This document shows, piece by piece, positions 1-64,000 of a DNA stretch of 64,000 nt. The notes below the pieces were generated by a model that saw only the letters and a list, made by a program, of their open reading frames with translations, made no database searches and was not told the DNA's origin. Every line of letters starts with the position of its first letter. Position 1 is the stretch's first letter. This stretch comes from Chiloscyllium plagiosum. Taxonomy: Eukaryota. Both the position numbers and the translations under genes were made by a program. Where the stretch lies: NCBI RefSeq assembly GCF_004010195.1, contig NC_057719.1, forward strand, positions 21,156,418-21,220,417, given 5' to 3'.

Positions 1-670
1 AGTGCAGGTTCATAGCTCCTTGAAAGTGGAGTCACAGGTAGATAGGATAGTGAAGAAGGCGTTTGGTATGCTTTCTTTTATTTATGGTCAGAGTATTGGT
101 CATGTTGCGGCTGTACAGTACATTGTTTAGGCCACTGTTGGAATATTGCATGCAATCCTGGTCTCCTTCCTATTGGAAAGATGTTGTGAAACTTGAAAGG
201 GTTGAGAAAATATTTACAAGGATGTTGCCAGGGTTGGAGGATTTGAGCTATAGGGAGAGGCTGAACAGGCTGGTGCTGTTTTCCCTGGAGAGTTGGAGGT
301 TGAGGGGTGACCTTATAGAGGTTGACAAAATCATGAGGGGCATGGATAGGATAAACAGGCAAAGTCTTTTCCCTGGGGTCGGAGAGTCCAGAACTAGAGG
401 GCAGAGGTTTAGGGTGAGGGGAAAGATATAAAAGAGACCTAAGGGGCAACTTTTTCACATAGAGGGCGGTACATGTGTGGATTGAGCTACCAGCGGAAGT
501 GGTGGAGGCTGGTATAATTGCAACATTTAAAAGGCATTTGGATGGATACATGAATAGGAAGGGTTTAGAGGGATATGGGCCGGGTGCTGGCAGATGGGAC
601 TAAATTGGTCGGCATGGATGGGTTGGACTGAAGGGTCTGTTTCCATGCTGTACATCTCTCTGACTCTAAG
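1..670 (+). mobile_element. CR1 LINE 3' fragment (end of ORF2 + 3' UTR)
   Basis: Translation RPLLEYCMQSWSP..LERV..FTRMLPGL..SYRERL..LRGDLIEV, typical CR1 ORF2 C-terminus; ends in TCTCTGACTCTA tail; same subfamily as 51766-52318. Confidence 0.9.
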
Positions 671-1777
671 TATGGCAAAACCCATCTATGCGAGATCTTT
701 CTGGTTTGGTGTATTTGTCTGAATGCAGTAATTGTGTTGTCTTGACCCAAAGCACCTTAATGAATTTCAGGCATGATATGACATCAAATTGTTTCCACAT
801 ACAGATTGTACTGCTATAACGTGTGTTTCATTATTGCGAATTTGCTGAAATGCGATTGACGAATTGGGGACACTGTTCCTAAAACACGAAGTTTTAAAGC
901 ATGTATTGGTTATAACGCAATTCCAGTCGCATTAGTTAAAATGGTACAACTATTACATGATTTTCTTCTAACATGGGATTGCATGAGAACGGAACTACTG
1001 CATTATAGAACATAGAACATAGACATAGAACAATACAGCACAGAACAGGTCCTTCGGCCCACGATGTCGTGCCGAACATTTGTCCTAGCTTAAGCACCCA
1101 TCCATGTACCTATCCAATTGCCCCTTAAAGGTCACCAAAGATTCTGACTCTACCACTCCCACAGGCAGCGCATTCTATGCCCCCACCACTCTCTGGGTAA
1201 AGAACCCACCTCTGACATCTCCCCTATACTTTCCACCCTTCACCTTAAATTTATGTCCCCTTGTAACACTCTGATTTTTTTTGATTTTTTTTTCCTTCGC
1301 TGGACTCCCTCAATAGGAAAAAAAATGAAAAAAAAAATCAGAGTGTTACAAGGGGACATAAATTTAAGGTGAAGGGTGGAAGGTATAGGAGAGATGTCAG
1401 AGGTGGATTCTTTACCCAGAGAGTGGTGGGGGCATGGAATGCGCTGCCTGTGGGAGTGGTAGAGTCAGAATCTTGTAATAGTAGTACCATTTTAACTAAT
1501 GCGACTGGAATTGCGTTATAACCAATACATGCTTTAAAACTTCGTGTTTTAGGAACAGTGTCCCCAATTCGTCAATCGCATTTCAGCAAATTCGCAATAA
1601 TAAAACACACGTTATAGCAGTGCAATCTGTATGTGGAAACAATTTGATGTCATATCATGCCTGAAATTCATTAAGGTGCTTTGGGTCGAGACAACACAAT
1701 TACTGCAGTCAGACAAATACACCAAACCAGAAAGATCTCGCATAGATGGGTTTTGCCATACTTAGAGTCATAGAGAT
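654..1777. repeat. Long inverted duplication: 654-957 and 1138-1296 versus 1315-1777
   Basis: Direct reverse-complement match with few mismatches; 18-nt spacer at 1297-1314. Confidence 0.95.
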
Positions 1778-1797
1778 TATAGCAGAACTGACTGCAA
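802..1797. mobile_element. Tc1/mariner (Tigger/pogo-like) MITE, split: 802-1008 and 1776-1797
   Basis: Ends CAG..TGCTATAA / TTATAGCAGAACTGACTG with TA on the left; colinear with the uninterrupted copy at 57858-58076. Confidence 0.6.
1009..1275 (-). mobile_element. CR1 3' end inserted into the MITE
   Basis: (AGAACAT)n tail followed by CR1 3' sequence; ATTATAG duplicated at 1002-1008 and 1776-1782. Confidence 0.8.
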
Positions 1798-2279
1798 TTG
1801 ATGTTGGTCCACAACACGTATTCATGCTTGTATCCATCTTCCAACAAGGCATCAATGGTATGGCCCTTTTACCCACCCAGAAGATCTCTCCAGAAAGCTT
1901 TGATTTTTGTTTTTGCCTTGTTTATTTTTCTTTCCCACAGTAACACAGTGGCTGTGGGGCCATCTAGCTCAGAGTCAGTCTCCTGAATTGAGATTTTTTT
2001 CTGATCTTCTAATGATTTTTTTTCTCTCTTTTGTTGTGTGCGTGTCCAGAAAGCTTTGATCGGAGTAGAGGTAACTACCAACTCAATTAGCCTCTCCATG
2101 TGTCTGTTTTCAGAGAAATCACATTCATGCCATTTGCAACAATTGCCAATAGAGTCATCAGGGGCTTTTGAGTGTACGAGATGAGCTAGAATCTGTTGAT
2201 CCAGAAGTTAATTTGTATTTTGAGCTGGTCTTTAAAGTACTCTCCAGATTTTCTCTGGATATTGTCTTGATATTTACAT

Positions 2280-2625
2280 TTTTTTTCTTTACTCCTTCCA
2301 GGGATGAGGACGTCTCTCGTTAGGCCAGCATTTATTGCCCATCCCTAAATGCCCAGAGGACAGTTAAGAGGCAAACACATGGCTGTTGATTTGGAATCAC
2401 ATGTAAATCAGATCAGGTAAGGATGAAGGTTTCCTTCCCTAAAGGACATTAGGGAACCAGATGGGTTTCTCTGACAATCAACAATGGATTCCTTGCCATC
2501 ATTAGACTCTAAATTTTGTTAAATTCAAATTCCACCATGGCAGGGTCTGAACTTGGATTTCCAGAACATTATCTGTCTCTTTGGATTAACAGTTCAGCGA
2601 TAATACCACGAGGCCATCACCTCCT
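2280..2625 (-). mobile_element. tRNA-derived SINE with a 3' tail shared with the old LINE at 20600-22660
   Basis: Reverse complement has an A-box-like head (GGCCTCGTGGTATTATCGC) and a GGGATGGGCAATAAATGCTGGCC tail; related copies at ~24020-24390, 42125-42700, 57780-58220. Confidence 0.7.
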
Positions 2626-3944
2626 ATTTATTCAGCAAAGTCCCTCCTTGTGGATAGCAGGTAAAATTTTAAGAGAGCTCTGTCAGGAAATCTCTTATGA
2701 CCTTATCTACAAAGTAAAGCAGCATTATATACTTAAAACCGTACTTTGGTAGTCATGAGTTACCTAACCTTTAGTCAAATTTTTGCCTGACATTTCTTAG
2801 TACAGGTCTATGGTGTTTTGTTTTCTTGAAATAGAATGCAGAATTTGTTGGTTTGCTGTTCTGCCTTTTTATTTCTTCGTTTTTTACTTCTGTTTCACTT
2901 TCTTTTCCACGGCTATGGCCTTTTCAAGACGTTTTGCTGAGTGTGCATTCGTGTCATTAACACAATTTGGCGTTAGAGAAAGTTTGCACCACATCACATG
3001 AACTTTGGTACCAACTTGAAGAAAACAAAATTGTGGAACCAACAGATCACTGCACTTAGCAAAACTGCGCATGGGAGAAAATCATGTTTTTTTGTGCTTG
3101 AGTGGTGTTTCTTTGAATAGGAGGACTGTATAGTTAAAGTGAGAGTATGCTTTGACTGTTGATGTTATTTTGAAGCTTATGAGATGTATTTTAGCTGACA
3201 ATTTTGTTTTTAAACCTGCAAGAAGCTTTTTGCCAGCTGTGGATTTCAAGTCTAGAAGTTGGCTGAAACTTTTTCTTGTAATAGGGCTTGGTAGGTCTTG
3301 AACTTCAAGTAGAAGGTAAGAAGGTAATTCTGACTCTTGTTTATTTAAAATGGACATCTGTACTTACGTAAACACGTTGTCATTAGTTGTCCAAATGCTT
3401 CACAATCTTGTGCTGTATCGTCTTCAGCGAATGTTATTTTATAAACAATTTGCTGACTATTGCATTGTTACCATAAAATGGTTATGATCTGTCACTATTA
3501 TGCTGTGATACTTAACTTAGCTTCTGTAACATAAGGATGACATGTGGATCATGTACTGCTGAAAATGCAACAAACCTTTATGATAGCATCTGGTATCCAC
3601 ATATGCACATTACAATCACAGGCACTTGTGTCTTTTAGGTCAAGTTAATCAAGATGATTGTACTGCAGCATGCTTCCCTCAGCTTGCCATGTCCCAAGAG
3701 GATGGAGAACAGTAAATAGAGACTGCAAGTTATATATCATCCGATCACGTGATGACATCATCAGCATGTCCCTTAAAGATGTATTGCACATCTGCTATGA
3801 AGAATAACCGAAACACAAAGTTACTGAGCTGCAAGTAAATAATGTCAATCTTGGCTCAGAAGTCATCTACTTGCCTCTGTCACCAAGTTGCTCATTTAAA
3901 CTTCAACTTTAGCATGTAGCCTATATTAATTCGTAAATGCAAAA

Positions 3945-4662
3945 CTTACGCCCACACCTCCCCCCTCACTTCCCTCCAAGGCCCCAAGGGATCCTTCCAT
4001 ATCCGTCACAAATTCACCTGCACCTCCACACACATCATTTACTGCATCCGCTGCACCCGATGTGGCCTCCTCTACATTAGGGAGACAGGCCACCTACTTA
4101 CGGAACGTTTCAGAGAACACCTCTGGGGCACCCGCACCAACCCAACCGCCCCGTGGCTGAACACTTTAACTCCCCCTCCCACTCAGCCAAGGACATGCAG
4201 GTCCTTGGCCTCCTCCATCGCCAGACCATGGCAACACGACGACTGGAGAAAGAGCGCCTCATCTTCCGCCTAGGAACCCTCCAACCACAAGGGATGAATG
4301 CAGATTTCTCCAGCTTCCTCATTTCCCCTTCCCCCACCTTGTCTCAGTCCCAACCCTCGGACTCAGCACCGCCTTCGTGACCTGCAATCTTCTTCCCGAC
4401 CTCTCCGCCCCCACCCCCTCTCCGGCCTATCATCCTCAACTTAACCTCTTTCCACCTATCGTATTCCCAACGCCCCTCCCCCAAGTACCTCCTCCCTACC
4501 TTTTATCTTAGCCTGCTTGGCACACCTTCCTCATTCCTGAAGAAGGGCTTATGCCCGAAACATCGATTATCCTGCTCCTTGGATGCTGCCTGACCTGCTG
4601 CGCTTTTCCAGCAACACATTTTTCAGCTCTGATCTCCAGCATCTGCAGTCCTCACATTCTCC
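3945..4662 (+). mobile_element. Penelope-like element family A, 3' part (GIY-YIG endonuclease + pLTR)
   Basis: Reads FTCTSTHIIYCIRCTRCGLLYIRETGHLLTERFREH then VAEHFNSPSHS..ERLIFRLGTLQPQGMN; 3' region carries a hammerhead motif. Confidence 0.85.
4533..4568 (+). ncRNA. Minimal hammerhead ribozyme motif (family A)
   Basis: CTGAAGA-A-GGGC(TTAT)GCCC-GAAA-CATC; consensus GAAACGTC in other copies. Confidence 0.65.
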
Positions 4663-5045
4663 TGCTACATTTCCTACACTACATGATGTAATGTATTTTG
4701 GAACATCCAGACATCATGCTAAATGAATGTGAGTTCTTTATTTTTCTCTTTTTTTAAGTATGAAGTCCACGTTATGCCTTCAATCATTTTTGAATCATTG
4801 TCAATAGTTTACATTGTGTTCAGATTCCTAATAAAGAAGACAAAAACCTGTTTTTCAACCATATGGCATTATACATTATACTTCTGAAGCAACTAAACAA
4901 ATATACCAGAACTGAAAGGTTATACCTATCAGAGAGCAAAACAAAAAAATGAACGAAGGGCTTTTAACTTGCAAAATGGCTGAGAAGTTATCTGATGATG
5001 GTGTTTAAGATTATGGAACTGTTTTGAGAGCAAAGATGTTAGAAA

Positions 5046-5347
5046 GGTTAGATTAGATTACATTACAGTGTGGAAACAGGCCCTTTGGCCCAACAAGTCT
5101 ACACCGACCCGCCGAAGCGTAACCCACCCATACCCCTAACCTAACACTACAGGCAATTTAGCATGGCCAATTCACCTAACCTGCACATCTTTGGACTGTG
5201 GGAGGAAACCGGAGCACCCGGAGGAAACCCACGCAGACACGGGGAGAACGTGCAAACTCCACACAGTCAGTCGCCTGAGGCGGGAATTGAACCCGGGTCT
5301 CTGGCGCTGTGAGGCAGCAGTGCTAACCACTGTGCCACCATGCCCCC
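5046..5347 (-). mobile_element. HE1-type V-SINE
   Basis: tRNA head GGTGGCACAGTGGTTAGCAC..GGTTCAATTCC, V-domain GGAGTTTGCACGTTCTCCCCGTGTCTGCGTGGGTTTCC, (TAATC)n tail; AAGATGTT repeated on both flanks. Confidence 0.9.
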
Positions 5348-5409
5348 CACTAAGATGTTTCTACTTAATGGGAGAGAGCCACACCAAAAATATAACAGTC
5401 ACCAGAAGA

Positions 5410-5780
5410 TATTAGAGCAGATTTGGGCCATTAAGGCCTCTTCTCAAACTACTTTCCTGCCTCCCTCCTGTAACCCTTGATCTCCGTACCAATAAAAAAC
5501 CCACCTAACTTTGTCTTAATGCACTCAAAGACTTGGCTTCTACAGCCCTCTGTGGCAATGAGTTCCACAGATTCATCATATTCTACCTGAAGAAATTTAT
5601 CATCATCTCAGTTCCAAAGGGTCATCCCTTCATTCTGAGGCTGTGCCCTCAGATCCTAGTCTCTCCTACTACAGGAAACATCTCCATATCCACTCTATCA
5701 TATTCTATAAGTTTCAATGAGATTCCTCATCATCCTTCTTAATACCATTGAGTAATGACCCAGAGTCCTCAACCGCTCCT
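5410..5780 (-). mobile_element. Degenerate CR1 3' fragment
   Basis: Reverse complement resembles the CR1 3' end (GHSLRMKG..MNLWNSLPQRAVEA). Confidence 0.7.
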
Positions 5781-6714
5781 TAGTAATTCTAATAGGGAAT
5801 TCAGGTGAAACTTTTTAAATCAAGAGTGTGGCATTATTGGGGTCAAATGGTGTGATTGCATGTACAATAAATATGTAATAACAGTACCATTAGATTTTTA
5901 AAACAGAATCAGAAATAAAAACATAGTTTATTTTATTTTTTCCTAATTTGATTAATAATATCTCCAAAGCTTGCTGAAAATGAATTGATTTTGTTTTGAA
6001 AACAATACTAAAATTCGATTTGTAGATCTCTTGAGTAAAAAGGATATGTCTTTTTAAGTTTTAATTGTGGCAATTTACAGTTGCTTTTATGTATTTCGCC
6101 TGATGAGATTACTAAAATATGAAAATCTATGATCAGCTGGAGAATTTGTCTGTGAATAAACACTTTCACATAAACTAGATTTCATTTGCCACAATAGGGT
6201 TCTATTTCACAGTGAGTGCTGACTGGAACTTATTGTCTCCAGTTTGATGAACTGAGAGAATTCTGCAGAAAATGTGCTCATTTAAAAGATAATATTGAAA
6301 TGATAATGAACAAGAGGTGTTTGGGGAAAATCAGCTAGAGTGCATGTAAAGGAGGTTCCTCTAAAAGATTTCGGATGGTATGATATTTGAGGTGACTTCA
6401 TATGTTTTTGAAAAAACTGCTTTTGGACGAGAGTATATATTCCTTCACAATAGTTCAAATGATTTTGATAGTTGTATTGTGGCACAAGATATTAATATAA
6501 TTTGTCTCACAGGAGTCAATATACTATTGTGGGGTGTTAAATTTACTACCAAACTTGACACTGGCAGCTTGTGAAGTCTGGACTTGTTACAGTACCATTT
6601 TGGAGATTTTTAGTTTAAATTAAAATGGAACAGACAATATTTTACTCTAGTGATAAAACTAGTTACAATATCTGGACCATCAGTGCAGTCTAGCAATTCT
6701 TGAACTGCTGAATG

Positions 6715-7030
6715 TACTGTGGTTTGAATGAGAGCTTAAATCAGGCTCCCATTTGTCCTCTCAGTTGAATGCAATAGATTCATGGCACCATTTTTAAGAA
6801 AAGAGCGAGTTTTCCTAATGTCTGAGATAATATCCACCTCTCAATCTACATTATGAGAAACAAAGCCTATTAAATGGTTATTAGATCATTGCTTCCTGTG
6901 AGAGCTTGCTGCACGTAGATCAATTGTCACTTTTCCTACATTGTGACCATATTTCAGAAAGTGCTCAATTGGCTTTCAAGAACTTTGGAACATCTTGAGG
7001 ACACAAAAAGTGCTATAATATATCTAAAAT
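6715..7030 (+). mobile_element. Degenerate Deu-domain SINE (SacSINE1/AmnSINE1-like)
   Basis: Motifs CATGGCACCATTTT..GAGCTTGCTG..TTTCCTACATT..GCTATA in the expected order, compared from memory. Confidence 0.5.
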
Positions 7031-7615
7031 CATTCTTATTCTGAAGAAGAGTCATATTGAACTTGGAACAATAACTTTGCTTCACTCCTTATAGATATTG
7101 CCAGATTCTCCCAAATTTTAGACCATAAGACATAGAAACAGAAATTAAGCCATTCAGCCATTGGGTCTGCTCCGCCATTTTCTAATTTTATTTCAGATTT
7201 CCAATATCTGTAGCATTTTGTTTTATTGTCTTTTCTCTTTACAGACATCAACTGTAAAAGTGAGTATAAATACTCACCCCTTGACACGAACGGTCATTTG
7301 AGTGGGAGTAGCGTCGAAGTAAAAGCGAACCCGGGAGACTACAGCAAAGGTAAGACAGTTTGTTTTAAAGTTGCTTACCTGTAGCGGGCAGTGGTGTGTT
7401 TTTTTTAACTCTCTCTCCACAGAAAGAGCGGGAGCAGCAGAGGAAGTGACGGCAAGCAGAGGGGCAGCCGGGAAGGAAAAGTGAGTATATAAGTCAGGAA
7501 GACTTGTGTATACATCAAGTCCTTATTTAGGGTACAAAAAACTATAGCAGAGAGGTATCAGAAGGTATTCTAACTCATACTTGTACAAAGTAAGTAATTA
7601 ACTAACTAAGCAGAA

Positions 7616-8569
7616 ATGGCTGGGCAGGTGATATGTTGTTGCTGTATGATGTGGGAGCTGGCTGATCCCATTGTGAACGGCAGTGACCACATCTGCAGCA
7701 AGTGTTGGTTGCTGGAAGAACTCCGGATCAGAGTTGATGATCTGGAATCTGAGCTTCAAACACTACGGCACATCCGGGAGGGGGAGAGTTACCTGGACAC
7801 TTTGTTTCAGGAGGCAGTCACACCTGGGAGATTAAGTAATTCACATCCAGTTAGTGATCGGGGACATCAGAATGTGACTGTAAGTGAGGCAGGTAGGAGG
7901 AACCGGAGTTCAGGAGTGGAGGAGCCTCAGCCCTTGACCTTGTCCAACAGGTACGAGATTCTTGCTCCCTGTACAGATGAGGAAAAGGGCTCTGGACAGG
8001 AAGAGCCAACTGACCAAGGCACCATGGTCCAGAAGGCCATTCAAGAGGGGGGAGCTAATAGACAAGTAGTGGTTATAGGGGATCCTATAATTAGGGGGAC
8101 AGATAGTATCCTTGGCAAGCCGGATCTGGAGTCTCGCATGGTGTGTTGCCTGCCCAGTGCCAGGGGGCGAGACATCTCCGACCGGCTTGAAAGGATATTG
8201 GAGCGGGAGGGGGAGGATCCAGTTGTTGTGGTCCACGTTGGTACCAACAACATAGGCAAGACTAGGGTGGAGGACCTGTTTGGGCATTACGAAGCACTAG
8301 GCAGGAAATTGAAGCACAGGTCCTCAAGGGTCATAACCTCCGGATTACTGCCCGAGCCACGTGCCAATTGGCATAGGGACAAGAAAATTAGGCAAATAAA
8401 CACGTGGCTAAGGGATTGGTGTGGGAAAGAGGGATTCCACTTCATGGGGCATCAGTTATGGAACAGGGGGGATCTGTACCGTTGGGACGGCCTCCACCTG
8501 AACCGATCAGGTACCAATATTCTAGCGAAGAGGATAAATAGGATGGTCAGTAGGACTTTAAACTTCTGA
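7616..8569 (+). CDS. CR1 ORF1p: zinc finger/leucine zipper + SGNH (GDSL) esterase domain
   Basis: Cxx[20 protein letters not shown]; esterase blocks [20 protein letters not shown]. Confidence 0.9.
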
Positions 8570-8586
8570 GTTGGGGGGAAGGGAAA

Positions 8587-11500
8587 GTGAAAGCAACAGG
8601 GAGTATGGAGGTAAATGGCAAGATAAGCAGCAGGATAGAATGTTTCCAGGCGGATTTAAAATTGAGGCAGACCGAGAATGCAGTAAAAAGCAAGGATAAC
8701 TTAGGACATATGACTTCCAACATCTCTAATGATAAGGAAGTTAGCATTAAGGCACTTTACCTGAATGCTCGTACCATACATAACAAAGCCGATGAACTAA
8801 TGGCACAGATAATAGTGAATGATTATGATGTAGTAGGCATCACAGAGACTTGGTTACAGGGGGGTCAGGACTGGCAGTTAAACCTCCATGGTCTTTCAAC
8901 TTATCGAAAAGACAGAGAGGTGGGCAGAGGGGGTGGGGTTGCCTTGTTAGTTAAGAACAAAATTAAATCTATGATATTGAATGACATAGCGTCGGATGAT
9001 GTGGAGTCTGTGTGGGTGGAATTGAGGAACCACAAAGGCAAAAAAAACAGAATTGGAGTTGTGTATAGACCTCCTAACAGTGGTCAGGACCAGGGACATA
9101 ACATGTACCGGGAAATAGAGAAGGCATGTCAGAAAGGCAAGGTTACATTGATCATGGGAGACTTCAATAGGCAGGTGGACTGGGTAAATAATGTTGTTAG
9201 TGGATCTAAAGAAAGGGAATTCATGGAATGCTTACAGGATGGATTTTTGGAACAGCTTGTCATGGAGCCCACAAGAGAGCAGGCTATTCTGGACCTAGTG
9301 CTTTGCAATGAACCAGACTCTATAAAAGATCTTAAAGTAAGGGAACCCTTAGGAAGTAACGACCATAATATGATAGAGTTCAGTCTGGAGTTTGAAAGGG
9401 AGAAGGCAAAATCGGATGCAATGGTGTTACAGTTGAATAAAGGTAATTATGAGGGCATGAGAGAGGAACTGACTAAAATAGACTGGAAGCAGAGGCTAAC
9501 CGGGAAGACAGTAGAGCAAAAATGGCAGGAGTTTGTAGGTATAATTGAGGACACTGTACAGAGGTTCATTCCCAAGAAAAGAAAGATTAACCGGGGAGGG
9601 ATTAGACAACCTTGGCTGACAAAGGAAGTCAGGAAATGTATTAAAGAAAAAGAGAGATCCTATAAAGTGGCTAAGAACAGTGGGAAATCAGAACATTGGG
9701 AAGGATACAAAAGCAAACAGAGGATAACAAAGAGTGTAATAAGAAATGAGAGGATCAAATATGAAGGTAGGCTAGCCAATAATATTAGAAATAATAGTAA
9801 AAGTTTCTTTCAGTACATAAGAAACAAACGACAGGCAAAAGTAGACATTGGGCCACTTCAAACTGATGCAGGAAGCCGAGTGATGGGAGATAAGGAAATA
9901 GCAGGAGAACTTAACAAATACTTTGCGTCAGTCTCCACAGTGGAAGACATGAGTAATATCCCAAAAATTAAAGGGTGTCACGGGGCTGAGTTGAGTATGG
10001 TTGCCATTACGAAAGAGACAGTGCTAGAAAAGTTAAAAAGTCTTAAAATTGATAAATCTCCTGGCCCCGATGGGATACACCCTAGAGTTCTGAGAGAGGT
10101 GGCTGAGGAAATAGCAGAGGCATTGGTTGAGATCTTTCAAGAGTCACTGGAGTCAGGAAAGGTCCCAGATGATTGGAAGATGGCTGTTGTAACCCCCTTG
10201 TTCAAGAAAGAATCAAGGCAAAAGATGGAAAATTATAGGCCAATCAGCTTAACCTCGGTTGCTTGTAAAATACTAGAATCTATCATTAAGGATGAGGTTT
10301 CTAAATTCTTGGAAGAGCAGAGTCTGATTAGAACAAGTCAACATGGATGTAGTAAAGGGAGGTCATGCCTGACAAACCTGTTGGAATTTTTTGAAGAGGT
10401 AACAAATAGGTTAGACCAGGGAAACCCAGTGGATGTGGTCTATCTAAACTTTCAAAAGGCCTTTGATAAGGTGCCACACGAGAGGCTGTTGAGCAAGGTG
10501 AGGGCCCATGGTGTTCGAGGTGAGCTGCTGGGATGGATTGAGGATTGGCTGTCTAACAGAAGGCAGAGAGTTGGGATAAAAGGTTCTTTTTCAGAATGGC
10601 AGCCAGTGACGAGCGGTGTCCCGCAGGGTTCGGTGCTGGGGCCACAGCTGTTCGCAATATATATTAATGATTTGGATGAGGGAACCGGGGGCATTCTAGC
10701 GAAGATTGCCGATGATACGAAGTGAGGTGGACAGGCAGGTAGTACTGAGGAAGTGGGGAGGATACAGAAGGATCTAGACAGGTTGGGAGAGTGGTCCAGG
10801 AAATGGCTGATGGAATTTAACGTGAGCAAGTGCGAGGTCTTGCACTTTGGCAAAAAGAATAAAAACATAGACTACTTTCTAAANNNNNNNNNNNNNNNNN
10901 NNNNNNNNNNNNNNNNNNNNNNNNNNNNNNNNNNNNNNNNNNNNNNNNNNNNNNNNNNNNNNNNNNNNNNNNNNNNNNNNNNNNNNNNNNNNNNNNNNNN
11001 NNNNNNNNNNNNNNNNNNNNNNNNNNNNNNNNNNNNNNNNNNNNNNNNNNNNNNNNNNNNNNNNNNNNNGGGAGGCTGCAGAAGGATCTAGACAGTTTGG
11101 GAGAGTGGTCCAGGAAATGGCTGATGGAATTTAACATGAGCAAGTGCGAGGTCTTGGTGAGAAAATTAATAAAGCCAAAGCACAAAGGGATCTGGGAGTG
11201 CTAGTTGAGGATTCTCTAAAGGTAAACATGCAGGTTGAGTCCGTGATTAAGAAAGCGAATGCAGTGTTGTCTCTTATCTCAAGAGGGTTGGAATATAAAG
11301 CAGAGATGTACTACTAAGACTTTATAAAGCTCTGGTTAGGCCCCATTTGGAGTACTGTGTCCAGTTTTGGTCCCCACACCTCAGGAAGGACATACTGGCA
11401 CTGGAACGTGTCCAGCGGAGGTTCACACGGATGATCCCTGGAATGACAGGTCTAACATATGAGGAACGGCTGAGGATACTGGGATTGTATTCGTTGGAGT

Positions 11501-11814
11501 TTAGAAGATTAAGGGGAGACTTAATAGAGACGTACAAAATAATACATGGTTTGGAAAAGGTGGATGCTAGGAAATTGTTTCCGTTAGACGAGGAGACTAG
11601 GACCCGTGGACACAGCCTTAGAATTAGAGGGGGTCATTTCAGAACAGAAATGCGGAGACATTTCTTCAGCCAGAGAGTGGTGGGCCTGTGGAATTCATTG
11701 CCACGGAGTGCAGTGGAAGCCGGGACGCTAAATGTTTTCAAGGCCGAGATTGATAGATTCTTGTTGTCTAGAGGAATTAAGGGCTACGGGGAGAACGCTG
11801 GTAAGTGGAGCTGA
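8587..11814 (+). pseudogene. CR1 ORF2 (APE endonuclease + reverse transcriptase), premature stop at 10723-10725
   Basis: YLNAR, GITETWL, GDFN, LDLVL, NDH (APE); [34 protein letters not shown] (RT); C-terminus continues at 11347-11814. Confidence 0.9.
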
Positions 11815-11964
11815 AATGCGCATCAGCCATGATTGAATGGCGGAGTGGACTCGATGGGCCGAATGGCCTTACTTCCACTCCTATGTCTTATGGTCTAACT
11901 GCTGTGCTGAGATGTATTCCCAGATTTGTAGCTTGTGCTAAACTACCACAATTGTGCCACAATT

Positions 11965-12327
11965 TACAAAATTAAATATCACACAACACCAGGTTATAAT
12001 CCAACAGGTTTATTCGGAAGCACTAGCTTTCGAAGCGCTGCTTCTTCATCAGGTGGTTGTGAAGCAGGACCATAAGACACAGAATTTATAACAAAAGATT
12101 ACAATGATACAATGATATCTTGAACAAATGTAGATAGTTCCCAATCTATCAATGTATCATTGTATCACTGTAATCTTTTGCCATAAATTCTGTGTCTAAT
12201 GGTCCTGCTTCAAAACCACCTGATGAAAGAAAAGCCAGTGCTTCAGAATAAACCTGTTGGACTATAACCTGGTGTTGCGTGATTTTTAACTTTGTCCACC
12301 ATATTCCAAAACCAGCTCCGCCAAATC
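11965..12327. mobile_element. Palindromic PLE family B mini-insertion
   Basis: Inverted arms ~11965-12119 / 12146-12297 matching the pLTR of the PLE at 43880-46133; TSD CACAAT(T/C)TACAA. Confidence 0.85.
12021..12055 (-). ncRNA. Minimal hammerhead ribozyme motif (family B), intact core
   Basis: Minus strand CAC-CTGATGA-A-GAAGC(AGC)GCTTC-GAAA-GCTA-GTG. Confidence 0.75.
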
Positions 12328-12562
12328 ACAATCTACAACTTCCTATCGACTAGTCTGCACCTTTGTAGAAACTCACAAATCAGATTTCATTGGGAAGTTC
12401 CATGAAACTTCAGTCACCAATCCAATGAGCTATTGTATGTACTATGAGTAGTCACTCAGCTCAAAGCTTTCTAATTGTTCAGCATGCTGTGCTTTTATAG
12501 AACACTAATTTGGGAGGTTGTGGCATAGTGGTAATGTCGTTAGACTAGTAATCTAGAACGAG

Positions 12563-12688
12563 AGAAAATGAAGACTGCAGATGCTGGAGAGGAGAGTCGA
12601 GAGTGTGGTGCTGAAAAAGCACAGCAGGTCAGGCAGCATCCGAGGAGCAGGAGAATCGACATTTCGGGCAAGAGCCCTTCATTGGAAT
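12563..12688 (-). mobile_element. PLE family A 3' end fragment
   Basis: Matches the reverse complement of 4540-4660. Confidence 0.8.
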
Positions 12689-12759
12689 CACAATCTAATG
12701 CTCAACTCAGCAGAATGTTCTATTGTCAGCATCGCAGTGAGGCAGTCTGGGAAAAAAGT

Positions 12760-13002
12760 AGGTAAAAACAATGACTGCAGATGCTGGAAACCAGAGTCTC
12801 GATTAGAGTGGTGCTGGAAAAGCACAGCAGTTCAGGCAGCATCCCAGGAGCAGTAAAATCGATGTTTTGGGCAAAAGCCCTTCATCAGGAATACAGCTGT
12901 ATAACCTGTATTCCTGATGAAGGGCTTTTGCCTGAAATGTCGATTTTACTGCTCCTCGGATGCTGTCTGAACTGTTGTGCTTTTCCAGCACCACTCTAAT
13001 CT
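12760..13002. mobile_element. Palindromic PLE family A mini-insertion with two hammerhead motifs
   Basis: Arms 12803-12896 / 12906-13002 are reverse complements; CTGATGA-AGGGC(TTTT)GCCT-GAAATGTC at 12914; TSD TCTGGGAAAA. Confidence 0.85.
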
Positions 13003-13058
13003 GGGAAAAGTGTACTGCAGTCAGCATCACAGTGAGGCAGTCTGGGAAAAGTGTACTG

Positions 13059-15158
13059 GGCAGGAAGATCGCTGACAGTCTTGCACTCCTCAGGGATACA
13101 ATTGCCTATGTGCAGGACAGACGGTTGGACATCTGTCTGAGCAGCCTGGACCAGGAGAAAGCCTTTGATAGGATATCACACACGTATATGAGAGCTGTTC
13201 TCTCCAAAATGGGCTCTGGGGAGGAAATCTGCAATTGGATCAGACTGCTCTACACCAACATCGTCAGTGCAGTCACAATCAATGGGTGGGAATCAGATAG
13301 CTTCCCAGTCAGATCTGGAGTCAGGCAGGGCTGCCCTCTCTCTCCTGCCTTGTTTGTGTGCTGCATAGAGCCATTTGCCGAGTCCATCAGGAAGGATGCG
13401 AGCCTGAGAGGGGTGACTATTCCTGGCAGCGGGGGCCTGCAGGTTAAGGCCTCCATGTACATGGGTGATGTTGCCATTTTCTGCTCGGATCCGCTGTCCG
13501 TGCACAGACTCATGTGCATATGTGACCAATTCAAACGGGCCTCGGGGGCCAAGGTCAACTGAGACAAGAGCGAGGCCATGCTCTTTTGGAACTGGGCCGA
13601 CCAATCCTCGATCCCCTTCACCGTCAGGACCGACCACCTGAAGGTACTGGATATTTGGTTCGGGGGGGCTAGGGCGTGCGCCAAGTCTTGGGAGGAGCAT
13701 ATCAGCAAAGTGAGGCAGAAACTGGTTAGATGGAAGCTACGGTTGCTCTCCATCGCGGGAAGAAACCTGGTCATCAGGTGTGAGGCACTGTTGTTGCTGT
13801 TATACGTGGCACAGGTCTGGCCTATTCCCAGAACCTGTGCCGCTGCAGTCACCTGGGCCATCTTCTAATTTATATGGAGGTCAAATATGGACCGAGTCCG
13901 AAGGGACTTGCTGTACAAAGATCTAGGCAACGGGGGAAAAAATACACCCAATACCACCCTCACCCTGATGGCCACCTTTGTGTGTGGCTGCATCAAGCTG
14001 TGCGTGGATACGCAAACACCAAGTGTCACTACGTACTGAGGTCCTACCTGTCCCCGGTGTTGCGAAGGATGGGCCGACACGGGGAGAACGTGCAAACTCC
14101 ACACAGTCAGTCGCCTGAGGCGGGAATTGAACCCGCCTCGGACCGCCTGGGCGGTCCGAAACCTGTGATCTTCCAGCTGAAGGAGTTGACCCCGACTGAG
14201 TGTTGCAGACTGGCACATTCCAAGGTCCAGGACTACGGCAGGTCTGTACATTAACTGCACAGACCCGGGAATTGAGTAGTTGGACCATTCCGTACTACCT
14301 GTCCTTCGTGGAGTTTATGAAGAAAAACACCTTTGACCACAAGTCTATCAGGAAGTGGTCAGCACGTAGTGTCCTTGAGACCCTTCGGGAAAAGGAAAGG
14401 GCGGATCCTAGCGAGCGGTTCCCTGAGCAGACTGTCAAAGCCATTTGGCAGAATGCCCCATCGCCAGAACTTTCCAACGAGCACCAAGACATGGCTTGGC
14501 TGGTGGTGAGAAGGGCTCTGCCTGTGAGATCCTTTATGCACGCCCAGAGTCTCAGCCGCATCGCACGCTGCCCTTGAAGCGGCTGCGTGGGGATGAGACT
14601 GTCACACACCTCCTTCTGGAATGTGCCTATGCAGAAGTCTGGCGAGGAATGCAGTGGTGTTTGTCGAGGTTCGTCCCGAGCAGCGCCGTGACGCGGGACT
14701 CTGTGCTCTACGGCCTGTTCCCCGGGACGAACATCAACTGTGCCTGGAGGATCATCAATTCAGAGAAGGACGCTCTCTGGGCGGTCCGGAACCTGTGATC
14801 ATCCAGCTGAAGGAGTTGACCCTGACTGAGTGTTGCAGACTGGCACATTCCAAGGTCCAGGACTACGTGTTGAGGGACGCGCGGAAGCTTGGGGCAGCTG
14901 CCGCCAAGGCACAGTGGGGAAAGACCACCATGTAACATCTGCCTGCCGAAAGAAGAACAAGGGGCCCGCGCAGTCTTTTGGGCTCTGCTGATGCCTCAGC
15001 TAAATATATGGACATATGATTGATTAATGTACAGACCTGTATATACAAATGATAAATTCTGATCTCTGTATGTAAATATTTCCGTATGTATGGCATGACC
15101 AACTGTACAAACCATCAAATTATTTTATGAATAAAGTATATTTTTGAAATAAAAAATA
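13059..15158 (+). mobile_element. Tx1-clade (L1 group) LINE, 5'-truncated: RT, C-terminal zinc finger, 3' UTR, A-rich tail
   Basis: LDQEKAFDRISH, GVRQGCPLSP, YMGD (FADD-like site), C..ETVTHLLLEC; AATAAA and A-tail; ~20-bp TSD; several frameshifts and stops. Confidence 0.9.
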
Positions 15159-15212
15159 AGTCTGGGAAAAATGTACTGCAGTCAGCATTGCAGTGAGGCA
15201 GTCTGGGAAAGT

Positions 15213-15464
15213 GGCAGCTGCCGCCCAGGGGCGGTGGGGAAAGACCACCGTGTAACGTCTGCCTGCCTAAGCACAGGGGTCCAACGCAGTAAGGGGACTC
15301 GACTGACCCCCGTGCTAAATATGTAATCGTACAGATCTGTATATATGAATGATTTCTCTGTCTCTATATACCAAGAAATGGCATGTTTACGGATGTATGG
15401 CATGACCAATTATACAGATCATCAAAATATTTTATGAATAAAGTATATTTTTGAAATAAAAAAA
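15213..15464 (+). mobile_element. Tx1 short 3' fragment
   Basis: WGKTT-stop end and a 3' UTR homologous to 14890-15158; A tail. Confidence 0.85.
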
Positions 15465-15552
15465 GTCTAGGAAAAGGGTACTGTCGTCAGCATCACAGTG
15501 AGGCAGTCTGGGAAAAGTGTACTGCAGTCAGCATCGCAGTGAAGCAGTCTGG

Positions 15553-16932
15553 TAGGGGAGAGCCCATGGCCTAGAAGGTGGTTCTCTCAGGACGAGTCTG
15601 AGCTGGGTACCTTCATGACTGTCAGAAGATCTCAAGACTATCGCTGGATGGTGTTTGCGAGCAGGACTTGGAGGATCATTGGTTGAGCTGAGCTGCAATT
15701 GAGAGATCTTTATGCTAGCTTCAGCCCAACATCAATTCAGTGACCAGCCAAACAGGGCTATGGCCTCTGTGGGCACCCACTTCCCTGGCCAGGGAGTCCA
15801 CAATCCAGTCAGAGTGACTGTGAGGAATGTGGGGAAGGATCTTCTTTGTGAAGGGAGTCATTTTGGATTGCCATGGGTTCTAGGCAGCAGATCTTTTGTG
15901 TCTGCAAGATTTCCTCAGTGGGGGCTACTTTGGTGTGACTTTCAGGAGTATGAAGCAGTATGAGCATCTGCTGAAGGTATATGAGGACAAAGGAGATGAG
16001 GGTCCCCGCTTCCTGCACAAAAGAGCTGGGTTGTCACAATCCACATATACAACCCACAAGTCCTGGCAGCAGCACGGATGTTTGGACCTATTTGGAATCT
16101 GGACCAGCTAGCGGCAGGTCAAGGTGACCCAGAAGGTGGATACTAGTGGGAACATCCTCCACCTGCTCTCCAGGTTCAGGATCAGAGGGATCCAAGGATA
16201 CCTGATCTATACAGGGCAGCCCAGAGAGTGTGCTGACACTGTGGGAGGTTAGGGAACATAGCAGCAGGAACCGCAGGGCCACCTTACTAAGGTCTACACG
16301 GGGTCCAAGAACGGCAACCTGTGTGGGGAAGAAAGCCACCTGTACAAAGGTCTGCCCAAGGTTGCGGGGTACGGACGGGGAGGGGGTTTGGTGGTACATA
16401 CGCTCAGATGTCAACGCAATCTGTGACCCCCAAAGGAAAGTAAGGTGCCAACACTCGACAAGAAAACCGAAATGCAGGGCAGCCAGAAGGAGGGAGTGGT
16501 CAGACAGGAAGGAAAGGTAACCATCGCAGGGGCACTGAAACCGACTCAACCTGCACCTGAAGAGAGAGTCAATGAAGGACAAGGAAATGAGGGAGCAGGA
16601 GAGTGAATATAACTGAAAAAGGAAAACATGTCAGATTCCCCAAAGCAAAATTGAAAGAGGCAACGGCAACAGTGGATACATTTGACAGCTGCTTCCTGTC
16701 TGCCCGAAGCCTGTTAGCCTTCCAGAGCAAGGAGCTGACCTTGACCAAGTGTTGCAGACATTCCAAGGTCCCGGATTATGTAGTGACGGATGCACTAAAG
16801 CTTGGGGCAGCTGTCGCCAAAGCACAGTGGGGAAAGACCACCAAAGTTCTTCCTGCCACAGTACAGTGGGAGTTTGTTCACTATCCTCCTGGACTCTCCC
16901 AGTACATAAATAGAATCTTGTATAAGTAAAAA
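15553..16932 (+). mobile_element. Old internally deleted Tx1: degenerate gag-like ORF1 joined to the ORF2 3' end
   Basis: MASVG..GQGVHNPVRVTV..CLQDFLSGGYFGVTFRS resembles Tx1 ORF1/ZCCHC3-like N-termini; 16700-16845 KELTLTKCCR..AKAQWGKTT matches the end of the younger Tx1. Confidence 0.65.
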
Positions 16933-16934
16933 AA

Positions 16935-17250
16935 GGAATTGAATTGAATTAGCCTTTATTGTCACATACACCCAAATGAGTGCAGTGGCAAGCTTTTAAC
17001 GTTGCCACTTTGATGTCATCTTAGGTACAGTGTACATAGGTGCAGAATATTTAAATATGTGTTACAAACTTGAAAAAATCATAAATAAATGTTCAGCATA
17101 AGAATAAAGAAGTTTTCTTTATAAAAAGTACTCGAAATGTAGTCTTTTCACCAAGTCCGTGGCAACCTGAGCCTTCTGACCACACAGGGCTTCCAACCTC
17201 AAGGCCTTGCTTCCAGTCCCCAAGGGTCTCACCTCCGCTCCAGGACTCCC
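16935..17250 (-). mobile_element. Non-autonomous retroelement 3' part (tail family shared with 34778, 48745, 53160)
   Basis: Reverse complement ends CCACTGCA..GTGACAATAAA-(AATTC)n. Confidence 0.5.
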
Positions 17251-17419
17251 TTCCCTTCATTATCTGTGTATCACTGCAAGGTATGAGTGACAGTCAGTTT
17301 TACTGGGGTAGCTCACATCATTGACTTCCAATGATCCAGGTACATATATTTCAGAATTCTGACCGCTGGGCACTTCTTCCATTAATTGTTTATTTCTGTT
17401 GTGTGGACCTTCACATGAC

Positions 17420-17965
17420 TTAGACCATAAGAATATAAGACATAGGAACAGGATTAGTTCATTTGCCATTCAATAAGATTGTGATTGATCTTTTCGTAGA
17501 CTCTGCTCCAGTTAATTCAGACAAATGAGTGGGGATCTCAGAGACTTATAAAAGTCTAACAGGATTAGACAGGGTGGATGCAGGGAGGATGTTCCCTATG
17601 GTGGGTGTGCCCACAACTGGGGTCACAGTCTGAGCATTCAGAGTTGACCATCTAGAATGGAGATGAGGAGACATTTCTTCACCCAAAGTGTGTTGATCCT
17701 GTGCAATTCATTACCATGGAAGTAGTTAATACCAAACCATTGAATGTATTCAAGAGGTGGCTAGATTTGGCACTTGGGGCAAATGGGATCAAAAGTTATG
17801 GAAGAAAGCAGGATAAGGCTATTGAGTTGGACAATATCGTGATGAGTGATAGATCAGCTCAAGGGGCTGAATGGCCTCCTCCTATTGCTATCTTCTATGC
17901 TTCTATGATTTACCCGCCTGCTCACCATACCCCTTAATACCTTTACTGTTTAAAAATCTATCTTT
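17420..17965. mobile_element. Nested CR1 3' ends: plus-strand copy 17520-17908 inside a minus-strand copy
   Basis: CR1 3' motifs and (TTCTATG)n tail; the host resumes at ~17910. Confidence 0.7.
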
Positions 17966-20900
17966 GCTGTAAAGAGGGAATGAGAGGCTGAGAGGGAATG
18001 AGTGTAAGATGTTTGCATTAACTCCGATGTCAACTTTAGGCCTGCACATGCTTTTGCCAATCTTCTTTGAGCATATGATGTCATGAGTGTGTCACAATAA
18101 AATATGGAAATAAATGGACAATCAAGATGAAAAGCATGGATAGGAGGAGACAGGATAACGTTCTCAAGCTACCTGCCTCGATGAAAACAGATAGATCGCT
18201 AATCATGGCCACAAAACTGGTCCTGAGTACATTTTTAGCCTGAGGTCCTCACACTATTTGAGAAATTACTCAGTTCAATGAGCTCTCTTGACAAATTCAA
18301 ACAAGTTATTTCTGACATCACAGCACACTAATTAATTTGCCTATTTTTAAAAATATACACGATTTAAGAATAATTTCCGCATAGAGCTGATGGTGTTTCT
18401 AAAGCAGCATATGTACACTGAGCAGAATACATTTATGGTGTGGTACATACCAGGTGGCTCGTCAGGATACATAACACCTCTAAAGAATAACTTTCCATGG
18501 ACTTGCATCAATTTAAAAAAAAAACAATTAATACCTGGGAATGTGTGACACAACAAGAGCTGAATTTAGTGGCCCTGTTAAAATAGATGATGGGTTGTCT
18601 CCTTGTCCCATAATTGTCCATAATTCTCATTGTGCTCCCATATTTCTATTATGTGTAGCATTCCAAGATTCCAGAATGGTGTGTAAAATCATCAGAATTT
18701 TGCTCTTGACGTTGTTGTCTTTGTTTTTATCAATGTCAGATTTTATGGAAATAAAAGCAAAATATTATAAATGCACAAAATCTGAAATAAAAAAAAAACA
18801 GCAAGAGCTTGAGAAACTCAGTGGTGGTAATGGGGATGTGATGATTTAACAGAGATGCGATTATTTAGTGGATAGGTGTGCAAAGAAGAAAATGGCTCTC
18901 AAGAGTGGACACCAGTACTTACCACCNNNNNNNNNNNNNNNNNNTCAGGTATTTTCTGTTCTTACATGAGAATAAGACATGTTGTCATATACTTGGCAAC
19001 TGAGGGTCCCGAGGTTCCGTCATAAAGTCCCTGCATCTGGGGCAGGAAGACTGGGTTCAAGTCACATCTGTGCAGGAGGTGTGTTATAATGTATCTTAGC
19101 AGGTTAATTTCTTTTAGCGCTTGCTAAGTTGTTTTAATGTATCCTGTAAATCATATATTTTTCAGAAACAATGTGTCATTGGTAACAGTGATTGATATTC
19201 TTCTAGATGTTTCATTCTTTTTCAGTTTTGCTGAAACTCGACATCAAGTCATAAGGGCACATCTTGAACCTTGAAGACGATGAGGAGGTTTTGAGCAATT
19301 GCAGCTGACCTGCAATTGTCACAGATTTCCTATTGTGGCTTTCAGTGCAAGGCACAACACAGAACTAGATAACAAAATGCATTTTATTTGTACCAGTACT
19401 AGATTTTGCCAAGTGTAGGATTGATGAAATTGTTAAGTTCAATAGTAACATTACTGATAACAACAATGAATTGTCATCCTCTGGGAAAATAGGCAAGGTA
19501 TATGTGGAGGAATTTCTTCACACAGCCAATTGGAAAAATCTGGCATGCTGAACCTTGAAGACTGGTAGGGCCTTCAGTTTTTGAAAGGGAATTGGATATA
19601 TTCTTAAAGATTGAAAACAAAGCACAGATCTGTAGGGCAAGAGCAGAGGATGTATTAGGATCATAGAATCCCTACAGTATGTGAGCAGGTCATTTGCCCA
19701 TTGAGTCCACAGTGACCTTCCAAACAGCATCCTTCCAGACCCATCCCCCACCCCACATTCCCCATGGTTTGGCAGCATTAGTGGAGAGAAAGCAGGGTTA
19801 ACGTTTCCATCAGAACTGACACTGTTGAAGAGTCACCGGATTCAAAACATTTAAGTCTGCTTTCTCCCCACAGATGGTGCTAGACCTGCTCAGTAGCCTG
19901 TGCTGAGGAATGATTTACCTTTAAATAATATATTTGGCACCTAATGTGAAGTATAAGAGCCTTTGTCAAATACATAAAGCAATATTTCTTTAAGTTACAG
20001 AAAACTGCTCAGTTTTGTTACACCACGATGGAGATATTTGCAGCAAAAACACCATATTTAAAGGCAATTTTAATCTCAAAATGGATATTTGAAATATCAA
20101 TTATATCGAAGATTGCAAAATATTAAGTAAGTGCGTCATAAAACAACCAGCTTGCAAAACAGTGAACAATGAAAGGAAGTTTAAATTGCAGAAAACAGGA
20201 AGAAGTTCAGGCTTTCAGGCCTCTGTTACGATTATCGGCTGCTTTTTTTTTATAAACAAAACCACTGCCTAAACTGTAGACAGAACAAAAATGCAAAACA
20301 GTAGGGTTTCCCTTTCGTTCCAATTTTCTTCCATCTTGTAATGACAATGTTGCCTCTCAGTAAGGGATGCTTCCCTGTGTCTGTTAATCTCTGGTAAATC
20401 GGCCACTCGAAAACAGTGCACGGCTTTCTAAAATGTGGCGCAAAGAAAAATATTGTGGATGCTGAAAATCTGAAGCAAGCAGAGAAAATGCTGGAGAAAC
20501 TCAACAGGTCTGGCAGTGTGGAGAAACAGATTTAATATTTCAAATCCGATATGACGCTTTTTCAGATGTGTTATAACAGGCATTCATAAACATCTGGATT
20601 CTCAATGTTGAGGAGCCCCCCCATAACAATATAAAACTCAAGGATGAAGTAATTGCAATAATGTTCAACAAGAGGTGAATGGTTCTCTCCTGTAGTCCCT
20701 AGTATTGCAGGTGTCAGTCTTCAGTTAATTCAGTCACTTGACATTACATCAAGAAATGGCTGAATGCACTGTATACTGTAACAACTATGAACACTGACTA
20801 TATTCTTGCAATATTACTGAAAACTTGCATTCCAGAATTAACTGTGACTTAGTCAAGCTATTCCAATACTACGCTGGCACCTTCCAGGTGATGCCAAAAT

Positions 20901-21833
20901 ATGTCCTGATCACACAAAGCAGGGCAAATCCAACCCAGTCCTTCTTGCCCTATCAATCTACCCTCAATTTTCATTGGAAGGGGTTATCAACAGTCATCAA
21001 ATGGAATATCCTGCTCACTGACAGTCAGTTTGGATTCTGGAAAGGCCATTCAGCTCCTGATCTTGTTACAGTCTTGTCCAGTATGGGCAAGGGGTGGCAA
21101 GTGAGAAATAAAGGCAGCATTTGACTGATTTAGGCATATCATGGAGCCCGAGCACAAGTGGAGTCTATGTGAATCGGGGGGGTAAACCCTCCACTAGTTG
21201 GAGTCACACCACAAAAAATAAATGGCGGTGGTTGCAGAAGGTCAATCATCTCAGCCACTTGACATCACTGCAGAAATCCTTCAGGCAGTGCCCTAGACCC
21301 AACTATTTCAGCTGCTGAGTTAATGACTTTCATTCCATCATCAGGTCTGAAGTGGGAAGATTTGCAGATGATCGCACAATGTTCAACACTATTCGAGACT
21401 CCTCAGATACTGAAAAAATATGTGTCTAAATGCAATAAGGCCAGAACATCATCAAGGCTTAGTGGCTAGGAACATTAAAACCGTGCCAGTGAGAGGAACT
21501 GATTGTCTCCAATAAGACAAATCTACCCGTTGTGTTGCCATTGAATGTCAAGGGACAATCACTGAATTACCAACTAACAATATTCTCCAGTTATTGCGAA
21601 CCAGAAACTGAACTAGATCAGCCACCTAACTGCATGATAACAAATGCAAGTCAGAGGGTAAGAATTCAGTGCTAAGTAACTCACCTCCTATACCTCAGTG
21701 CCTGTCTATGAGGCACAATTCAGAAGCATGATGGAATCCCCTTCACTCACCTGCAATCAAAAAGCTTGACACCATTAGAATAAGGCAGCCCTCTTAACTG
21801 ACACCACTTAAACTGCCTGCAATATTTACAGCT

Positions 21834-21968
21834 TGGCAAAAGTGAGGACTGCAGATGCTGGAAACCAGAGTCTAGATTTGAGTGGTGCTGGAAAAGGACA
21901 GCAGGTCAGGCAGCATCCGAGGAGCAGGAAAAGCGAAATTTCGGGCAAAAGTCCTCCATCAGGAATGG
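21834..21968 (-). mobile_element. PLE family A 3' end fragment
   Basis: GTGAGGACTGCAGATGCTGG..CAGCAGGTCAGGCAGCATCC..TTTCGGGC. Confidence 0.8.
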
Positions 21969-22044
21969 AGGCCTCCAGTCACCACCAAGGCACAATTGCA
22001 ACAGGATGTACCATCTACAAAATGTACTGCAATAACTCACTAAT

Positions 22045-22345
22045 GGGCGGCACGGTGGCACAGTGGTTAGCACTGCTGCCTCGCAGTGTCAGAGTCCTGG
22101 GTTCAATTCCCGCCTCAGGTGACTGATTGTGTGGAATTTGCACGTTCTCCCTGTGTCTGCGTGGGTTTCCTCCCACAGTCCAAAAATGTGCAGGTTAGGT
22201 GAATTGGCTATGCTAAATTGCCCGTAGTGTTAGGTGAAGGGGTAAATGTAGGGGAATGGGTCTTGGTGGTTTACGCTTCGGCGGGTCGGTGTGGACTTGT
22301 TGGGCTGAAGGGCCTGTTTCCACACTGTAAGTAATCTAATCTAAT
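22045..22345 (+). mobile_element. HE1-type V-SINE
   Basis: Same head, V-domain and (TAATC)n tail as 5046-5347. Confidence 0.9.
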
Positions 22346-23491
22346 CCTTTGACAGCATCATCCAAACCTGCAACCTCTAGCATCTGGAATGATAATGGTA
22401 ACAGATACACAGGAACATCATCATCTGCAAGTTCCCCTCATGTTTCATACCGTCCTGACTTGGAAATGTATTTGCATTCCTTCACTGTTCAAGATCCTGG
22501 AACTCCCTTCCTAACAGCCCATGGGTGTCAGCACACCCCAAGGATTTATGTGATTGAAGAAGCAGCTCACCACCACCATCGTTTAGGGTAATTAGGGGTT
22601 GCCAACAATTTCTGGCCTAGCCAGCAATGCCCACTGCCCACAAAGCAATAAAACAAAACATGAAATCAACTGATTTAAAGTCTTCGGCGCCTAAAACCAA
22701 GCATTTCCTTGGTCTGCATCACAGATTTCAGAAGTTGGAGTAGCTAGGCCATTCAACCCGTCTATCCTATGCCAACACTCAGTTAGATTACAGCTAATGC
22801 AACTCTGTAACAGATGCTCTTTATTAAACAACTGACCAGACATAAAATTGAAATGAGACTTAGTCATTTCAACCATTTCATCTCATTGTAAATCAGTATG
22901 CAACATACAAACAGAAACAATTTCTGTTTGACATTTTAAGTGGATTAAGAGGCTGCGTGTTATCCTGAAAAGCCTGACCTGCTGTGAATTTTCTCCCTCT
23001 CTACTTGCCAATTCCAATTGAAAACAGTAATTAGTTGTACAATTATTGTTCTTTATAGAAGCTGCCATCATTAAAGCTAAAGTAATAATTATAACAACAT
23101 TTTAAAACAAAAGGATATCTACAACATTTTGGCATGGATTAATAACTTCACTGTCGAAAACCATATGATATATAAAGGGCTGTCACTTGTTGAAGGATGG
23201 AGAAAAGTTGAACCTGAGTTATATTTTTATCTTTCTATTATAAAGATTGGAACATAACATTTAGTGGGACAAGTCATCTAATCTCCAGGAATTCAGTGAC
23301 TAGCTGTATGATCAAACTTAGACGCTGTCAAAATGATATGGAAATTGGCTATGAGGATTGAGCAATGCCTCTATCTTCCACAACTATTTCTGAGTCTGAG
23401 TTAGAATTCGAAACTTCAGGCAATTCTGATGTACTGACTTTAATAGTCATCCAGGAAATGTGAGACAGGGAAAAATAACCTAGTATAACTG

Positions 23492-23780
23492 GAGTGATGT
23501 GGTGGCTCAGTAGTTAGCACTGCTGCCACACAGCGCCAAGGACCAGGTTTGATTCCATCCTCGGGCAATTTCTGTGTGAAGTTTGCAAATTCTCCCTGTG
23601 TCTGTGTGGGTTGCCTCCGGGTACTCTGGCTTCCTCCCACAGTCCAAAGATGTGCAGGTTAGATGGATTGGGGAATGCAGGGTTACGAGGAGAGGGTGGA
23701 GCAGGTGCGTCTGGATGGAATGCTCTTCAGGCAGTTGCTATGGACTCGAATGACCTGTCAAATGACACTGTAAGGTTTCA
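23492..23780 (+). mobile_element. Diverged HE1-related V-SINE
   Basis: GTGGCTCAGTAGTTAGCACTGCTGCC head plus V-domain. Confidence 0.75.
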
Positions 23781-25956
23781 ATGATATAACTCCTGGCCAA
23801 TTCCAGAACTGACACCCTCCTCACCCATACTCACAACAGCCATCTGGTTCCTTGACCCCATCAATACCCACCTTCAGCTCACACAAATTCTCATACAACC
23901 ACTTGACCATCACCCTACCAGTTCGGTCTGGTGTTTCCAGACCCACCTACCCACTTACCTTGCACATCTACTTATCCATTCACTTCGCCCACTCTTTCAG
24001 TTATTAAAATTGGATGAGGAAAGATGATAGAGTCATACTTATGTCACTGTACTAATAATATAGGGTGTACTGGGACAATGGATTCAAGACATGGCACAGT
24101 TGGAGGAGTTTAAATTAAATTGCTAAATTGGAAACTTGAAGCACCAAGTTATCATTCATTGTCAAAGAGACCTGTCTGGTTCACTAATGTCCTTTAGGGA
24201 AGGAAATCTACCATTGTTACCTGGTCTGGCCAAAATATGGCCCAAGCTACAACAATATGATCCACTCTAACGCCTTCTGAAACAGCAGTTTAAATGTTCA
24301 GTTTAAAGGCACCTATGAATTGGCAAACAAAAAATGTTGGCCTTGCCCAAAAGGTCTATATTCCCATGAAAGAGTGAAGAAAGAAAAACGCAAAAGCTCG
24401 ATAATTTCCAGATGGCAACCTCTGCTGTTAAAAGGGCTGTTTCTGACTTTCCCGTCTCTGATTGGCTTCACCCAAGTTCCACAAGGGAGGTGCTCTCAAT
24501 ATTTTGGAAAACGCCAGGCTTGAAAGTTTCCAGAAGTAATGCAGAGCAGCAATCGAATCACTGGGAAAGTTCAAGCAGAGTACCGATCGGATTATGATAG
24601 TCATTCCTCAGAAGATCTGGACCCACTTTTGCCCAAAGCATGAAACATCAATTTAAAAAAATAAGTGGATGTATGACATTTCAGATCTGGTCTACCAAAG
24701 CAGACCATTTAAAAGCGACAAAGTTGAGTCAATGAACTTTACTAAAATAGACCCTATTGATGCTAGGGCATGCTTGCACACTCAAGAGTGAGACATATTT
24801 TCGTGGTTGTGGGTATGTTCGCCGAGCTGGGAAGTTGATTTGCGGATGTATCTTCCCCTGTCTCGGTGATATCTTCAATGCTGTGGAGTCTCCTGTGAAT
24901 GCTGTACTGTGTCTTCTGGAATGTATTTGGTTCTGTTTCTGTTGCTTCTGGTTGCCAGTTCCGGTTGTTCGTTGTAGTGGCCAGTATATTGGGTGCATGT
25001 CAATGTGCTTGTTGATCGAGTCTGTGGCTGAGTGCCATGCTTCTAGAAATTCTCTGGCTGGCTTCTGTTTAGCTTATCCTATGATTGTTGTGTTGTCCCA
25101 GTCGAATTTGTGATCCTTGTCATCTGTGTGTATGGCTACTATGGCTAACAGAGATCAAGAACACACACTAGACTATCAACACTATACCCACAGGGATCAG
25201 ATTCACAAAAGAGGAGAAGCCAGCATTCAACTCGGATATGATGATACAAAGAACACAGAATGGTGAATGCACCACAAAAGTGTACAGGAAAGCCACACAC
25301 ACCGACTGGGTCCTGAATTACAACAGCAACCACCCAAAACACACAAGAGAAGCTGCATTAGGACCCTGTTCAAAAGGGCTACAACACACTGCATTAAGGG
25401 AGTGCTGTGACAGAAAAAGAAGAACACCTCTACAGAGTATTTGCCAAGAATGGATATCCTTGCAACTTCATCTGCAGATGTCTAATAGACAAACAACGTG
25501 ACAAGGACACGCTATGACCTAACTCACTAGCCACGCTACCTTACATAAAAAAATCTCTCAGAACTGACAGCCAGACTTCTCCGACCGCTCGGATTCATGC
25601 CAGCCCATAAACTGACAGCCACGCTCAGACAACAACTCACCAGAACAAAAGACCCTATACCCATCATGTGTAAAACTAACGTAATTTACAGGATTCCATG
25701 AAAAGACTGCATGAAACATTACATAGGGCAAACAGGCTGACAACTAGCAATACGCATCCATGAACACCAACTAGCCAGTAAACACCATGACCAGCTGTCC
25801 CTTGTAGCCATTCACATAGACGACAGGGACAACACGATGGTCATAGGACAGGCTAAACATAGGAAAGCAAGAAAATTTCTAGAGAGTTTTGAGAAGATTT
25901 GTAGCTCAGGTTGAGGTTTTGGATGTAGGTTTGCTCGCTGAGCTGAAAGGTTCATT

Positions 25957-25998
25957 TCCAGACGTTTCGTTACGTTACTAGGTAACATCTTCAGTGGA
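25957..25998 (-). ncRNA. Minimal hammerhead ribozyme motif (family C), intact core
   Basis: Minus strand TCCA-CTGAAGA-T-GTTAC(CTAGTAAC)GTAAC-GAAA-CGTC-TGGA. Confidence 0.75.
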
Positions 25999-27284
25999 CC
26001 TCATGCGAAACAATGCTGAAAATTCCTGCTTTCTATTTATATGTTTGGGTTTCTTTGGGTTGGTGATGTCATTTCCTGTGATGTTATTTGCTGTGGTGAA
26101 GTCACTTCCTGTTCCTTTTCTTAGGGGATGGTAGATAGGATTTAACTCGATGTGTTTCTTGATAGAGTTCCGGTTGGAATTCCATGTTTCTAGGAATTCT
26201 CGTGTAAGTCTTTTGTTTGGCTTGTCCTAGGATGGATGTATTGTCCCAGTCGAAGTGGTGTCCTTCTTCATCCATATGTGAGGATACTGGTGAGAGAGGG
26301 TCATGTCTTTTTGTGGCTAGTTGGTGTTCATGTATCATGGTGGCTAGTTTTCTGCCTGCTTGTCCAATGTAGTGTTTGTTACAGCCCTTGCATGGTATTT
26401 TGTAAATTACATCAGTTTTGCTCATTGTCTGTATAGGGTCTTTCAAGTTCATTAGCTGCTGTTTTAGTGTGTTGGTGGGTTTGTGGGCTACCGTGATGCC
26501 AAAGGGTCTGAATAGTCTGGCAGTCATTTCCGAGATGTCTTTGATGTCGGGGAGAGTGGCTCGGGTTTCTGGACGTGTTTTGTCTGTATGTTTGGACTTG
26601 TTGCTGAGAAATCTGTGGACTGTGCTCATTGGGTACCCATTCTTTTTGAATCCATGAACACAGTCCACCAATTTCTCAGCAACAAACCCAAAGATGCAGA
26701 CAAAACACGTCCAGAAACTCGAGCCACTCTCCCCGACATCAAAGACATCTAGGAAATGACTGACAGACTACTCAGACCCCTTGGCATCACGGTAGCCCAC
26801 AAACCCACCAACACACTAAAACAGCAGCTAATGAACTTGAAAGACCCTATACAGACAATGAGCAAAACTGATGTCATTTACAAAATACCGTGCAAGGATT
26901 GTAACAAACACTACATTGGACAAACAGGCAGAAAACTAGCCACCAGGATACATGAACACCAACTAGCCACAAAAAGACATGACCCTCTCTCACCAGTATC
27001 CTCACATATGGATGAAAAAGGACACCACTTCGACTGGGACAATACATCCATCCTAGGACAAGCCAAACAAAAGACTTGCACGAGAATTCCTAGAAGCATG
27101 GAATTCCAACTGGAACTCTATCAACAAACACATCGAGTTAGATCCCATCTACCATCCCCTAAGAAAAGGAACAGGAAGTGACTTCACCACAGCAAATAAC
27201 ATCACAGGAAATGACATCACCAAAACAAAGAAACCCAAACATATAAATAGAAAGCAGGAATTTTCAGCATTATTTCGCATGAGG

Positions 27285-27326
27285 TCCACTGAAGATGTTA
27301 CCTAGTAAGGTAACGAAACATCTGGA
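27285..27326 (+). ncRNA. Minimal hammerhead ribozyme motif (family C)
   Basis: TCCA-CTGAAGA-T-GTTACC(TAGTAA)GGTAAC-GAAA-CATC-TGGA. Confidence 0.7.
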
Positions 27327-28160
27327 AATGAACCTTTCAGCTCAGTGAGCAAACCTTCATCCAGAATTTCTAGAAGTATGGCACTCAGCCACGGACTCCA
27401 TCAACAAGCACATTGACCGCCACTCAATACACCGGCCATTACAATGAGCAACCGGATGCAGCAGAAACAGAACCACATAAATTCCAGAAAACACAGGACA
27501 ACAGTACTTCACAGGAGGGTCCAAGGTACCAATGATGTCACCTAGACAGAGGACGAAACATCTGCAAATCAATTTTCCAGCTCGGCAAACATATCCACAA
27601 CCATGACAACTGGCATCTGAGCTACAAATCTTTACACAAACGTAAAGGGAGGTATACTGATTACAAACTCTGACACATTTTTTACTTGCTGACACACTAA
27701 GTTTTCAGTGTTGCATACAGTATATCATTAATCTTAAAAACTGTTCCATCTGTAATTTCATCAGCATAGGCTGAAATTTCTGTTTCTCACCCATGGTAAC
27801 AATTTGATCAAACAGTGACGCTCACCCCTGGATCAAGCTTAAAAATAACGAGCAGTTAATTGACATAAACTTGTTTTGTCAAATTGGAGTTGATGGACCA
27901 CACATTTGCCCTAAGAATGAATATACTTCATATATTTTCTAATGCAGTGGTTCTACCACATTAATATCTTAATGTATGAGTAGCTATTTGACCTTATGCT
28001 GTTCTGTATCTGTGTTCCACTTCTATGGAATATGTTTTCTGGAAGTGACCTACAGTGAAGGCATTTTTTTCATAACAGCTTGTGAAGCTTCTTTGTTTTG
28101 AAGCACTCTCTTGTAGTTTCTGTTGGCCTATCATGTTTGTTTTTAGGGTTTTTGTCCCTT

Positions 28161-28340
28161 ATAGATTAGATTAGATTAGATTAGATTCCCTATAGTGTGG
28201 AAACAGGCCCTTCAGCCCAACCAGTCCACACTGACCCTCTAAAGAGTAACCCACCCAGATGCATTTCCCTCTGACTAATGTACTAACACTATGGACAATT
28301 TAACATGGCCAATTCACCTGACCTGCACAGCTTTGGACGT
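28161..28340 (-). mobile_element. HE1-related SINE 3' half
   Basis: (AGATT)n tail + GTGTGGAAACAGGCCCTTC..CATGGCCAATTCACCTGACCTGCAC. Confidence 0.8.
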
Positions 28341-28719
28341 TGATGGATGTTGTTATTCTCCTGTGATAAGGTTGTTTTTTTTATTCCCAGGATTTCCCTG
28401 TGACTTTTCCTCCTTTCCGCTTCCAACACAATCTGCATAATTTTCTCCAAAGTAAAACCTTTGTGCTGTAATAAACTCCTCATCAGTAATTCCACCAATA
28501 TGCTGTCTCTCAGGGATTCTGATTTCAAAGCTTCATAGTCACAATTTACCACCAATGTATAGAGATCATTAATTTTTTTTAATTGATTCCCCGAATGTGG
28601 AGATCATCCAATAAATCTTGCTCTCAGTAATTTTGCTTGTTCTTAAAGTAATTGTCAAGTATCTTTTGTTAGGGTGCAAAAGGAGGCCACAAGCCAGTTG
28701 CATCTGCATTGACTCTGCA

Positions 28720-29140
28720 GCAAGCATTAGAATTTATTTGGACTGGTACATGAATAGGAAATGTTTAGAGGGATATGGGCCAAATGCAAGGAAATGGGAC
28801 TAGTTTAGTTTCGGAAACCTGCTTGGGATAGATGAATAGAACTGAAGGATCTGATTCTGTGATGTATGACTATGACAAGATTCCAAGTAAGACTTAACAA
28901 ATGCTTTGTATACATTCAGCATAACCTCATTGCACTGGTATTCTATGCCCCTACTAATATTTTGTCCATTGTTCTTTCCACCAGTTCTGCTACTTTCCAT
29001 AATCTATGCACAGATACACTCAGGTCCCTCTGCTCCCGAAATTCCATAAGTATTGTACCCCTTATTTTATACTGTCTCTCTGGATTCTTGCTACCAAACT
29101 GCATCACCTCTCATTTCTCTGCATTGAACCTGAACTTCAC
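28720..29140. mobile_element. CR1 fragments (+ 28720-28875; - 28880-29140)
   Basis: CR1 3' UTR; minus strand ISRGIEY..EVMLNVYKAFVK.YLE. Confidence 0.65.
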
Positions 29141-29327
29141 AGACTGCTTAGCACCATTCCTTATGTCCTGTTTCCCTTGTTTGCTTCACTCCCAAGCTCT
29201 CACCCTCCTCTATCCACCCACCTTGCCGCCTTGGGAAGGATAAGAAATATTTTTATTTTGAACCTTTCTAAGTGCTTCATGAATCTTTAACCCCTAAATT
29301 TTCCCACTTCTTGTTCCTAGTTACTAG

Positions 29328-29458
29328 TTCCTGAAGAAGGGCTTATGCCCGAAATGTTGATTCTCCTGCTACTTGGATGCGGCCTGGCCTGCTGTGTTTT
29401 TCCAGCACCACATTTTTCAACTCTGGTCTCCAGCATATGCAGTCCTCACTTTCTCCTA
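29328..29458 (+). mobile_element. PLE family A 3' end with hammerhead motif
   Basis: CTGAAGAAGGGCTTATGCCCGAAATGTT; matches 4536-4662. Confidence 0.8.
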
Positions 29459-30169
29459 GTTACTTAGTGCAATTAATACCATTTTCTCATCAACATCAAT
29501 GTCAAAATCCTTGAAACTGAGCAAATAAGTAAAGAGAACAGAATTTTTACAGGGTATGACTTTACTACTTAAACAAGGTTAAGTAACTATAGTACTGACA
29601 ATTCTGTGTGCAAACACAAGTCATCGTTCCATCAGTAATACAAAGAGAAAATTCATGTTAGATTCCAAGAGCATCATTAATCTTCAGGCTTTATGTATTT
29701 GTAGTCAATAACCTAGCAATTCTTTGATGCACAGCTTTAGGGTTTTACCACATGAGTTGTCCAAAATCCTACACAAAATAACTAATTGGGTTTGGAATTC
29801 GCAGCACACTGCTTCCAGAATGTATAACAAACTGAGTTTATTCCTCTTAATTCAAACTTGGCAACTTGTACTGGCATTAATCCACCAATCAAATTAAAGA
29901 ACGATGCACAACATTTTGTTGTTCTTGATATGGGAATGACAAGCATTCTGTTTGCAGGATAATTGATCATTAGGGCTGGATTTTCACAGATTCTTGAAGA
30001 CTCTGTGGAACTTTAGAAATGCACTTGGGTGCTGGATCCTGTGCCATTTTTGGCAGTCCTCATTTACACAGGTAGAAGATAGGGGGCACTAAAGTCCAAT
30101 GCACCAGTGTGAATCAAACATTGCTGGGCTATCCAGCATCACACTTTTAGAACTCTCAAGCTGTCAAGT

Positions 30170-32425
30170 TAGACAGAGCATAAAACAGTACAGTACAGGT
30201 CCTTCGGCCCTTGACATTGTGATGACCCTTTATCCAACTCTAAGATTAAACTAACTACACACCCTTCATTTTACTAATATCCATGTGCCTATTCAAGAGT
30301 CGCTTAAATGTCCCTAATTTACCTGACCCTACTCCTACTACTGGGAGTCCATTCCACACACCCACAACTCTCTTTGTAAAAAACTGACCTCTGACATCCC
30401 CCCTAAACCTTCCTCCAATCACCTTAAAATTATGCCCCCTTGTGATAGCCATTTCTGCTCTGGGAAAAGGTCTCTAACTATTCACTCTATCTATGCCTCT
30501 CATCATCTTGTACACCTCTATCGTATCACCACTCATCCTTCTTCACTCCAATGACAAAAGCCTTAGCTCCCTCAACCTTTCGTCATAAGACATGCCTTCA
30601 GTGCAGGCAGCATCCTGGTCAATCTCCTCTGCACTTTCTCTAAAGCTTCCACATCCTTCCTATAATGAGGCGACCAAAATTGGACACAATATTCAAAGTG
30701 TGGACTAACCAGGGCTCTATAGAGCTGCAACATAACCTCTCGGCTCTTAAACTCAATCTCCCTGCTAACGAAAGCCGACACACCATATGCCTTCTTAACA
30801 ACCCTATGAACTTGGGTAGCAACTTTGAGAGATCAATGGACTTGGACCCCAAGATCCCTCTATTCCACCAACACTGCCAAAAATCTTGCCTTTAACCCTG
30901 TACTCTGCATTCAAATTCAACCTTCCAAAATGAATCACTTCACACTTTTCCAGGTTGACATTCATCTGCCACTTCTCAGCCCAGCTCTGCAACCTGACAA
31001 TGTCCCATTACAACCCACAACAGCCCTCCACACTATCCACCACTCCACCAACCTTTGTGTAATCAGTAAACTGATAAACCCACTCTTCCACTATCTCATC
31101 CAAGTGATTTACAAAAATCACAAAGAGCAGACGTCCCAGAATAGATCCCCGTGGAACACCACTGGTCACCAAGCTCCAGGCTGAATATATTCCATCAACC
31201 ATCGCCCTCTGTCTTTTATGGGCCAGCAAATTCTGTATCCAGACAGCCAAATCTCCCTGGATCCAATGCTTCCTTACTTTCTGAATAAGCCCGCCAAAGG
31301 GAACTTTATCAAATGCCTTGCTAAATTCCATGTACACCACATCCATTGCTCTACCTTCATCAATGTGTTTTGCCACATCCTCAAAGAATTCAATTAGACT
31401 TGTGAGGCATGATCTGCCCCTTACAAAGCCACGTTAACAATCTCGAATCAAACTATGGTTTTCCAAGTAAGCATAAATCCTGTCTCTCAGAATCCTCTTC
31501 AATCATTTGCCCACCACAGATGTGAGACTGAATGATCTGTAATTCCCAGGGTAATCCCTTTTCCCTTTCTTGAACAAGGCAATAACATTTGCCATACGTC
31601 AAGCATCTGGGACTATTCCAGTGGACAGTGAGGATGCAAAGGTCATCGCTATTGGCGCAGCAATCTCTTCCCTCGCTTCCTGTAGTGATGTTGAGTATAT
31701 CCCATCTGGCCCAGAGGACCTATCTCTTATGTTTTTCAAAATTTCCAGCACATCCTCCTTCTTAACATCAACCTATTCGAGCATATCAGCCTGTTTCACA
31801 CCGTCCTCACAAATGACAAGGTTCCTCTCAGTAGTGAATACTGAAGCAAAGTATTCATTAAGGACTTCCCTCCCTCCTCTGACTCCAGGCACAAGTTCCC
31901 TTCACCAACCCTGATCAGCTCTACCCTCACTCTGACCACCCTCTTGTTCCTCACAAAAGTGTAGAATGCCTTAATCCTACCCACTAAAGCTTTCTCATGC
32001 CCCCTTCTAGCTCTCCTAAGTCCATTCTTCAGTTCCTTCCTGGCTACCTTGTAACCCGCTAGAGCCCTGCTGATCCTTGCCTCCTTAAGCTTAAGTAACT
32101 TCCTTCTTCCTCCTGACTAGATGTTCTACATCCCTTGTCACTAAAAGGTTCCTTCACCCTTCTAACTCCTATCCAGCACCATCAGCAAGTACTCCCTCAA
32201 CAACATCCACATTTCTCTCGTACATTTCCCTAAGAACATCTGTTCGCAATTTAGGCACCCCAGTTCCTAAATAGCACTGTAATTCTCCCTCCCCTAATTA
32301 AATTTAATACTTTTCACATCATCTGCTCCTATCCCTCTCCATGATAATAGTAAAGTTCAGAGAGTTATGATCACAATCACTGAAATGTTCTCCCACTGAG
32401 AAACCTGACACCTGGCCTGATTGGT
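30170..32425 (-). mobile_element. Degenerate CR1 ORF2 and 3' UTR
   Basis: MDVVYMEFSKAFDKVP, SGVPRGSILG, WAEKWQM, EYCVQFWSPHY fragments. Confidence 0.9.
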
Positions 32426-33450
32426 TGGAGGAAAAGTACCTTATTCAAAGTAGATGGACACTTGGGTTGCTTGGATGTAGAATACCTCGTCCAAGCAGAT
32501 GCGGTGGAGGCGGAGGAATTGGAAGAACAAGATGGAATTCTTGCAGGATGCTGGGTGGGAGGAGGTGTAGTCCAGGTCGTTGTGGAAGTCTGTGGATTTG
32601 TAGTAAATGTCCCTCTGGAGACTGTCGCCGCAGATGGAAATGGAGAGCTCCTGCTCCACCGATCTCAATACATTCTACCTCAACTCCATCCTCTCCCGCT
32701 TGGTTCAAGCACTTCCCACCTAGATCCATGACATAACCACACCCTCCATCTCTTCAGTAACTTCCAGTTCCCTGGCCGCCGGCACTTTATCTTCACTATG
32801 GACATGCAGTCCTTATACATGCCCATACCCCATGGCCTCCAAGCCCTCCGCTTCTTCCTCTCCAACAGACCCATCCAGTCCCCCTTCACCACACCTTCCT
32901 CCACCCCACCAAACTGGTTCTCATCCTTAATAACTTTTCCTTTCACTCCTCCCATTACCTCTAAATCTAGGGGATAGCCATGGGGATGGCCACTGGTGCA
33001 GCATCCTGCACCCAGGCTGAACTGGAGCAGTTCATAAACTTGGCCCACAACTTCGACGACGCCCTCAAATTCACTTGGTCAATCACGGACTGGTCACTCC
33101 CCTTTCTTGACCTCTCCATTTCCATCTCCGGCGACATTTACTACAAACCGACAGACTCCCATAATTGTCTGGACTACATCTTTTCCCATCCAGTATCCTG
33201 CAATAACTCCATCCTGTTCTCCCAATTCCTCCGCCTCTGCCACAACTGCTCGGATAAGAAGAAATTCCACTCCAAACATCCCAGATGTCCACCTATTTTG
33301 AACAATGCACTTTTCCTCCCTCTATTATCCAGACAGCCTTCCGCCGCACCACCTCCATTCCCCGTTCCACTGCTCTAATCCTCCCCCTTCCAAAGACAAG
33401 AAAGACAGAGTCTCCCTTGTCCTCACCTACCACCCCACTACTTTCCACAA
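32425..33450 (+). mobile_element. Degenerate PLE RT fragment with an inverted partial copy (32425-32660)
   Basis: FTMDMQSLY, G.AMG, LKFTWSI..LPFLDLSISI..YYKPTDSH.LDY.SSHP; 32440-32645 is an inverted homologue of 33110-33305. Confidence 0.75.
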
Positions 33451-34777
33451 CAAATCATTATCACAGTGGGGAACTGTGGTTACAAAATTCAAAGTCAGAG
33501 GTTACTAAAAGTTTATCTGGCTAGTTATGTTTACAAAAGTTTACTTTTCTAAGAAATGTAAGGAGCGGACTGAATGAAAATGCATTGAATGGACTTTCAC
33601 GAACATTACTTTTTTAAAAGATAAATATGGTGAAGTCTGAGGGAAACATTTAGAACTTCATCTTGTTTTATGCTAACCTCCCTCCTGAATTCTGCCTATG
33701 ACAGATGTTGGTGCATTTGTATGGAAGATGTAAAGAATAAAATGACGGTGGGGGGAGGTAGCCATAAGTTGGCACAAAGCTGGCATTTAACTATTACAAA
33801 AGACCATGGGGATAGTTGGGACTCATGAGTTAGCATTGAGGGACATGGGGAGTAGTTGATGCTTGATGGCAAAAAGATCCAATATACAATAAAACAAATT
33901 TGATGAAGTCCCAGAAAATGAAGTGAGACTTAGAAGTAGTCTGTCTCATCATTTCTGCAGCTCCCACCTTTGGTGCATCCACGGACACCAGGTCTGACTC
34001 CATTCATACCTCCAACCAGAGCAAAAATAGTGCCTGAAGGAACTTTTTCCTGAGGAGGATGTGCAAGCTGGGATATTTTTCATATCAAGATACCCACCTC
34101 AAGACCCAAGATCTGGTCTCTTAATCTGTGGAACACCCTCTCTAAACAAGTCATCCTTGCAAAACTGCAATGACTGGAAATCAGATTGAAAACTGAGTTG
34201 AGTCATTGATTGGAGTCATGCCTAAAACAAACAAAGATGGTTGTGGTTGTCAGAGGTCAATCCTCTCCATTCAAGGAGGTTACTGAAGGTGTTCCTCAAG
34301 GCAGTGCCATAGACCCAACTAGCTTTATTAAGGACTTTCCGCCACAAGATCAGAACTGGGCATGTTCACTGATGGTCACTGAATGTTCACTCTCCTTCAC
34401 AACTCCTCAGATACTCAAGTTACAGGCTTGCGTTGATATGGATCAAATAACATCAAGTCACCAAGTGCTAGACAATTTTTATCTCCAACATAAGAGTAGC
34501 TAATTGTTGCCTCTTGACTTTCTATGGCATTACTGAATCTCCCACTATCAACATCCTGGTGGAACCACTGACCAAACACCAGCCACCTAACTACAATGTC
34601 TGCAATAGTAGGTCAGAAGCTAGGAATTCTGCAAAGAGTAACTCCCCTCTTGTCTCCTAAATGCTTGTCCACTATCTACAATGCACTGGTCAGCAGTGTG
34701 ATGTAACATTCTCTACTTCGCTAGATGGATGCAGCTCCATCTACATTCAAGGAGTTTGAAACCAATCGTGACAAAGC

Positions 34778-35737
34778 ATGATGGAGATGGCAGAGTTGAC
34801 AGCATTCGGGATCCTCAGCCTAGGGCCTGTCAACCTGTCCATTATCTTTCCTCCTCCTTTGCTTCCTCTCTCTCTTTCTCTAAGATTTTAAAGTTATTTT
34901 TCTAATAAGAAGACTTACCTTGGAGCAGCTGAGAGCTGGAGCAGAGTGGGCTGGAGGCCTGGAGCTGGAGTAGAGCGGACTGGAGGCCTGGAGCTGGAGC
35001 AGAGTGGGCTGGAGGCCTGGAGCTGAGAGCTGGAGCAGGCTGGAGGCCTGGAGCTGAGAGCCAGAGCGGAGCGGGCTGGAGGCCTGGAGCTGAGAGACAT
35101 AGAGGAGCGGGCTGGAGGTCTGGAGCTGAGAGCCGGACAGGAGCGGACTGAGGCCTGGAGCTGGAGTTGAGCAGGCTGGAGGTCTGGAGCTGAGAGCCGG
35201 AGCAGGCTGGAGGCCTGGAGCTGAGAGCCAGAGCGGAGCGGGCTGGAGGCCTGGAGCTGAGAGCCGTAGAGGAGCAGGCTGGAGGTCTGGAGCTGAGAGC
35301 CGGACAGGAGCGGACTGAGGCCTGGAGCTGGAGCAGAGCAGGCTGGAGGTCTGAAGCTGAGAGCCGGAGCAGGCTGGAGGCCTGGAGCTGAGAACCAGAG
35401 CGGAGCGGGCTGGAGGTCTGGATCTGAGTGGGGACGGTTGTTGGACTGGGCTCTGGCAAAGGCAGCTTGCGAGGAAGGTCAGGCAATGTGTGGAAGCCCC
35501 TGACCTGAGCAACTGCAGTGTCATGTCTATCCTTTTAACAATGTCTTATTTCTAACTTATACTATGAATCACTGAAATATAATGGAATTTATTTTCTTTT
35601 TATTCCTCTAAAGATTTGTACTGAGGTACTTTGTACTTAAGGTGGTGCCATAAGAGGTAACATTGTAAACGTTTCACTGTACACCTGCACTTCTGTACTT
35701 GAGTATATGTTACAGTAAAGGATATTCTAATTCTAGT
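34778..35737 (+). mobile_element. Non-coding retroelement with an internal minisatellite
   Basis: Interrupts a LINE; starts near GAGATGGC; ends TTTCACTGTAC..TTACAGTAAA..ATTCTAATTCTA. Confidence 0.6.
34921..35428 (+). repeat. G-rich minisatellite (GGCTGGAGGCCTGGAGCTGAGAGC core) with a 167-bp higher-order period
   Basis: CCAGAGCGGAGCGGG recurs at 35061, 35228 and 35395. Confidence 0.95.
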
Positions 35738-36544
35738 ATCCTCTTGAGCAACGTTCCATCCACCATATTCAATATTCATTCCCTTTGCCACCAATGCACT
35801 CTGACTCACGTTCGTATCAAATTTAAAATGTACGGCAGTATCACACTAAGGATCCTTCAAGTGCAAGTTCTGAACTCAAAATCTCAACCACTCAGAAGGA
35901 TAAGAGCATCCAATAGTTGGGAATATCGCAACAGCAAGTTCCCTTCTAAAGCACATACCATCCTGACCTGGAGTTTTTTCAACGTTCCTTCACTGTTTCT
36001 GACTCAAACACGAGAACACACCTATTAACAACATAGTGTGCGCCCCTAACTCAAGGACTGCAGTCATATCCAAGTAGCCAGGTAACCACAAGCTTTTCCA
36101 TGGTAATCAGGGATGGGCAACATAGGCCTGGCCAGTAACAACAAAATGCTAAGAATGAATTTAAAAATAACCTTTCCGTCTCTATTTCTCTCTTTATTTA
36201 AACAAACTTCTTCAATGCTACCTCTTGGAGAAAGTTTTTGTTCATTTGTCCTATTGTGTGACTTCCCATCAAATTCTGCTCAATCGTCCTCCTGTGAAGA
36301 GCCTTTGGACATTTTTCTATATAAATATGAATAGTTATTGATCATGTGTTTCTGGCCTAACATTCTGAAAATTAGATTTTGCACAAAATTTGCCATCTCC
36401 TTTTCACATAGCAATACAACTTGTCACTGTATCGTTTCAAACAGGTTTTTTATCGAGAATTTGATGAGGGTTCTATTTTCATTGGTTAGCTCCATAAATT
36501 AGATATTTTACTGTTATTTTTACCATTGTGTTTGAAAGCAAGTA

Positions 36545-36955
36545 TCTGCCTTCTCTGGAATGGCAAATGCTGAGGGGAGACTTGAAAGAAATCTAAAAAA
36601 TGGTGAGATGCTTAGATACGGTTGGTGGTCAGAATCTTTTTCCCAGAGTTGAAATGTCTAATACTTGGGGATAATCATTTGAGGTGAGAGGGGAAAAGTT
36701 CAAAAGAGATGTGAGGGGCAAGTCTTTACACAAAGTTGGTCGGAATCTGGAATGCACTGCCAAGGATGATTGTGGAGACAAATATGATAGGGCATTTAAA
36801 GGGCTTTTAGATAAGCACATGAATACGCAAGGAATAGAAAGATATGGACCAAGGGCAGGCAGAAGGGGTTAGTTTCATTTTGCGCCATGTTCGGCACAAT
36901 ATTGTAGAAGCAAGGACCCATTCCAGTGCTGTACTGTTTTATGTTGTTCTATGAT
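36545..36955 (+). mobile_element. CR1 3' fragment
   Basis: LRGDL..RGEKFKRDVRGK..LDKHMN; TTCTATG tail. Confidence 0.8.
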
Positions 36956-36989
36956 TTGTCAAACGCCTCAACTTTAAGCAAAACTCACT

Positions 36990-37468
36990 TTTTGTTTTAG
37001 AATACAGTTAAAATACAGACAAAATAAAAATAAAAGAATTGGCTTAACTGTAATGCTAACAAATAATGTATCCACCAAATGCTTCTACTTAACTGTTGCA
37101 ATATAATAAGATCCCATAAACACACCTTTGGCAAAGGCAAATTCAGTAAAATAGATTGTCTCATACACAATTCGAGTAGCAGGAAGAGAACCCCAGCTTT
37201 TTGCGGGAACAAAGAGAGAGGAATAAGAGTTTCTAAATCCAGCTTCAAGATCTTAGGAAACTATGGAAAGCTCAAACTAAAAATCCTGATCTGTGAGAGC
37301 TTGACCCCTCCCATTCAGGCCACTTCTATTGTTCCAACTTTCAAAAAGAAAAGGCATCAGAAGCTGTTTACTTTATTGATTTTGAGCAGACCACTTGACA
37401 CCTCTGTCTCAACCTTTCTTCATAAAGAAAACAGGACAACATACATCTCTTTAAGCCATAATATCACA
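36990..37468 (-). mobile_element. Possible partial solo LTR
   Basis: Non-coding block; reverse complement begins TGTGATATTATGGC (TG start); ACTCAC on both flanks. Confidence 0.3.
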
Positions 37469-39977
37469 GCACTCACCAAAGTGCCTTAAAATATATCATC
37501 ATTCTTTCAGTGTCATTCAGTCATATCCTGGAAATCCTGCCTGAAGGGCATTGTGGGTCTACCTACAGCAGATACACTGCAGCAGTTCAAGAAGGCAGCT
37601 CACCACCACTTTCTCAAGGGCAACTAGGGACAAGCAGTAAATGCTGGCCTAGCCAGTGATGCTAACATCCCATGAATGAATAAATTTAGAAAAAGGTCAT
37701 CACAAACAAGTTGCCAGTCACAGAGAGTGGCATATTGCTTGGTTTCTATGCTGAACTGGCCTTCAGGCTGTGTTTGCTGGGGCAGAAGAGATGGCATATG
37801 ATGTGGTGGAGAAGATCTATTGATCAGACCCAGCAGTGGACCAGAGATTGTTTTACAGTATTGGAGAATCATGAACAGCATGCCAGAAAAATGTTCTGTG
37901 CCTTCTTGAACAGCCTGAAGCAGTCCCTTTTAAGTGTCATTATGTAATAAGTACCTCTCAATGGGACCTTTGATAATCAGATTGCTTGTTTCCATTGTTT
38001 TATTAAAAGTTATTAAAATCATTTATTCATAAAGGCAACTTATTAAGGTGACCCAGTTATTTCCCTCACCAAATAAAAATAAATAATTTAAAACACTCTC
38101 TTGGGATCTTGTAATAAACTCTTCCAAATTGATCTGCAATTTCCTGGAATAGTTTTCCAAACATAGTTGCATACTATTGATTATTCTGTTAAACTCTGAT
38201 GGGGAGATCATACAACTTTCTCCGTCGTGTATTTGAGCTTTGCAAGCTCTCTTTGTAACATGAGATTTAAAAACATGAAAATGAAGATCATGAAACAGGG
38301 ATTATCTATTCCACTGGTATCAGGTCATTACGAACATGAGGGGAAGCTAAGATTAAGCAAGGAAGTACTTACATGGAATGAAATTGGAGTTTTACACTGG
38401 AGTGAGGAATCATTTGTCTGTCTGCTCCTTTTTCCCATGAGCCTTGCTTTATCTAAAGATACCCCTTTTTTTTCCAAAAGGGGTCTGTTTGACTGTCCTA
38501 ACTGCCCTCCATCACTATTGTCAACTGCTGTTGGAATTCCTGCTACAGTCGCTTGCGCTCCCCAGCTCAGAGAATTTTCTGTTACACATTTTTAAATTTA
38601 TTTAAGCAGTATGTAACAGATCACCTACCTCACAATGCTAAGACTCATACCGAATAAAGGCTACTATTCTCAGTTTCTTCATAGCACAATATCTCAGGAA
38701 AAATAAAGATGCTATGTAAGTGCAATGATTTTAAAACTTCAATTTCTCAGGTTTAATAGTCTTTGTCTTTACGAACCGCTCCACCACAATCTTCATACTT
38801 CTACACTTGCCCATCCATTCTCCCGTGCTTTCTACATGTTGCAGTCCAATTTATTGAGTTTATCTTTAGCAACGGAGAGGGATGGTCATATACCCCAGGG
38901 CAAGAGTTATAGCTGGGGAAAGGCAATTATGATGCGATTTGGCAAGATTTAGGATGCAAAAGATGGGAAAAGAAATGCAGCAGATGGGCACAATTAAAAT
39001 GTGGAGCTTGTTAAAGGAACAGCTACTGCATGTCCTTGGTAAGTATGTACCTGTCAGGCAGGGAGGAAGTGGTCAAGTGAGAGAACTGTGGTTTTCTAAA
39101 GAAGTTGAATCTCTTGTCAAGAAGAAGAAAGAGGTTATGTAAAGATGAGATGTGAAGGCTTAGTTAGGGCGCTTGAGAGTTACAAGTTAGCCATGACGGA
39201 CCTAAAGAGAGAGCTAAGAGGAGCCAGGAGGGGACATGAGAAATCTTTGGCAGGTAGGAAAGGAAAATCATAAAGATTTCTATAGGTATGTCAGGAATAA
39301 AAAAATGATGAGGGCAAGATTAGGGCCAGTCAAGGACAGCAGTGAGAAGTTGTGCATGGAGTCTGAAGAGTTAGGAGAGGCGCTAAATGAATCTTTTCCA
39401 TCAGTATTCACACAGGAAAAGAACAATGTTGTTATGGAGAATACTGAGATACAGGCTATTAAACTAGATGGGATTCAGGCTTATAAGGAGGAGATGTTAG
39501 CAATTCTGGAAAGTGCGAAAATAGATAAGTGCCCTGGGCTGGATGGGATTTATCTGAGGATTCTCTGGGAAACTAGGAAGGAGATTACAGAGCCTTTGAC
39601 TTTGACCTATATGTTGTTATTGTCTACAGGAATAGTGCCAGAAGACTGGAGGATAACAAATATTGTCCCCTTGTTCAAAAAAGGGGAGTAGAAACAACCC
39701 TGCTAATTATAGACCAGTGAGCCTTACTTCTGTTGTGGGCAAAGTTTTGAAAAGGATATAAGAGATACGATTTATAATCATCTAGAAAGGAATAATTTGA
39801 TTAGGGATAGTCAACACGGTTTTGTGAAGGGTAGATCATGCCTCACAAACCTTACTGAGTTCTTTGAAAAGGTGACCAAACAGGTGGATGAGGATCAAGC
39901 TGTTGATGTGGTGTATATGGTTTTCAATAAAGCATTTGAGAAGGTTACCCTTGGTAGGCTATTGCAGAAAATACGGA

Positions 39978-40120
39978 TGATGTGGAGGAGCCAGTGTTGG
40001 ACTGGGGTGGACAAAGTTAAAAATCCCACAACACCAGGTTATAGTCCAACAGGTTTATTTGGAAGCACTAGCTTTTGCAACAACCACCTGATGAAGGAAC
40101 AGGTTGGACTATAACCTGGT
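39978..40120. mobile_element. Small palindromic PLE family B insertion inside CR1
   Basis: ACCAGGTTATAGTCCAAC ... GTTGGACTATAACCTGGT; imperfect TSD TATTGCAGAAAATACGGA / TATTGTAAGAAAATAGGGA. Confidence 0.8.
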
Positions 40121-40839
40121 ATTGTAAGAAAATAGGGAGGCATGGGATCGAGGGTGATTTCACAGCTTGGATCAGAAATTGGCCAGCTGTAAGAAGACAG
40201 AAGGTGGTGGTTGAAGGGAAATGTTCATCCTGGAGTTCAGTTACTAATGTTGTACTGTTTGTCGTTTTTATAAATGACCTGGATGAGGATATAGCAGGAT
40301 GGGTTAGTACATCTGCGGATGACACTAAATTCGGTGGAGTTGTAGACAGTGTGGAAGGATGTTGCAGGTTACAGAGGGACATAGAAAAGCTGAAGAACTG
40401 GGCTGAGAGGTAGCAAATGGAGTTTAATGTGGAAAAAAGTGAGGTGATTCACTTTAGAAGGAGTAATAAGAATACAGAGTACTGGACTAATGGTAAGATT
40501 CTTGGTAGTGTGGATGAGCTGAGAGATCTCGGTGTCCATGTGCATAGATCCCTGAAACTTGCCATCCAGGTTGATTGGGTTGTTAAGAAAGCATACAGCG
40601 TGTTTGCTTTTATTGGTAGTGGGATTGCGTTTTGGAGCCATGAAGTCATGGTGCAGTTGTACAAAACTCTGGTGCGGTGGCACTTGGAGTACTGGGTACA
40701 GATCTGGTCACAGCATATTAGGAAGAATGTGGAAGCATTGGAAAGGGTGCAGAGGAGATATACCAGGATATTGTCTAGTATAGAGAGAAGGTTTTATGAG
40801 GAAAGGCTGAGGGACTTGAGGCTGTTTTCCTTAAGGAGA

Positions 40840-41149
40840 GGCGGCACGGTGGCACAGTGGTTAGCACTGCTGCCTCACAGCGCCAGAGACCCGGGTTCAA
40901 TTCCTGCCTCAGGCGACTGTGTGGAGTTTGCACGTTCTCCCCGTATCTGCGTGGGTTTCTTCCGGGTGCTCCGGTTTCCTCCCACAGTCCAAAGATGTGC
41001 AGGTCAGGTGAATTGGCCATGCTAAATTGCCTGTAGTGTTAGGTAAGGGGTAAATGTAGGGGTATGGGTGGGTTGCACTTCGGCGGGTCGGTGTGGACTT
41101 GTTGGGCCGAAGGGCCTGTTTCCACACTGTAATGTAATCTAAAAAAAAA
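40840..41149 (+). mobile_element. HE1-type V-SINE inside CR1
   Basis: Full head, V-domain and tail. Confidence 0.9.
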
Positions 41150-42243
41150 GATGATCAGAGGATTAGATAGGGTAGACAGTGAGGGCCTTTTTCCTTGGAT
41201 GGTGATGGCTAACACAAGGGGATATAGATTTAAATTGAGGGATGATAGATATGGGACAGATATCAGAGGTAGTTTCTTTACTCAGAGAGTAGTAAAGGCC
41301 TGGAATGCTTTGCCTGCAACAGTAGTGGACTCGCCAACATTAAGGGCATTTCAATGGTCCTTGGATAAGCATATGGAGATAAAGTAATAATATAGGTTCG
41401 ATGGGCTTTAGATTGGTTTCACAGGTCGGCGCAACAGAGAGGGCCAAAGGGCCAGTACTGCGCTGTAAATGTTCTATGTAACCTTGACAGATTTCACATA
41501 GGACACTTTCACCTCCACATGATCAGCTGAGAGGAACTATGGAACCTGGAGGGAACTTACATAAATAATATAACTGAGCAAATGGCAGATCTCAATGTAG
41601 AGAACAACGACTATGAAAATGCCACAGGTTATTTTAAAATCATTTATAAAGATGAATAACTATGATTCTTTCAGGTTTCAGGAAATAGATATTTTTGAAT
41701 CACTGAGTGTCTTCTTCGACTACACTGTTTTGCAGTTTGTTTCATATGTTAAGCATGTTTTACTTAAAGAATTTCATTATCTTATATTTCATGCCAGAAT
41801 TCTGGAAACAACCCTCATAATCTGAAAAGTTCTATCACATCTCCATCAACAAAGAAAAATCCCTATGTATGATGTCACAGCGTTTGTCCCAACTCGGTAC
41901 GGTTCAGTTGGAATTTGTTAGTCCTTCCTTCAGTTCCATTTCACATTAAACACAGCATCTTAGAATCTGTTACATTGAAAATACATACCATTTTAAAATA
42001 TCTTTTTTTTAATGTCTGTGCTATATATTTTCTTTAAGGATACCCAAGATCATGTTTTTTGTTTAACAACTGAAATACTGAATTAATAACCTTCATGACA
42101 ATGTTCTTTCTCCAGCTTGCATTGGGGACAAGGTTGTGATATTATTGTAATGTTGTTGTAACTGGTAATCTAGGGGCCCAAAATAATTGTTTGGGAACAT
42201 GGGTCAAAATTCCATCGTGGAAGCTGTTAGGATTTAACAACAA

Positions 42244-42445
42244 CAGATGTTGCTGGAAAAGCTCTGGCAGCATCTGTGAAGAGAAATCAGAGATAACTGA
42301 TTTTTGTAGTTTTGCAGTTGTGAGGAACCGAAACGTTAACTCTGATTTCCCTTCACAAATGTTGCCAGACCTACTGAGCTTTTCCAGCAACTTCTGGTTA
42401 TGTTTCTGATTTACAGCATCCACTATTTCTTTTGGACTTTATCTG
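42244..42445. mobile_element. Older palindromic PLE (family A-related) inserted in a tRNA SINE
   Basis: GTTGCTGGAAAAGCTC..AAATCAGAG / CTCTGATTT..GAGCTTTTCCAGCAAC; imperfect TSD TAG.ATTTAA.AA.AA. Confidence 0.65.
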
Positions 42446-43879
42446 GTAGCATTTAATAATAATCTAGAATGTTAAGCAAGTCTCATTAATGTCAACTGAC
42501 AGTGATTGTTGTAAATATCTATTTGGTTCATGAACATACTTTAGGGAAGGATGTCTAGTTCACATGAGACTCCAGACCTATAGCAATGTAGCCAATGCTA
42601 AATTGCTCTCTGAAATAACCCAAATTCAGGAAAAGTTAGAGATTGCCAACACACAACAATTAACAATCCTATTCCATGAGAGAATGAAAGAAAATGAAGG
42701 ATTCATACTAGGCTACATTTTTTTCTGGCAAGCGCAATCATTTTAAAATTGGTTTTAGTTGGTTCTGCCATATTTATGTCTAGACTCAACTACCTCTTGC
42801 AGAATTTCTAAACAGTTGCTGTCATTTACTCCCGCTTTTCATGCCATCTTTACAATGAAATGCTGAATCATGTAAAATGTCAATCATACAGCTGTAGACT
42901 GATGCTGCAATAACAAAATGGGCAACCAGAAAAAAAATCAACCATTAAGAATTAGTGAAAAACAATGTACCTTGTAATTTTTGAGGTTAGAATCCTTATT
43001 CTTGGTCAGATGAGAGGATAAGTAATCTTTTTCTTTCAAAGTGGAGTCGGGGAAATGAAGTTATCCTCTTCCTTAAAGCAATGGAAAATGGATGGAATGG
43101 AAAGAAAAGGTGCACTGTAACATAAACAATGTGAGATTATTCATTTGGCAATAAGTATAATAAAACAGTATACTTTTTAAATGTGAAAAACTTGTATTTG
43201 TTGGTGTTCTGAGAGACGTTGGTATGCTCATTCAAGGTTAGACGGAAGACTAACATAGAGATATACTAAGAAATAAGGAAGGCAAATGGAAAGCTTACTA
43301 CAATGGGATTGAAGTCTGTGCAAAGTACCCTGGGGTCTGTCACGATGCCTACATCATTGAGAACTCATGTTCTTGCTCCAATTCAAGGGCCAGGTGCCTT
43401 ACAATGATGGTTACTGAGAAACCATGGCTAATGATTCTGTCGGCTTGTTGAAGGTGAGGGTCTCATGCTTGGATCAGTCTGCAGGTAGCCTTGCAGTCCA
43501 ATCCAGACAGAGAGTGCCACATATTCCCAGTTAGTGTACCATGTAAACTGCCTGTTCTGCACAAGTGGTGCAGGCAAAGTGGGCATGCTTTGAAATTCTC
43601 TAAAAGTGACACTCGAAAATTTTTGATAAATTCCAGCCCAAACTATCAATAATGGTCCATTTTCCCATTTGATTATGACATATCCTTGTAGCATGAACGA
43701 GCTGGACCAAAGGGTGTGTTTCCATGTGGTATGACTCTAACAAAAATCTACCAACATCGTTGTCAATTACTCAAGTATCCACAGATTTCCTGGCAGAGAA
43801 TGTTCCAGATTTCCATGACCTTTCATGTAAAAACACCTTTCTTGATTTTGTTGCATAATTCTATTAGGGTAATAATCAG

Positions 43880-46133
43880 GATTTGAAGATGCCGGTGTTG
43901 GACTGCTGGTGTACAAAGTTAAAAATCACACAACACCAGGTTATAGTCCAGGTTTAATTGGAAGCACACTAGCTTTTGGAGCGTTGCTCCTTCATCAGGT
44001 GGTCGTGGTCGGCTCAATCCTAACACACAGAATTTATTGCAAAAATTTACAGAATGTTGTAACTGAAGTTATACATTGAAAAATTGATTGTCTGTTAAGC
44101 CTTCCATCTGTTAGAATACCAGGACAGTTTCACTTCTTTCATGTGTAAATCACAAAACCTTTTTTTAAAAAGGTTGCATTCTCAGGTTAGCTGTTAAAAA
44201 TGGTGATAGCTAGACAATATGTTGAAGGTGTTAGCCCCCTGTGTTCTCTGTCTATGCCATGATGTTTAGATTGATTGTAATCTAAAAAGTCAGATAATGG
44301 AGTTTTGCATGAATTCATGCAGTTTTGAGCAAAGTACAATGTAACCCTGCAAGTACAAATTCACCCCACAAANNNNNNNNNNNNNNNNNNNNNNNNNNNN
44401 CAATGGTGGTCACCTGTAATGTGACATGAACCCAAGGTCCCGGTTGAGGCCCTCCCTATGGACTTAGCTATCAGCCTCTGCTCGGCCATTTTTCGCTGCT
44501 GCCTGTCCCGAAGTCCGCCTTGGAGGATGGTCACCCGAAGGTCCGAGGTCGAATGTCCTGGACCACTGAAGTGTTCCCCAACTGGGAGGGAACATTCCTG
44601 TCTGTTGATTTTTGTGCTGTGCCCATTCATCCGTTGTCGTAGCCATTGCTCTGTTTCCCCAATGTACAATATCTCCGGGCATCCTTGCCAGACAACGTTG
44701 ATTGAGTCACATGAGTACCTGCCATGTACAAGGTTGGAGGTGTCCCCATGCATAATAGTGGTATCTATGTCCACACTCTAACACGTCTTGCATCGCCTAC
44801 CATGACAGGGTTGTATGGAGTTGTCCTGAGAGCCGGGCAGCTTGCTACGAACAACTATCTGTTTGAGGTTTGGCGGTTGTTTAAAGGCAAGTAGAGGAGG
44901 TGTGGGGAAGGTCTTGGTGAGGTGCTCATCCTCATTGATAATGTGTTGCCAGTCACGAAGAACATGGCGTAGTTTTTCAGCTCCTGGGAAATACTGAACA
45001 ACAAAGGGTACCCTGTCGGTTGCAGCATGTGTCTGTCTCCTGAGGAGGTCATTACGATTCCTTGCTGTGGCACATCGGAACTGGCGGTCGATGAGTTGGG
45101 CATCGTACCCCGTTCTTGTGAGGGCATCCCTGAGTACTTCCAGGTGTCTGTCACGTTCCTCCTCATCTGAGCAGATCCGGTGTACGCGTAGGGCTTGTCC
45201 ATATGGGATGGCTGTTTTAATATGTTTTGGGTGGAAGCTGGAGAAGTGAAGCATTGTGAGGTTGTCTGTGGGTTTGCAGTAGATTGTGGTGCTGAGGTGT
45301 CCATCCTTGATGGAGATGTATGTGTCCAAGAATGAGACAAATAGTCGAGAGTAGTCCATGGTGAGTTTGATGGTGGGATGAAACTTGATGTCACTGTGTA
45401 GTTTTATCAGTGACACCTCACCATGGGTCCAGAGGAAGAAAATGTTGTCAATGTACCTAGTGTATAATGTTGGTTGGAGATCCTGCATAGAGCAGAAGTC
45501 TTGTTTGAACCTGTGCATAAAGATGTTGGTAATATTGGGGTGCACATTTCGTCCCCATGGCTGTTCCACGGGGACCCTCACAGACTTAAGACACTCTGCA
45601 CTCACTACACACAAACATACACTTTCCCACACTCACAACCCCTAACCCAGACAGACACACAGACAGACAAAGACTCACATGCACACATATATTTTGTGGA
45701 GTGAATTTGTACTTGCAGAGTTACATTGTACTTTACTCAAAAACTGCATGAATTTATGTAAAACTCTGTTATCTCACTTTTTAGATTAGAATCAATCTAA
45801 ACATCATGGCATAGACAGAGAACACAGGGGGCTAACACCTTCAACACATTGTCTAGCTATCACCATTGTTAACAGCTAACCTGAGAATGCAACTTCTTTT
45901 AAAAAAATGTTTTGTGATTTACACATGAAAGAAGTGAAACTGTTATGGTATTCTAACAGATGGAAGGCTTAACAGGCAATCAATTTTTCAATGTATAATT
46001 TCAGTTACATCACACTGTAAATTTTTGCTATAAATTCTGTGTTACGATTGAGCCCTCCACTACCACCTGATGAAGGAGCGACGCTCCGAAAGCTAGTGTG
46101 CTTCCAATTAAACCTGTTGAACTATAACCTGGT
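43880..46133 (-). mobile_element. PLE family B (Neptune-like): RT C-half, Cys linker, GIY-YIG, 3' pLTR and an upstream inverted pLTR
   Basis: YTRYIDNIFFLW, HPKHIKTAIPYGQALR, PCHGRRCKTC, LYIGETEQ.LRQRMNGH; arms ~43937-44372 / 45690-46133; perfect TSD GGTAATAATCA. Confidence 0.9.
46064..46098 (+). ncRNA. Minimal hammerhead ribozyme motif (family B), intact core
   Basis: CAC-CTGATGA-A-GGAGC(GAC)GCTCC-GAAA-GCTA-GTG. Confidence 0.75.
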
Positions 46134-47996
46134 AATAATCACATACAGGAAGTCATGCAATGTCAAATGATCTGAATCTTTCTTGCAGGAATTTGTGGCA
46201 AGATATGGTTATAGAGAGACATAGCTTAATAACGTTAACGTTTCTCTACCAGTGCAGACTGTAAATATTCCTCAGTGACACAATAAGGTAAAGATATTAA
46301 GGAACTTACTTTTAAATAGCAGAGTGCTAATTTTAAGATCAGTTGCTTAAAGGCTTGACTGTTCAGGATATCTTTTTTACAAGATAGAGATACTTTGTAC
46401 TCAAATTAAGTCCTTTTTTAAACACTTTAAACAAGTTAAACAACTCAATCAACTCAATCAATCATCGGTTAAACTTCTAAATGCCAAGGAATGGTAACAA
46501 CCTTTTCCAATCTCTTCTTATAATTTAATATTTACACTCCCATTTGGAATCTGCAGAATTGACATGAAATATTTGAACAGATTTTCAAATCATTGGCATT
46601 AACCATGAGGAGATGCTCTATTAATTTAGTTTAACAAATGGCAATCTCGAACAGATCAGCATGCACCTCACTTCCTTTCAGAAGGTTTCTTTGTTTCTGC
46701 TGTACTTCAATGTATAATCTATGATTCTGTTTATTTGAAACATGTATTTGAAACAATTTATATCAGTAATTGCTTAAAAATAACCTCATCCGTATATTTG
46801 AGAAAATACACAATTTATATTTCTATAAGAGTCAAGAAAAGAAGTATTTCACAGATCTTAAACAACTATATTAATCACCAGGGTATAATAGCTTTATAAT
46901 TATATTGCTGGAGTGGTAATCCAGAGGCACGGATGAATAATTCAGTGACATAAATTCAAATCCCACTTTACCAACTGGGAAATTTAAATTCAATTAATTA
47001 AGTAAGTCTGGAATAAAGATCAAGGGTGGAGTTTTCCATTCTGTTGAGTGGCATGGGCTATGGTGGGAATTTAAGGAAAAATCAAATTCTGATATCAAGA
47101 AAAATATTTTTGATTTTCTCCTTCAGCTTTTAATAGTGCGCTCAGAACCTCACTCATGAGCAGCGACTACTTTCATTCCAATTGTGATGATTTCATTATT
47201 AGTTAATAAACTCCCAATTCTTCCCTTCTTCCATGAGAAATCAAAATGGCACAAATTCCTGACATGAAACTCACTGTGGTTACCTGGGCATAGCAAGTCA
47301 GGTACTTGGTCCTGTCAGAGGCTGGGGATCAATGCTTTTGTAGTCGTGGGGTTGGTCCATGGTCAATCCAAAAGGTCAAGTGCAACCAATCTAGCAAAAG
47401 CAGGTACGTCACTTGGTGTTCTGACAAGGCATCAGTCCAGAGGCAGTCTCACTGATTCAGTTTGGGTGTAGGCTTTAGGTAGCTCTAAGTGTTTGGGAAT
47501 TAGGGTCAGGGGCCAGTCCGTAGAGTCATGGGCAAACTGGAAAGCTCCAGTCTGTGATTGGGCTTCACTGGATTCAATCATTATGGGATTGGTAGTAGTC
47601 AAAGTGGACAATTTAAAATAGAAGGATGGGGTCTTGTAGATCATTGGAGAGAATGGAGAGTTTCAGCAGTGGGAGGTTCAAAGGTCACAATTATTCTGGC
47701 CTCCACGTGACATGAGTGTATGGCAAACTAGGGTATGGTATTTCATAAAGCCATGGGCTCAGGAGTGAATTGGGGACATTAACAGTAATGTAAAGGGGCT
47801 AAACAAAATAATGAGGAAAGGACTGAAAGTCATTGGAAATGCAAGGAAAGCAACAGAAAAGAGATCATGAAAGTTAGGGGTCATCTAAGGCAGAGGCTGC
47901 AAGTCACTCACGAGGACACAAAATTCAACAGAACTTCAACTACACAATAATGTTACAAAATAGACACTACATGCAGTGTGGGCAGAGTAAGTTGCT

Positions 47997-48200
47997 AGGC
48001 AAAAGTGAGGACTGCAGATGCTGTAAACCAGAGTTTAGATCAGAGTGTTGCCGGAAAAGCACAGCAGGTCAGGCAGCACCCGAGGAGCAGGAAAATCGAC
48101 ATTTCGGGCAAAAGCCTGATGAAGGGCTTTTGCCCGAAACGTTGATTTTCCTGCTCCTCGGATGCTGCCTGACTTGCTGTGCTTTTCCAGCACCACTCTG
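47997..48200. mobile_element. Palindromic PLE family A mini-insertion
   Basis: Inverted arms meeting at ~48115; CTGATGA-AGGGC(TTTT)GCCC-GAAACGTT; TSD AGAGTAA(G/A)TTGCT. Confidence 0.85.
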
Positions 48201-48744
48201 AGAGTAAATTGCTGTTTTACACTCCGTGCAGAGCATAATTCTTCGCTAGGGACACCATCTGGCATCAAAATGTAATTCATTGGCAGGTCATTTGTTTTGC
48301 ATGAAAAAAGGTTATAGCCTCAAGCAATCAAGACCATTATATTGTTTGACACCTTATCTTAGATATGTAAATCTATCCAGACCCTTGATATGATATCTGG
48401 GACTGGAGAGATTTTCCTTTATAAATGTACACCATCAGGAATGCTAATCTGATCTCCCCTCTCTATCTGCCATAGATGCAGTGATGGGTTTTTACCTTCA
48501 GCATGGCACTTGTACCATTCCCTTAATGATTACATCTAATGAACCTCAATCACAGACTACAGCTTCCGAGTGATACTTACATTTAGTTCTTATGTAACAG
48601 GAGCGAAAGTAAGTCTAATACTGAAAGACATTTATCACAGCTCCTGTTATCTAAATATATTACAATTGCACAAACTGTTGTGAGCAATTTGGTTACAAAC
48701 TGTTGCACCATGACATACTGAAGAAATACGCAAGTGGCCTCTGT

Positions 48745-49463
48745 AAGATGGAGTCTTTATACAATTAGATCACGTGGTATGATACAGACTCCAGGCAGCT
48801 GCTCCAGACCTCCTTTCCTTATCCTTTTTGATTTCATTATTTTCAGTTTTCTTTTGTTTTGTCGTCTTCCTGTTGGTGATGGCAGAGATGGGGAGTGACA
48901 TTGCGGAGAGGAGTGGCTGGGCAGGACTTGTGACGAGACGGTGGCCTGGCCTGGTGGGGGAACCAGCAACTCATGGTTGTGATGTGCCCAGAGTGGGCAG
49001 CTCCAGGCGTTGGTGAGGAGGCAGCTGAAGCAGCGGTAATGTGACATGCCCGGGGTGTGGTGTCAGGCCTTGGCGAGGAGGCTGCAGCAGCTCCTGGTTG
49101 TGGTCGGCCCGGAGCCAGGATCTCCTAGTTGCTGGCAAGGTGGCAGAACTGGGGGCTTCTGGTTGCGGGGCGATTGTGGGTCAAGCATGGGACCCATCAG
49201 TGGGGTGTGCCCAGTGATGAAGAGATGGCAACCTGAAGAATGATGACTCTGACGTTGGTGGATCCAGTGCAGGTGGCAGCGTGGGTGCCATTCAGCAGGC
49301 TTGGGACTCATGGCAGAGACAGCAGAGCGAAGATGGATCTTCTTTCAGCTTTGTCTTTTTATTTTTGAAGCATTTGACTGGCACCAGACTGTTGCAACAA
49401 CTGAAGCTTTTCACTGTATTTTACTGTGTGGTGTACAAGTGACAATAAATCATCATTCATTCA
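48745..49463 (+). mobile_element. Non-coding retroelement (AAGATGG start, GC-rich body, TTTTCACTGTA..GTGACAATAAA-(ATTC)n tail)
   Basis: Architecture shared with 53160-53823 and 34778-35737. Confidence 0.55.
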
Positions 49464-50469
49464 TAACTGTGATATTGTGTCTCTTAAAGGTATATTGCAT
49501 ACTAGCTGTAAGACATGACGCAAAATTGCTAACTTAAACGTCTGAGCTGGGTTTGCCAGTTGTGAATCACATTTCATACCTGATACTGGAAGAGAACGCT
49601 TTGGATGTGCAACATCACAAACTAGAGTATATAATTGTGCAAGCACATCCTTTAATGGTAGTGCTAATAGAATGAAACTTTCCCTTGGAGATGGACAGAT
49701 GATTCCATAAGCTCAGACAGGATGATGTTACATATCAATGATTTGTGCAGGGCAGGCCCCACTGCAATTCCTGAACACTACCTTCAGCCTCAGGGTTACC
49801 CATATTAAATTGCAACAATTTGCTTATAGTCAACAACATCACAGTTTCAGGGTCAGTGACATCTAATGCTGCCTGCAGTCAATGAGTTGGTTGCTTCTGA
49901 GACATTGGTTGGCCACAACAATTTCTTGCATCCACAGGATGTTTGCAGAGGCTGCTCATCTCCCATGTGGTTGTGACTTCACCAGGCTCAACAGGAATCA
50001 GAGCACGAGAGCTGGGATTTTAAGAATGCAAATAGATTTATATTTTTAGAAATACAAAAGTATTTATGAAGATGTGTCTCCTGAGCCATCTATGTGCTCT
50101 CAGTAGAACGTTATTTTTCCTTTCCCTATATCTTCTAGTGCAATCAGAATTTCTGAAGCTGGGGAAGGCTCATCTGATCTGCAGTTGGCCCTGTTACCCT
50201 CGGAAAGGGGTCTGTTTCTTCCCAGGGTCATTTAAGCCAAGAGGGTCCAGGCCTGCTGAAAGTGTCTTGCCCAGGTGCTGACTCATCCTCTTCAGCTTGG
50301 GCTATTGCTGCAGCCTTTGGCATCATAGGCAGTGCTAAGATGGAGGGGCAGTATACTACCTCTTGTGTCCTGAGAGGAAGCTTCTGTGGGTCCCCTGCAT
50401 GGCTCTACCCTCCTATGGATGTTCTGCTGTTGCGATCCTGTCTCTGTAAGAGGTGAGGTCAATGTCTTT

Positions 50470-50860
50470 TGTACCCCTCTTGTCTCCCCATTGATGCGTC
50501 ACACCTATGGGTACAATGAAGTGCAGGTCTGTGCGCATATCCAACAGACAGAGTATTCTGGACCTGAGTGTCCATTGTGGAAGCCGGCTGTCTGTGGAGC
50601 AAGACATATGCATTGCCAAAGACAGCACAGTACTGATAATGCTGGCAGACTCCTCGGTCCTTCAATCCAAGTGTCTCTCAGAAACCTGCCGGTTATTTCT
50701 GGCTGACTTCTGGGAGATGACTTGCCTTTACATCCTCCAAAAGCTGAATGGGTTCCTCCTAAAAGGTAGAGGTGGAGCTGAGGGTCAGAGTGCAAGCCTC
50801 TTCCTGAAGGAAGTTTGCTGGATGCCATTTGCCATAAGGAAGGTTCTGCAAAAAGGATAA
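50470..50860 (+). mobile_element. Possible highly decayed PIF/Harbinger transposase fragment
   Basis: Ordered remnants IDASH, NRQSILDLSVH, G*LLGD resembling IDCTH..NRKGFHSLNVQ..GWLLGD. Confidence 0.35.
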
Positions 50861-51269
50861 AAGCTCATACAGAATAAATTTGAGCTAACATTGGTATTAA
50901 TGGGAGAGCAGCACAGCACAGAATAAAGAAGCTCATTTGGTTGGTAGTTCACAGAGGTCTTTACATCCCCATGAGTGGTCACCCATTCCTCCAGCTAAAT
51001 CAAGCACGAAATGAGTTAATTTTCATGGAATCAAAGTGAACGAAGAAAGCTAATATCTAGGATTTTTATTTTGATTAAAATAGTGGAACACTGTCCCAGG
51101 AGCTCATGTCATAAGGATTGAAGTTCATTGTGATTCATTTAGCCAGAGATAATCAAGCAGTTCGGGAAATACAACAAGCCAGATCTTGCTTTTATGAAAT
51201 CATTTACTTTCATTTTCTTTGACGACAATGGGAGAGATGTAAACTGGGTGCTTGCTAACTTCAGCTTTA

Positions 51270-52650
51270 GAACATCAAACATACAACAGTACAGCACAGG
51301 AATGGGCCCTTCCGCCCACAATGTTGTATCGAACATGACGCCAAATGAAACTAATCCCTTCTGCCTGCTCTTGATCCGTATCCCTCCACTCCTTGCATAT
51401 TCACGTAGGTATCCAGAAGTCCTTTAAATGCCCCTATTATATCTGCCTGCACCACCACACCTGGTAGTACATTCCAGATTCCTCCCACTCTTGGCGTAAA
51501 AAACTTGCCCTTCACATCTCCTTTGAACTTGCCCCCTCTCACCTTAAATATATGCCCTCTAGTATTAGACATCCCAACTCTGGGGGAAAAGATTTTGACA
51601 ATCAATCCTATCTATGCAACTCAAAATTTTATAAGCTTCTGCCACTTAAGAGAAAACAACCTGAGTTTTTCTAGCCTCTACTTACAGCTCTACCCTATAA
51701 TTTAGACAGTATACTGGTAACTTTCTTCTCCTAAGCTTCCACATCTTTCCTGCAATGTGGCGACCTGTTGGAATATTGTGTGCAATTCTGGTCTCCTTCC
51801 TATTGGAAAGATGTTGTGAAACTTGAAAGGGTTCGGAAAAGATTTACAAGGATGTTGCCAGGGTTGGAGGATCTGAGCTATAGGGAGAGGCTGAACAGGC
51901 TGGGGCAATTTTCCCTGGAGTGTCGGAGGCTGAGGAGAGACCTTATAGAGGTTTACAAAATCATGAGGGGCTTGGATAGGATAAATAGACAAAGTCTTTT
52001 CCCTGGGGTCGGGGAGTCCAGAACTAGACAGCATAGGTTTAGAGTGAGAGGGGAAAAGATTTAAAAGAGACCCAAGGGGCAACTTTTTCATGCAGAGGGT
52101 GGTACGTGTATGGAATGAGCTGCCAGAGGATGTGGTGGAGGCTGGTACAATTGCAACATTTAAGAGGCATGTGGATGGGTAAATGAATAGGAAGGGTTTG
52201 GAGGAATATGGGCTGAGTGCTGGCAGGTGGGACTAGATTGGGTTGGGATATCTGGTTGGCATGGGCGGGTTGGACCGAAGGGTCTGTTTCCATGCTGTTC
52301 ATATCTATGACTCTATGACCAGAATTGAATGTAGTATCCTAAAGTGTGGTCTAACCAAAGTCTTATAAAGCTGCAGTAAGGCATCCTGACTCTTGTACTC
52401 AGTTCTCCAACTAATAAAAGCAAGCATGCCATATGTCTTCTTTACCATCCTATCTACTTGCGTGGCTACTTTCAGGGAGCTATAGACTTGAACTCCAAGA
52501 TCTTTCTGTACATTAATGCTGTTCACAGTCCTGCTATTAACTGAATACTTTGTCTTAACATTTGATCTCCCAAAGTGCAGCACCTCATACGTAACCCAGA
52601 TTAATCTCCATCTGCTATTTCTCCACCCATATCTGCAACTGATCTATAAC
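51270..52650 (-). mobile_element. CR1 3' region interrupted by a plus-strand CR1
   Basis: LHFGRSN..KDLGVQV..LYKTLVRPH and TRGHIFKVRGGKFKGDV; resumes after 52318. Confidence 0.85.
51766..52318 (+). mobile_element. Young CR1 3' fragment
   Basis: Closely matches 136-670; (CTATGACT)n tail. Confidence 0.9.
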
Positions 52651-53159
52651 CCGCCAACCCTCGAAGTCAGGATTCATTCATCTTTTCCTGTCAACTGGAA
52701 TATCATACTGTCACCTGTAGAAAGCACTTGGCTAAGTTTAAACAACACCAATGGGATTTTGTGCACATTTTGTTTTCGACGGTGAGGAAACAGATTTGGG
52801 CTGGTCATGTTCCGGAACCCACTGCCTTTAAAGGGGAGGTAGTTGGAATCAGACTTAATTTTGACTTTCAAAAATGGAAATGAATAATTATTTGATGTGA
52901 TGAACATTTGCAAGACCGAGGGGAAAAGCAAGGGATTGAGAATAACTTTCAAAGATAGTCACAGCGAGCCGAATAGCCTCCTCCCGTGCTTTCCCATTCC
53001 GTGGGCAAGATTTGGAGGCAGAGGTACCATTTAATCAGGTGGTTGGATACTGATGGGGACTCCTTCCTGCTTCTACCCAAACCCTCTCCCCAACCCCCAC
53101 CCTCGAATAATTCTGGGGAAAGCTCATAGAAAGTCAATGGGTCCTTTAAGTAGGGAGAG

Positions 53160-53823
53160 AAGATGGCAAGCCTTCCTCAAAGGAGGAAATTCAAGATTCA
53201 CCGATAGCCCAGGGCTCATCTCCTCCCAACTGCTTTTTTCATTTTTGATTCCTTTTCACTTTTGCATTTTCTTTTTCCTTTGTTTTCCTTTCTTTAAAGC
53301 CTGGAGAGTGGTGGGTGAAGGAGGAGGTCTCTGGTGGTGGTGGCAACGACTCCAGATGAGCTGGACATGGCTCCACCCCATCTCGGGGTTTCCCGGCCTG
53401 ACAGGCAGTGTTCGGGCTCAGCCTGTCCACTCCAGGTCGGCCTCATTCGTTTTCTCTCTCTCCCTCTCGCCTTTTCCTTTACACAGTGGCTGGGAAGCAG
53501 GAGCAGTGTCGGCAGGGACTCCAGGTTCTGTAGGCCCGATGTGTTGACTCCTGGAATAACAGTGGGGCTTTGGCTGCAGAGATGATGGAGTGTGGACCAC
53601 TGGTGGCAATGGCACGTCGATACCTGCAGCAGTGTCGATGCCTGGAGCAGGAACCCTGGCGATGTATTTGGGACCCCAGCTGATGAAGCTGAACTCTATT
53701 TAGTGCTTTCTTTTTCCCATCTTGTATCTCAAAATGGCGCCAGACTGTTGTGACAGAATACATTTCACTGCATCTCCCTAGATATTTATGGCAATAAATA
53801 AATCATTCATCATTATTCATTCA
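53160..53823 (+). mobile_element. Non-coding retroelement (AAGATGGC start; CATTTCACTG..GCAATAAA-(ATTC)n tail)
   Basis: Architecture shared with 48745-49463. Confidence 0.55.
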
Positions 53824-54561
53824 AAGTCGGACTCACACTAGCTGTCTAGCCTGTAAGGGGGACCACTATAACCTGAATTAAAATCTATGGTTATATCATG
53901 ATTTATTAGCAAAATCACTGTTTTCTCTCCATCTGTCTATTTTACAAATGCCACATCATTTCTTGTTATTCATTATTCAACAGTGAATATGTACAGCTGC
54001 ATCTATTGGCTATTTGACAACGGGGTGAATGATTTCTCGCCATTGATTTCCCTAATGAATTTTAACAGAAATGCTGTACTTTTAACTTACTGTTGTTCTG
54101 CCCATAATTCTATAAAATCTACTTTAAAGCTCACAGAAGGGACATCATCCACTTAATTAACAACAAATAACTGCTTTTTGCATCACGTTCACTGGACGAC
54201 ACATTCAATCTAAGGTTATGTCAATCAAGAAAACCACTTCAACCTCCTGACTCACTGCCAGTACCCAAATTTCATTAGTCCATGCACTATCACAATTCAA
54301 TGAGAATTGGAGAGTCTCCTTCCCTGCTCTACATCGTACAGTTAATCCTGTTAAATTTTATTGTGTCAATGTTACATCAAGGCGAGGCCACTGCTGTTGG
54401 TTATATTTCAGTTGGAGTTTAAAAAGATGCTGAATAACTTAAGGTATAAAATACTTTTGACTTCTTTGTTACGCATATTTTACAATAGGTGTTTCTACAA
54501 TCTGTTCATTGAATGCCCCTATCTTAATTGTTTTGTTCACACAATTTTTTGACATGGCAAC

Positions 54562-55350
54562 GTAGAACATAAGAACTAAGAGTAGGCCATCTGCCCCTTC
54601 GAGCCCACTCAGCCATTCAATAAGACCACGGCTGACCTTTTTGTGGCCTCAGATCAACTGACCCACCCTCTCAACATAACCCATAATTCCTTTACTGCTC
54701 AAAAACCTATCTATCTGAGCTTTAAAAGCATTTACTGAGGAAGCCTCAACTACTTCACTGGGCAGGGAATTCCACAGATTCACAACGCTATGGGTGAAGA
54801 AGTTCCTTCTCAATTCAGCCCTAAATCTGCTCCCCCTAATTTTGAGGCTATGCCCTCTGGTCCTAGTTTCACCTGCCAGTGGAAACATCCTCTCTCCTTA
54901 TTCCCTTCATAATTTTATACATTTTTTTTAAGATCCCCCCCCCCGCCGATTCTTCTAAATTCCGATGAATATAATCCCAGCCTACTCAGTCTCTCCTCAT
55001 AAGTCAGCCCCTTCAACTCCGGAATCAACCTAGTGAACTTCTGCTGCACCCCCTTCAGTGCCAGTACATCCTTCCTCAAGTAAGGAAACCAAACCTTCAC
55101 ACAGTGCTCCAGGTTGCCTTACCAGCAGCTTGTATAGCTGTAACACAACCTCCCTACTTTTAAACTCAATCCCTTTAGCAATGAAGGACAAAATTCCATT
55201 TACCTTCTTAATTACCTGTTGAGATCCCAACACTGATACCTGAGGCACACTGATTGCCAAACAGAAAAGCACTAATTTATCGCCAATCTTTGCTTTCTGT
55301 TAGTTAACCAATCAACCTATGCTCATACATTGCCCATAACACCTTGCAGA
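54562..55350 (-). mobile_element. CR1 3' fragment
   Basis: IKKVNGILSFIAKGIEFKSREV..YEERLSRLGLYS..TRGHSLKIRG; AGAACATAAGAAC tail. Confidence 0.85.
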
Positions 55351-57857
55351 AGCAATACATAACTGCAGATTAGCAGTTCATTATGAATATCACAAAATTG
55401 TTTCAAAAACAAGATCAAAGAAATAGTTATTAAAATATTGAGCACAAATACAAGACATATGCAAGATTTTTTGTTGAGCAGTTTGCCTTTATTCTAACTT
55501 GCCATTATCATAATGTGGTTATTGACTGATGTTTCGGTTGCCATAGACATGGTCTGTTCGGAGGTATGTAGTATGTAATCTTTCAAGCAGTTGTACTTTT
55601 ATCCTGGAGGTCCCCTCATGGTAGCAGAGGATCTGTTCAGAACATTAATCAAGAGAATGATAATTAGCTCATGCTTGTTCCCTACAACACTTATCAATTT
55701 AAAATGATGACTGGTTTTACATGCAAAGAGATATAATCAGCAATGTACTGGCTATTCCTAGTTACCTTGAGGAGGTGGTGGTGAACTGCTTTCTTGAGCC
55801 ACATTAGTTCAGGACTTGAGGTATTCCCATGATGCTGTTCAGTCAGGAGGTCCAGAGTTTTAACTCCTAATGATGAAGAACTAGTGCCCAAGTTGGAATG
55901 GTGTGTGGCTTGGAAAACAGTCAATAAAGCAACTAATGTAGTCAGATTGTTTAGGTGTTTGTAACTGGTTAACAGGATTATTGTTAACAGGAAGTATTTG
56001 TGATTGCAAATATTAAGCATTTAAGTATTCACCTTTGAATACCACCAAACTGATGATTTATGCTTGGTAACTTCAATTAATTATTTTCATTGTAAACTCA
56101 TTAAAGGACGAAATCAATGAGAAAATTACAAATTGGCAAGATGAAGAGCAATTAAATAAATTGTAATATAATCAAATAGCAGAGAAGGTCAAATTTATCC
56201 AAACATTCTCACTCTAAGCTCATTGTGGGCACATGAACCAGATAGGTTATAGTGCAATGTATCCTGATCTGCAGTAAATTAACAGTGTATTAACATGACA
56301 TACCCCTTATGCTCCCTAGAATGTAACATTAGCGAAAAATACCCAGCGATTGAATAAACTAATTAATGTAGTAAACATAAATTCCCAAGCATTCCGTTAT
56401 TCATTGAATCAATAGACTTCTAGAACAACTGCAGCCTGGGACTGATTACAAAGGTCTTTGCTGACAACTTCAGATGATGCCGTGCATAACTTCAGCAACC
56501 TATTGTTTGACTGCCAGAATCTTGAGTAAATAGATGTTGCAGGCTGTAGAAGCAGACACAGTAGAACTGGATATTATAATCTATAAATGTTCTAATAGAT
56601 CATTTTTCCTCGTGTTCAGACTTCAAGGTCTAATAAAAGTGTCTTTCAAATTCCTCACAAATTTATAATATGGACTGACTGTAATTTCTCATTTGTTATC
56701 CTATCTGAGAATGACTATAAGCTGTCTATTTGGTATCCATGCTTATCCAAGGCTAGATAATGGTTTACAATTACCATATTACCACTATGACAAGTTAGAA
56801 AAAAGGCAAAATGCTTGACAAAAAATCTTGCATGTCTGTTGTACTTGTGTTCATCTTTTTAAAAACCATTCCTTTGATTTTGTTTTTGCAATTTTGTGAC
56901 ATTCATAATGGACTTCTAATCTCCAATCCTGCGTTGCTCCTTTCCACTTCAAAAAAATCCTTAAACAAAAGGACTTATTTTTAAAAAATACATAGTTATG
57001 CATGGAGAGAAAAAGCATATTGACATGCATACTGTTTTAAAATGCATCTATTGATTTTCTGTTGCACTCATATTCATTTCAAACGGAAAGCAAACCAAAA
57101 CAAAATCAGCTGGCTTTGATTTACTCCGAAATTTAGCAGGCTAGTGACCTTTCATCTTATGCCACTTTCACAGTAGCAGTTCCAGCCTTCGATCAATGGT
57201 AACAGACTGAGTCAGAGGGTCATGGGTTCTACCTCTCTCCAGTTACTTGGGAACATAATCTTAGTTGACACTTCAGTTCTATCTGAGGTAGTGCTGTGCT
57301 GACTGTCGTCTGTCACGGAAGACTCAGTAATTGGATATTTTCAACCATTTTGTGTTTTTCTTGCAAGATTACAGACAGAAAGTCAAAATATTTATTTTTA
57401 TTGAAGGACTCAATGTTTAGACTGTGGCTTTAATCAAATTCCATCCACATGTCTTATGCCAAAGGTAGCTTGGAAAAGTTTGTCACTTTGAAAACTCTTG
57501 TCAAAGAATCTAAAACTTTTAAAAATGGTTTTTAATGCACCAGCTACCTGAAATCCAGACCAGTGTATCCAATGGGCAGATGAAGGGAAAAGAATATGGC
57601 AAAAGCTAAATAACAGTAGGATTAACGATATCAAACAAAAAGGAACAATGAACAACATTTAATAGGATATGGTGGGGCTGGGAATAAAGTTAGTTATGTA
57701 AACAAAACAATCAAACCTCTCCAGAGGATTATTATGTAAGGCTCCGTCTAAATCGTTGATATCAGATGTGCATATTTTTAAAATCCATATTCATGTGTTT
57801 TGGGCTATGCTGCCAAGACCAGTATTTGCTGTCTATCCCAGCTCACCCATGAAAGTG

Positions 57858-58076
57858 CAGGTCATTCTGCTCTAACGTGCGTTTCGTTAATGCAAATTCG
57901 CTATAACACGACTGATGAATTGGAGACACTATTTCTCTGGTGGGAACTTTTAAAGCATGTATTGGTTATAACGTGATTCCGGCCCTATTAGTTTAAAAGG
58001 TGCTGCTATTACGTGATTTTATTGTAACATGGGGTTGCATGAGAATGGAACTACCGCATTATAGCAGAACCGACTG
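57858..58076. mobile_element. Tigger/pogo-like MITE inserted in a tRNA SINE
   Basis: Imperfect TIRs CAGGTCATTCTGCTCTAA / TTATAGCAGAACCGACTG followed by TA; homologous to 802-1008. Confidence 0.65.
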
Positions 58077-59840
58077 TAGTCAACCACATTTCTGTGAGGC
58101 TGGAGTCACACGTAGGCCAGACCAGGTAAGGACAAGAAATTTCCTCTCTGAATGGCATTGGTGCATCAAATGAGTTTTCACAGAAATTGATGATTGCTGT
58201 ATGATGATATAGATTTCAGGCCAGACAGGCCAGTATTTTTAAGACAATTACATGGTATCACAATATATAAAGTTCTACTATAAAAGGTACTCACCACCCC
58301 TTCTGCCACTTTGTTTTGTCTAATGGAGTCAGTGCACTGTCTTCATTTAATTATTCAATGTACAATAGCAGCTGTAAACACAGCACCCAGACTATATGCG
58401 CAAATCTGGGATATTGTGGCTGTGTATGTAACTAGTGTTGTTAATAAATTTCATGATACCTAACACAACAAGAACCTGAGTTTTTGTGATATAGGGCACA
58501 GGTACATGGGAACAAGAGTAGGCCATTCACCCTGTTTCACAGATTAATATGATCCTAGCTGATCAAACAGATCAATGCCTTTTACCCTCATTATTCCCCC
58601 ACCCTTTTACATCAATGGTATTCAAACATTTTTCAACTTTCGTTTAAATATACTCAAGTTTCCACAGCCCTTCAAAGCTCATCTGGGATCAGTCCTGTGC
58701 TTAAGGATTGCTAAGATTAATTTGTAATGATCAATGGATGGTCAGGATTGTCAATGACCAAGATTTATTTCCCACATTGTTGGTCATTGCATAAACTTTC
58801 GAATTCTATTATAACAGATATTGTTTGAAATATCAAACCTATGGATGCCTGATTTATGCAGTTTCTCCATGAAGGGCCTCAATCATCTACAAGTGGAGCC
58901 TTAGAAAAAAGAAAACAACTTACTCTGTTTATCTTGGCTGTGCTGGCAGTCACATTTCACGTTCACTGCAGAGCTGAGATTTGGTTAAAGCTTGGTTAAA
59001 GTTTGCAGGCTTTCCACATTGTACTGGTGAGAGTGAATTGCAGGCACTGCCTGTATTGTATGCATCCCACTCGATCATCAGGCTCCATGCTGTATTGAGG
59101 TTCCACTCCATCAGCTTTGAGTCTCCCTTCTTTCCCACACGATCCAATTAAGTATTCATATCTCCAGTTTATACTCCAAGGCCCAGACAGTCCACATAGC
59201 CATATCTAATTTCATTTTCCACTGTCTCCACAAGCCCTGACAATACTGATAACTAAACAAGATCCTTCCTCCCACCTCATAGTATATTGGCTCCGAATCT
59301 TATCTCTAGAGTGGCCACCTTCACTGTGATTGTCGCCTCGGAATCCCAGCACAATGTCTTCAATCCCCACACTTCCTTTCCTCAGTTTAAGGTAATTCCC
59401 CTTAATGTTTATTACCTAGTCACCCAAGCCTTGCCCCTGGACTAACTTGGGAAGACCAACGTGAGCAAAATTGGATAAGATCCCTGAATGATTTCTGTCT
59501 AGCTCCCTAACTAACTTTTCAGCAATCCTTGGACTGGTTAGACTCAACCTGCAGAACTGACTGTGGCCCAATCACTGTAATGTAAGGACACAGAGAGCCA
59601 GGTCCTGACTACACCAAGCAGATGGCTGACTGTGGTTGAACCCACTAGACTGAGATCAGATGATACCCTTGACTGTCTGTGGTGGTGCTCCCTGGCGGGC
59701 TCTCAGCCGGAGGATTACTGTCCCTAGATTTTCAGACAGGTTTCTCATGGAAGCTGGAGATGTGACATTGACACAGCACAATGTCATACAGCAACATGAG
59801 CACCCTCTTGGCTGTTCAGTGCTGGGCAACAGGATAAGTT

Positions 59841-60200
59841 TAAAAATGTGTTGCTGGAAAAGTGCAGTAGGTCAGGCAGCATCAAAGGAGAAGGAGAATC
59901 GACGTTTCGGGCATCAGCCCTTCTTCAGGAATGAGGAGGGTGTGCCAAGCAGGCTAAGATAAAAGGTAGGGAGGAGGGACTCACCTTAACCTCCTTCCAC
60001 CTATCGCATTCCCAACGCCCCTCCCCCAAGTCCCTCCTCCCTACCTTTTATCTTAGCCTGCTTGGCACACCCTCCTCATTCCTGAAGGGCTGATGCCCGA
60101 AACGTCGATTCTCCTTCTCCTTTGATGCTGCCTGACCTGCTGCGCTTTTCCTGCAACACATTTTTAAGCTCTGATCCCCAGCATCTGCAGTCCTCCCTTT
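59841..60200. mobile_element. Palindromic PLE family A mini-insertion
   Basis: Arms 59841-59981 / 60030-60167; perfect 14-bp TSD CAACAGGATAAGTT (59827 and 60201); matches the pLTR at 4440-4660. Confidence 0.92.
59897..59933 (-). ncRNA. Minimal hammerhead ribozyme motif (family A), intact core
   Basis: Minus strand TC-CTGAAGA-A-GGGC(TGAT)GCCC-GAAA-CGTC-GA. Confidence 0.7.
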
Positions 60201-61781
60201 CAACAGGATAAGTTGCCTACCTTTCTCTCTGTGCAGAAAGGCATGGAAAGAAAAGCTATTGTGAGCTTGTAATTCCTCAATGAAGTAACAAATGCTCAAA
60301 AAAGGTAAGCCAAAGCATAGCCCTGTGAGTGTCCAAGTAAGCATAAAGAGAATGAGTGCTAAAAATAAGCTAAGACCCATGAGATGACCAGGCAATGACC
60401 ACTTGCAACAAGAGAAAGTTTAAACATTGTCGCTTGACTTCAATGGCGTTACCAAGACTGAATGTCCCACAATCAGCATCCTCGGGTTTAGCATTGATCA
60501 GAAACTGAACTGGACTAGCCCTATAAATAGAATGGCTACACAAGCAGGTCAGGGGTGGTTGGCAATTCCTATACATGCCAAAGATCTCTGCATAAGGGCA
60601 CAGAGTTGCTTTTCTCACACATTGAACTGTGAGAATGTTAGAACATTGTCTTGCATGAAATGCTGCATTTCTTTTGTGATGAGGTTGGAAAGGGTATGGT
60701 GGTAGTCAGAAAGTGTGGTGCTGGAAAAGCACAGCCGGTCAGGCAGCATCCGAGGAGCAGGAGAGTCGAAGACCATGAGCTCTTCATCACGAATGGGTGG
60801 TGGGGTGTGATGTGGTGGGGGACAAGCTTTCAGTAATCCTACAGCACTTAGAATGTCCTATTGTGTTTGTGCCATGTGCTTTGTATAGCAGACAATAGAA
60901 TAATGTCTAATATGTCAGAGGTCAATGCAGAGAAATCCATGACCCTGTTTGTCAGTGACCTCCATGTCCAACTATATCAGGGTCATGATAAAGTCGTTTG
61001 TGACTCCTCAGCTGTCACATATTACAAGGAGCTGCTTTGTTTCAATATTTCTCACAATGTCAATGCAACCATCTTCAATTAGTCTAGCCACGACTGGTTT
61101 AATAATTGTTGTAGTTGATTTTTAACAAAGTTGCAGAGATGGAACTAGATTAGCTTGGCATGGACGAATTGGAACAAAGGGTCTGTTTCCATGCGGTACA
61201 TCTCTATGACTCTCTAAGTTGAGAAGAATAATGGCACCAGCAAGCTCAGGACCTTTTTTGTCATTGGTTTAATGTATTTAGGTCAATGTATACCTGCAAA
61301 AACATTTTTAAAAATTCTGTACCAAAATATGTTCAAAACAAAATAATTTAATGGAAGGAGTCTGGAATAGTCTGAAGCAAGATTGCTTGTAGGCTCTGGG
61401 GTTGGAGTGTCCTTCAATGTATGCACTGCCTGGGACTGAGCATCAGGAAGTGCTTTCTGGCTCCATTGCCTTTGATGCCGATAAGCACATTCCCATAATC
61501 CCCATCCCCTTTGCCCCTTTCCCCTCCTATTATTCACTTCTGACCAGGAATCCAGCAATGGTATAGCCCTTACGTGGTTCTTCTGATTAGAGGCAGCTCT
61601 TAGCCAGTTTTCACTCCTGGGGTGCCTGATCCCAAGGAAAGGCCTGCCACTGGTAAGCCAAGTATCTGATTGGGGAAGATGCAACAGGTCTTCCTGAAAA
61701 AAAGCACTGCAGGTCTCTTGCTGACTTTCTCGTCAATGGCTGATATCCCTATTGCTTTCACACCCTTACATTTTTTAACCC

Positions 61782-62432
61782 TGATTTAGAGATGCCAGTG
61801 TTGGACTGGGGTGTACAAAGTTAAAAATCACACAACACCAGGTTATACTCCCAACAGGTTTATTTGGAAGCACTAGCTTTCGGAGTGCTGCTCCTTCATT
61901 AGACAATTGTGGAGCATCAACTCTCCTACTCCTCGAATGCAGCCTGACTGGCTGTGCTTTTCCAGCACCACACTTTTTGACCACCACCACACCCCTTCCA
62001 ACTACATCACAAATGAAATGCAGCATTTCATGCAAGACAATGTTCTAATATTCTCACAGTTCGATGTATGAGAAAAGTAACTCTGTGCCCTTATGTAGAG
62101 ATCTTTGGCATGAATAGGAATTGCCAACCACCCCTGATCTGCTCATGTAGTCATCCTACTTATAGGGCTAGTCCAGTTCAGTTTGCTGATTGTGGGAGAT
62201 TCAGTCTTGGCAACATCATTGAAGTCAAGCGACAATGGTTGAACTGTCTCTTGGTGCAGGTGGTCATTGCCTGGTCATCTCATGGGTCTTAACTTTTTTT
62301 TAGCACCTTGTGCTTGTTTGGACATTCACAGGGATCTGCTCCACAACCACCTGATGAAGGAGCAGTACTCTGAACGCTCATGCTTCCAAATAAACTTGTT
62401 GGACTATAATCTGGAGTTGTGTGATTTTTAAT
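61782..62432. mobile_element. Palindromic PLE family B insertion enclosing an inverted copy of 60321-60769
   Basis: Arms 61788-61916 and 62337-62431; 61917-62333 is a diverged reverse complement of 60321-60769; TSD TTTTTTAACCC. Confidence 0.85.
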
Positions 62433-64000
62433 TTTTTTAACCCAAGTTTGCAATCATGTTTGGGGCAGTGTGCATGTAAGTGGATACAATTTAAAAAACT
62501 TTTTTGACCTAGTACTTTAGAGATTAATACTGACTGCTTTTAATCTCTGGTTATGTATTGCTTAAAACCAGTTGCACTCAAGCCACAGACTTAACTTAAT
62601 GGTTCAATGACTGCACCCCAAAGCACATGACATTATTCGTGGAGTTTTGAGTGTTGAGCCTGCATTATGAAGGTATTAGATTAAAGCGATGTAGCAGATT
62701 TTTTCATGCATCTGACACTGCAAACAGGGTAATAACATAAAGACAGGACCGAAATTATGTCAGCAGGAATTGTAAAGGAAAATAATCTTTATGATGAAGG
62801 TTGAATAATCAACCATCCCTTTTCAGGCAAATATTCCAACCCTAAGGTTCAAGATAAATTTCTAAGGATTACCAGTACAAGAGAATGACTTCTTAATGAT
62901 GCCTTTGTTCAGGAGGGACACATCCCACGTTTTCACACATGCCAGTGATATAATAAAGTGACATCTCCAATGCTCCTGTGTAATCAAGTAAATCATTAAG
63001 TACTGTCCTGAATGGAAGTGTGTGACAACTTGACAGAGAGAAATTTATCATTGCTTTCTTGGGAATTAATGAAGTTCCCAAATTTTAATGAATTACTTTC
63101 AACATCAGCGCTGTCTTCCCTGAGCTATGGCATTGATTAATACTTCATTTTGAAATATTTGTGATACAATAGGCAGACTTCTTTGGACCTTTCTCCTCAT
63201 TGGGATGGTAGGTCCTCTGCAAAAATGTTTCTTTTGAAGTTGGCATTAATCTAACAAGGTCTTGGTTGACAATAAATATCCATGAATTTCGAAAATAATC
63301 AGAAATAAAGTCAAAAACGATGAAAATGTGGAGCAGGCCTGTCTACAATCGAAAGAGAAAGATAAGATGATGTTTACATTATGTAGCAGAGGTGATTGAG
63401 ACTTCAGTAACTTGCAGCATTGGTGCAAGGTTGTTTTCTGGGTCTTGTCCATTTTCTAGCATTTATGGGTTCCCCTCTAAGAGGCCATTGGCCTGGGAGG
63501 ATGCTGAACACAAGGCTCAGAAGGCTTCTTTAGGTGAGGACCAGACTGAGTTGAAGAAGGGTTAAATCAGAAACTATGTGAAGGTAGTGAGAGCAGCAGA
63601 TGGAGTCCAGGACTGGTGAATTGCAGCACTGGAGGGAAAAAAAACACTGAAATGACAGCCCAAGGACTATGGGAATGGTTAGATGACTGGAAAGAGAAAT
63701 TGGAGCAGATTTGTCAACTGGAGACCTAGGCAGACCATTTGTATAACACCCTAGACCCTGAGAAGTGAAAAGAGAGGAAGATTCTCTTCCTGCTGGGCAA
63801 ACAACATAACTTGGTTCCGTGATCTTGGGGAATTAGTACAGCTGGCTCCACCAAATGAACATTGTTACTTTGCTGTTGAGAGATCAGAAGCTCATCTTCA
63901 AAAGGTCCAGCTAGTGGATCTAGAGTGCCAAGCAAATGCACTTTGTCTTGTTTCTCAGAATACAACTTTTCCATTGAATTCTTCATTCAATTGTTTCCAA

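Follow-up and report, generated by a model that had tools for sequence, protein, structure and literature searches.

Ten inverted units in a 64,000-nt stretch of Chiloscyllium plagiosum contig NC_057719.1 (the window, to which all coordinates refer) are each, with high confidence, the product of a single dead-on-arrival insertion of an endonuclease-positive (EN+) Penelope-like element (PLE), with an anatomy known for the class. They are old, broken PLE copies in the already described inverted-copy-plus-tail pattern, and the finding is for that reason mostly ordinary. All ten are head-to-head pairs with the PLE 3' ends facing outward, as a preliminary description of this DNA had stated; its reading of them as simple palindromes holds for most units and fails for C2 (24800) and A3 (43880), which combine a long body with a short inverted arm, and for A4 (61782), in which 424 bp of copied flank lie between the arms. 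Four sequence families are represented, A (A1–A4), B (B1–B3), C (C1 and C2) and D (D1), and not three as first reported. Inverted arms were detected at nine of the ten sites by self-BLAST and a repeat finder; at the tenth, A2 (39978), the arms are short and internally deleted and are visible in the family alignment.

Anatomy and family identity of the units

In family A, unit A1 (11965; 11958..12338) has a short minus-strand arm (11970-12123) and a tailed plus-strand arm (~12142-12327), 90% identical to each other, within a target-site duplication (TSD) of 11/12 matching positions (11958-11969 / 12327-12338). A2 (39960..40138) sits within a CR1-type LINE and retains deleted arms at 39978-40077 (minus, tailed) and 40078-40122 (plus, short), bounded by a gapped 18-19 nt TSD. 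A3 (43868..46141) has a tailed body (43880 to ~45568, minus) with an assembly gap at 44373-44400, followed by a short inverted pLTR (~45575-46133, plus; arms 94% identical; perfect 11-bp TSD, 11/11), and A4 (61771..62443) carries arms at 61782-61917 (minus, tailed) and ~62341-62435 (plus, short) that are 85% identical and share a perfect 11-bp TSD (11/11). In family B, B1 (12760; 12746..13011) has arms at 12760-12896 (minus, tailed) and 12906-13001 (plus, short), 93% identical, with a TSD of 10/10 in a LINE remnant encoding RT; B2 (47997; 47984..48213) has arms at 47997-48114 (minus, tailed) and 48115-48201 (plus, short) with a TSD of 12/13; and B3 (59841; 59827..60214) has arms at 59842-59981 (minus, short) and ~59980-60200 (plus, tailed), 98% identical, with a perfect 14-bp TSD (14/14). 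The older Poseidon-type copy C2 (24795..27641) comprises a short inverted arm (24798-25140, minus) and a long tailed body (25141-27641, plus), 78-83% identical; its body is interrupted by C1 (25884; 25874..27374), whose 713-nt arms (25885-26651, minus, tailed; 26652-27366, plus, short) are 95% identical within a perfect 10-bp TSD (10/10). The decayed arms of D1 (42244; 42224..42456) lie at 42238-42297 (minus, short) and ~42325-42442 (plus, tailed), with a TSD of 12/14.

The coding remnants of A3 follow the order RT motif (YIDNIF), RT thumb, CX4CxxC linker and GIY-YIG remnant (YIGET), which is the single-ORF order of RT and C-terminal GIY-YIG characteristic of EN+ PLEs, as read from fragments. 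The arms of C1 also encode a GIY-YIG remnant, matching the Pfam GIY-YIG model at E 8e-4 and 20 bits, under the 22.6 cut-off; A3 reached only E 0.07 with this model, and its RT fragment was undetected by the Pfam search. Atlas matches (0.96) were to eukaryotic clusters with PF26215, one of them also with RVT_1 in 19% of its members. The CCHH motif, with CxxC between GIY and YIG, is present in C1 as VIYKIPCKGCNKHYIGQ plus later His residues and is decayed in A3. A CX2-5CxxC linker precedes the nuclease in family A (A3 reads PCHGRRCKTC); this linker is the published criterion of the Neptune/Nematis clades (PMC8557442), and family A would by sequence fit either of the two. In the C1 and C2 translations no such linker was found ahead of the nuclease, and family C fits the Penelope/Poseidon clade. 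Units A1, A2, A4, B1–B3 and D1 contain no coding sequence and were assigned to PLEs by pLTR similarity and the hammerhead.

The hammerhead arms of the preliminary description stand in part: a pattern scan found the intact core of this predicted ribozyme in 7 of 20 arms, from families A, B and C, and in both arms of C1 only, the core being lost in the other 13. An Rfam search returned nothing at the gathering score, and relaxing the limit to E 10 over C1 revealed no hammerhead; the centre of C1 scored below threshold against miRNA models, as a generic long hairpin. The preliminary description expected dsRNA hairpins if the units are transcribed. In RNA run X21 (~2% of reads), no reads fell on unique sequence beside three units; the depth of unique bins was 0-0.4, and the reads collected in repeat bins came from other copies. 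Mismatch places in these reads, which are not locus-specific, showed no excess of the A-to-I editing types, numbering A>G 39 and T>C 43 against C>T 46 and G>A 37. The copy number of the pLTR families is very high, with 335,000-453,000 contigs per DNA run matching a 17-kb stretch, all repeats pooled.

Evidence for single insertion events

Among 27 pLTR copies, neighbours no more than 30 nt apart comprised nine head-to-head, no tail-to-tail and no tandem pairs, and random placement gave a mean of 0.03 head-to-head neighbours and a maximum of 3 in 100,000 trials. Of 17 pLTR-bearing insertions counted across the window, 10 are inverted pairs. A significant TSD of 10-18 bp accompanies nine units, eight of them at p<0.01 as scored against random position pairs, and the gapped repeat of A2 was matched by 0 of 5,000 such pairs; no TSD was detected for C2, including with an adjusted unit end. 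The nine repeats reported earlier were thus recovered, and the four given as perfect (25884, 43880, 59841 and 61782) are so. In each of the nine a single TSD spans both arms, the family B arms are mutual nearest copies in six of six cases, and two proxy empty sites have a single TSD copy, all of which bears out the earlier proposal of single insertion events.

With families of such high copy number, the arms might have inserted independently side by side, or been joined in assembly. Against this stand the exclusively head-to-head arrangement, the one TSD across both arms, arm-to-arm differences of 2-22%, and contigs from another sample or related organisms that contain junctions of B2, B3 and A4; independent insertion or artefact is contradicted by this evidence and is very improbable. 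The contigs, from two related organisms and another sample, were compared with window positions 47000-64000, which cover these three units. Flank contigs enter B2 on both sides (organism C), B3 on the left side (organisms B and C) and A4 on both sides (organism B), with overlaps of 23-30 nt, slightly below the 31-nt bridging standard; since unique flank is joined to the units in related-organism contigs, the insertions are shared with those organisms. No contig skipping from TSD to TSD, as at an empty orthologous site, was found among the 15 of ~8,200 joints listed.

Short size, inverted arms and TSDs would also be expected of true MITEs, which a transposase copies as palindromic DNA units, and in contigs from other loci some centre positions close to the hammerhead recur (15 of ~8,200 joints listed). 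However, the identical centres, symmetric ends and fixed short TSD by which MITEs would be recognised were looked for, and in the window the ends are asymmetric, the TSDs vary from 10 to 18 nt and no two centres are alike among the nine compared; because the centres differ, the units are not MITEs. The arms moreover hold PLE coding remnants and hammerhead cores, so that a MITE origin, contradicted in the window on these grounds, has hardly any likelihood. Head-to-tail tandem hammerhead units, as in non-LTR retrozymes, were likewise not found among the 27 copies (no tandem neighbours within 30 nt).

The one-sided tail and its short ends

In all ten units one arm retains the natural 3' end and the other stops short, as had been described. 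The short arms of the nine TSD-bounded units lack 31, 41, 33, 55, 38, 56, 43, 33 and 35 nt, and that of C2 lacks ~32 nt (read from the alignment); the deficit is thus 31-43 nt in eight units and 55-56 nt in two, across four families. An inverted 5'-truncated copy with a one-sided 30-40 bp tail and a TSD is published PLE anatomy (PMC3846280, PMC8557442, as far as these accounts were available), the asymmetry is this PLE 'tail', and the suggestion that it was under-described is not supported. Nor is there support for a random stop followed by microhomology repair, as had been thought, since the tail has been assigned in vitro to two RT start sites (PMC11167929, available text).

Microhomology with the target is present at nine of nine short ends tested, amounting to 1-4 nt against the partner arm and up to 5 nt against other family copies; the total of 19 over nine units compares with a null mean of 3.5, and 0 of 20,000 draws were as high. 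The 3-7 nt first claimed is thus replaced by 1-5 nt: GGT at 46131 is upheld, TCT at 13000 matches other family copies while the partner arm shares no more than TC, and near 62430 the overlap is TTT instead of the supposed TTTTTAA. The family C short end falls in an AC-rich loop. Conservation of a predicted terminal stem-loop across copies is suggested; covariation gives no support, with a both-sided change in 1 of 42 predicted pairs, and the folds are weak (z -1.6 to +0.4).

Formation of the second arm

We consider it plausible, with about even confidence, and slightly favour the view, that the second arm was formed by fold-back of the cDNA. The GIY-YIG nuclease would cut both target strands, 10-18 nt apart to judge from the TSDs; two-strand cutting is known in vitro for a lizard PLE (PMC11167929, available text). 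RT primed by one target end at the outer start site would produce the tailed arm, and the cDNA would end early, its 3' end folding onto its own strand and being extended by DNA-templated synthesis, at times perhaps after a false start or by way of a detour through the flank. Pairing of 1-5 nt at the inner start site would let the second target end prime on the sense copy, with loss of the second arm's tail; this site lies 31-56 nt inside the 3' end, mostly within the loop of the terminal stem-loop.

Short loops favour fold-back, as both arms start no more than ~50 nt apart in eight of ten units, including C1 with its 713-nt arms, and so does a bias in arm length. The tailed arm is longer toward 5' in A3, C2, C1, B3 (by ~47 nt at the centre) and D1, which makes five of seven decidable units (A1, B1 and A4 are ties). 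The account also agrees with the single TSD of nine units, the single TSD copy at the two proxy empty sites, the deficit of 31-43 nt in eight units, close to the published tail length, and the microhomology at nine of nine short ends. The centres of C2 and B1 repeat 6-8 nt from the start of one arm (in B1, 6 nt of the second arm). Further support comes from the A4 centre (61917..62340, minus), an inverted copy of nearby DNA in which 383 of 424 aligned bases agree with 60314-60769 (plus strand); this donor takes in a segment of a solo family B pLTR (60712-60794), the rest of which lies beyond the copied part. The centre was copied from the strand bearing the tailed arm's cDNA, 1.0-1.5 kb upstream, which requires DNA-templated synthesis during the event. 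Outside the PLE set, a CR1-type LINE unit used as a control (646..1784) has the same geometry as the PLE units: a LINE piece (1008 to ~1290, minus) is followed by an inverted copy of that piece plus upstream flank, with a 7-bp direct repeat (1002-1008 / 1776-1782). Fold-back is therefore not PLE-specific, and L1 insertions with self-annealed inverted duplications have been reported (10.1101/2024.12.14.628481, available text).

Other observations weigh against fold-back, the assessment of which rests on ten old copies. The tail-less arm extends further 5' in two units, in B2 (47997) by 9 nt at the centre that are absent from the tailed arm and similarly in A2 (39978), so that simple fold-back, and with it the snap-back cDNA of the preliminary description, would require a later central deletion there. 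The solo family B copy ends at the tail-less site and has no partner arm, the A4 arms are not nearest mutual copies, and the stem-loop folds are weak. A PLE protein studied in vitro nicks each strand, extends both, and begins synthesis at either boundary of the tail; this accounts for the asymmetry with no need of a fold-back.

This activity leads to a possible, less probable account in which both strands are nicked by a dimeric PLE RNP, synthesis on RNA starts from the two target 3' ends, at the outer start site for one and the inner for the other, and host end-joining links the two cDNAs head to head, at times with a templated patch. Twin priming of this kind draws on the lizard protein PAc, which cleaves both strands and extends them, has two start sites at the tail boundaries, and was given a dimer model (PMC11167929, available text); short ends clustering 31-43 nt inside with microhomology, as for an internal primer, and the AC-rich loop of family C agree with it, and it accommodates B2 and the solo tail-less copy. 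Alone, however, it predicts neither the closely spaced arm starts in 8/10 units nor the 5:2 bias towards a longer tailed arm unless the RTs share one RNA, and DNA-templated fold-back is evident in this genome from the A4 flank copy and the CR1-type unit. An inversion preceding integration, by self-priming on an antisense or read-through template with nuclease trimming of one end, was proposed by Arkhipova 2013 (PMC3846280) and Craig 2021 (PMC8557442; both in their available text). Centres at or near short palindromes in B1 and C1 would suit it; it leaves unexplained both the new-site flank DNA inside the A4 centre and the target microhomology at the short end, and we think it improbable.

As a tentative and rather doubtful extension, fold-back may routinely close PLE insertion. 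The tailed arm would then always be the first cDNA strand and would serve as DNA template for the inverted arm, whose inner RT start site would be where the second target end is primed. If so, the inverted pLTR and the one-sided tail, both unexplained PLE signatures, would be joined in one cycle, and the huge copy number, with flank of the new site captured now and then (A4 is a case), would allow a test by counting. Our literature search, with subscription journals largely outside its coverage, found no paper stating this model.

Comparison with known systems

Since PLE anatomy is known, the finding by itself changes little. Where short TSD-bounded units are as numerous as in this genome, polarity, loop size and junction overlap can be counted, and later steps of PLE integration are still described as unvalidated (PMC11167929, available text); in annotation, such units could be mistaken for MITEs or microRNA precursors. 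Complex EN+ PLE insertions, in the available accounts (PMC3846280, PMC8557442), resemble the present units in the head-to-head inverted 5'-truncated copy inside one TSD, the 30-40 bp tail at one end, palindromes at inverted junctions and host DNA between pLTRs. They differ in that the TSDs here are 10-18 bp, versus 8-10 bp in rotifer examples, most units comprise only the last 100-700 nt, and two lack 55-56 nt; the DNA captured in A4 derives from the flank of the new insertion site itself, copied in inverted orientation, for which no parallel was found in the available parts of these accounts.

PAc (Poseidon of Anolis carolinensis; Frangieh et al. 2024, PMC11167929, available text) shares with the units two 3' end positions bounding the tail, an AC-rich stem-loop start (family C), an ATG in or beside the hammerhead, and AT-rich targets. 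Initiation by PAc is reported to occur where homology with the cleaved DNA is absent, in contrast to the overlap of 1-5 nt at the short ends in this genome, and inverted arms are not explained in that account as available. The motif here resembles the minimal hammerhead in its CUGANGA core, stem II with an extra 5'-side base, GAAA, and palindromic positions replacing helix III; the minimal hammerhead has low activity in vitro and needs tandem dimers, whereas the two motifs here lie on opposite strands, giving one sense motif per transcript. Local inverted duplication and twin priming of L1 (10.1101/2024.12.14.628481, available text), with self-annealing of the TPRT end, short microhomology and flank copying, match the CR1-type unit and the A4 centre; inverted duplication is rare for L1, whereas here it marks 10/17 pLTR-bearing insertions, with a fixed tail offset.

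Inverted Penelope-like units in the window

The preliminary description of the window (64 kb, 42% GC, three N gaps) had placed in it ten inverted units, each a pair of 3' ends of Penelope-like elements (PLEs), and this was borne out with small corrections: a self-BLAST of the window recovered local inverted pairs at nine positions, and the tenth, at 39978, was visible in the family alignment. The orientation is head-to-head in all ten. Same-family neighbours no more than 30 nt apart were head-to-head in nine cases and never tail-to-tail or tandem, the mean at random placement being 0.03. More than one PLE family is present, as had been proposed, but the arms sort into four rather than three: A (units at 11965, 39978, 43880 and 61782), B (12760, 47997 and 59841, plus five solo copies of the terminal repeat, or pLTR, that lack an inverted partner), C (24800 and, nested inside it, the younger 25884) and D (42244, along with two solos, both decayed). 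As the arms within units are only 78% to 98% identical, these are old insertions, not mis-assemblies.

The unit at 43880 retains part of the reverse transcriptase (RT), a CX4CxxC linker and a GIY-YIG remnant, and its sequence on these grounds points to the Neptune/Nematis type; in the unit at 25884 a CxxC lies within the GIY-YIG core and the linker is missing, a combination that points to Penelope/Poseidon (clade criteria from the available sections of PMC8557442). The Pfam GIY-YIG match lay slightly under the cut-off, Atlas neighbours stood at 0.96, and database support for PLE identity was modest. The minimal hammerhead core, as defined by Cervera and de la Peña 2014 (PMC4209133), in the available text of which the word 'shark' does not occur, is intact in seven of the 20 arms; Rfam detected none of these cores.

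Other repeats in the window include an old inverted duplication (75%) of a PLE-like RT region at approximately 32390-33450, with neither pLTR nor hammerhead and no clear target-site duplication (TSD) by eye, and a long LINE remnant at 7610-10725 made up of a 723-aa frame for endonuclease and RT (Pfam Exo_endo_phos, RVT_1) with another ORF upstream of it. Two AT-rich inverted pairs (55348-55524/56768-56941 and 47536-47594/48513-48571; 80%, spacers of about 1 kb) did not match the pLTR families and are possibly DNA-transposon ends.

One RNA run, of which about 2% was read, left the unique bins of 47000-64000 nearly empty, and there was no sign of any function for the units; the formation of dsRNA hairpins, suggested earlier, is neither favoured nor disfavoured by these reads. 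In the same run, X21, 611 reads, which derive from other copies, maybe at few loci, carried a T-run just before 61851, i.e. a poly(A) approximately 15 nt past an AATAAA that the family A pLTR contains. All genomic 3' ends are downstream of this site, which means that RNA polyadenylated here would not serve as the template.

Asymmetric ends and target-site duplications

One arm was expected to run to the 3' end and the other to stop short, and this is what we found: the short arm lacks a tail of 31-43 nt in eight units and of 55-56 nt in two, the value for 24800 having been read off the family alignment and end comparison, separately from the TSD-bounded units. In predicted folds of the terminal stem-loop, which are weak and large-looped and for family D come from a single sequence, the eight shorter truncations fall in unpaired parts and the two longer ones at the 5' base.

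Direct repeats, reported earlier for nine units, were significant at eight of the ten in a first test of the flanks and at 39978 with its right end placed correctly; 24800 was the exception, with no significant repeat at its flanks in either test. Short ends overlap the TSD in nine of nine testable units (19 nt summed over all, where the null mean is 3.5), the microhomology at these ends being smaller than described, 1-4 nt instead of 3-7 nt. Such overlap also occurs outside short ends, the perfect 11-bp TSD of the solo copy at 29326-29453 starting with the element's last bases.

The units behave as single insertion events. As empty-site proxies, the 10-mer duplicated at 25884 is single-copy in the inverted arm of the host element, and a 12-nt stretch doubled around 39978 is single in another CR1-type copy. 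No true empty site was found among the joints listed for contigs of relatives over 47000-64000; junction contigs of 47997, 59841 and 61782 were present in relatives with a flank divergence of approximately 4-5%. In family B the partner arm was the nearest copy in six of six cases; the family A ranking is confounded by the very short arm of 39978, and the arms of 61782 are not nearest neighbours of each other. Besides its TSD, the unit at 12760 has one 33-38 nt stretch of host LINE repeated on its two sides (12727-12759 and 13021-13058).

Among the solo family B copies, that at 29315-29464 has a perfect 11-bp TSD, of the size class seen in paired units, and no inverted arm, and that at 60712-60794 stops at the tail-less position, some 35 nt early, and has neither a partner arm nor a convincing TSD. 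In four of the five (12565-12688, 21835-21967, 29328-29453 and 60712-60794) the hammerhead core lies no more than approximately 15 nt downstream of where the copy starts, which may mark a hot spot of 5' truncation or the edge of a subfamily. Loose-end consensus from hundreds of contigs/reads at other loci runs past the ends seen at 61782 (family A, about 5 nt) and at 60201 (family B, about 4 nt).

Flank capture and the origin of the second arm

The centre of the unit at 61782 is a 424-bp inverted copy of 60314-60769 (90% identical), with short imperfect matches where copying entered and left the segment. The upstream region is the donor, since its pLTR fragment runs on past the copied part, and the template is the strand that would carry the cDNA of the tailed arm. 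A non-PLE unit of the same geometry, a CR1-type LINE at 646-1784 and one of the window's youngest inverted structures, contains an inverted copy of itself (150/155) and then of its upstream flank (308/316; about 320 bp, 97% identical), enclosed by a 7-bp direct repeat. Both resemble the inverted duplications of L1 insertions that are put down to self-annealing in the available part of 10.1101/2024.12.14.628481. These two cases show that DNA-templated fold-back occurs in this genome; they are not proof for every PLE arm.

If the second arm were made by fold-back, the 3' end of the cDNA copying its own strand, the whole content of the short arm would recur within the tailed arm. It does so at 43880, 24800, 25884, 59841 and 42244; the units at 11965, 12760 and 61782 are ties, and 47997 and 39978 are contrary to fold-back, a five-to-two bias without statistical significance. 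Palindromes can lose bases at their centre to trimming once they are inserted. Arms start within approximately 50 nt of each other in eight of the ten units. We give fold-back about an even chance of being the source of the second arm. Twin priming, by which both nicked target strands would prime RT on the RNA, each at one of the two known start sites, accounts no less well for the fixed offset, the microhomology, the unit at 47997 and the tail-less solo at 60712, and is a possible, if less likely, origin; self-priming before integration appears improbable.

Relation to described PLE anatomy

In the available sections of Arkhipova et al. 2013 (PMC3846280), an inverted pLTR is 37 bp shorter, with a 31-bp tail on one side and TSDs of 8-10 bp; palindromes at the junctions, capture of host DNA and an empty site that was confirmed are also described, and self-priming is proposed. 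The parts available of Craig et al. 2021 (PMC8557442) present an inverted copy with a one-sided 30-40 bp tail as typical, and those of Frangieh et al. 2024 (PMC11167929) report that both strands are cut and extended and that the tail is bounded by two RT start sites. Among the listings returned by our literature search, there was no shark-specific description of such units. The units add members to an already described PLE anatomy, and their remaining value lies in polarity and flank capture, which can be counted given a full assembly.

Follow-up and report, generated by a model that had tools for sequence, protein, structure and literature searches.

How does the insertion of a retroelement come to hold, between its two ends, an inverted copy of the DNA beside it? 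The question is raised by a unit in a 64-kb stretch of DNA (the window, i.e., the whole stretch analysed), in which two inverted ends, or arms, of a Penelope-like element (PLE) of family B enclose a cargo that matches a segment upstream. A preliminary description of the locus proposed that, during integration, synthesis had switched from PLE RNA to the local chromosome and then back onto its own cDNA, and that PLE insertion acts as a mechanism of local inverted duplication. The reading preferred here, with a probability of about 0.53, is that of a dead family B insertion in which two separately primed cDNAs were bridged by copying local DNA at integration.

The unit and its cargo

Table 1 Features of the unit, of its source segment and of a reference element in the window
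Feature	Position	Strand	Description
Left target-site duplication copy	61771..61781	+	11 bp; 11-mer elsewhere only at 62433
Left arm	61782..61916	-	Family B pLTR end; 39-base tail at 61782-61820; mutated hammerhead core
Cargo	61917..62333	-	Copies 60321-60769 in inverted orientation; 9.6% divergence, deletions of 8 and 24 bases; contigs of organisms B and C also cover it
Cargo/right-arm junction	62334..62340	+	Imperfect microhomology to donor continuation, 5/7 match including 4 in a row
Right arm	62336..62431	+	Family B pLTR end without tail; hammerhead core mutated; start is the base of a 7-bp hairpin
Right target-site duplication copy	62433..62443	+	Exact 11-mer
Source (donor)	60321..60769	+	Unique DNA, dispersed LINE-like piece (~60380-60555), unique DNA, family A PLE end
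Family A PLE end in donor	60704..60795	-	Decayed minimal hammerhead; predicted cut between 60768 and 60767
Reference family B element, outside unit	43880..46133	-	pLTR ends around RT C-terminal fragment and GIY-YIG-like fragment; links family B to PLEs

Two real family B arms frame the cargo, as had been described, their bounds being revised from 61788-61916 and 62337-62431 to 61782-61916 and 62336 (possibly 62333)-62431. The 11-bp boundary repeat was also borne out: the 11-mer is exact, flanks the unit and is found just twice in 64 kb (at 61771 and 62433). It adjoins the left arm directly, and a single base separates it from the right arm. The arms lie head to head with their ends facing outwards, corresponding to the inverted 5'-truncated copy of an EN+ PLE unit, and the unit further shares with EN+ PLE units a one-sided tail of 30-40 bp (39 bases, in the left arm only) and a short target-site duplication (11 bp). 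A one-sided tail is also present in the family B fold-back at 11965-12328. In family B terms, the two arms begin 1-4 bases apart; they differ from each other at 14 of 95 aligned bases (14.7%), with one gap. The unit contains no ORF. Four adjacent changes in the left arm (61903-61906) equal the reverse complement of four neighbouring bases, which suggests one small template-switch event.

Family B was linked to PLEs by way of the reference element, which is broken by an assembly gap at 44373-44400. An ORF remnant between its family B ends (44403-45632) could be assigned, with moderate support, to the RT/GIY-YIG proteins. Atlas feature matches of 0.95-0.96 were obtained between the family B remnant and HTH_animal/RVT_1 and GIY-YIG clusters, and BLASTP gave an E value of 5e-5 to a fragment that itself has a sub-cutoff Pfam GIY-YIG match. 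Using Pfam at E<=0.01, 0 families were found in two family B fragments, and a third protein gave one GIY-YIG match below the cutoff.

About 20 PLE ends are present in the 64 kb. In other family B copies the hammerhead motif is intact, as judged by pattern; in the unit the core box is changed in each arm, leaving both cores mutated. Rfam returned no match at the gathering score in the whole window and, at E<=10, 17 matches in 59700-62600, none of them a hammerhead. Most of these 17 were miRNA models placed on the family A palindrome and were dismissed as hairpin artefacts. The term "ribozyme-armed", initially applied to the unit, is thus apt for its ancestry but not for its present arms. Within 62336-62365, base pairing is predicted between the seven bases at the start of the family B arm and the 5' strand of hammerhead stem II; this alternative fold would inactivate the ribozyme. 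In one example, the copy at 12038-12067, both pairing partners are changed and the pairing is preserved.

Self-comparison of the window confirmed the inverted copy: 61917-62333, on the minus strand, is the reverse complement of 60321-60769, which lies ~1 kb upstream. The two differ at 40 of 417 aligned bases (9.6%, with a 95% interval of 6.9-12.8%), by 31 transitions and 9 transversions, and 8 and 24 bases of the source are missing from the cargo as two deletions. Within the 64-kb window, the source alone matches the cargo over its full length (E ~1e-145), the nine other matches listed being confined to the ~55-base family A end, and the junctions of the source mosaic recur in the cargo. The dispersed piece at ~60380-60555 is one that we take to be LINE-like, on the basis of a presumed RT C-terminal motif and its repeat depth. 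Because the family A copy in the source runs beyond the breakpoint, to ~60795, and the LINE-like frame in the source is open over the 24 bases absent from the cargo, 60321-60769 is the original. The reverse direction, with the cargo as the original, is ruled out by the same two continuities.

Copy number, related organisms and other fold-backs

Raw reads from one run of the same organism, together with contigs from two related organisms (B and C), were aligned to 60180-63179 at 80% likeness; the depth sample comprised 4 of 24 runs, and ~4% of the raw run. With a flanking mean of 0.78x over 13 unique bins as the reference, raw depth was 1.0x at 60280-60379 and 0.41x at 60580-60679, both of which are unique and at single-copy depth, 120-720x at 60380-60579, the dispersed LINE-like repeat, and ~65,000x at 60680-60779, in family A. 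Read depth thereby confirms that the source is a mosaic, as had been claimed. PLE ends reach raw depths in the tens of thousands, and the depth of family B suggests tens of thousands of copies. Depth in the bins of the cargo itself (34x and 9x) is uninformative, since repeat edges contribute to it.

A high-copy repeat is excluded for the cargo, and misassembly is unlikely. It is scarcely credible that the cargo belongs to a dispersed or segmental repeat or arose in assembly: a raw depth below 1x leaves room for 2-4 extra copies, but the unique donor bins stand at 0.41x and 1.0x beside flanks at 0.78x, whereas true repeats reach thousands. Moreover, the cargo is also covered in two other organisms, by contigs of which one crosses the cargo/right-arm junction, and a difference of 9.6% with indels rules out an artefact of collapsed reads. 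The mosaic cargo was not seen as a dispersed repeat elsewhere, a few extra copies being possible at these depths, nor was an orthologous locus that has the inverted duplication without PLE arms seen in the reads or contigs.

In each of the related runs, a depth of one contig was counted over most of the unique part of the cargo. Both related organisms have the cargo as well as the outer junctions of the arms. The contigs of B and C cover the cargo at 3.6-4.4% difference, with gap letters too few to contain the 24 missing bases. Those of organism B have 12 differences in 333 letters of the cargo interior and no gaps, and the 24-base deletion is therefore common to B. From the flanks, the B contigs reach 26-28 letters into each arm, slightly less than the 31 letters counted as a bridge; a contig of organism C crosses the cargo/right-arm junction by 31 letters. 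The left-arm/cargo junction is not bridged by any of the pieces listed (24 of ~380,000), and neither these pieces nor the joints listed (15 of ~2,470) included an empty site. The capture appears to be older than the divergence of these organisms (3-5% difference). Over 60752-61188, the net lengths of the C contig point to a ~5-base donor deletion at 60770 that may be confined to the present organism.

Eight PLE fold-back units in the window were chosen from a self-BLAST, four of them with spacers of <20 bases that were read by eye, and local cargo was present in one of the eight. As a general mechanism, local inverted duplication through PLE insertion would be occasional here (1/8 units), and a PLE-free case exists. 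The latter, at ~650-1784, is a younger local inverted duplication (2.5-5% divergence) in which 1322-1474 copies 1138-1290, ~175 bases are skipped, and 1469-1784 copies a stretch ending at 962; a 3' piece inside it is presumably LINE-like. As this case has no PLE arms, local inverted duplication is not PLE-specific. A third PLE family forms the fold-back at 25917-27366, which has 714-base arms of 95% identity with hammerhead-like cores on both strands and sits inside an older related element. An AT-rich inverted pair of 177 bases (55348-55524 and 56768-56941; 80% identity, 1.2 kb apart) may represent an old duplication or the ends of an element.

Origin of the captured segment

In the preferred reading, the 11-bp duplication would stem from nicks staggered by 11 bp, after which reverse transcription would have been primed by each nicked strand, at one or the other of two start sites separated by 39 bases. 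The tail is present on one side of the unit, and priming from two ends is suggested by a lizard PLE, the protein of which has been described to nick and extend both strands, with two RT start sites bounding the tail (PMC11167929). Two-strand priming as described for that element predicts the layout seen here, namely two arms with their 3' ends at the duplication, one tailed and one not. Each arm ends where a 6-7-bp hairpin closes at the 3' end of the cDNA, and this hairpin may have halted synthesis; its z scores of -2.9 and -2.2 were obtained on short stretches chosen post hoc, and the whole right arm scores -1.2. A bridge would be needed because the two cDNA ends are identical and cannot pair. 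One of them would have annealed by short homology to the local chromosome, ~449 bases would have been copied by RT or a host polymerase, and the extended strand would have been joined to the other cDNA.

The letters at the junctions are best fitted by the right-arm cDNA as the primer. The right junction has microhomology over 5/7 bases (P 0.013 against random window positions, a post hoc value); at the left junction, there is none in the present sequence, and it is precisely at this point that the donor has changed. The two bases after the cargo may be a decayed CpG of the donor family A copy, which would give an overlap of 0-2 bases; this CpG decay is present in 2 of 10 other listed family A ends. 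Alternatively, the left-arm cDNA may have snapped back onto its own resected strand, which would give an identical inverted layout. As in templated insertions, the donor is nearby and the source is single, although a few extra copies are possible. Counting against a two-ended bridge, the 417-base cargo exceeds most of the L1 templated insertions described, both in size and in donor distance.

The course first proposed, in which a single cDNA left the PLE RNA, copied local DNA and went back onto its own cDNA to form the second arm, is distinctly improbable. Snap-back on the own cDNA is described as the commoner class in R2 (PMC11371274), PLE palindromes have been proposed to arise by self-priming (PMC3846280), and inspection of the junction of left arm and cargo indicated that the donor continuation could pair with it over 5 bases. 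Such a return must, however, land within 0-4 bases of the point of departure and leave the 39 bases next to the primer uncopied, ending where the family usually has its second end. It also predicts another base at 62336 and requires two transversions within 3 bases. The right arm has the family B base at that position, whereas the left-arm junction and the source continuation have another, and with transversions at 0.02 per site, copying of the right arm from the left-arm cDNA is disfavoured; this argument concerns one base, for which the family consensus comes from one other insertion (2 arms) and at which the other subfamily differs. A templated local inverted duplication inside one PLE unit is what stands of the initial proposal, the return onto the own cDNA being at odds with the 39-base tail and the base at 62336.

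The time of the capture has been approached by comparing divergences, as suggested in the preliminary description. Arms (14/95) and cargo (40/417) do not differ significantly (p=0.14), nor do they at non-CpG sites (12/91 against 36/405, p=0.24). This is compatible with capture at integration, although the point estimate is higher in the arms (14.7% against 9.6%). Later repair therefore stays a real, if unlikely, rival: a spacer-less family B fold-back would have existed first, its centre would have been broken by hairpin or cruciform cleavage, and host repair would have pasted in a templated copy from nearby. Later capture has a likelihood ratio of 2.0, which falls to 0.5 when the 4-base cluster in the left arm is counted as one event. 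Arms that are older than the cargo by point estimate fit such a history, which explains the common arm start equally well; spacer-less family B head-to-head joints occur in the raw reads near this point (34 and 30 reads for two listed joints), and the duplication at ~650-1784 came about without PLE arms. However, 7/8 of the window fold-backs are without local cargo, including the one with 714-base arms at 95%, which would be expected to be more fragile, and a second event would be needed, whereas integration probably already offers an open break.

RNA might also have served as the donor, although we give this little credence. The RT extending the right arm would have jumped onto a local read-through family A transcript that had been cut by a hammerhead, copied it to its 5' end and been joined to the left arm. 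The polarity of the cargo fits such a transcript, and the predicted family A cut site lies 2-4 bases inside the end of the copied segment. The position of the cut is predicted from the rule for type I hammerheads, applied to window copies such as that at 59928 on the minus strand. By rough post hoc arithmetic, given the number of PLE ends in 64 kb, the chance of such proximity is ~0.3%. The family A hammerhead hairpin is weak in single-stranded DNA (z -0.3 to +1.0) and provides no obvious polymerase stop; a DNA hairpin stop at this hammerhead was rejected, its folding being no better than that of shuffles. Template jumps of PLEs onto read-through transcripts have been proposed (PMC3846280). 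The cargo, however, passes the cut site by at least 2 bases, which would require untemplated bases or a later small deletion, and the family A hammerhead in the donor is now decayed. Since at least 2 bases of the cargo would be absent from the cut RNA, DNA is the simpler donor. It is a doubtful proposition that the PLE RT jumps onto nascent transcripts cut by resident PLE hammerheads, with older ribozyme-bearing ends setting the duplicated segments; if this were true, PLE-rich genomes would gain local inverted duplications with ribozyme-set boundaries.

Comparison with known systems

The formation of PLE tandem and inverted insertions has been described as open (PMC8557442). Captures such as the present one preserve the two arms separately, as fossils, and allow models to be compared base by base. 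This capture leans towards priming from both nicked strands over fold-back self-priming. As a single locus, and judging by its sequence apparently an old and inert scar, it cannot settle the models of PLE integration. Should such captures prove common, PLEs would steadily generate local inverted duplications, from a few hundred bases to kilobases in length, and these could take in exons or promoters. No description of local inverted cargo at a PLE head-to-head junction was found in the literature searched, the coverage of which is incomplete, and an earlier report is possible; the parts consulted of 10.64898/2026.07.22.740005 and PMC6155905 contain nothing on local capture.

The EN+ PLE unit is described as having an inverted 5'-truncated copy, a one-sided tail of 30-40 bp and a pLTR with a minimal hammerhead (Craig et al. 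2021, PMC8557442; Frangieh et al. 2024, PMC11167929). In these accounts it resembles the present unit in the inverted truncated copy and the one-sided tail, the hammerhead motif being intact by pattern in other family B copies and mutated in both arms here, and a short target-site duplication is common to the present unit and rotifer PLE units. The inverted copy of the canonical unit is immediately adjacent, whereas here 417 bases of local host DNA are located at the inversion point and no ORF remains in the unit. Penelope captures in Adineta vaga also have non-PLE DNA framed by pLTRs and a target-site duplication (Arkhipova et al. 2013, PMC3846280), and host DNA is framed in this way in the unit under study. 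In the worked example from A. vaga, a gene between direct pLTRs was moved to a new location, and no local donor or head-to-head cargo is named there. By contrast, the arms here are head to head, the donor is 1 kb away, and there is no sign of spread.

At the 5' junction of R2, the 3' end of the cDNA has been reported to prime extra synthesis on its own cDNA and, less often, on nearby target DNA (Zhang et al. 2024, PMC11371274). The same priming of extra synthesis before joining would apply here. The R2 work described concerns an engineered element in cultured human cells, with one TPRT end and rDNA as the target, whereas the present case involves two element ends and a fixed germ-line insertion. 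Templated insertions of L1, as reported, are mostly <250 bp and come from within 15 bp of the site or are continuous with the break end (10.1101/2024.08.27.596794, 10.1101/2024.12.14.628481). Extension of both nicked ends, copying in of nearby DNA and an inverted duplication near the site are features in which L1 and the present unit, as read here, are alike; the short microhomology of L1 has an imperfect counterpart at the right junction of the unit. Twin priming of L1 yields complementary parts of one RNA, whereas both arms of this unit copy one stretch (10.1101/2024.08.27.596794, 10.1101/2024.12.14.628481). The unit is likely to be a variant of known retrotransposon junction repair, by snap-back or templated filler, inside the canonical PLE layout.
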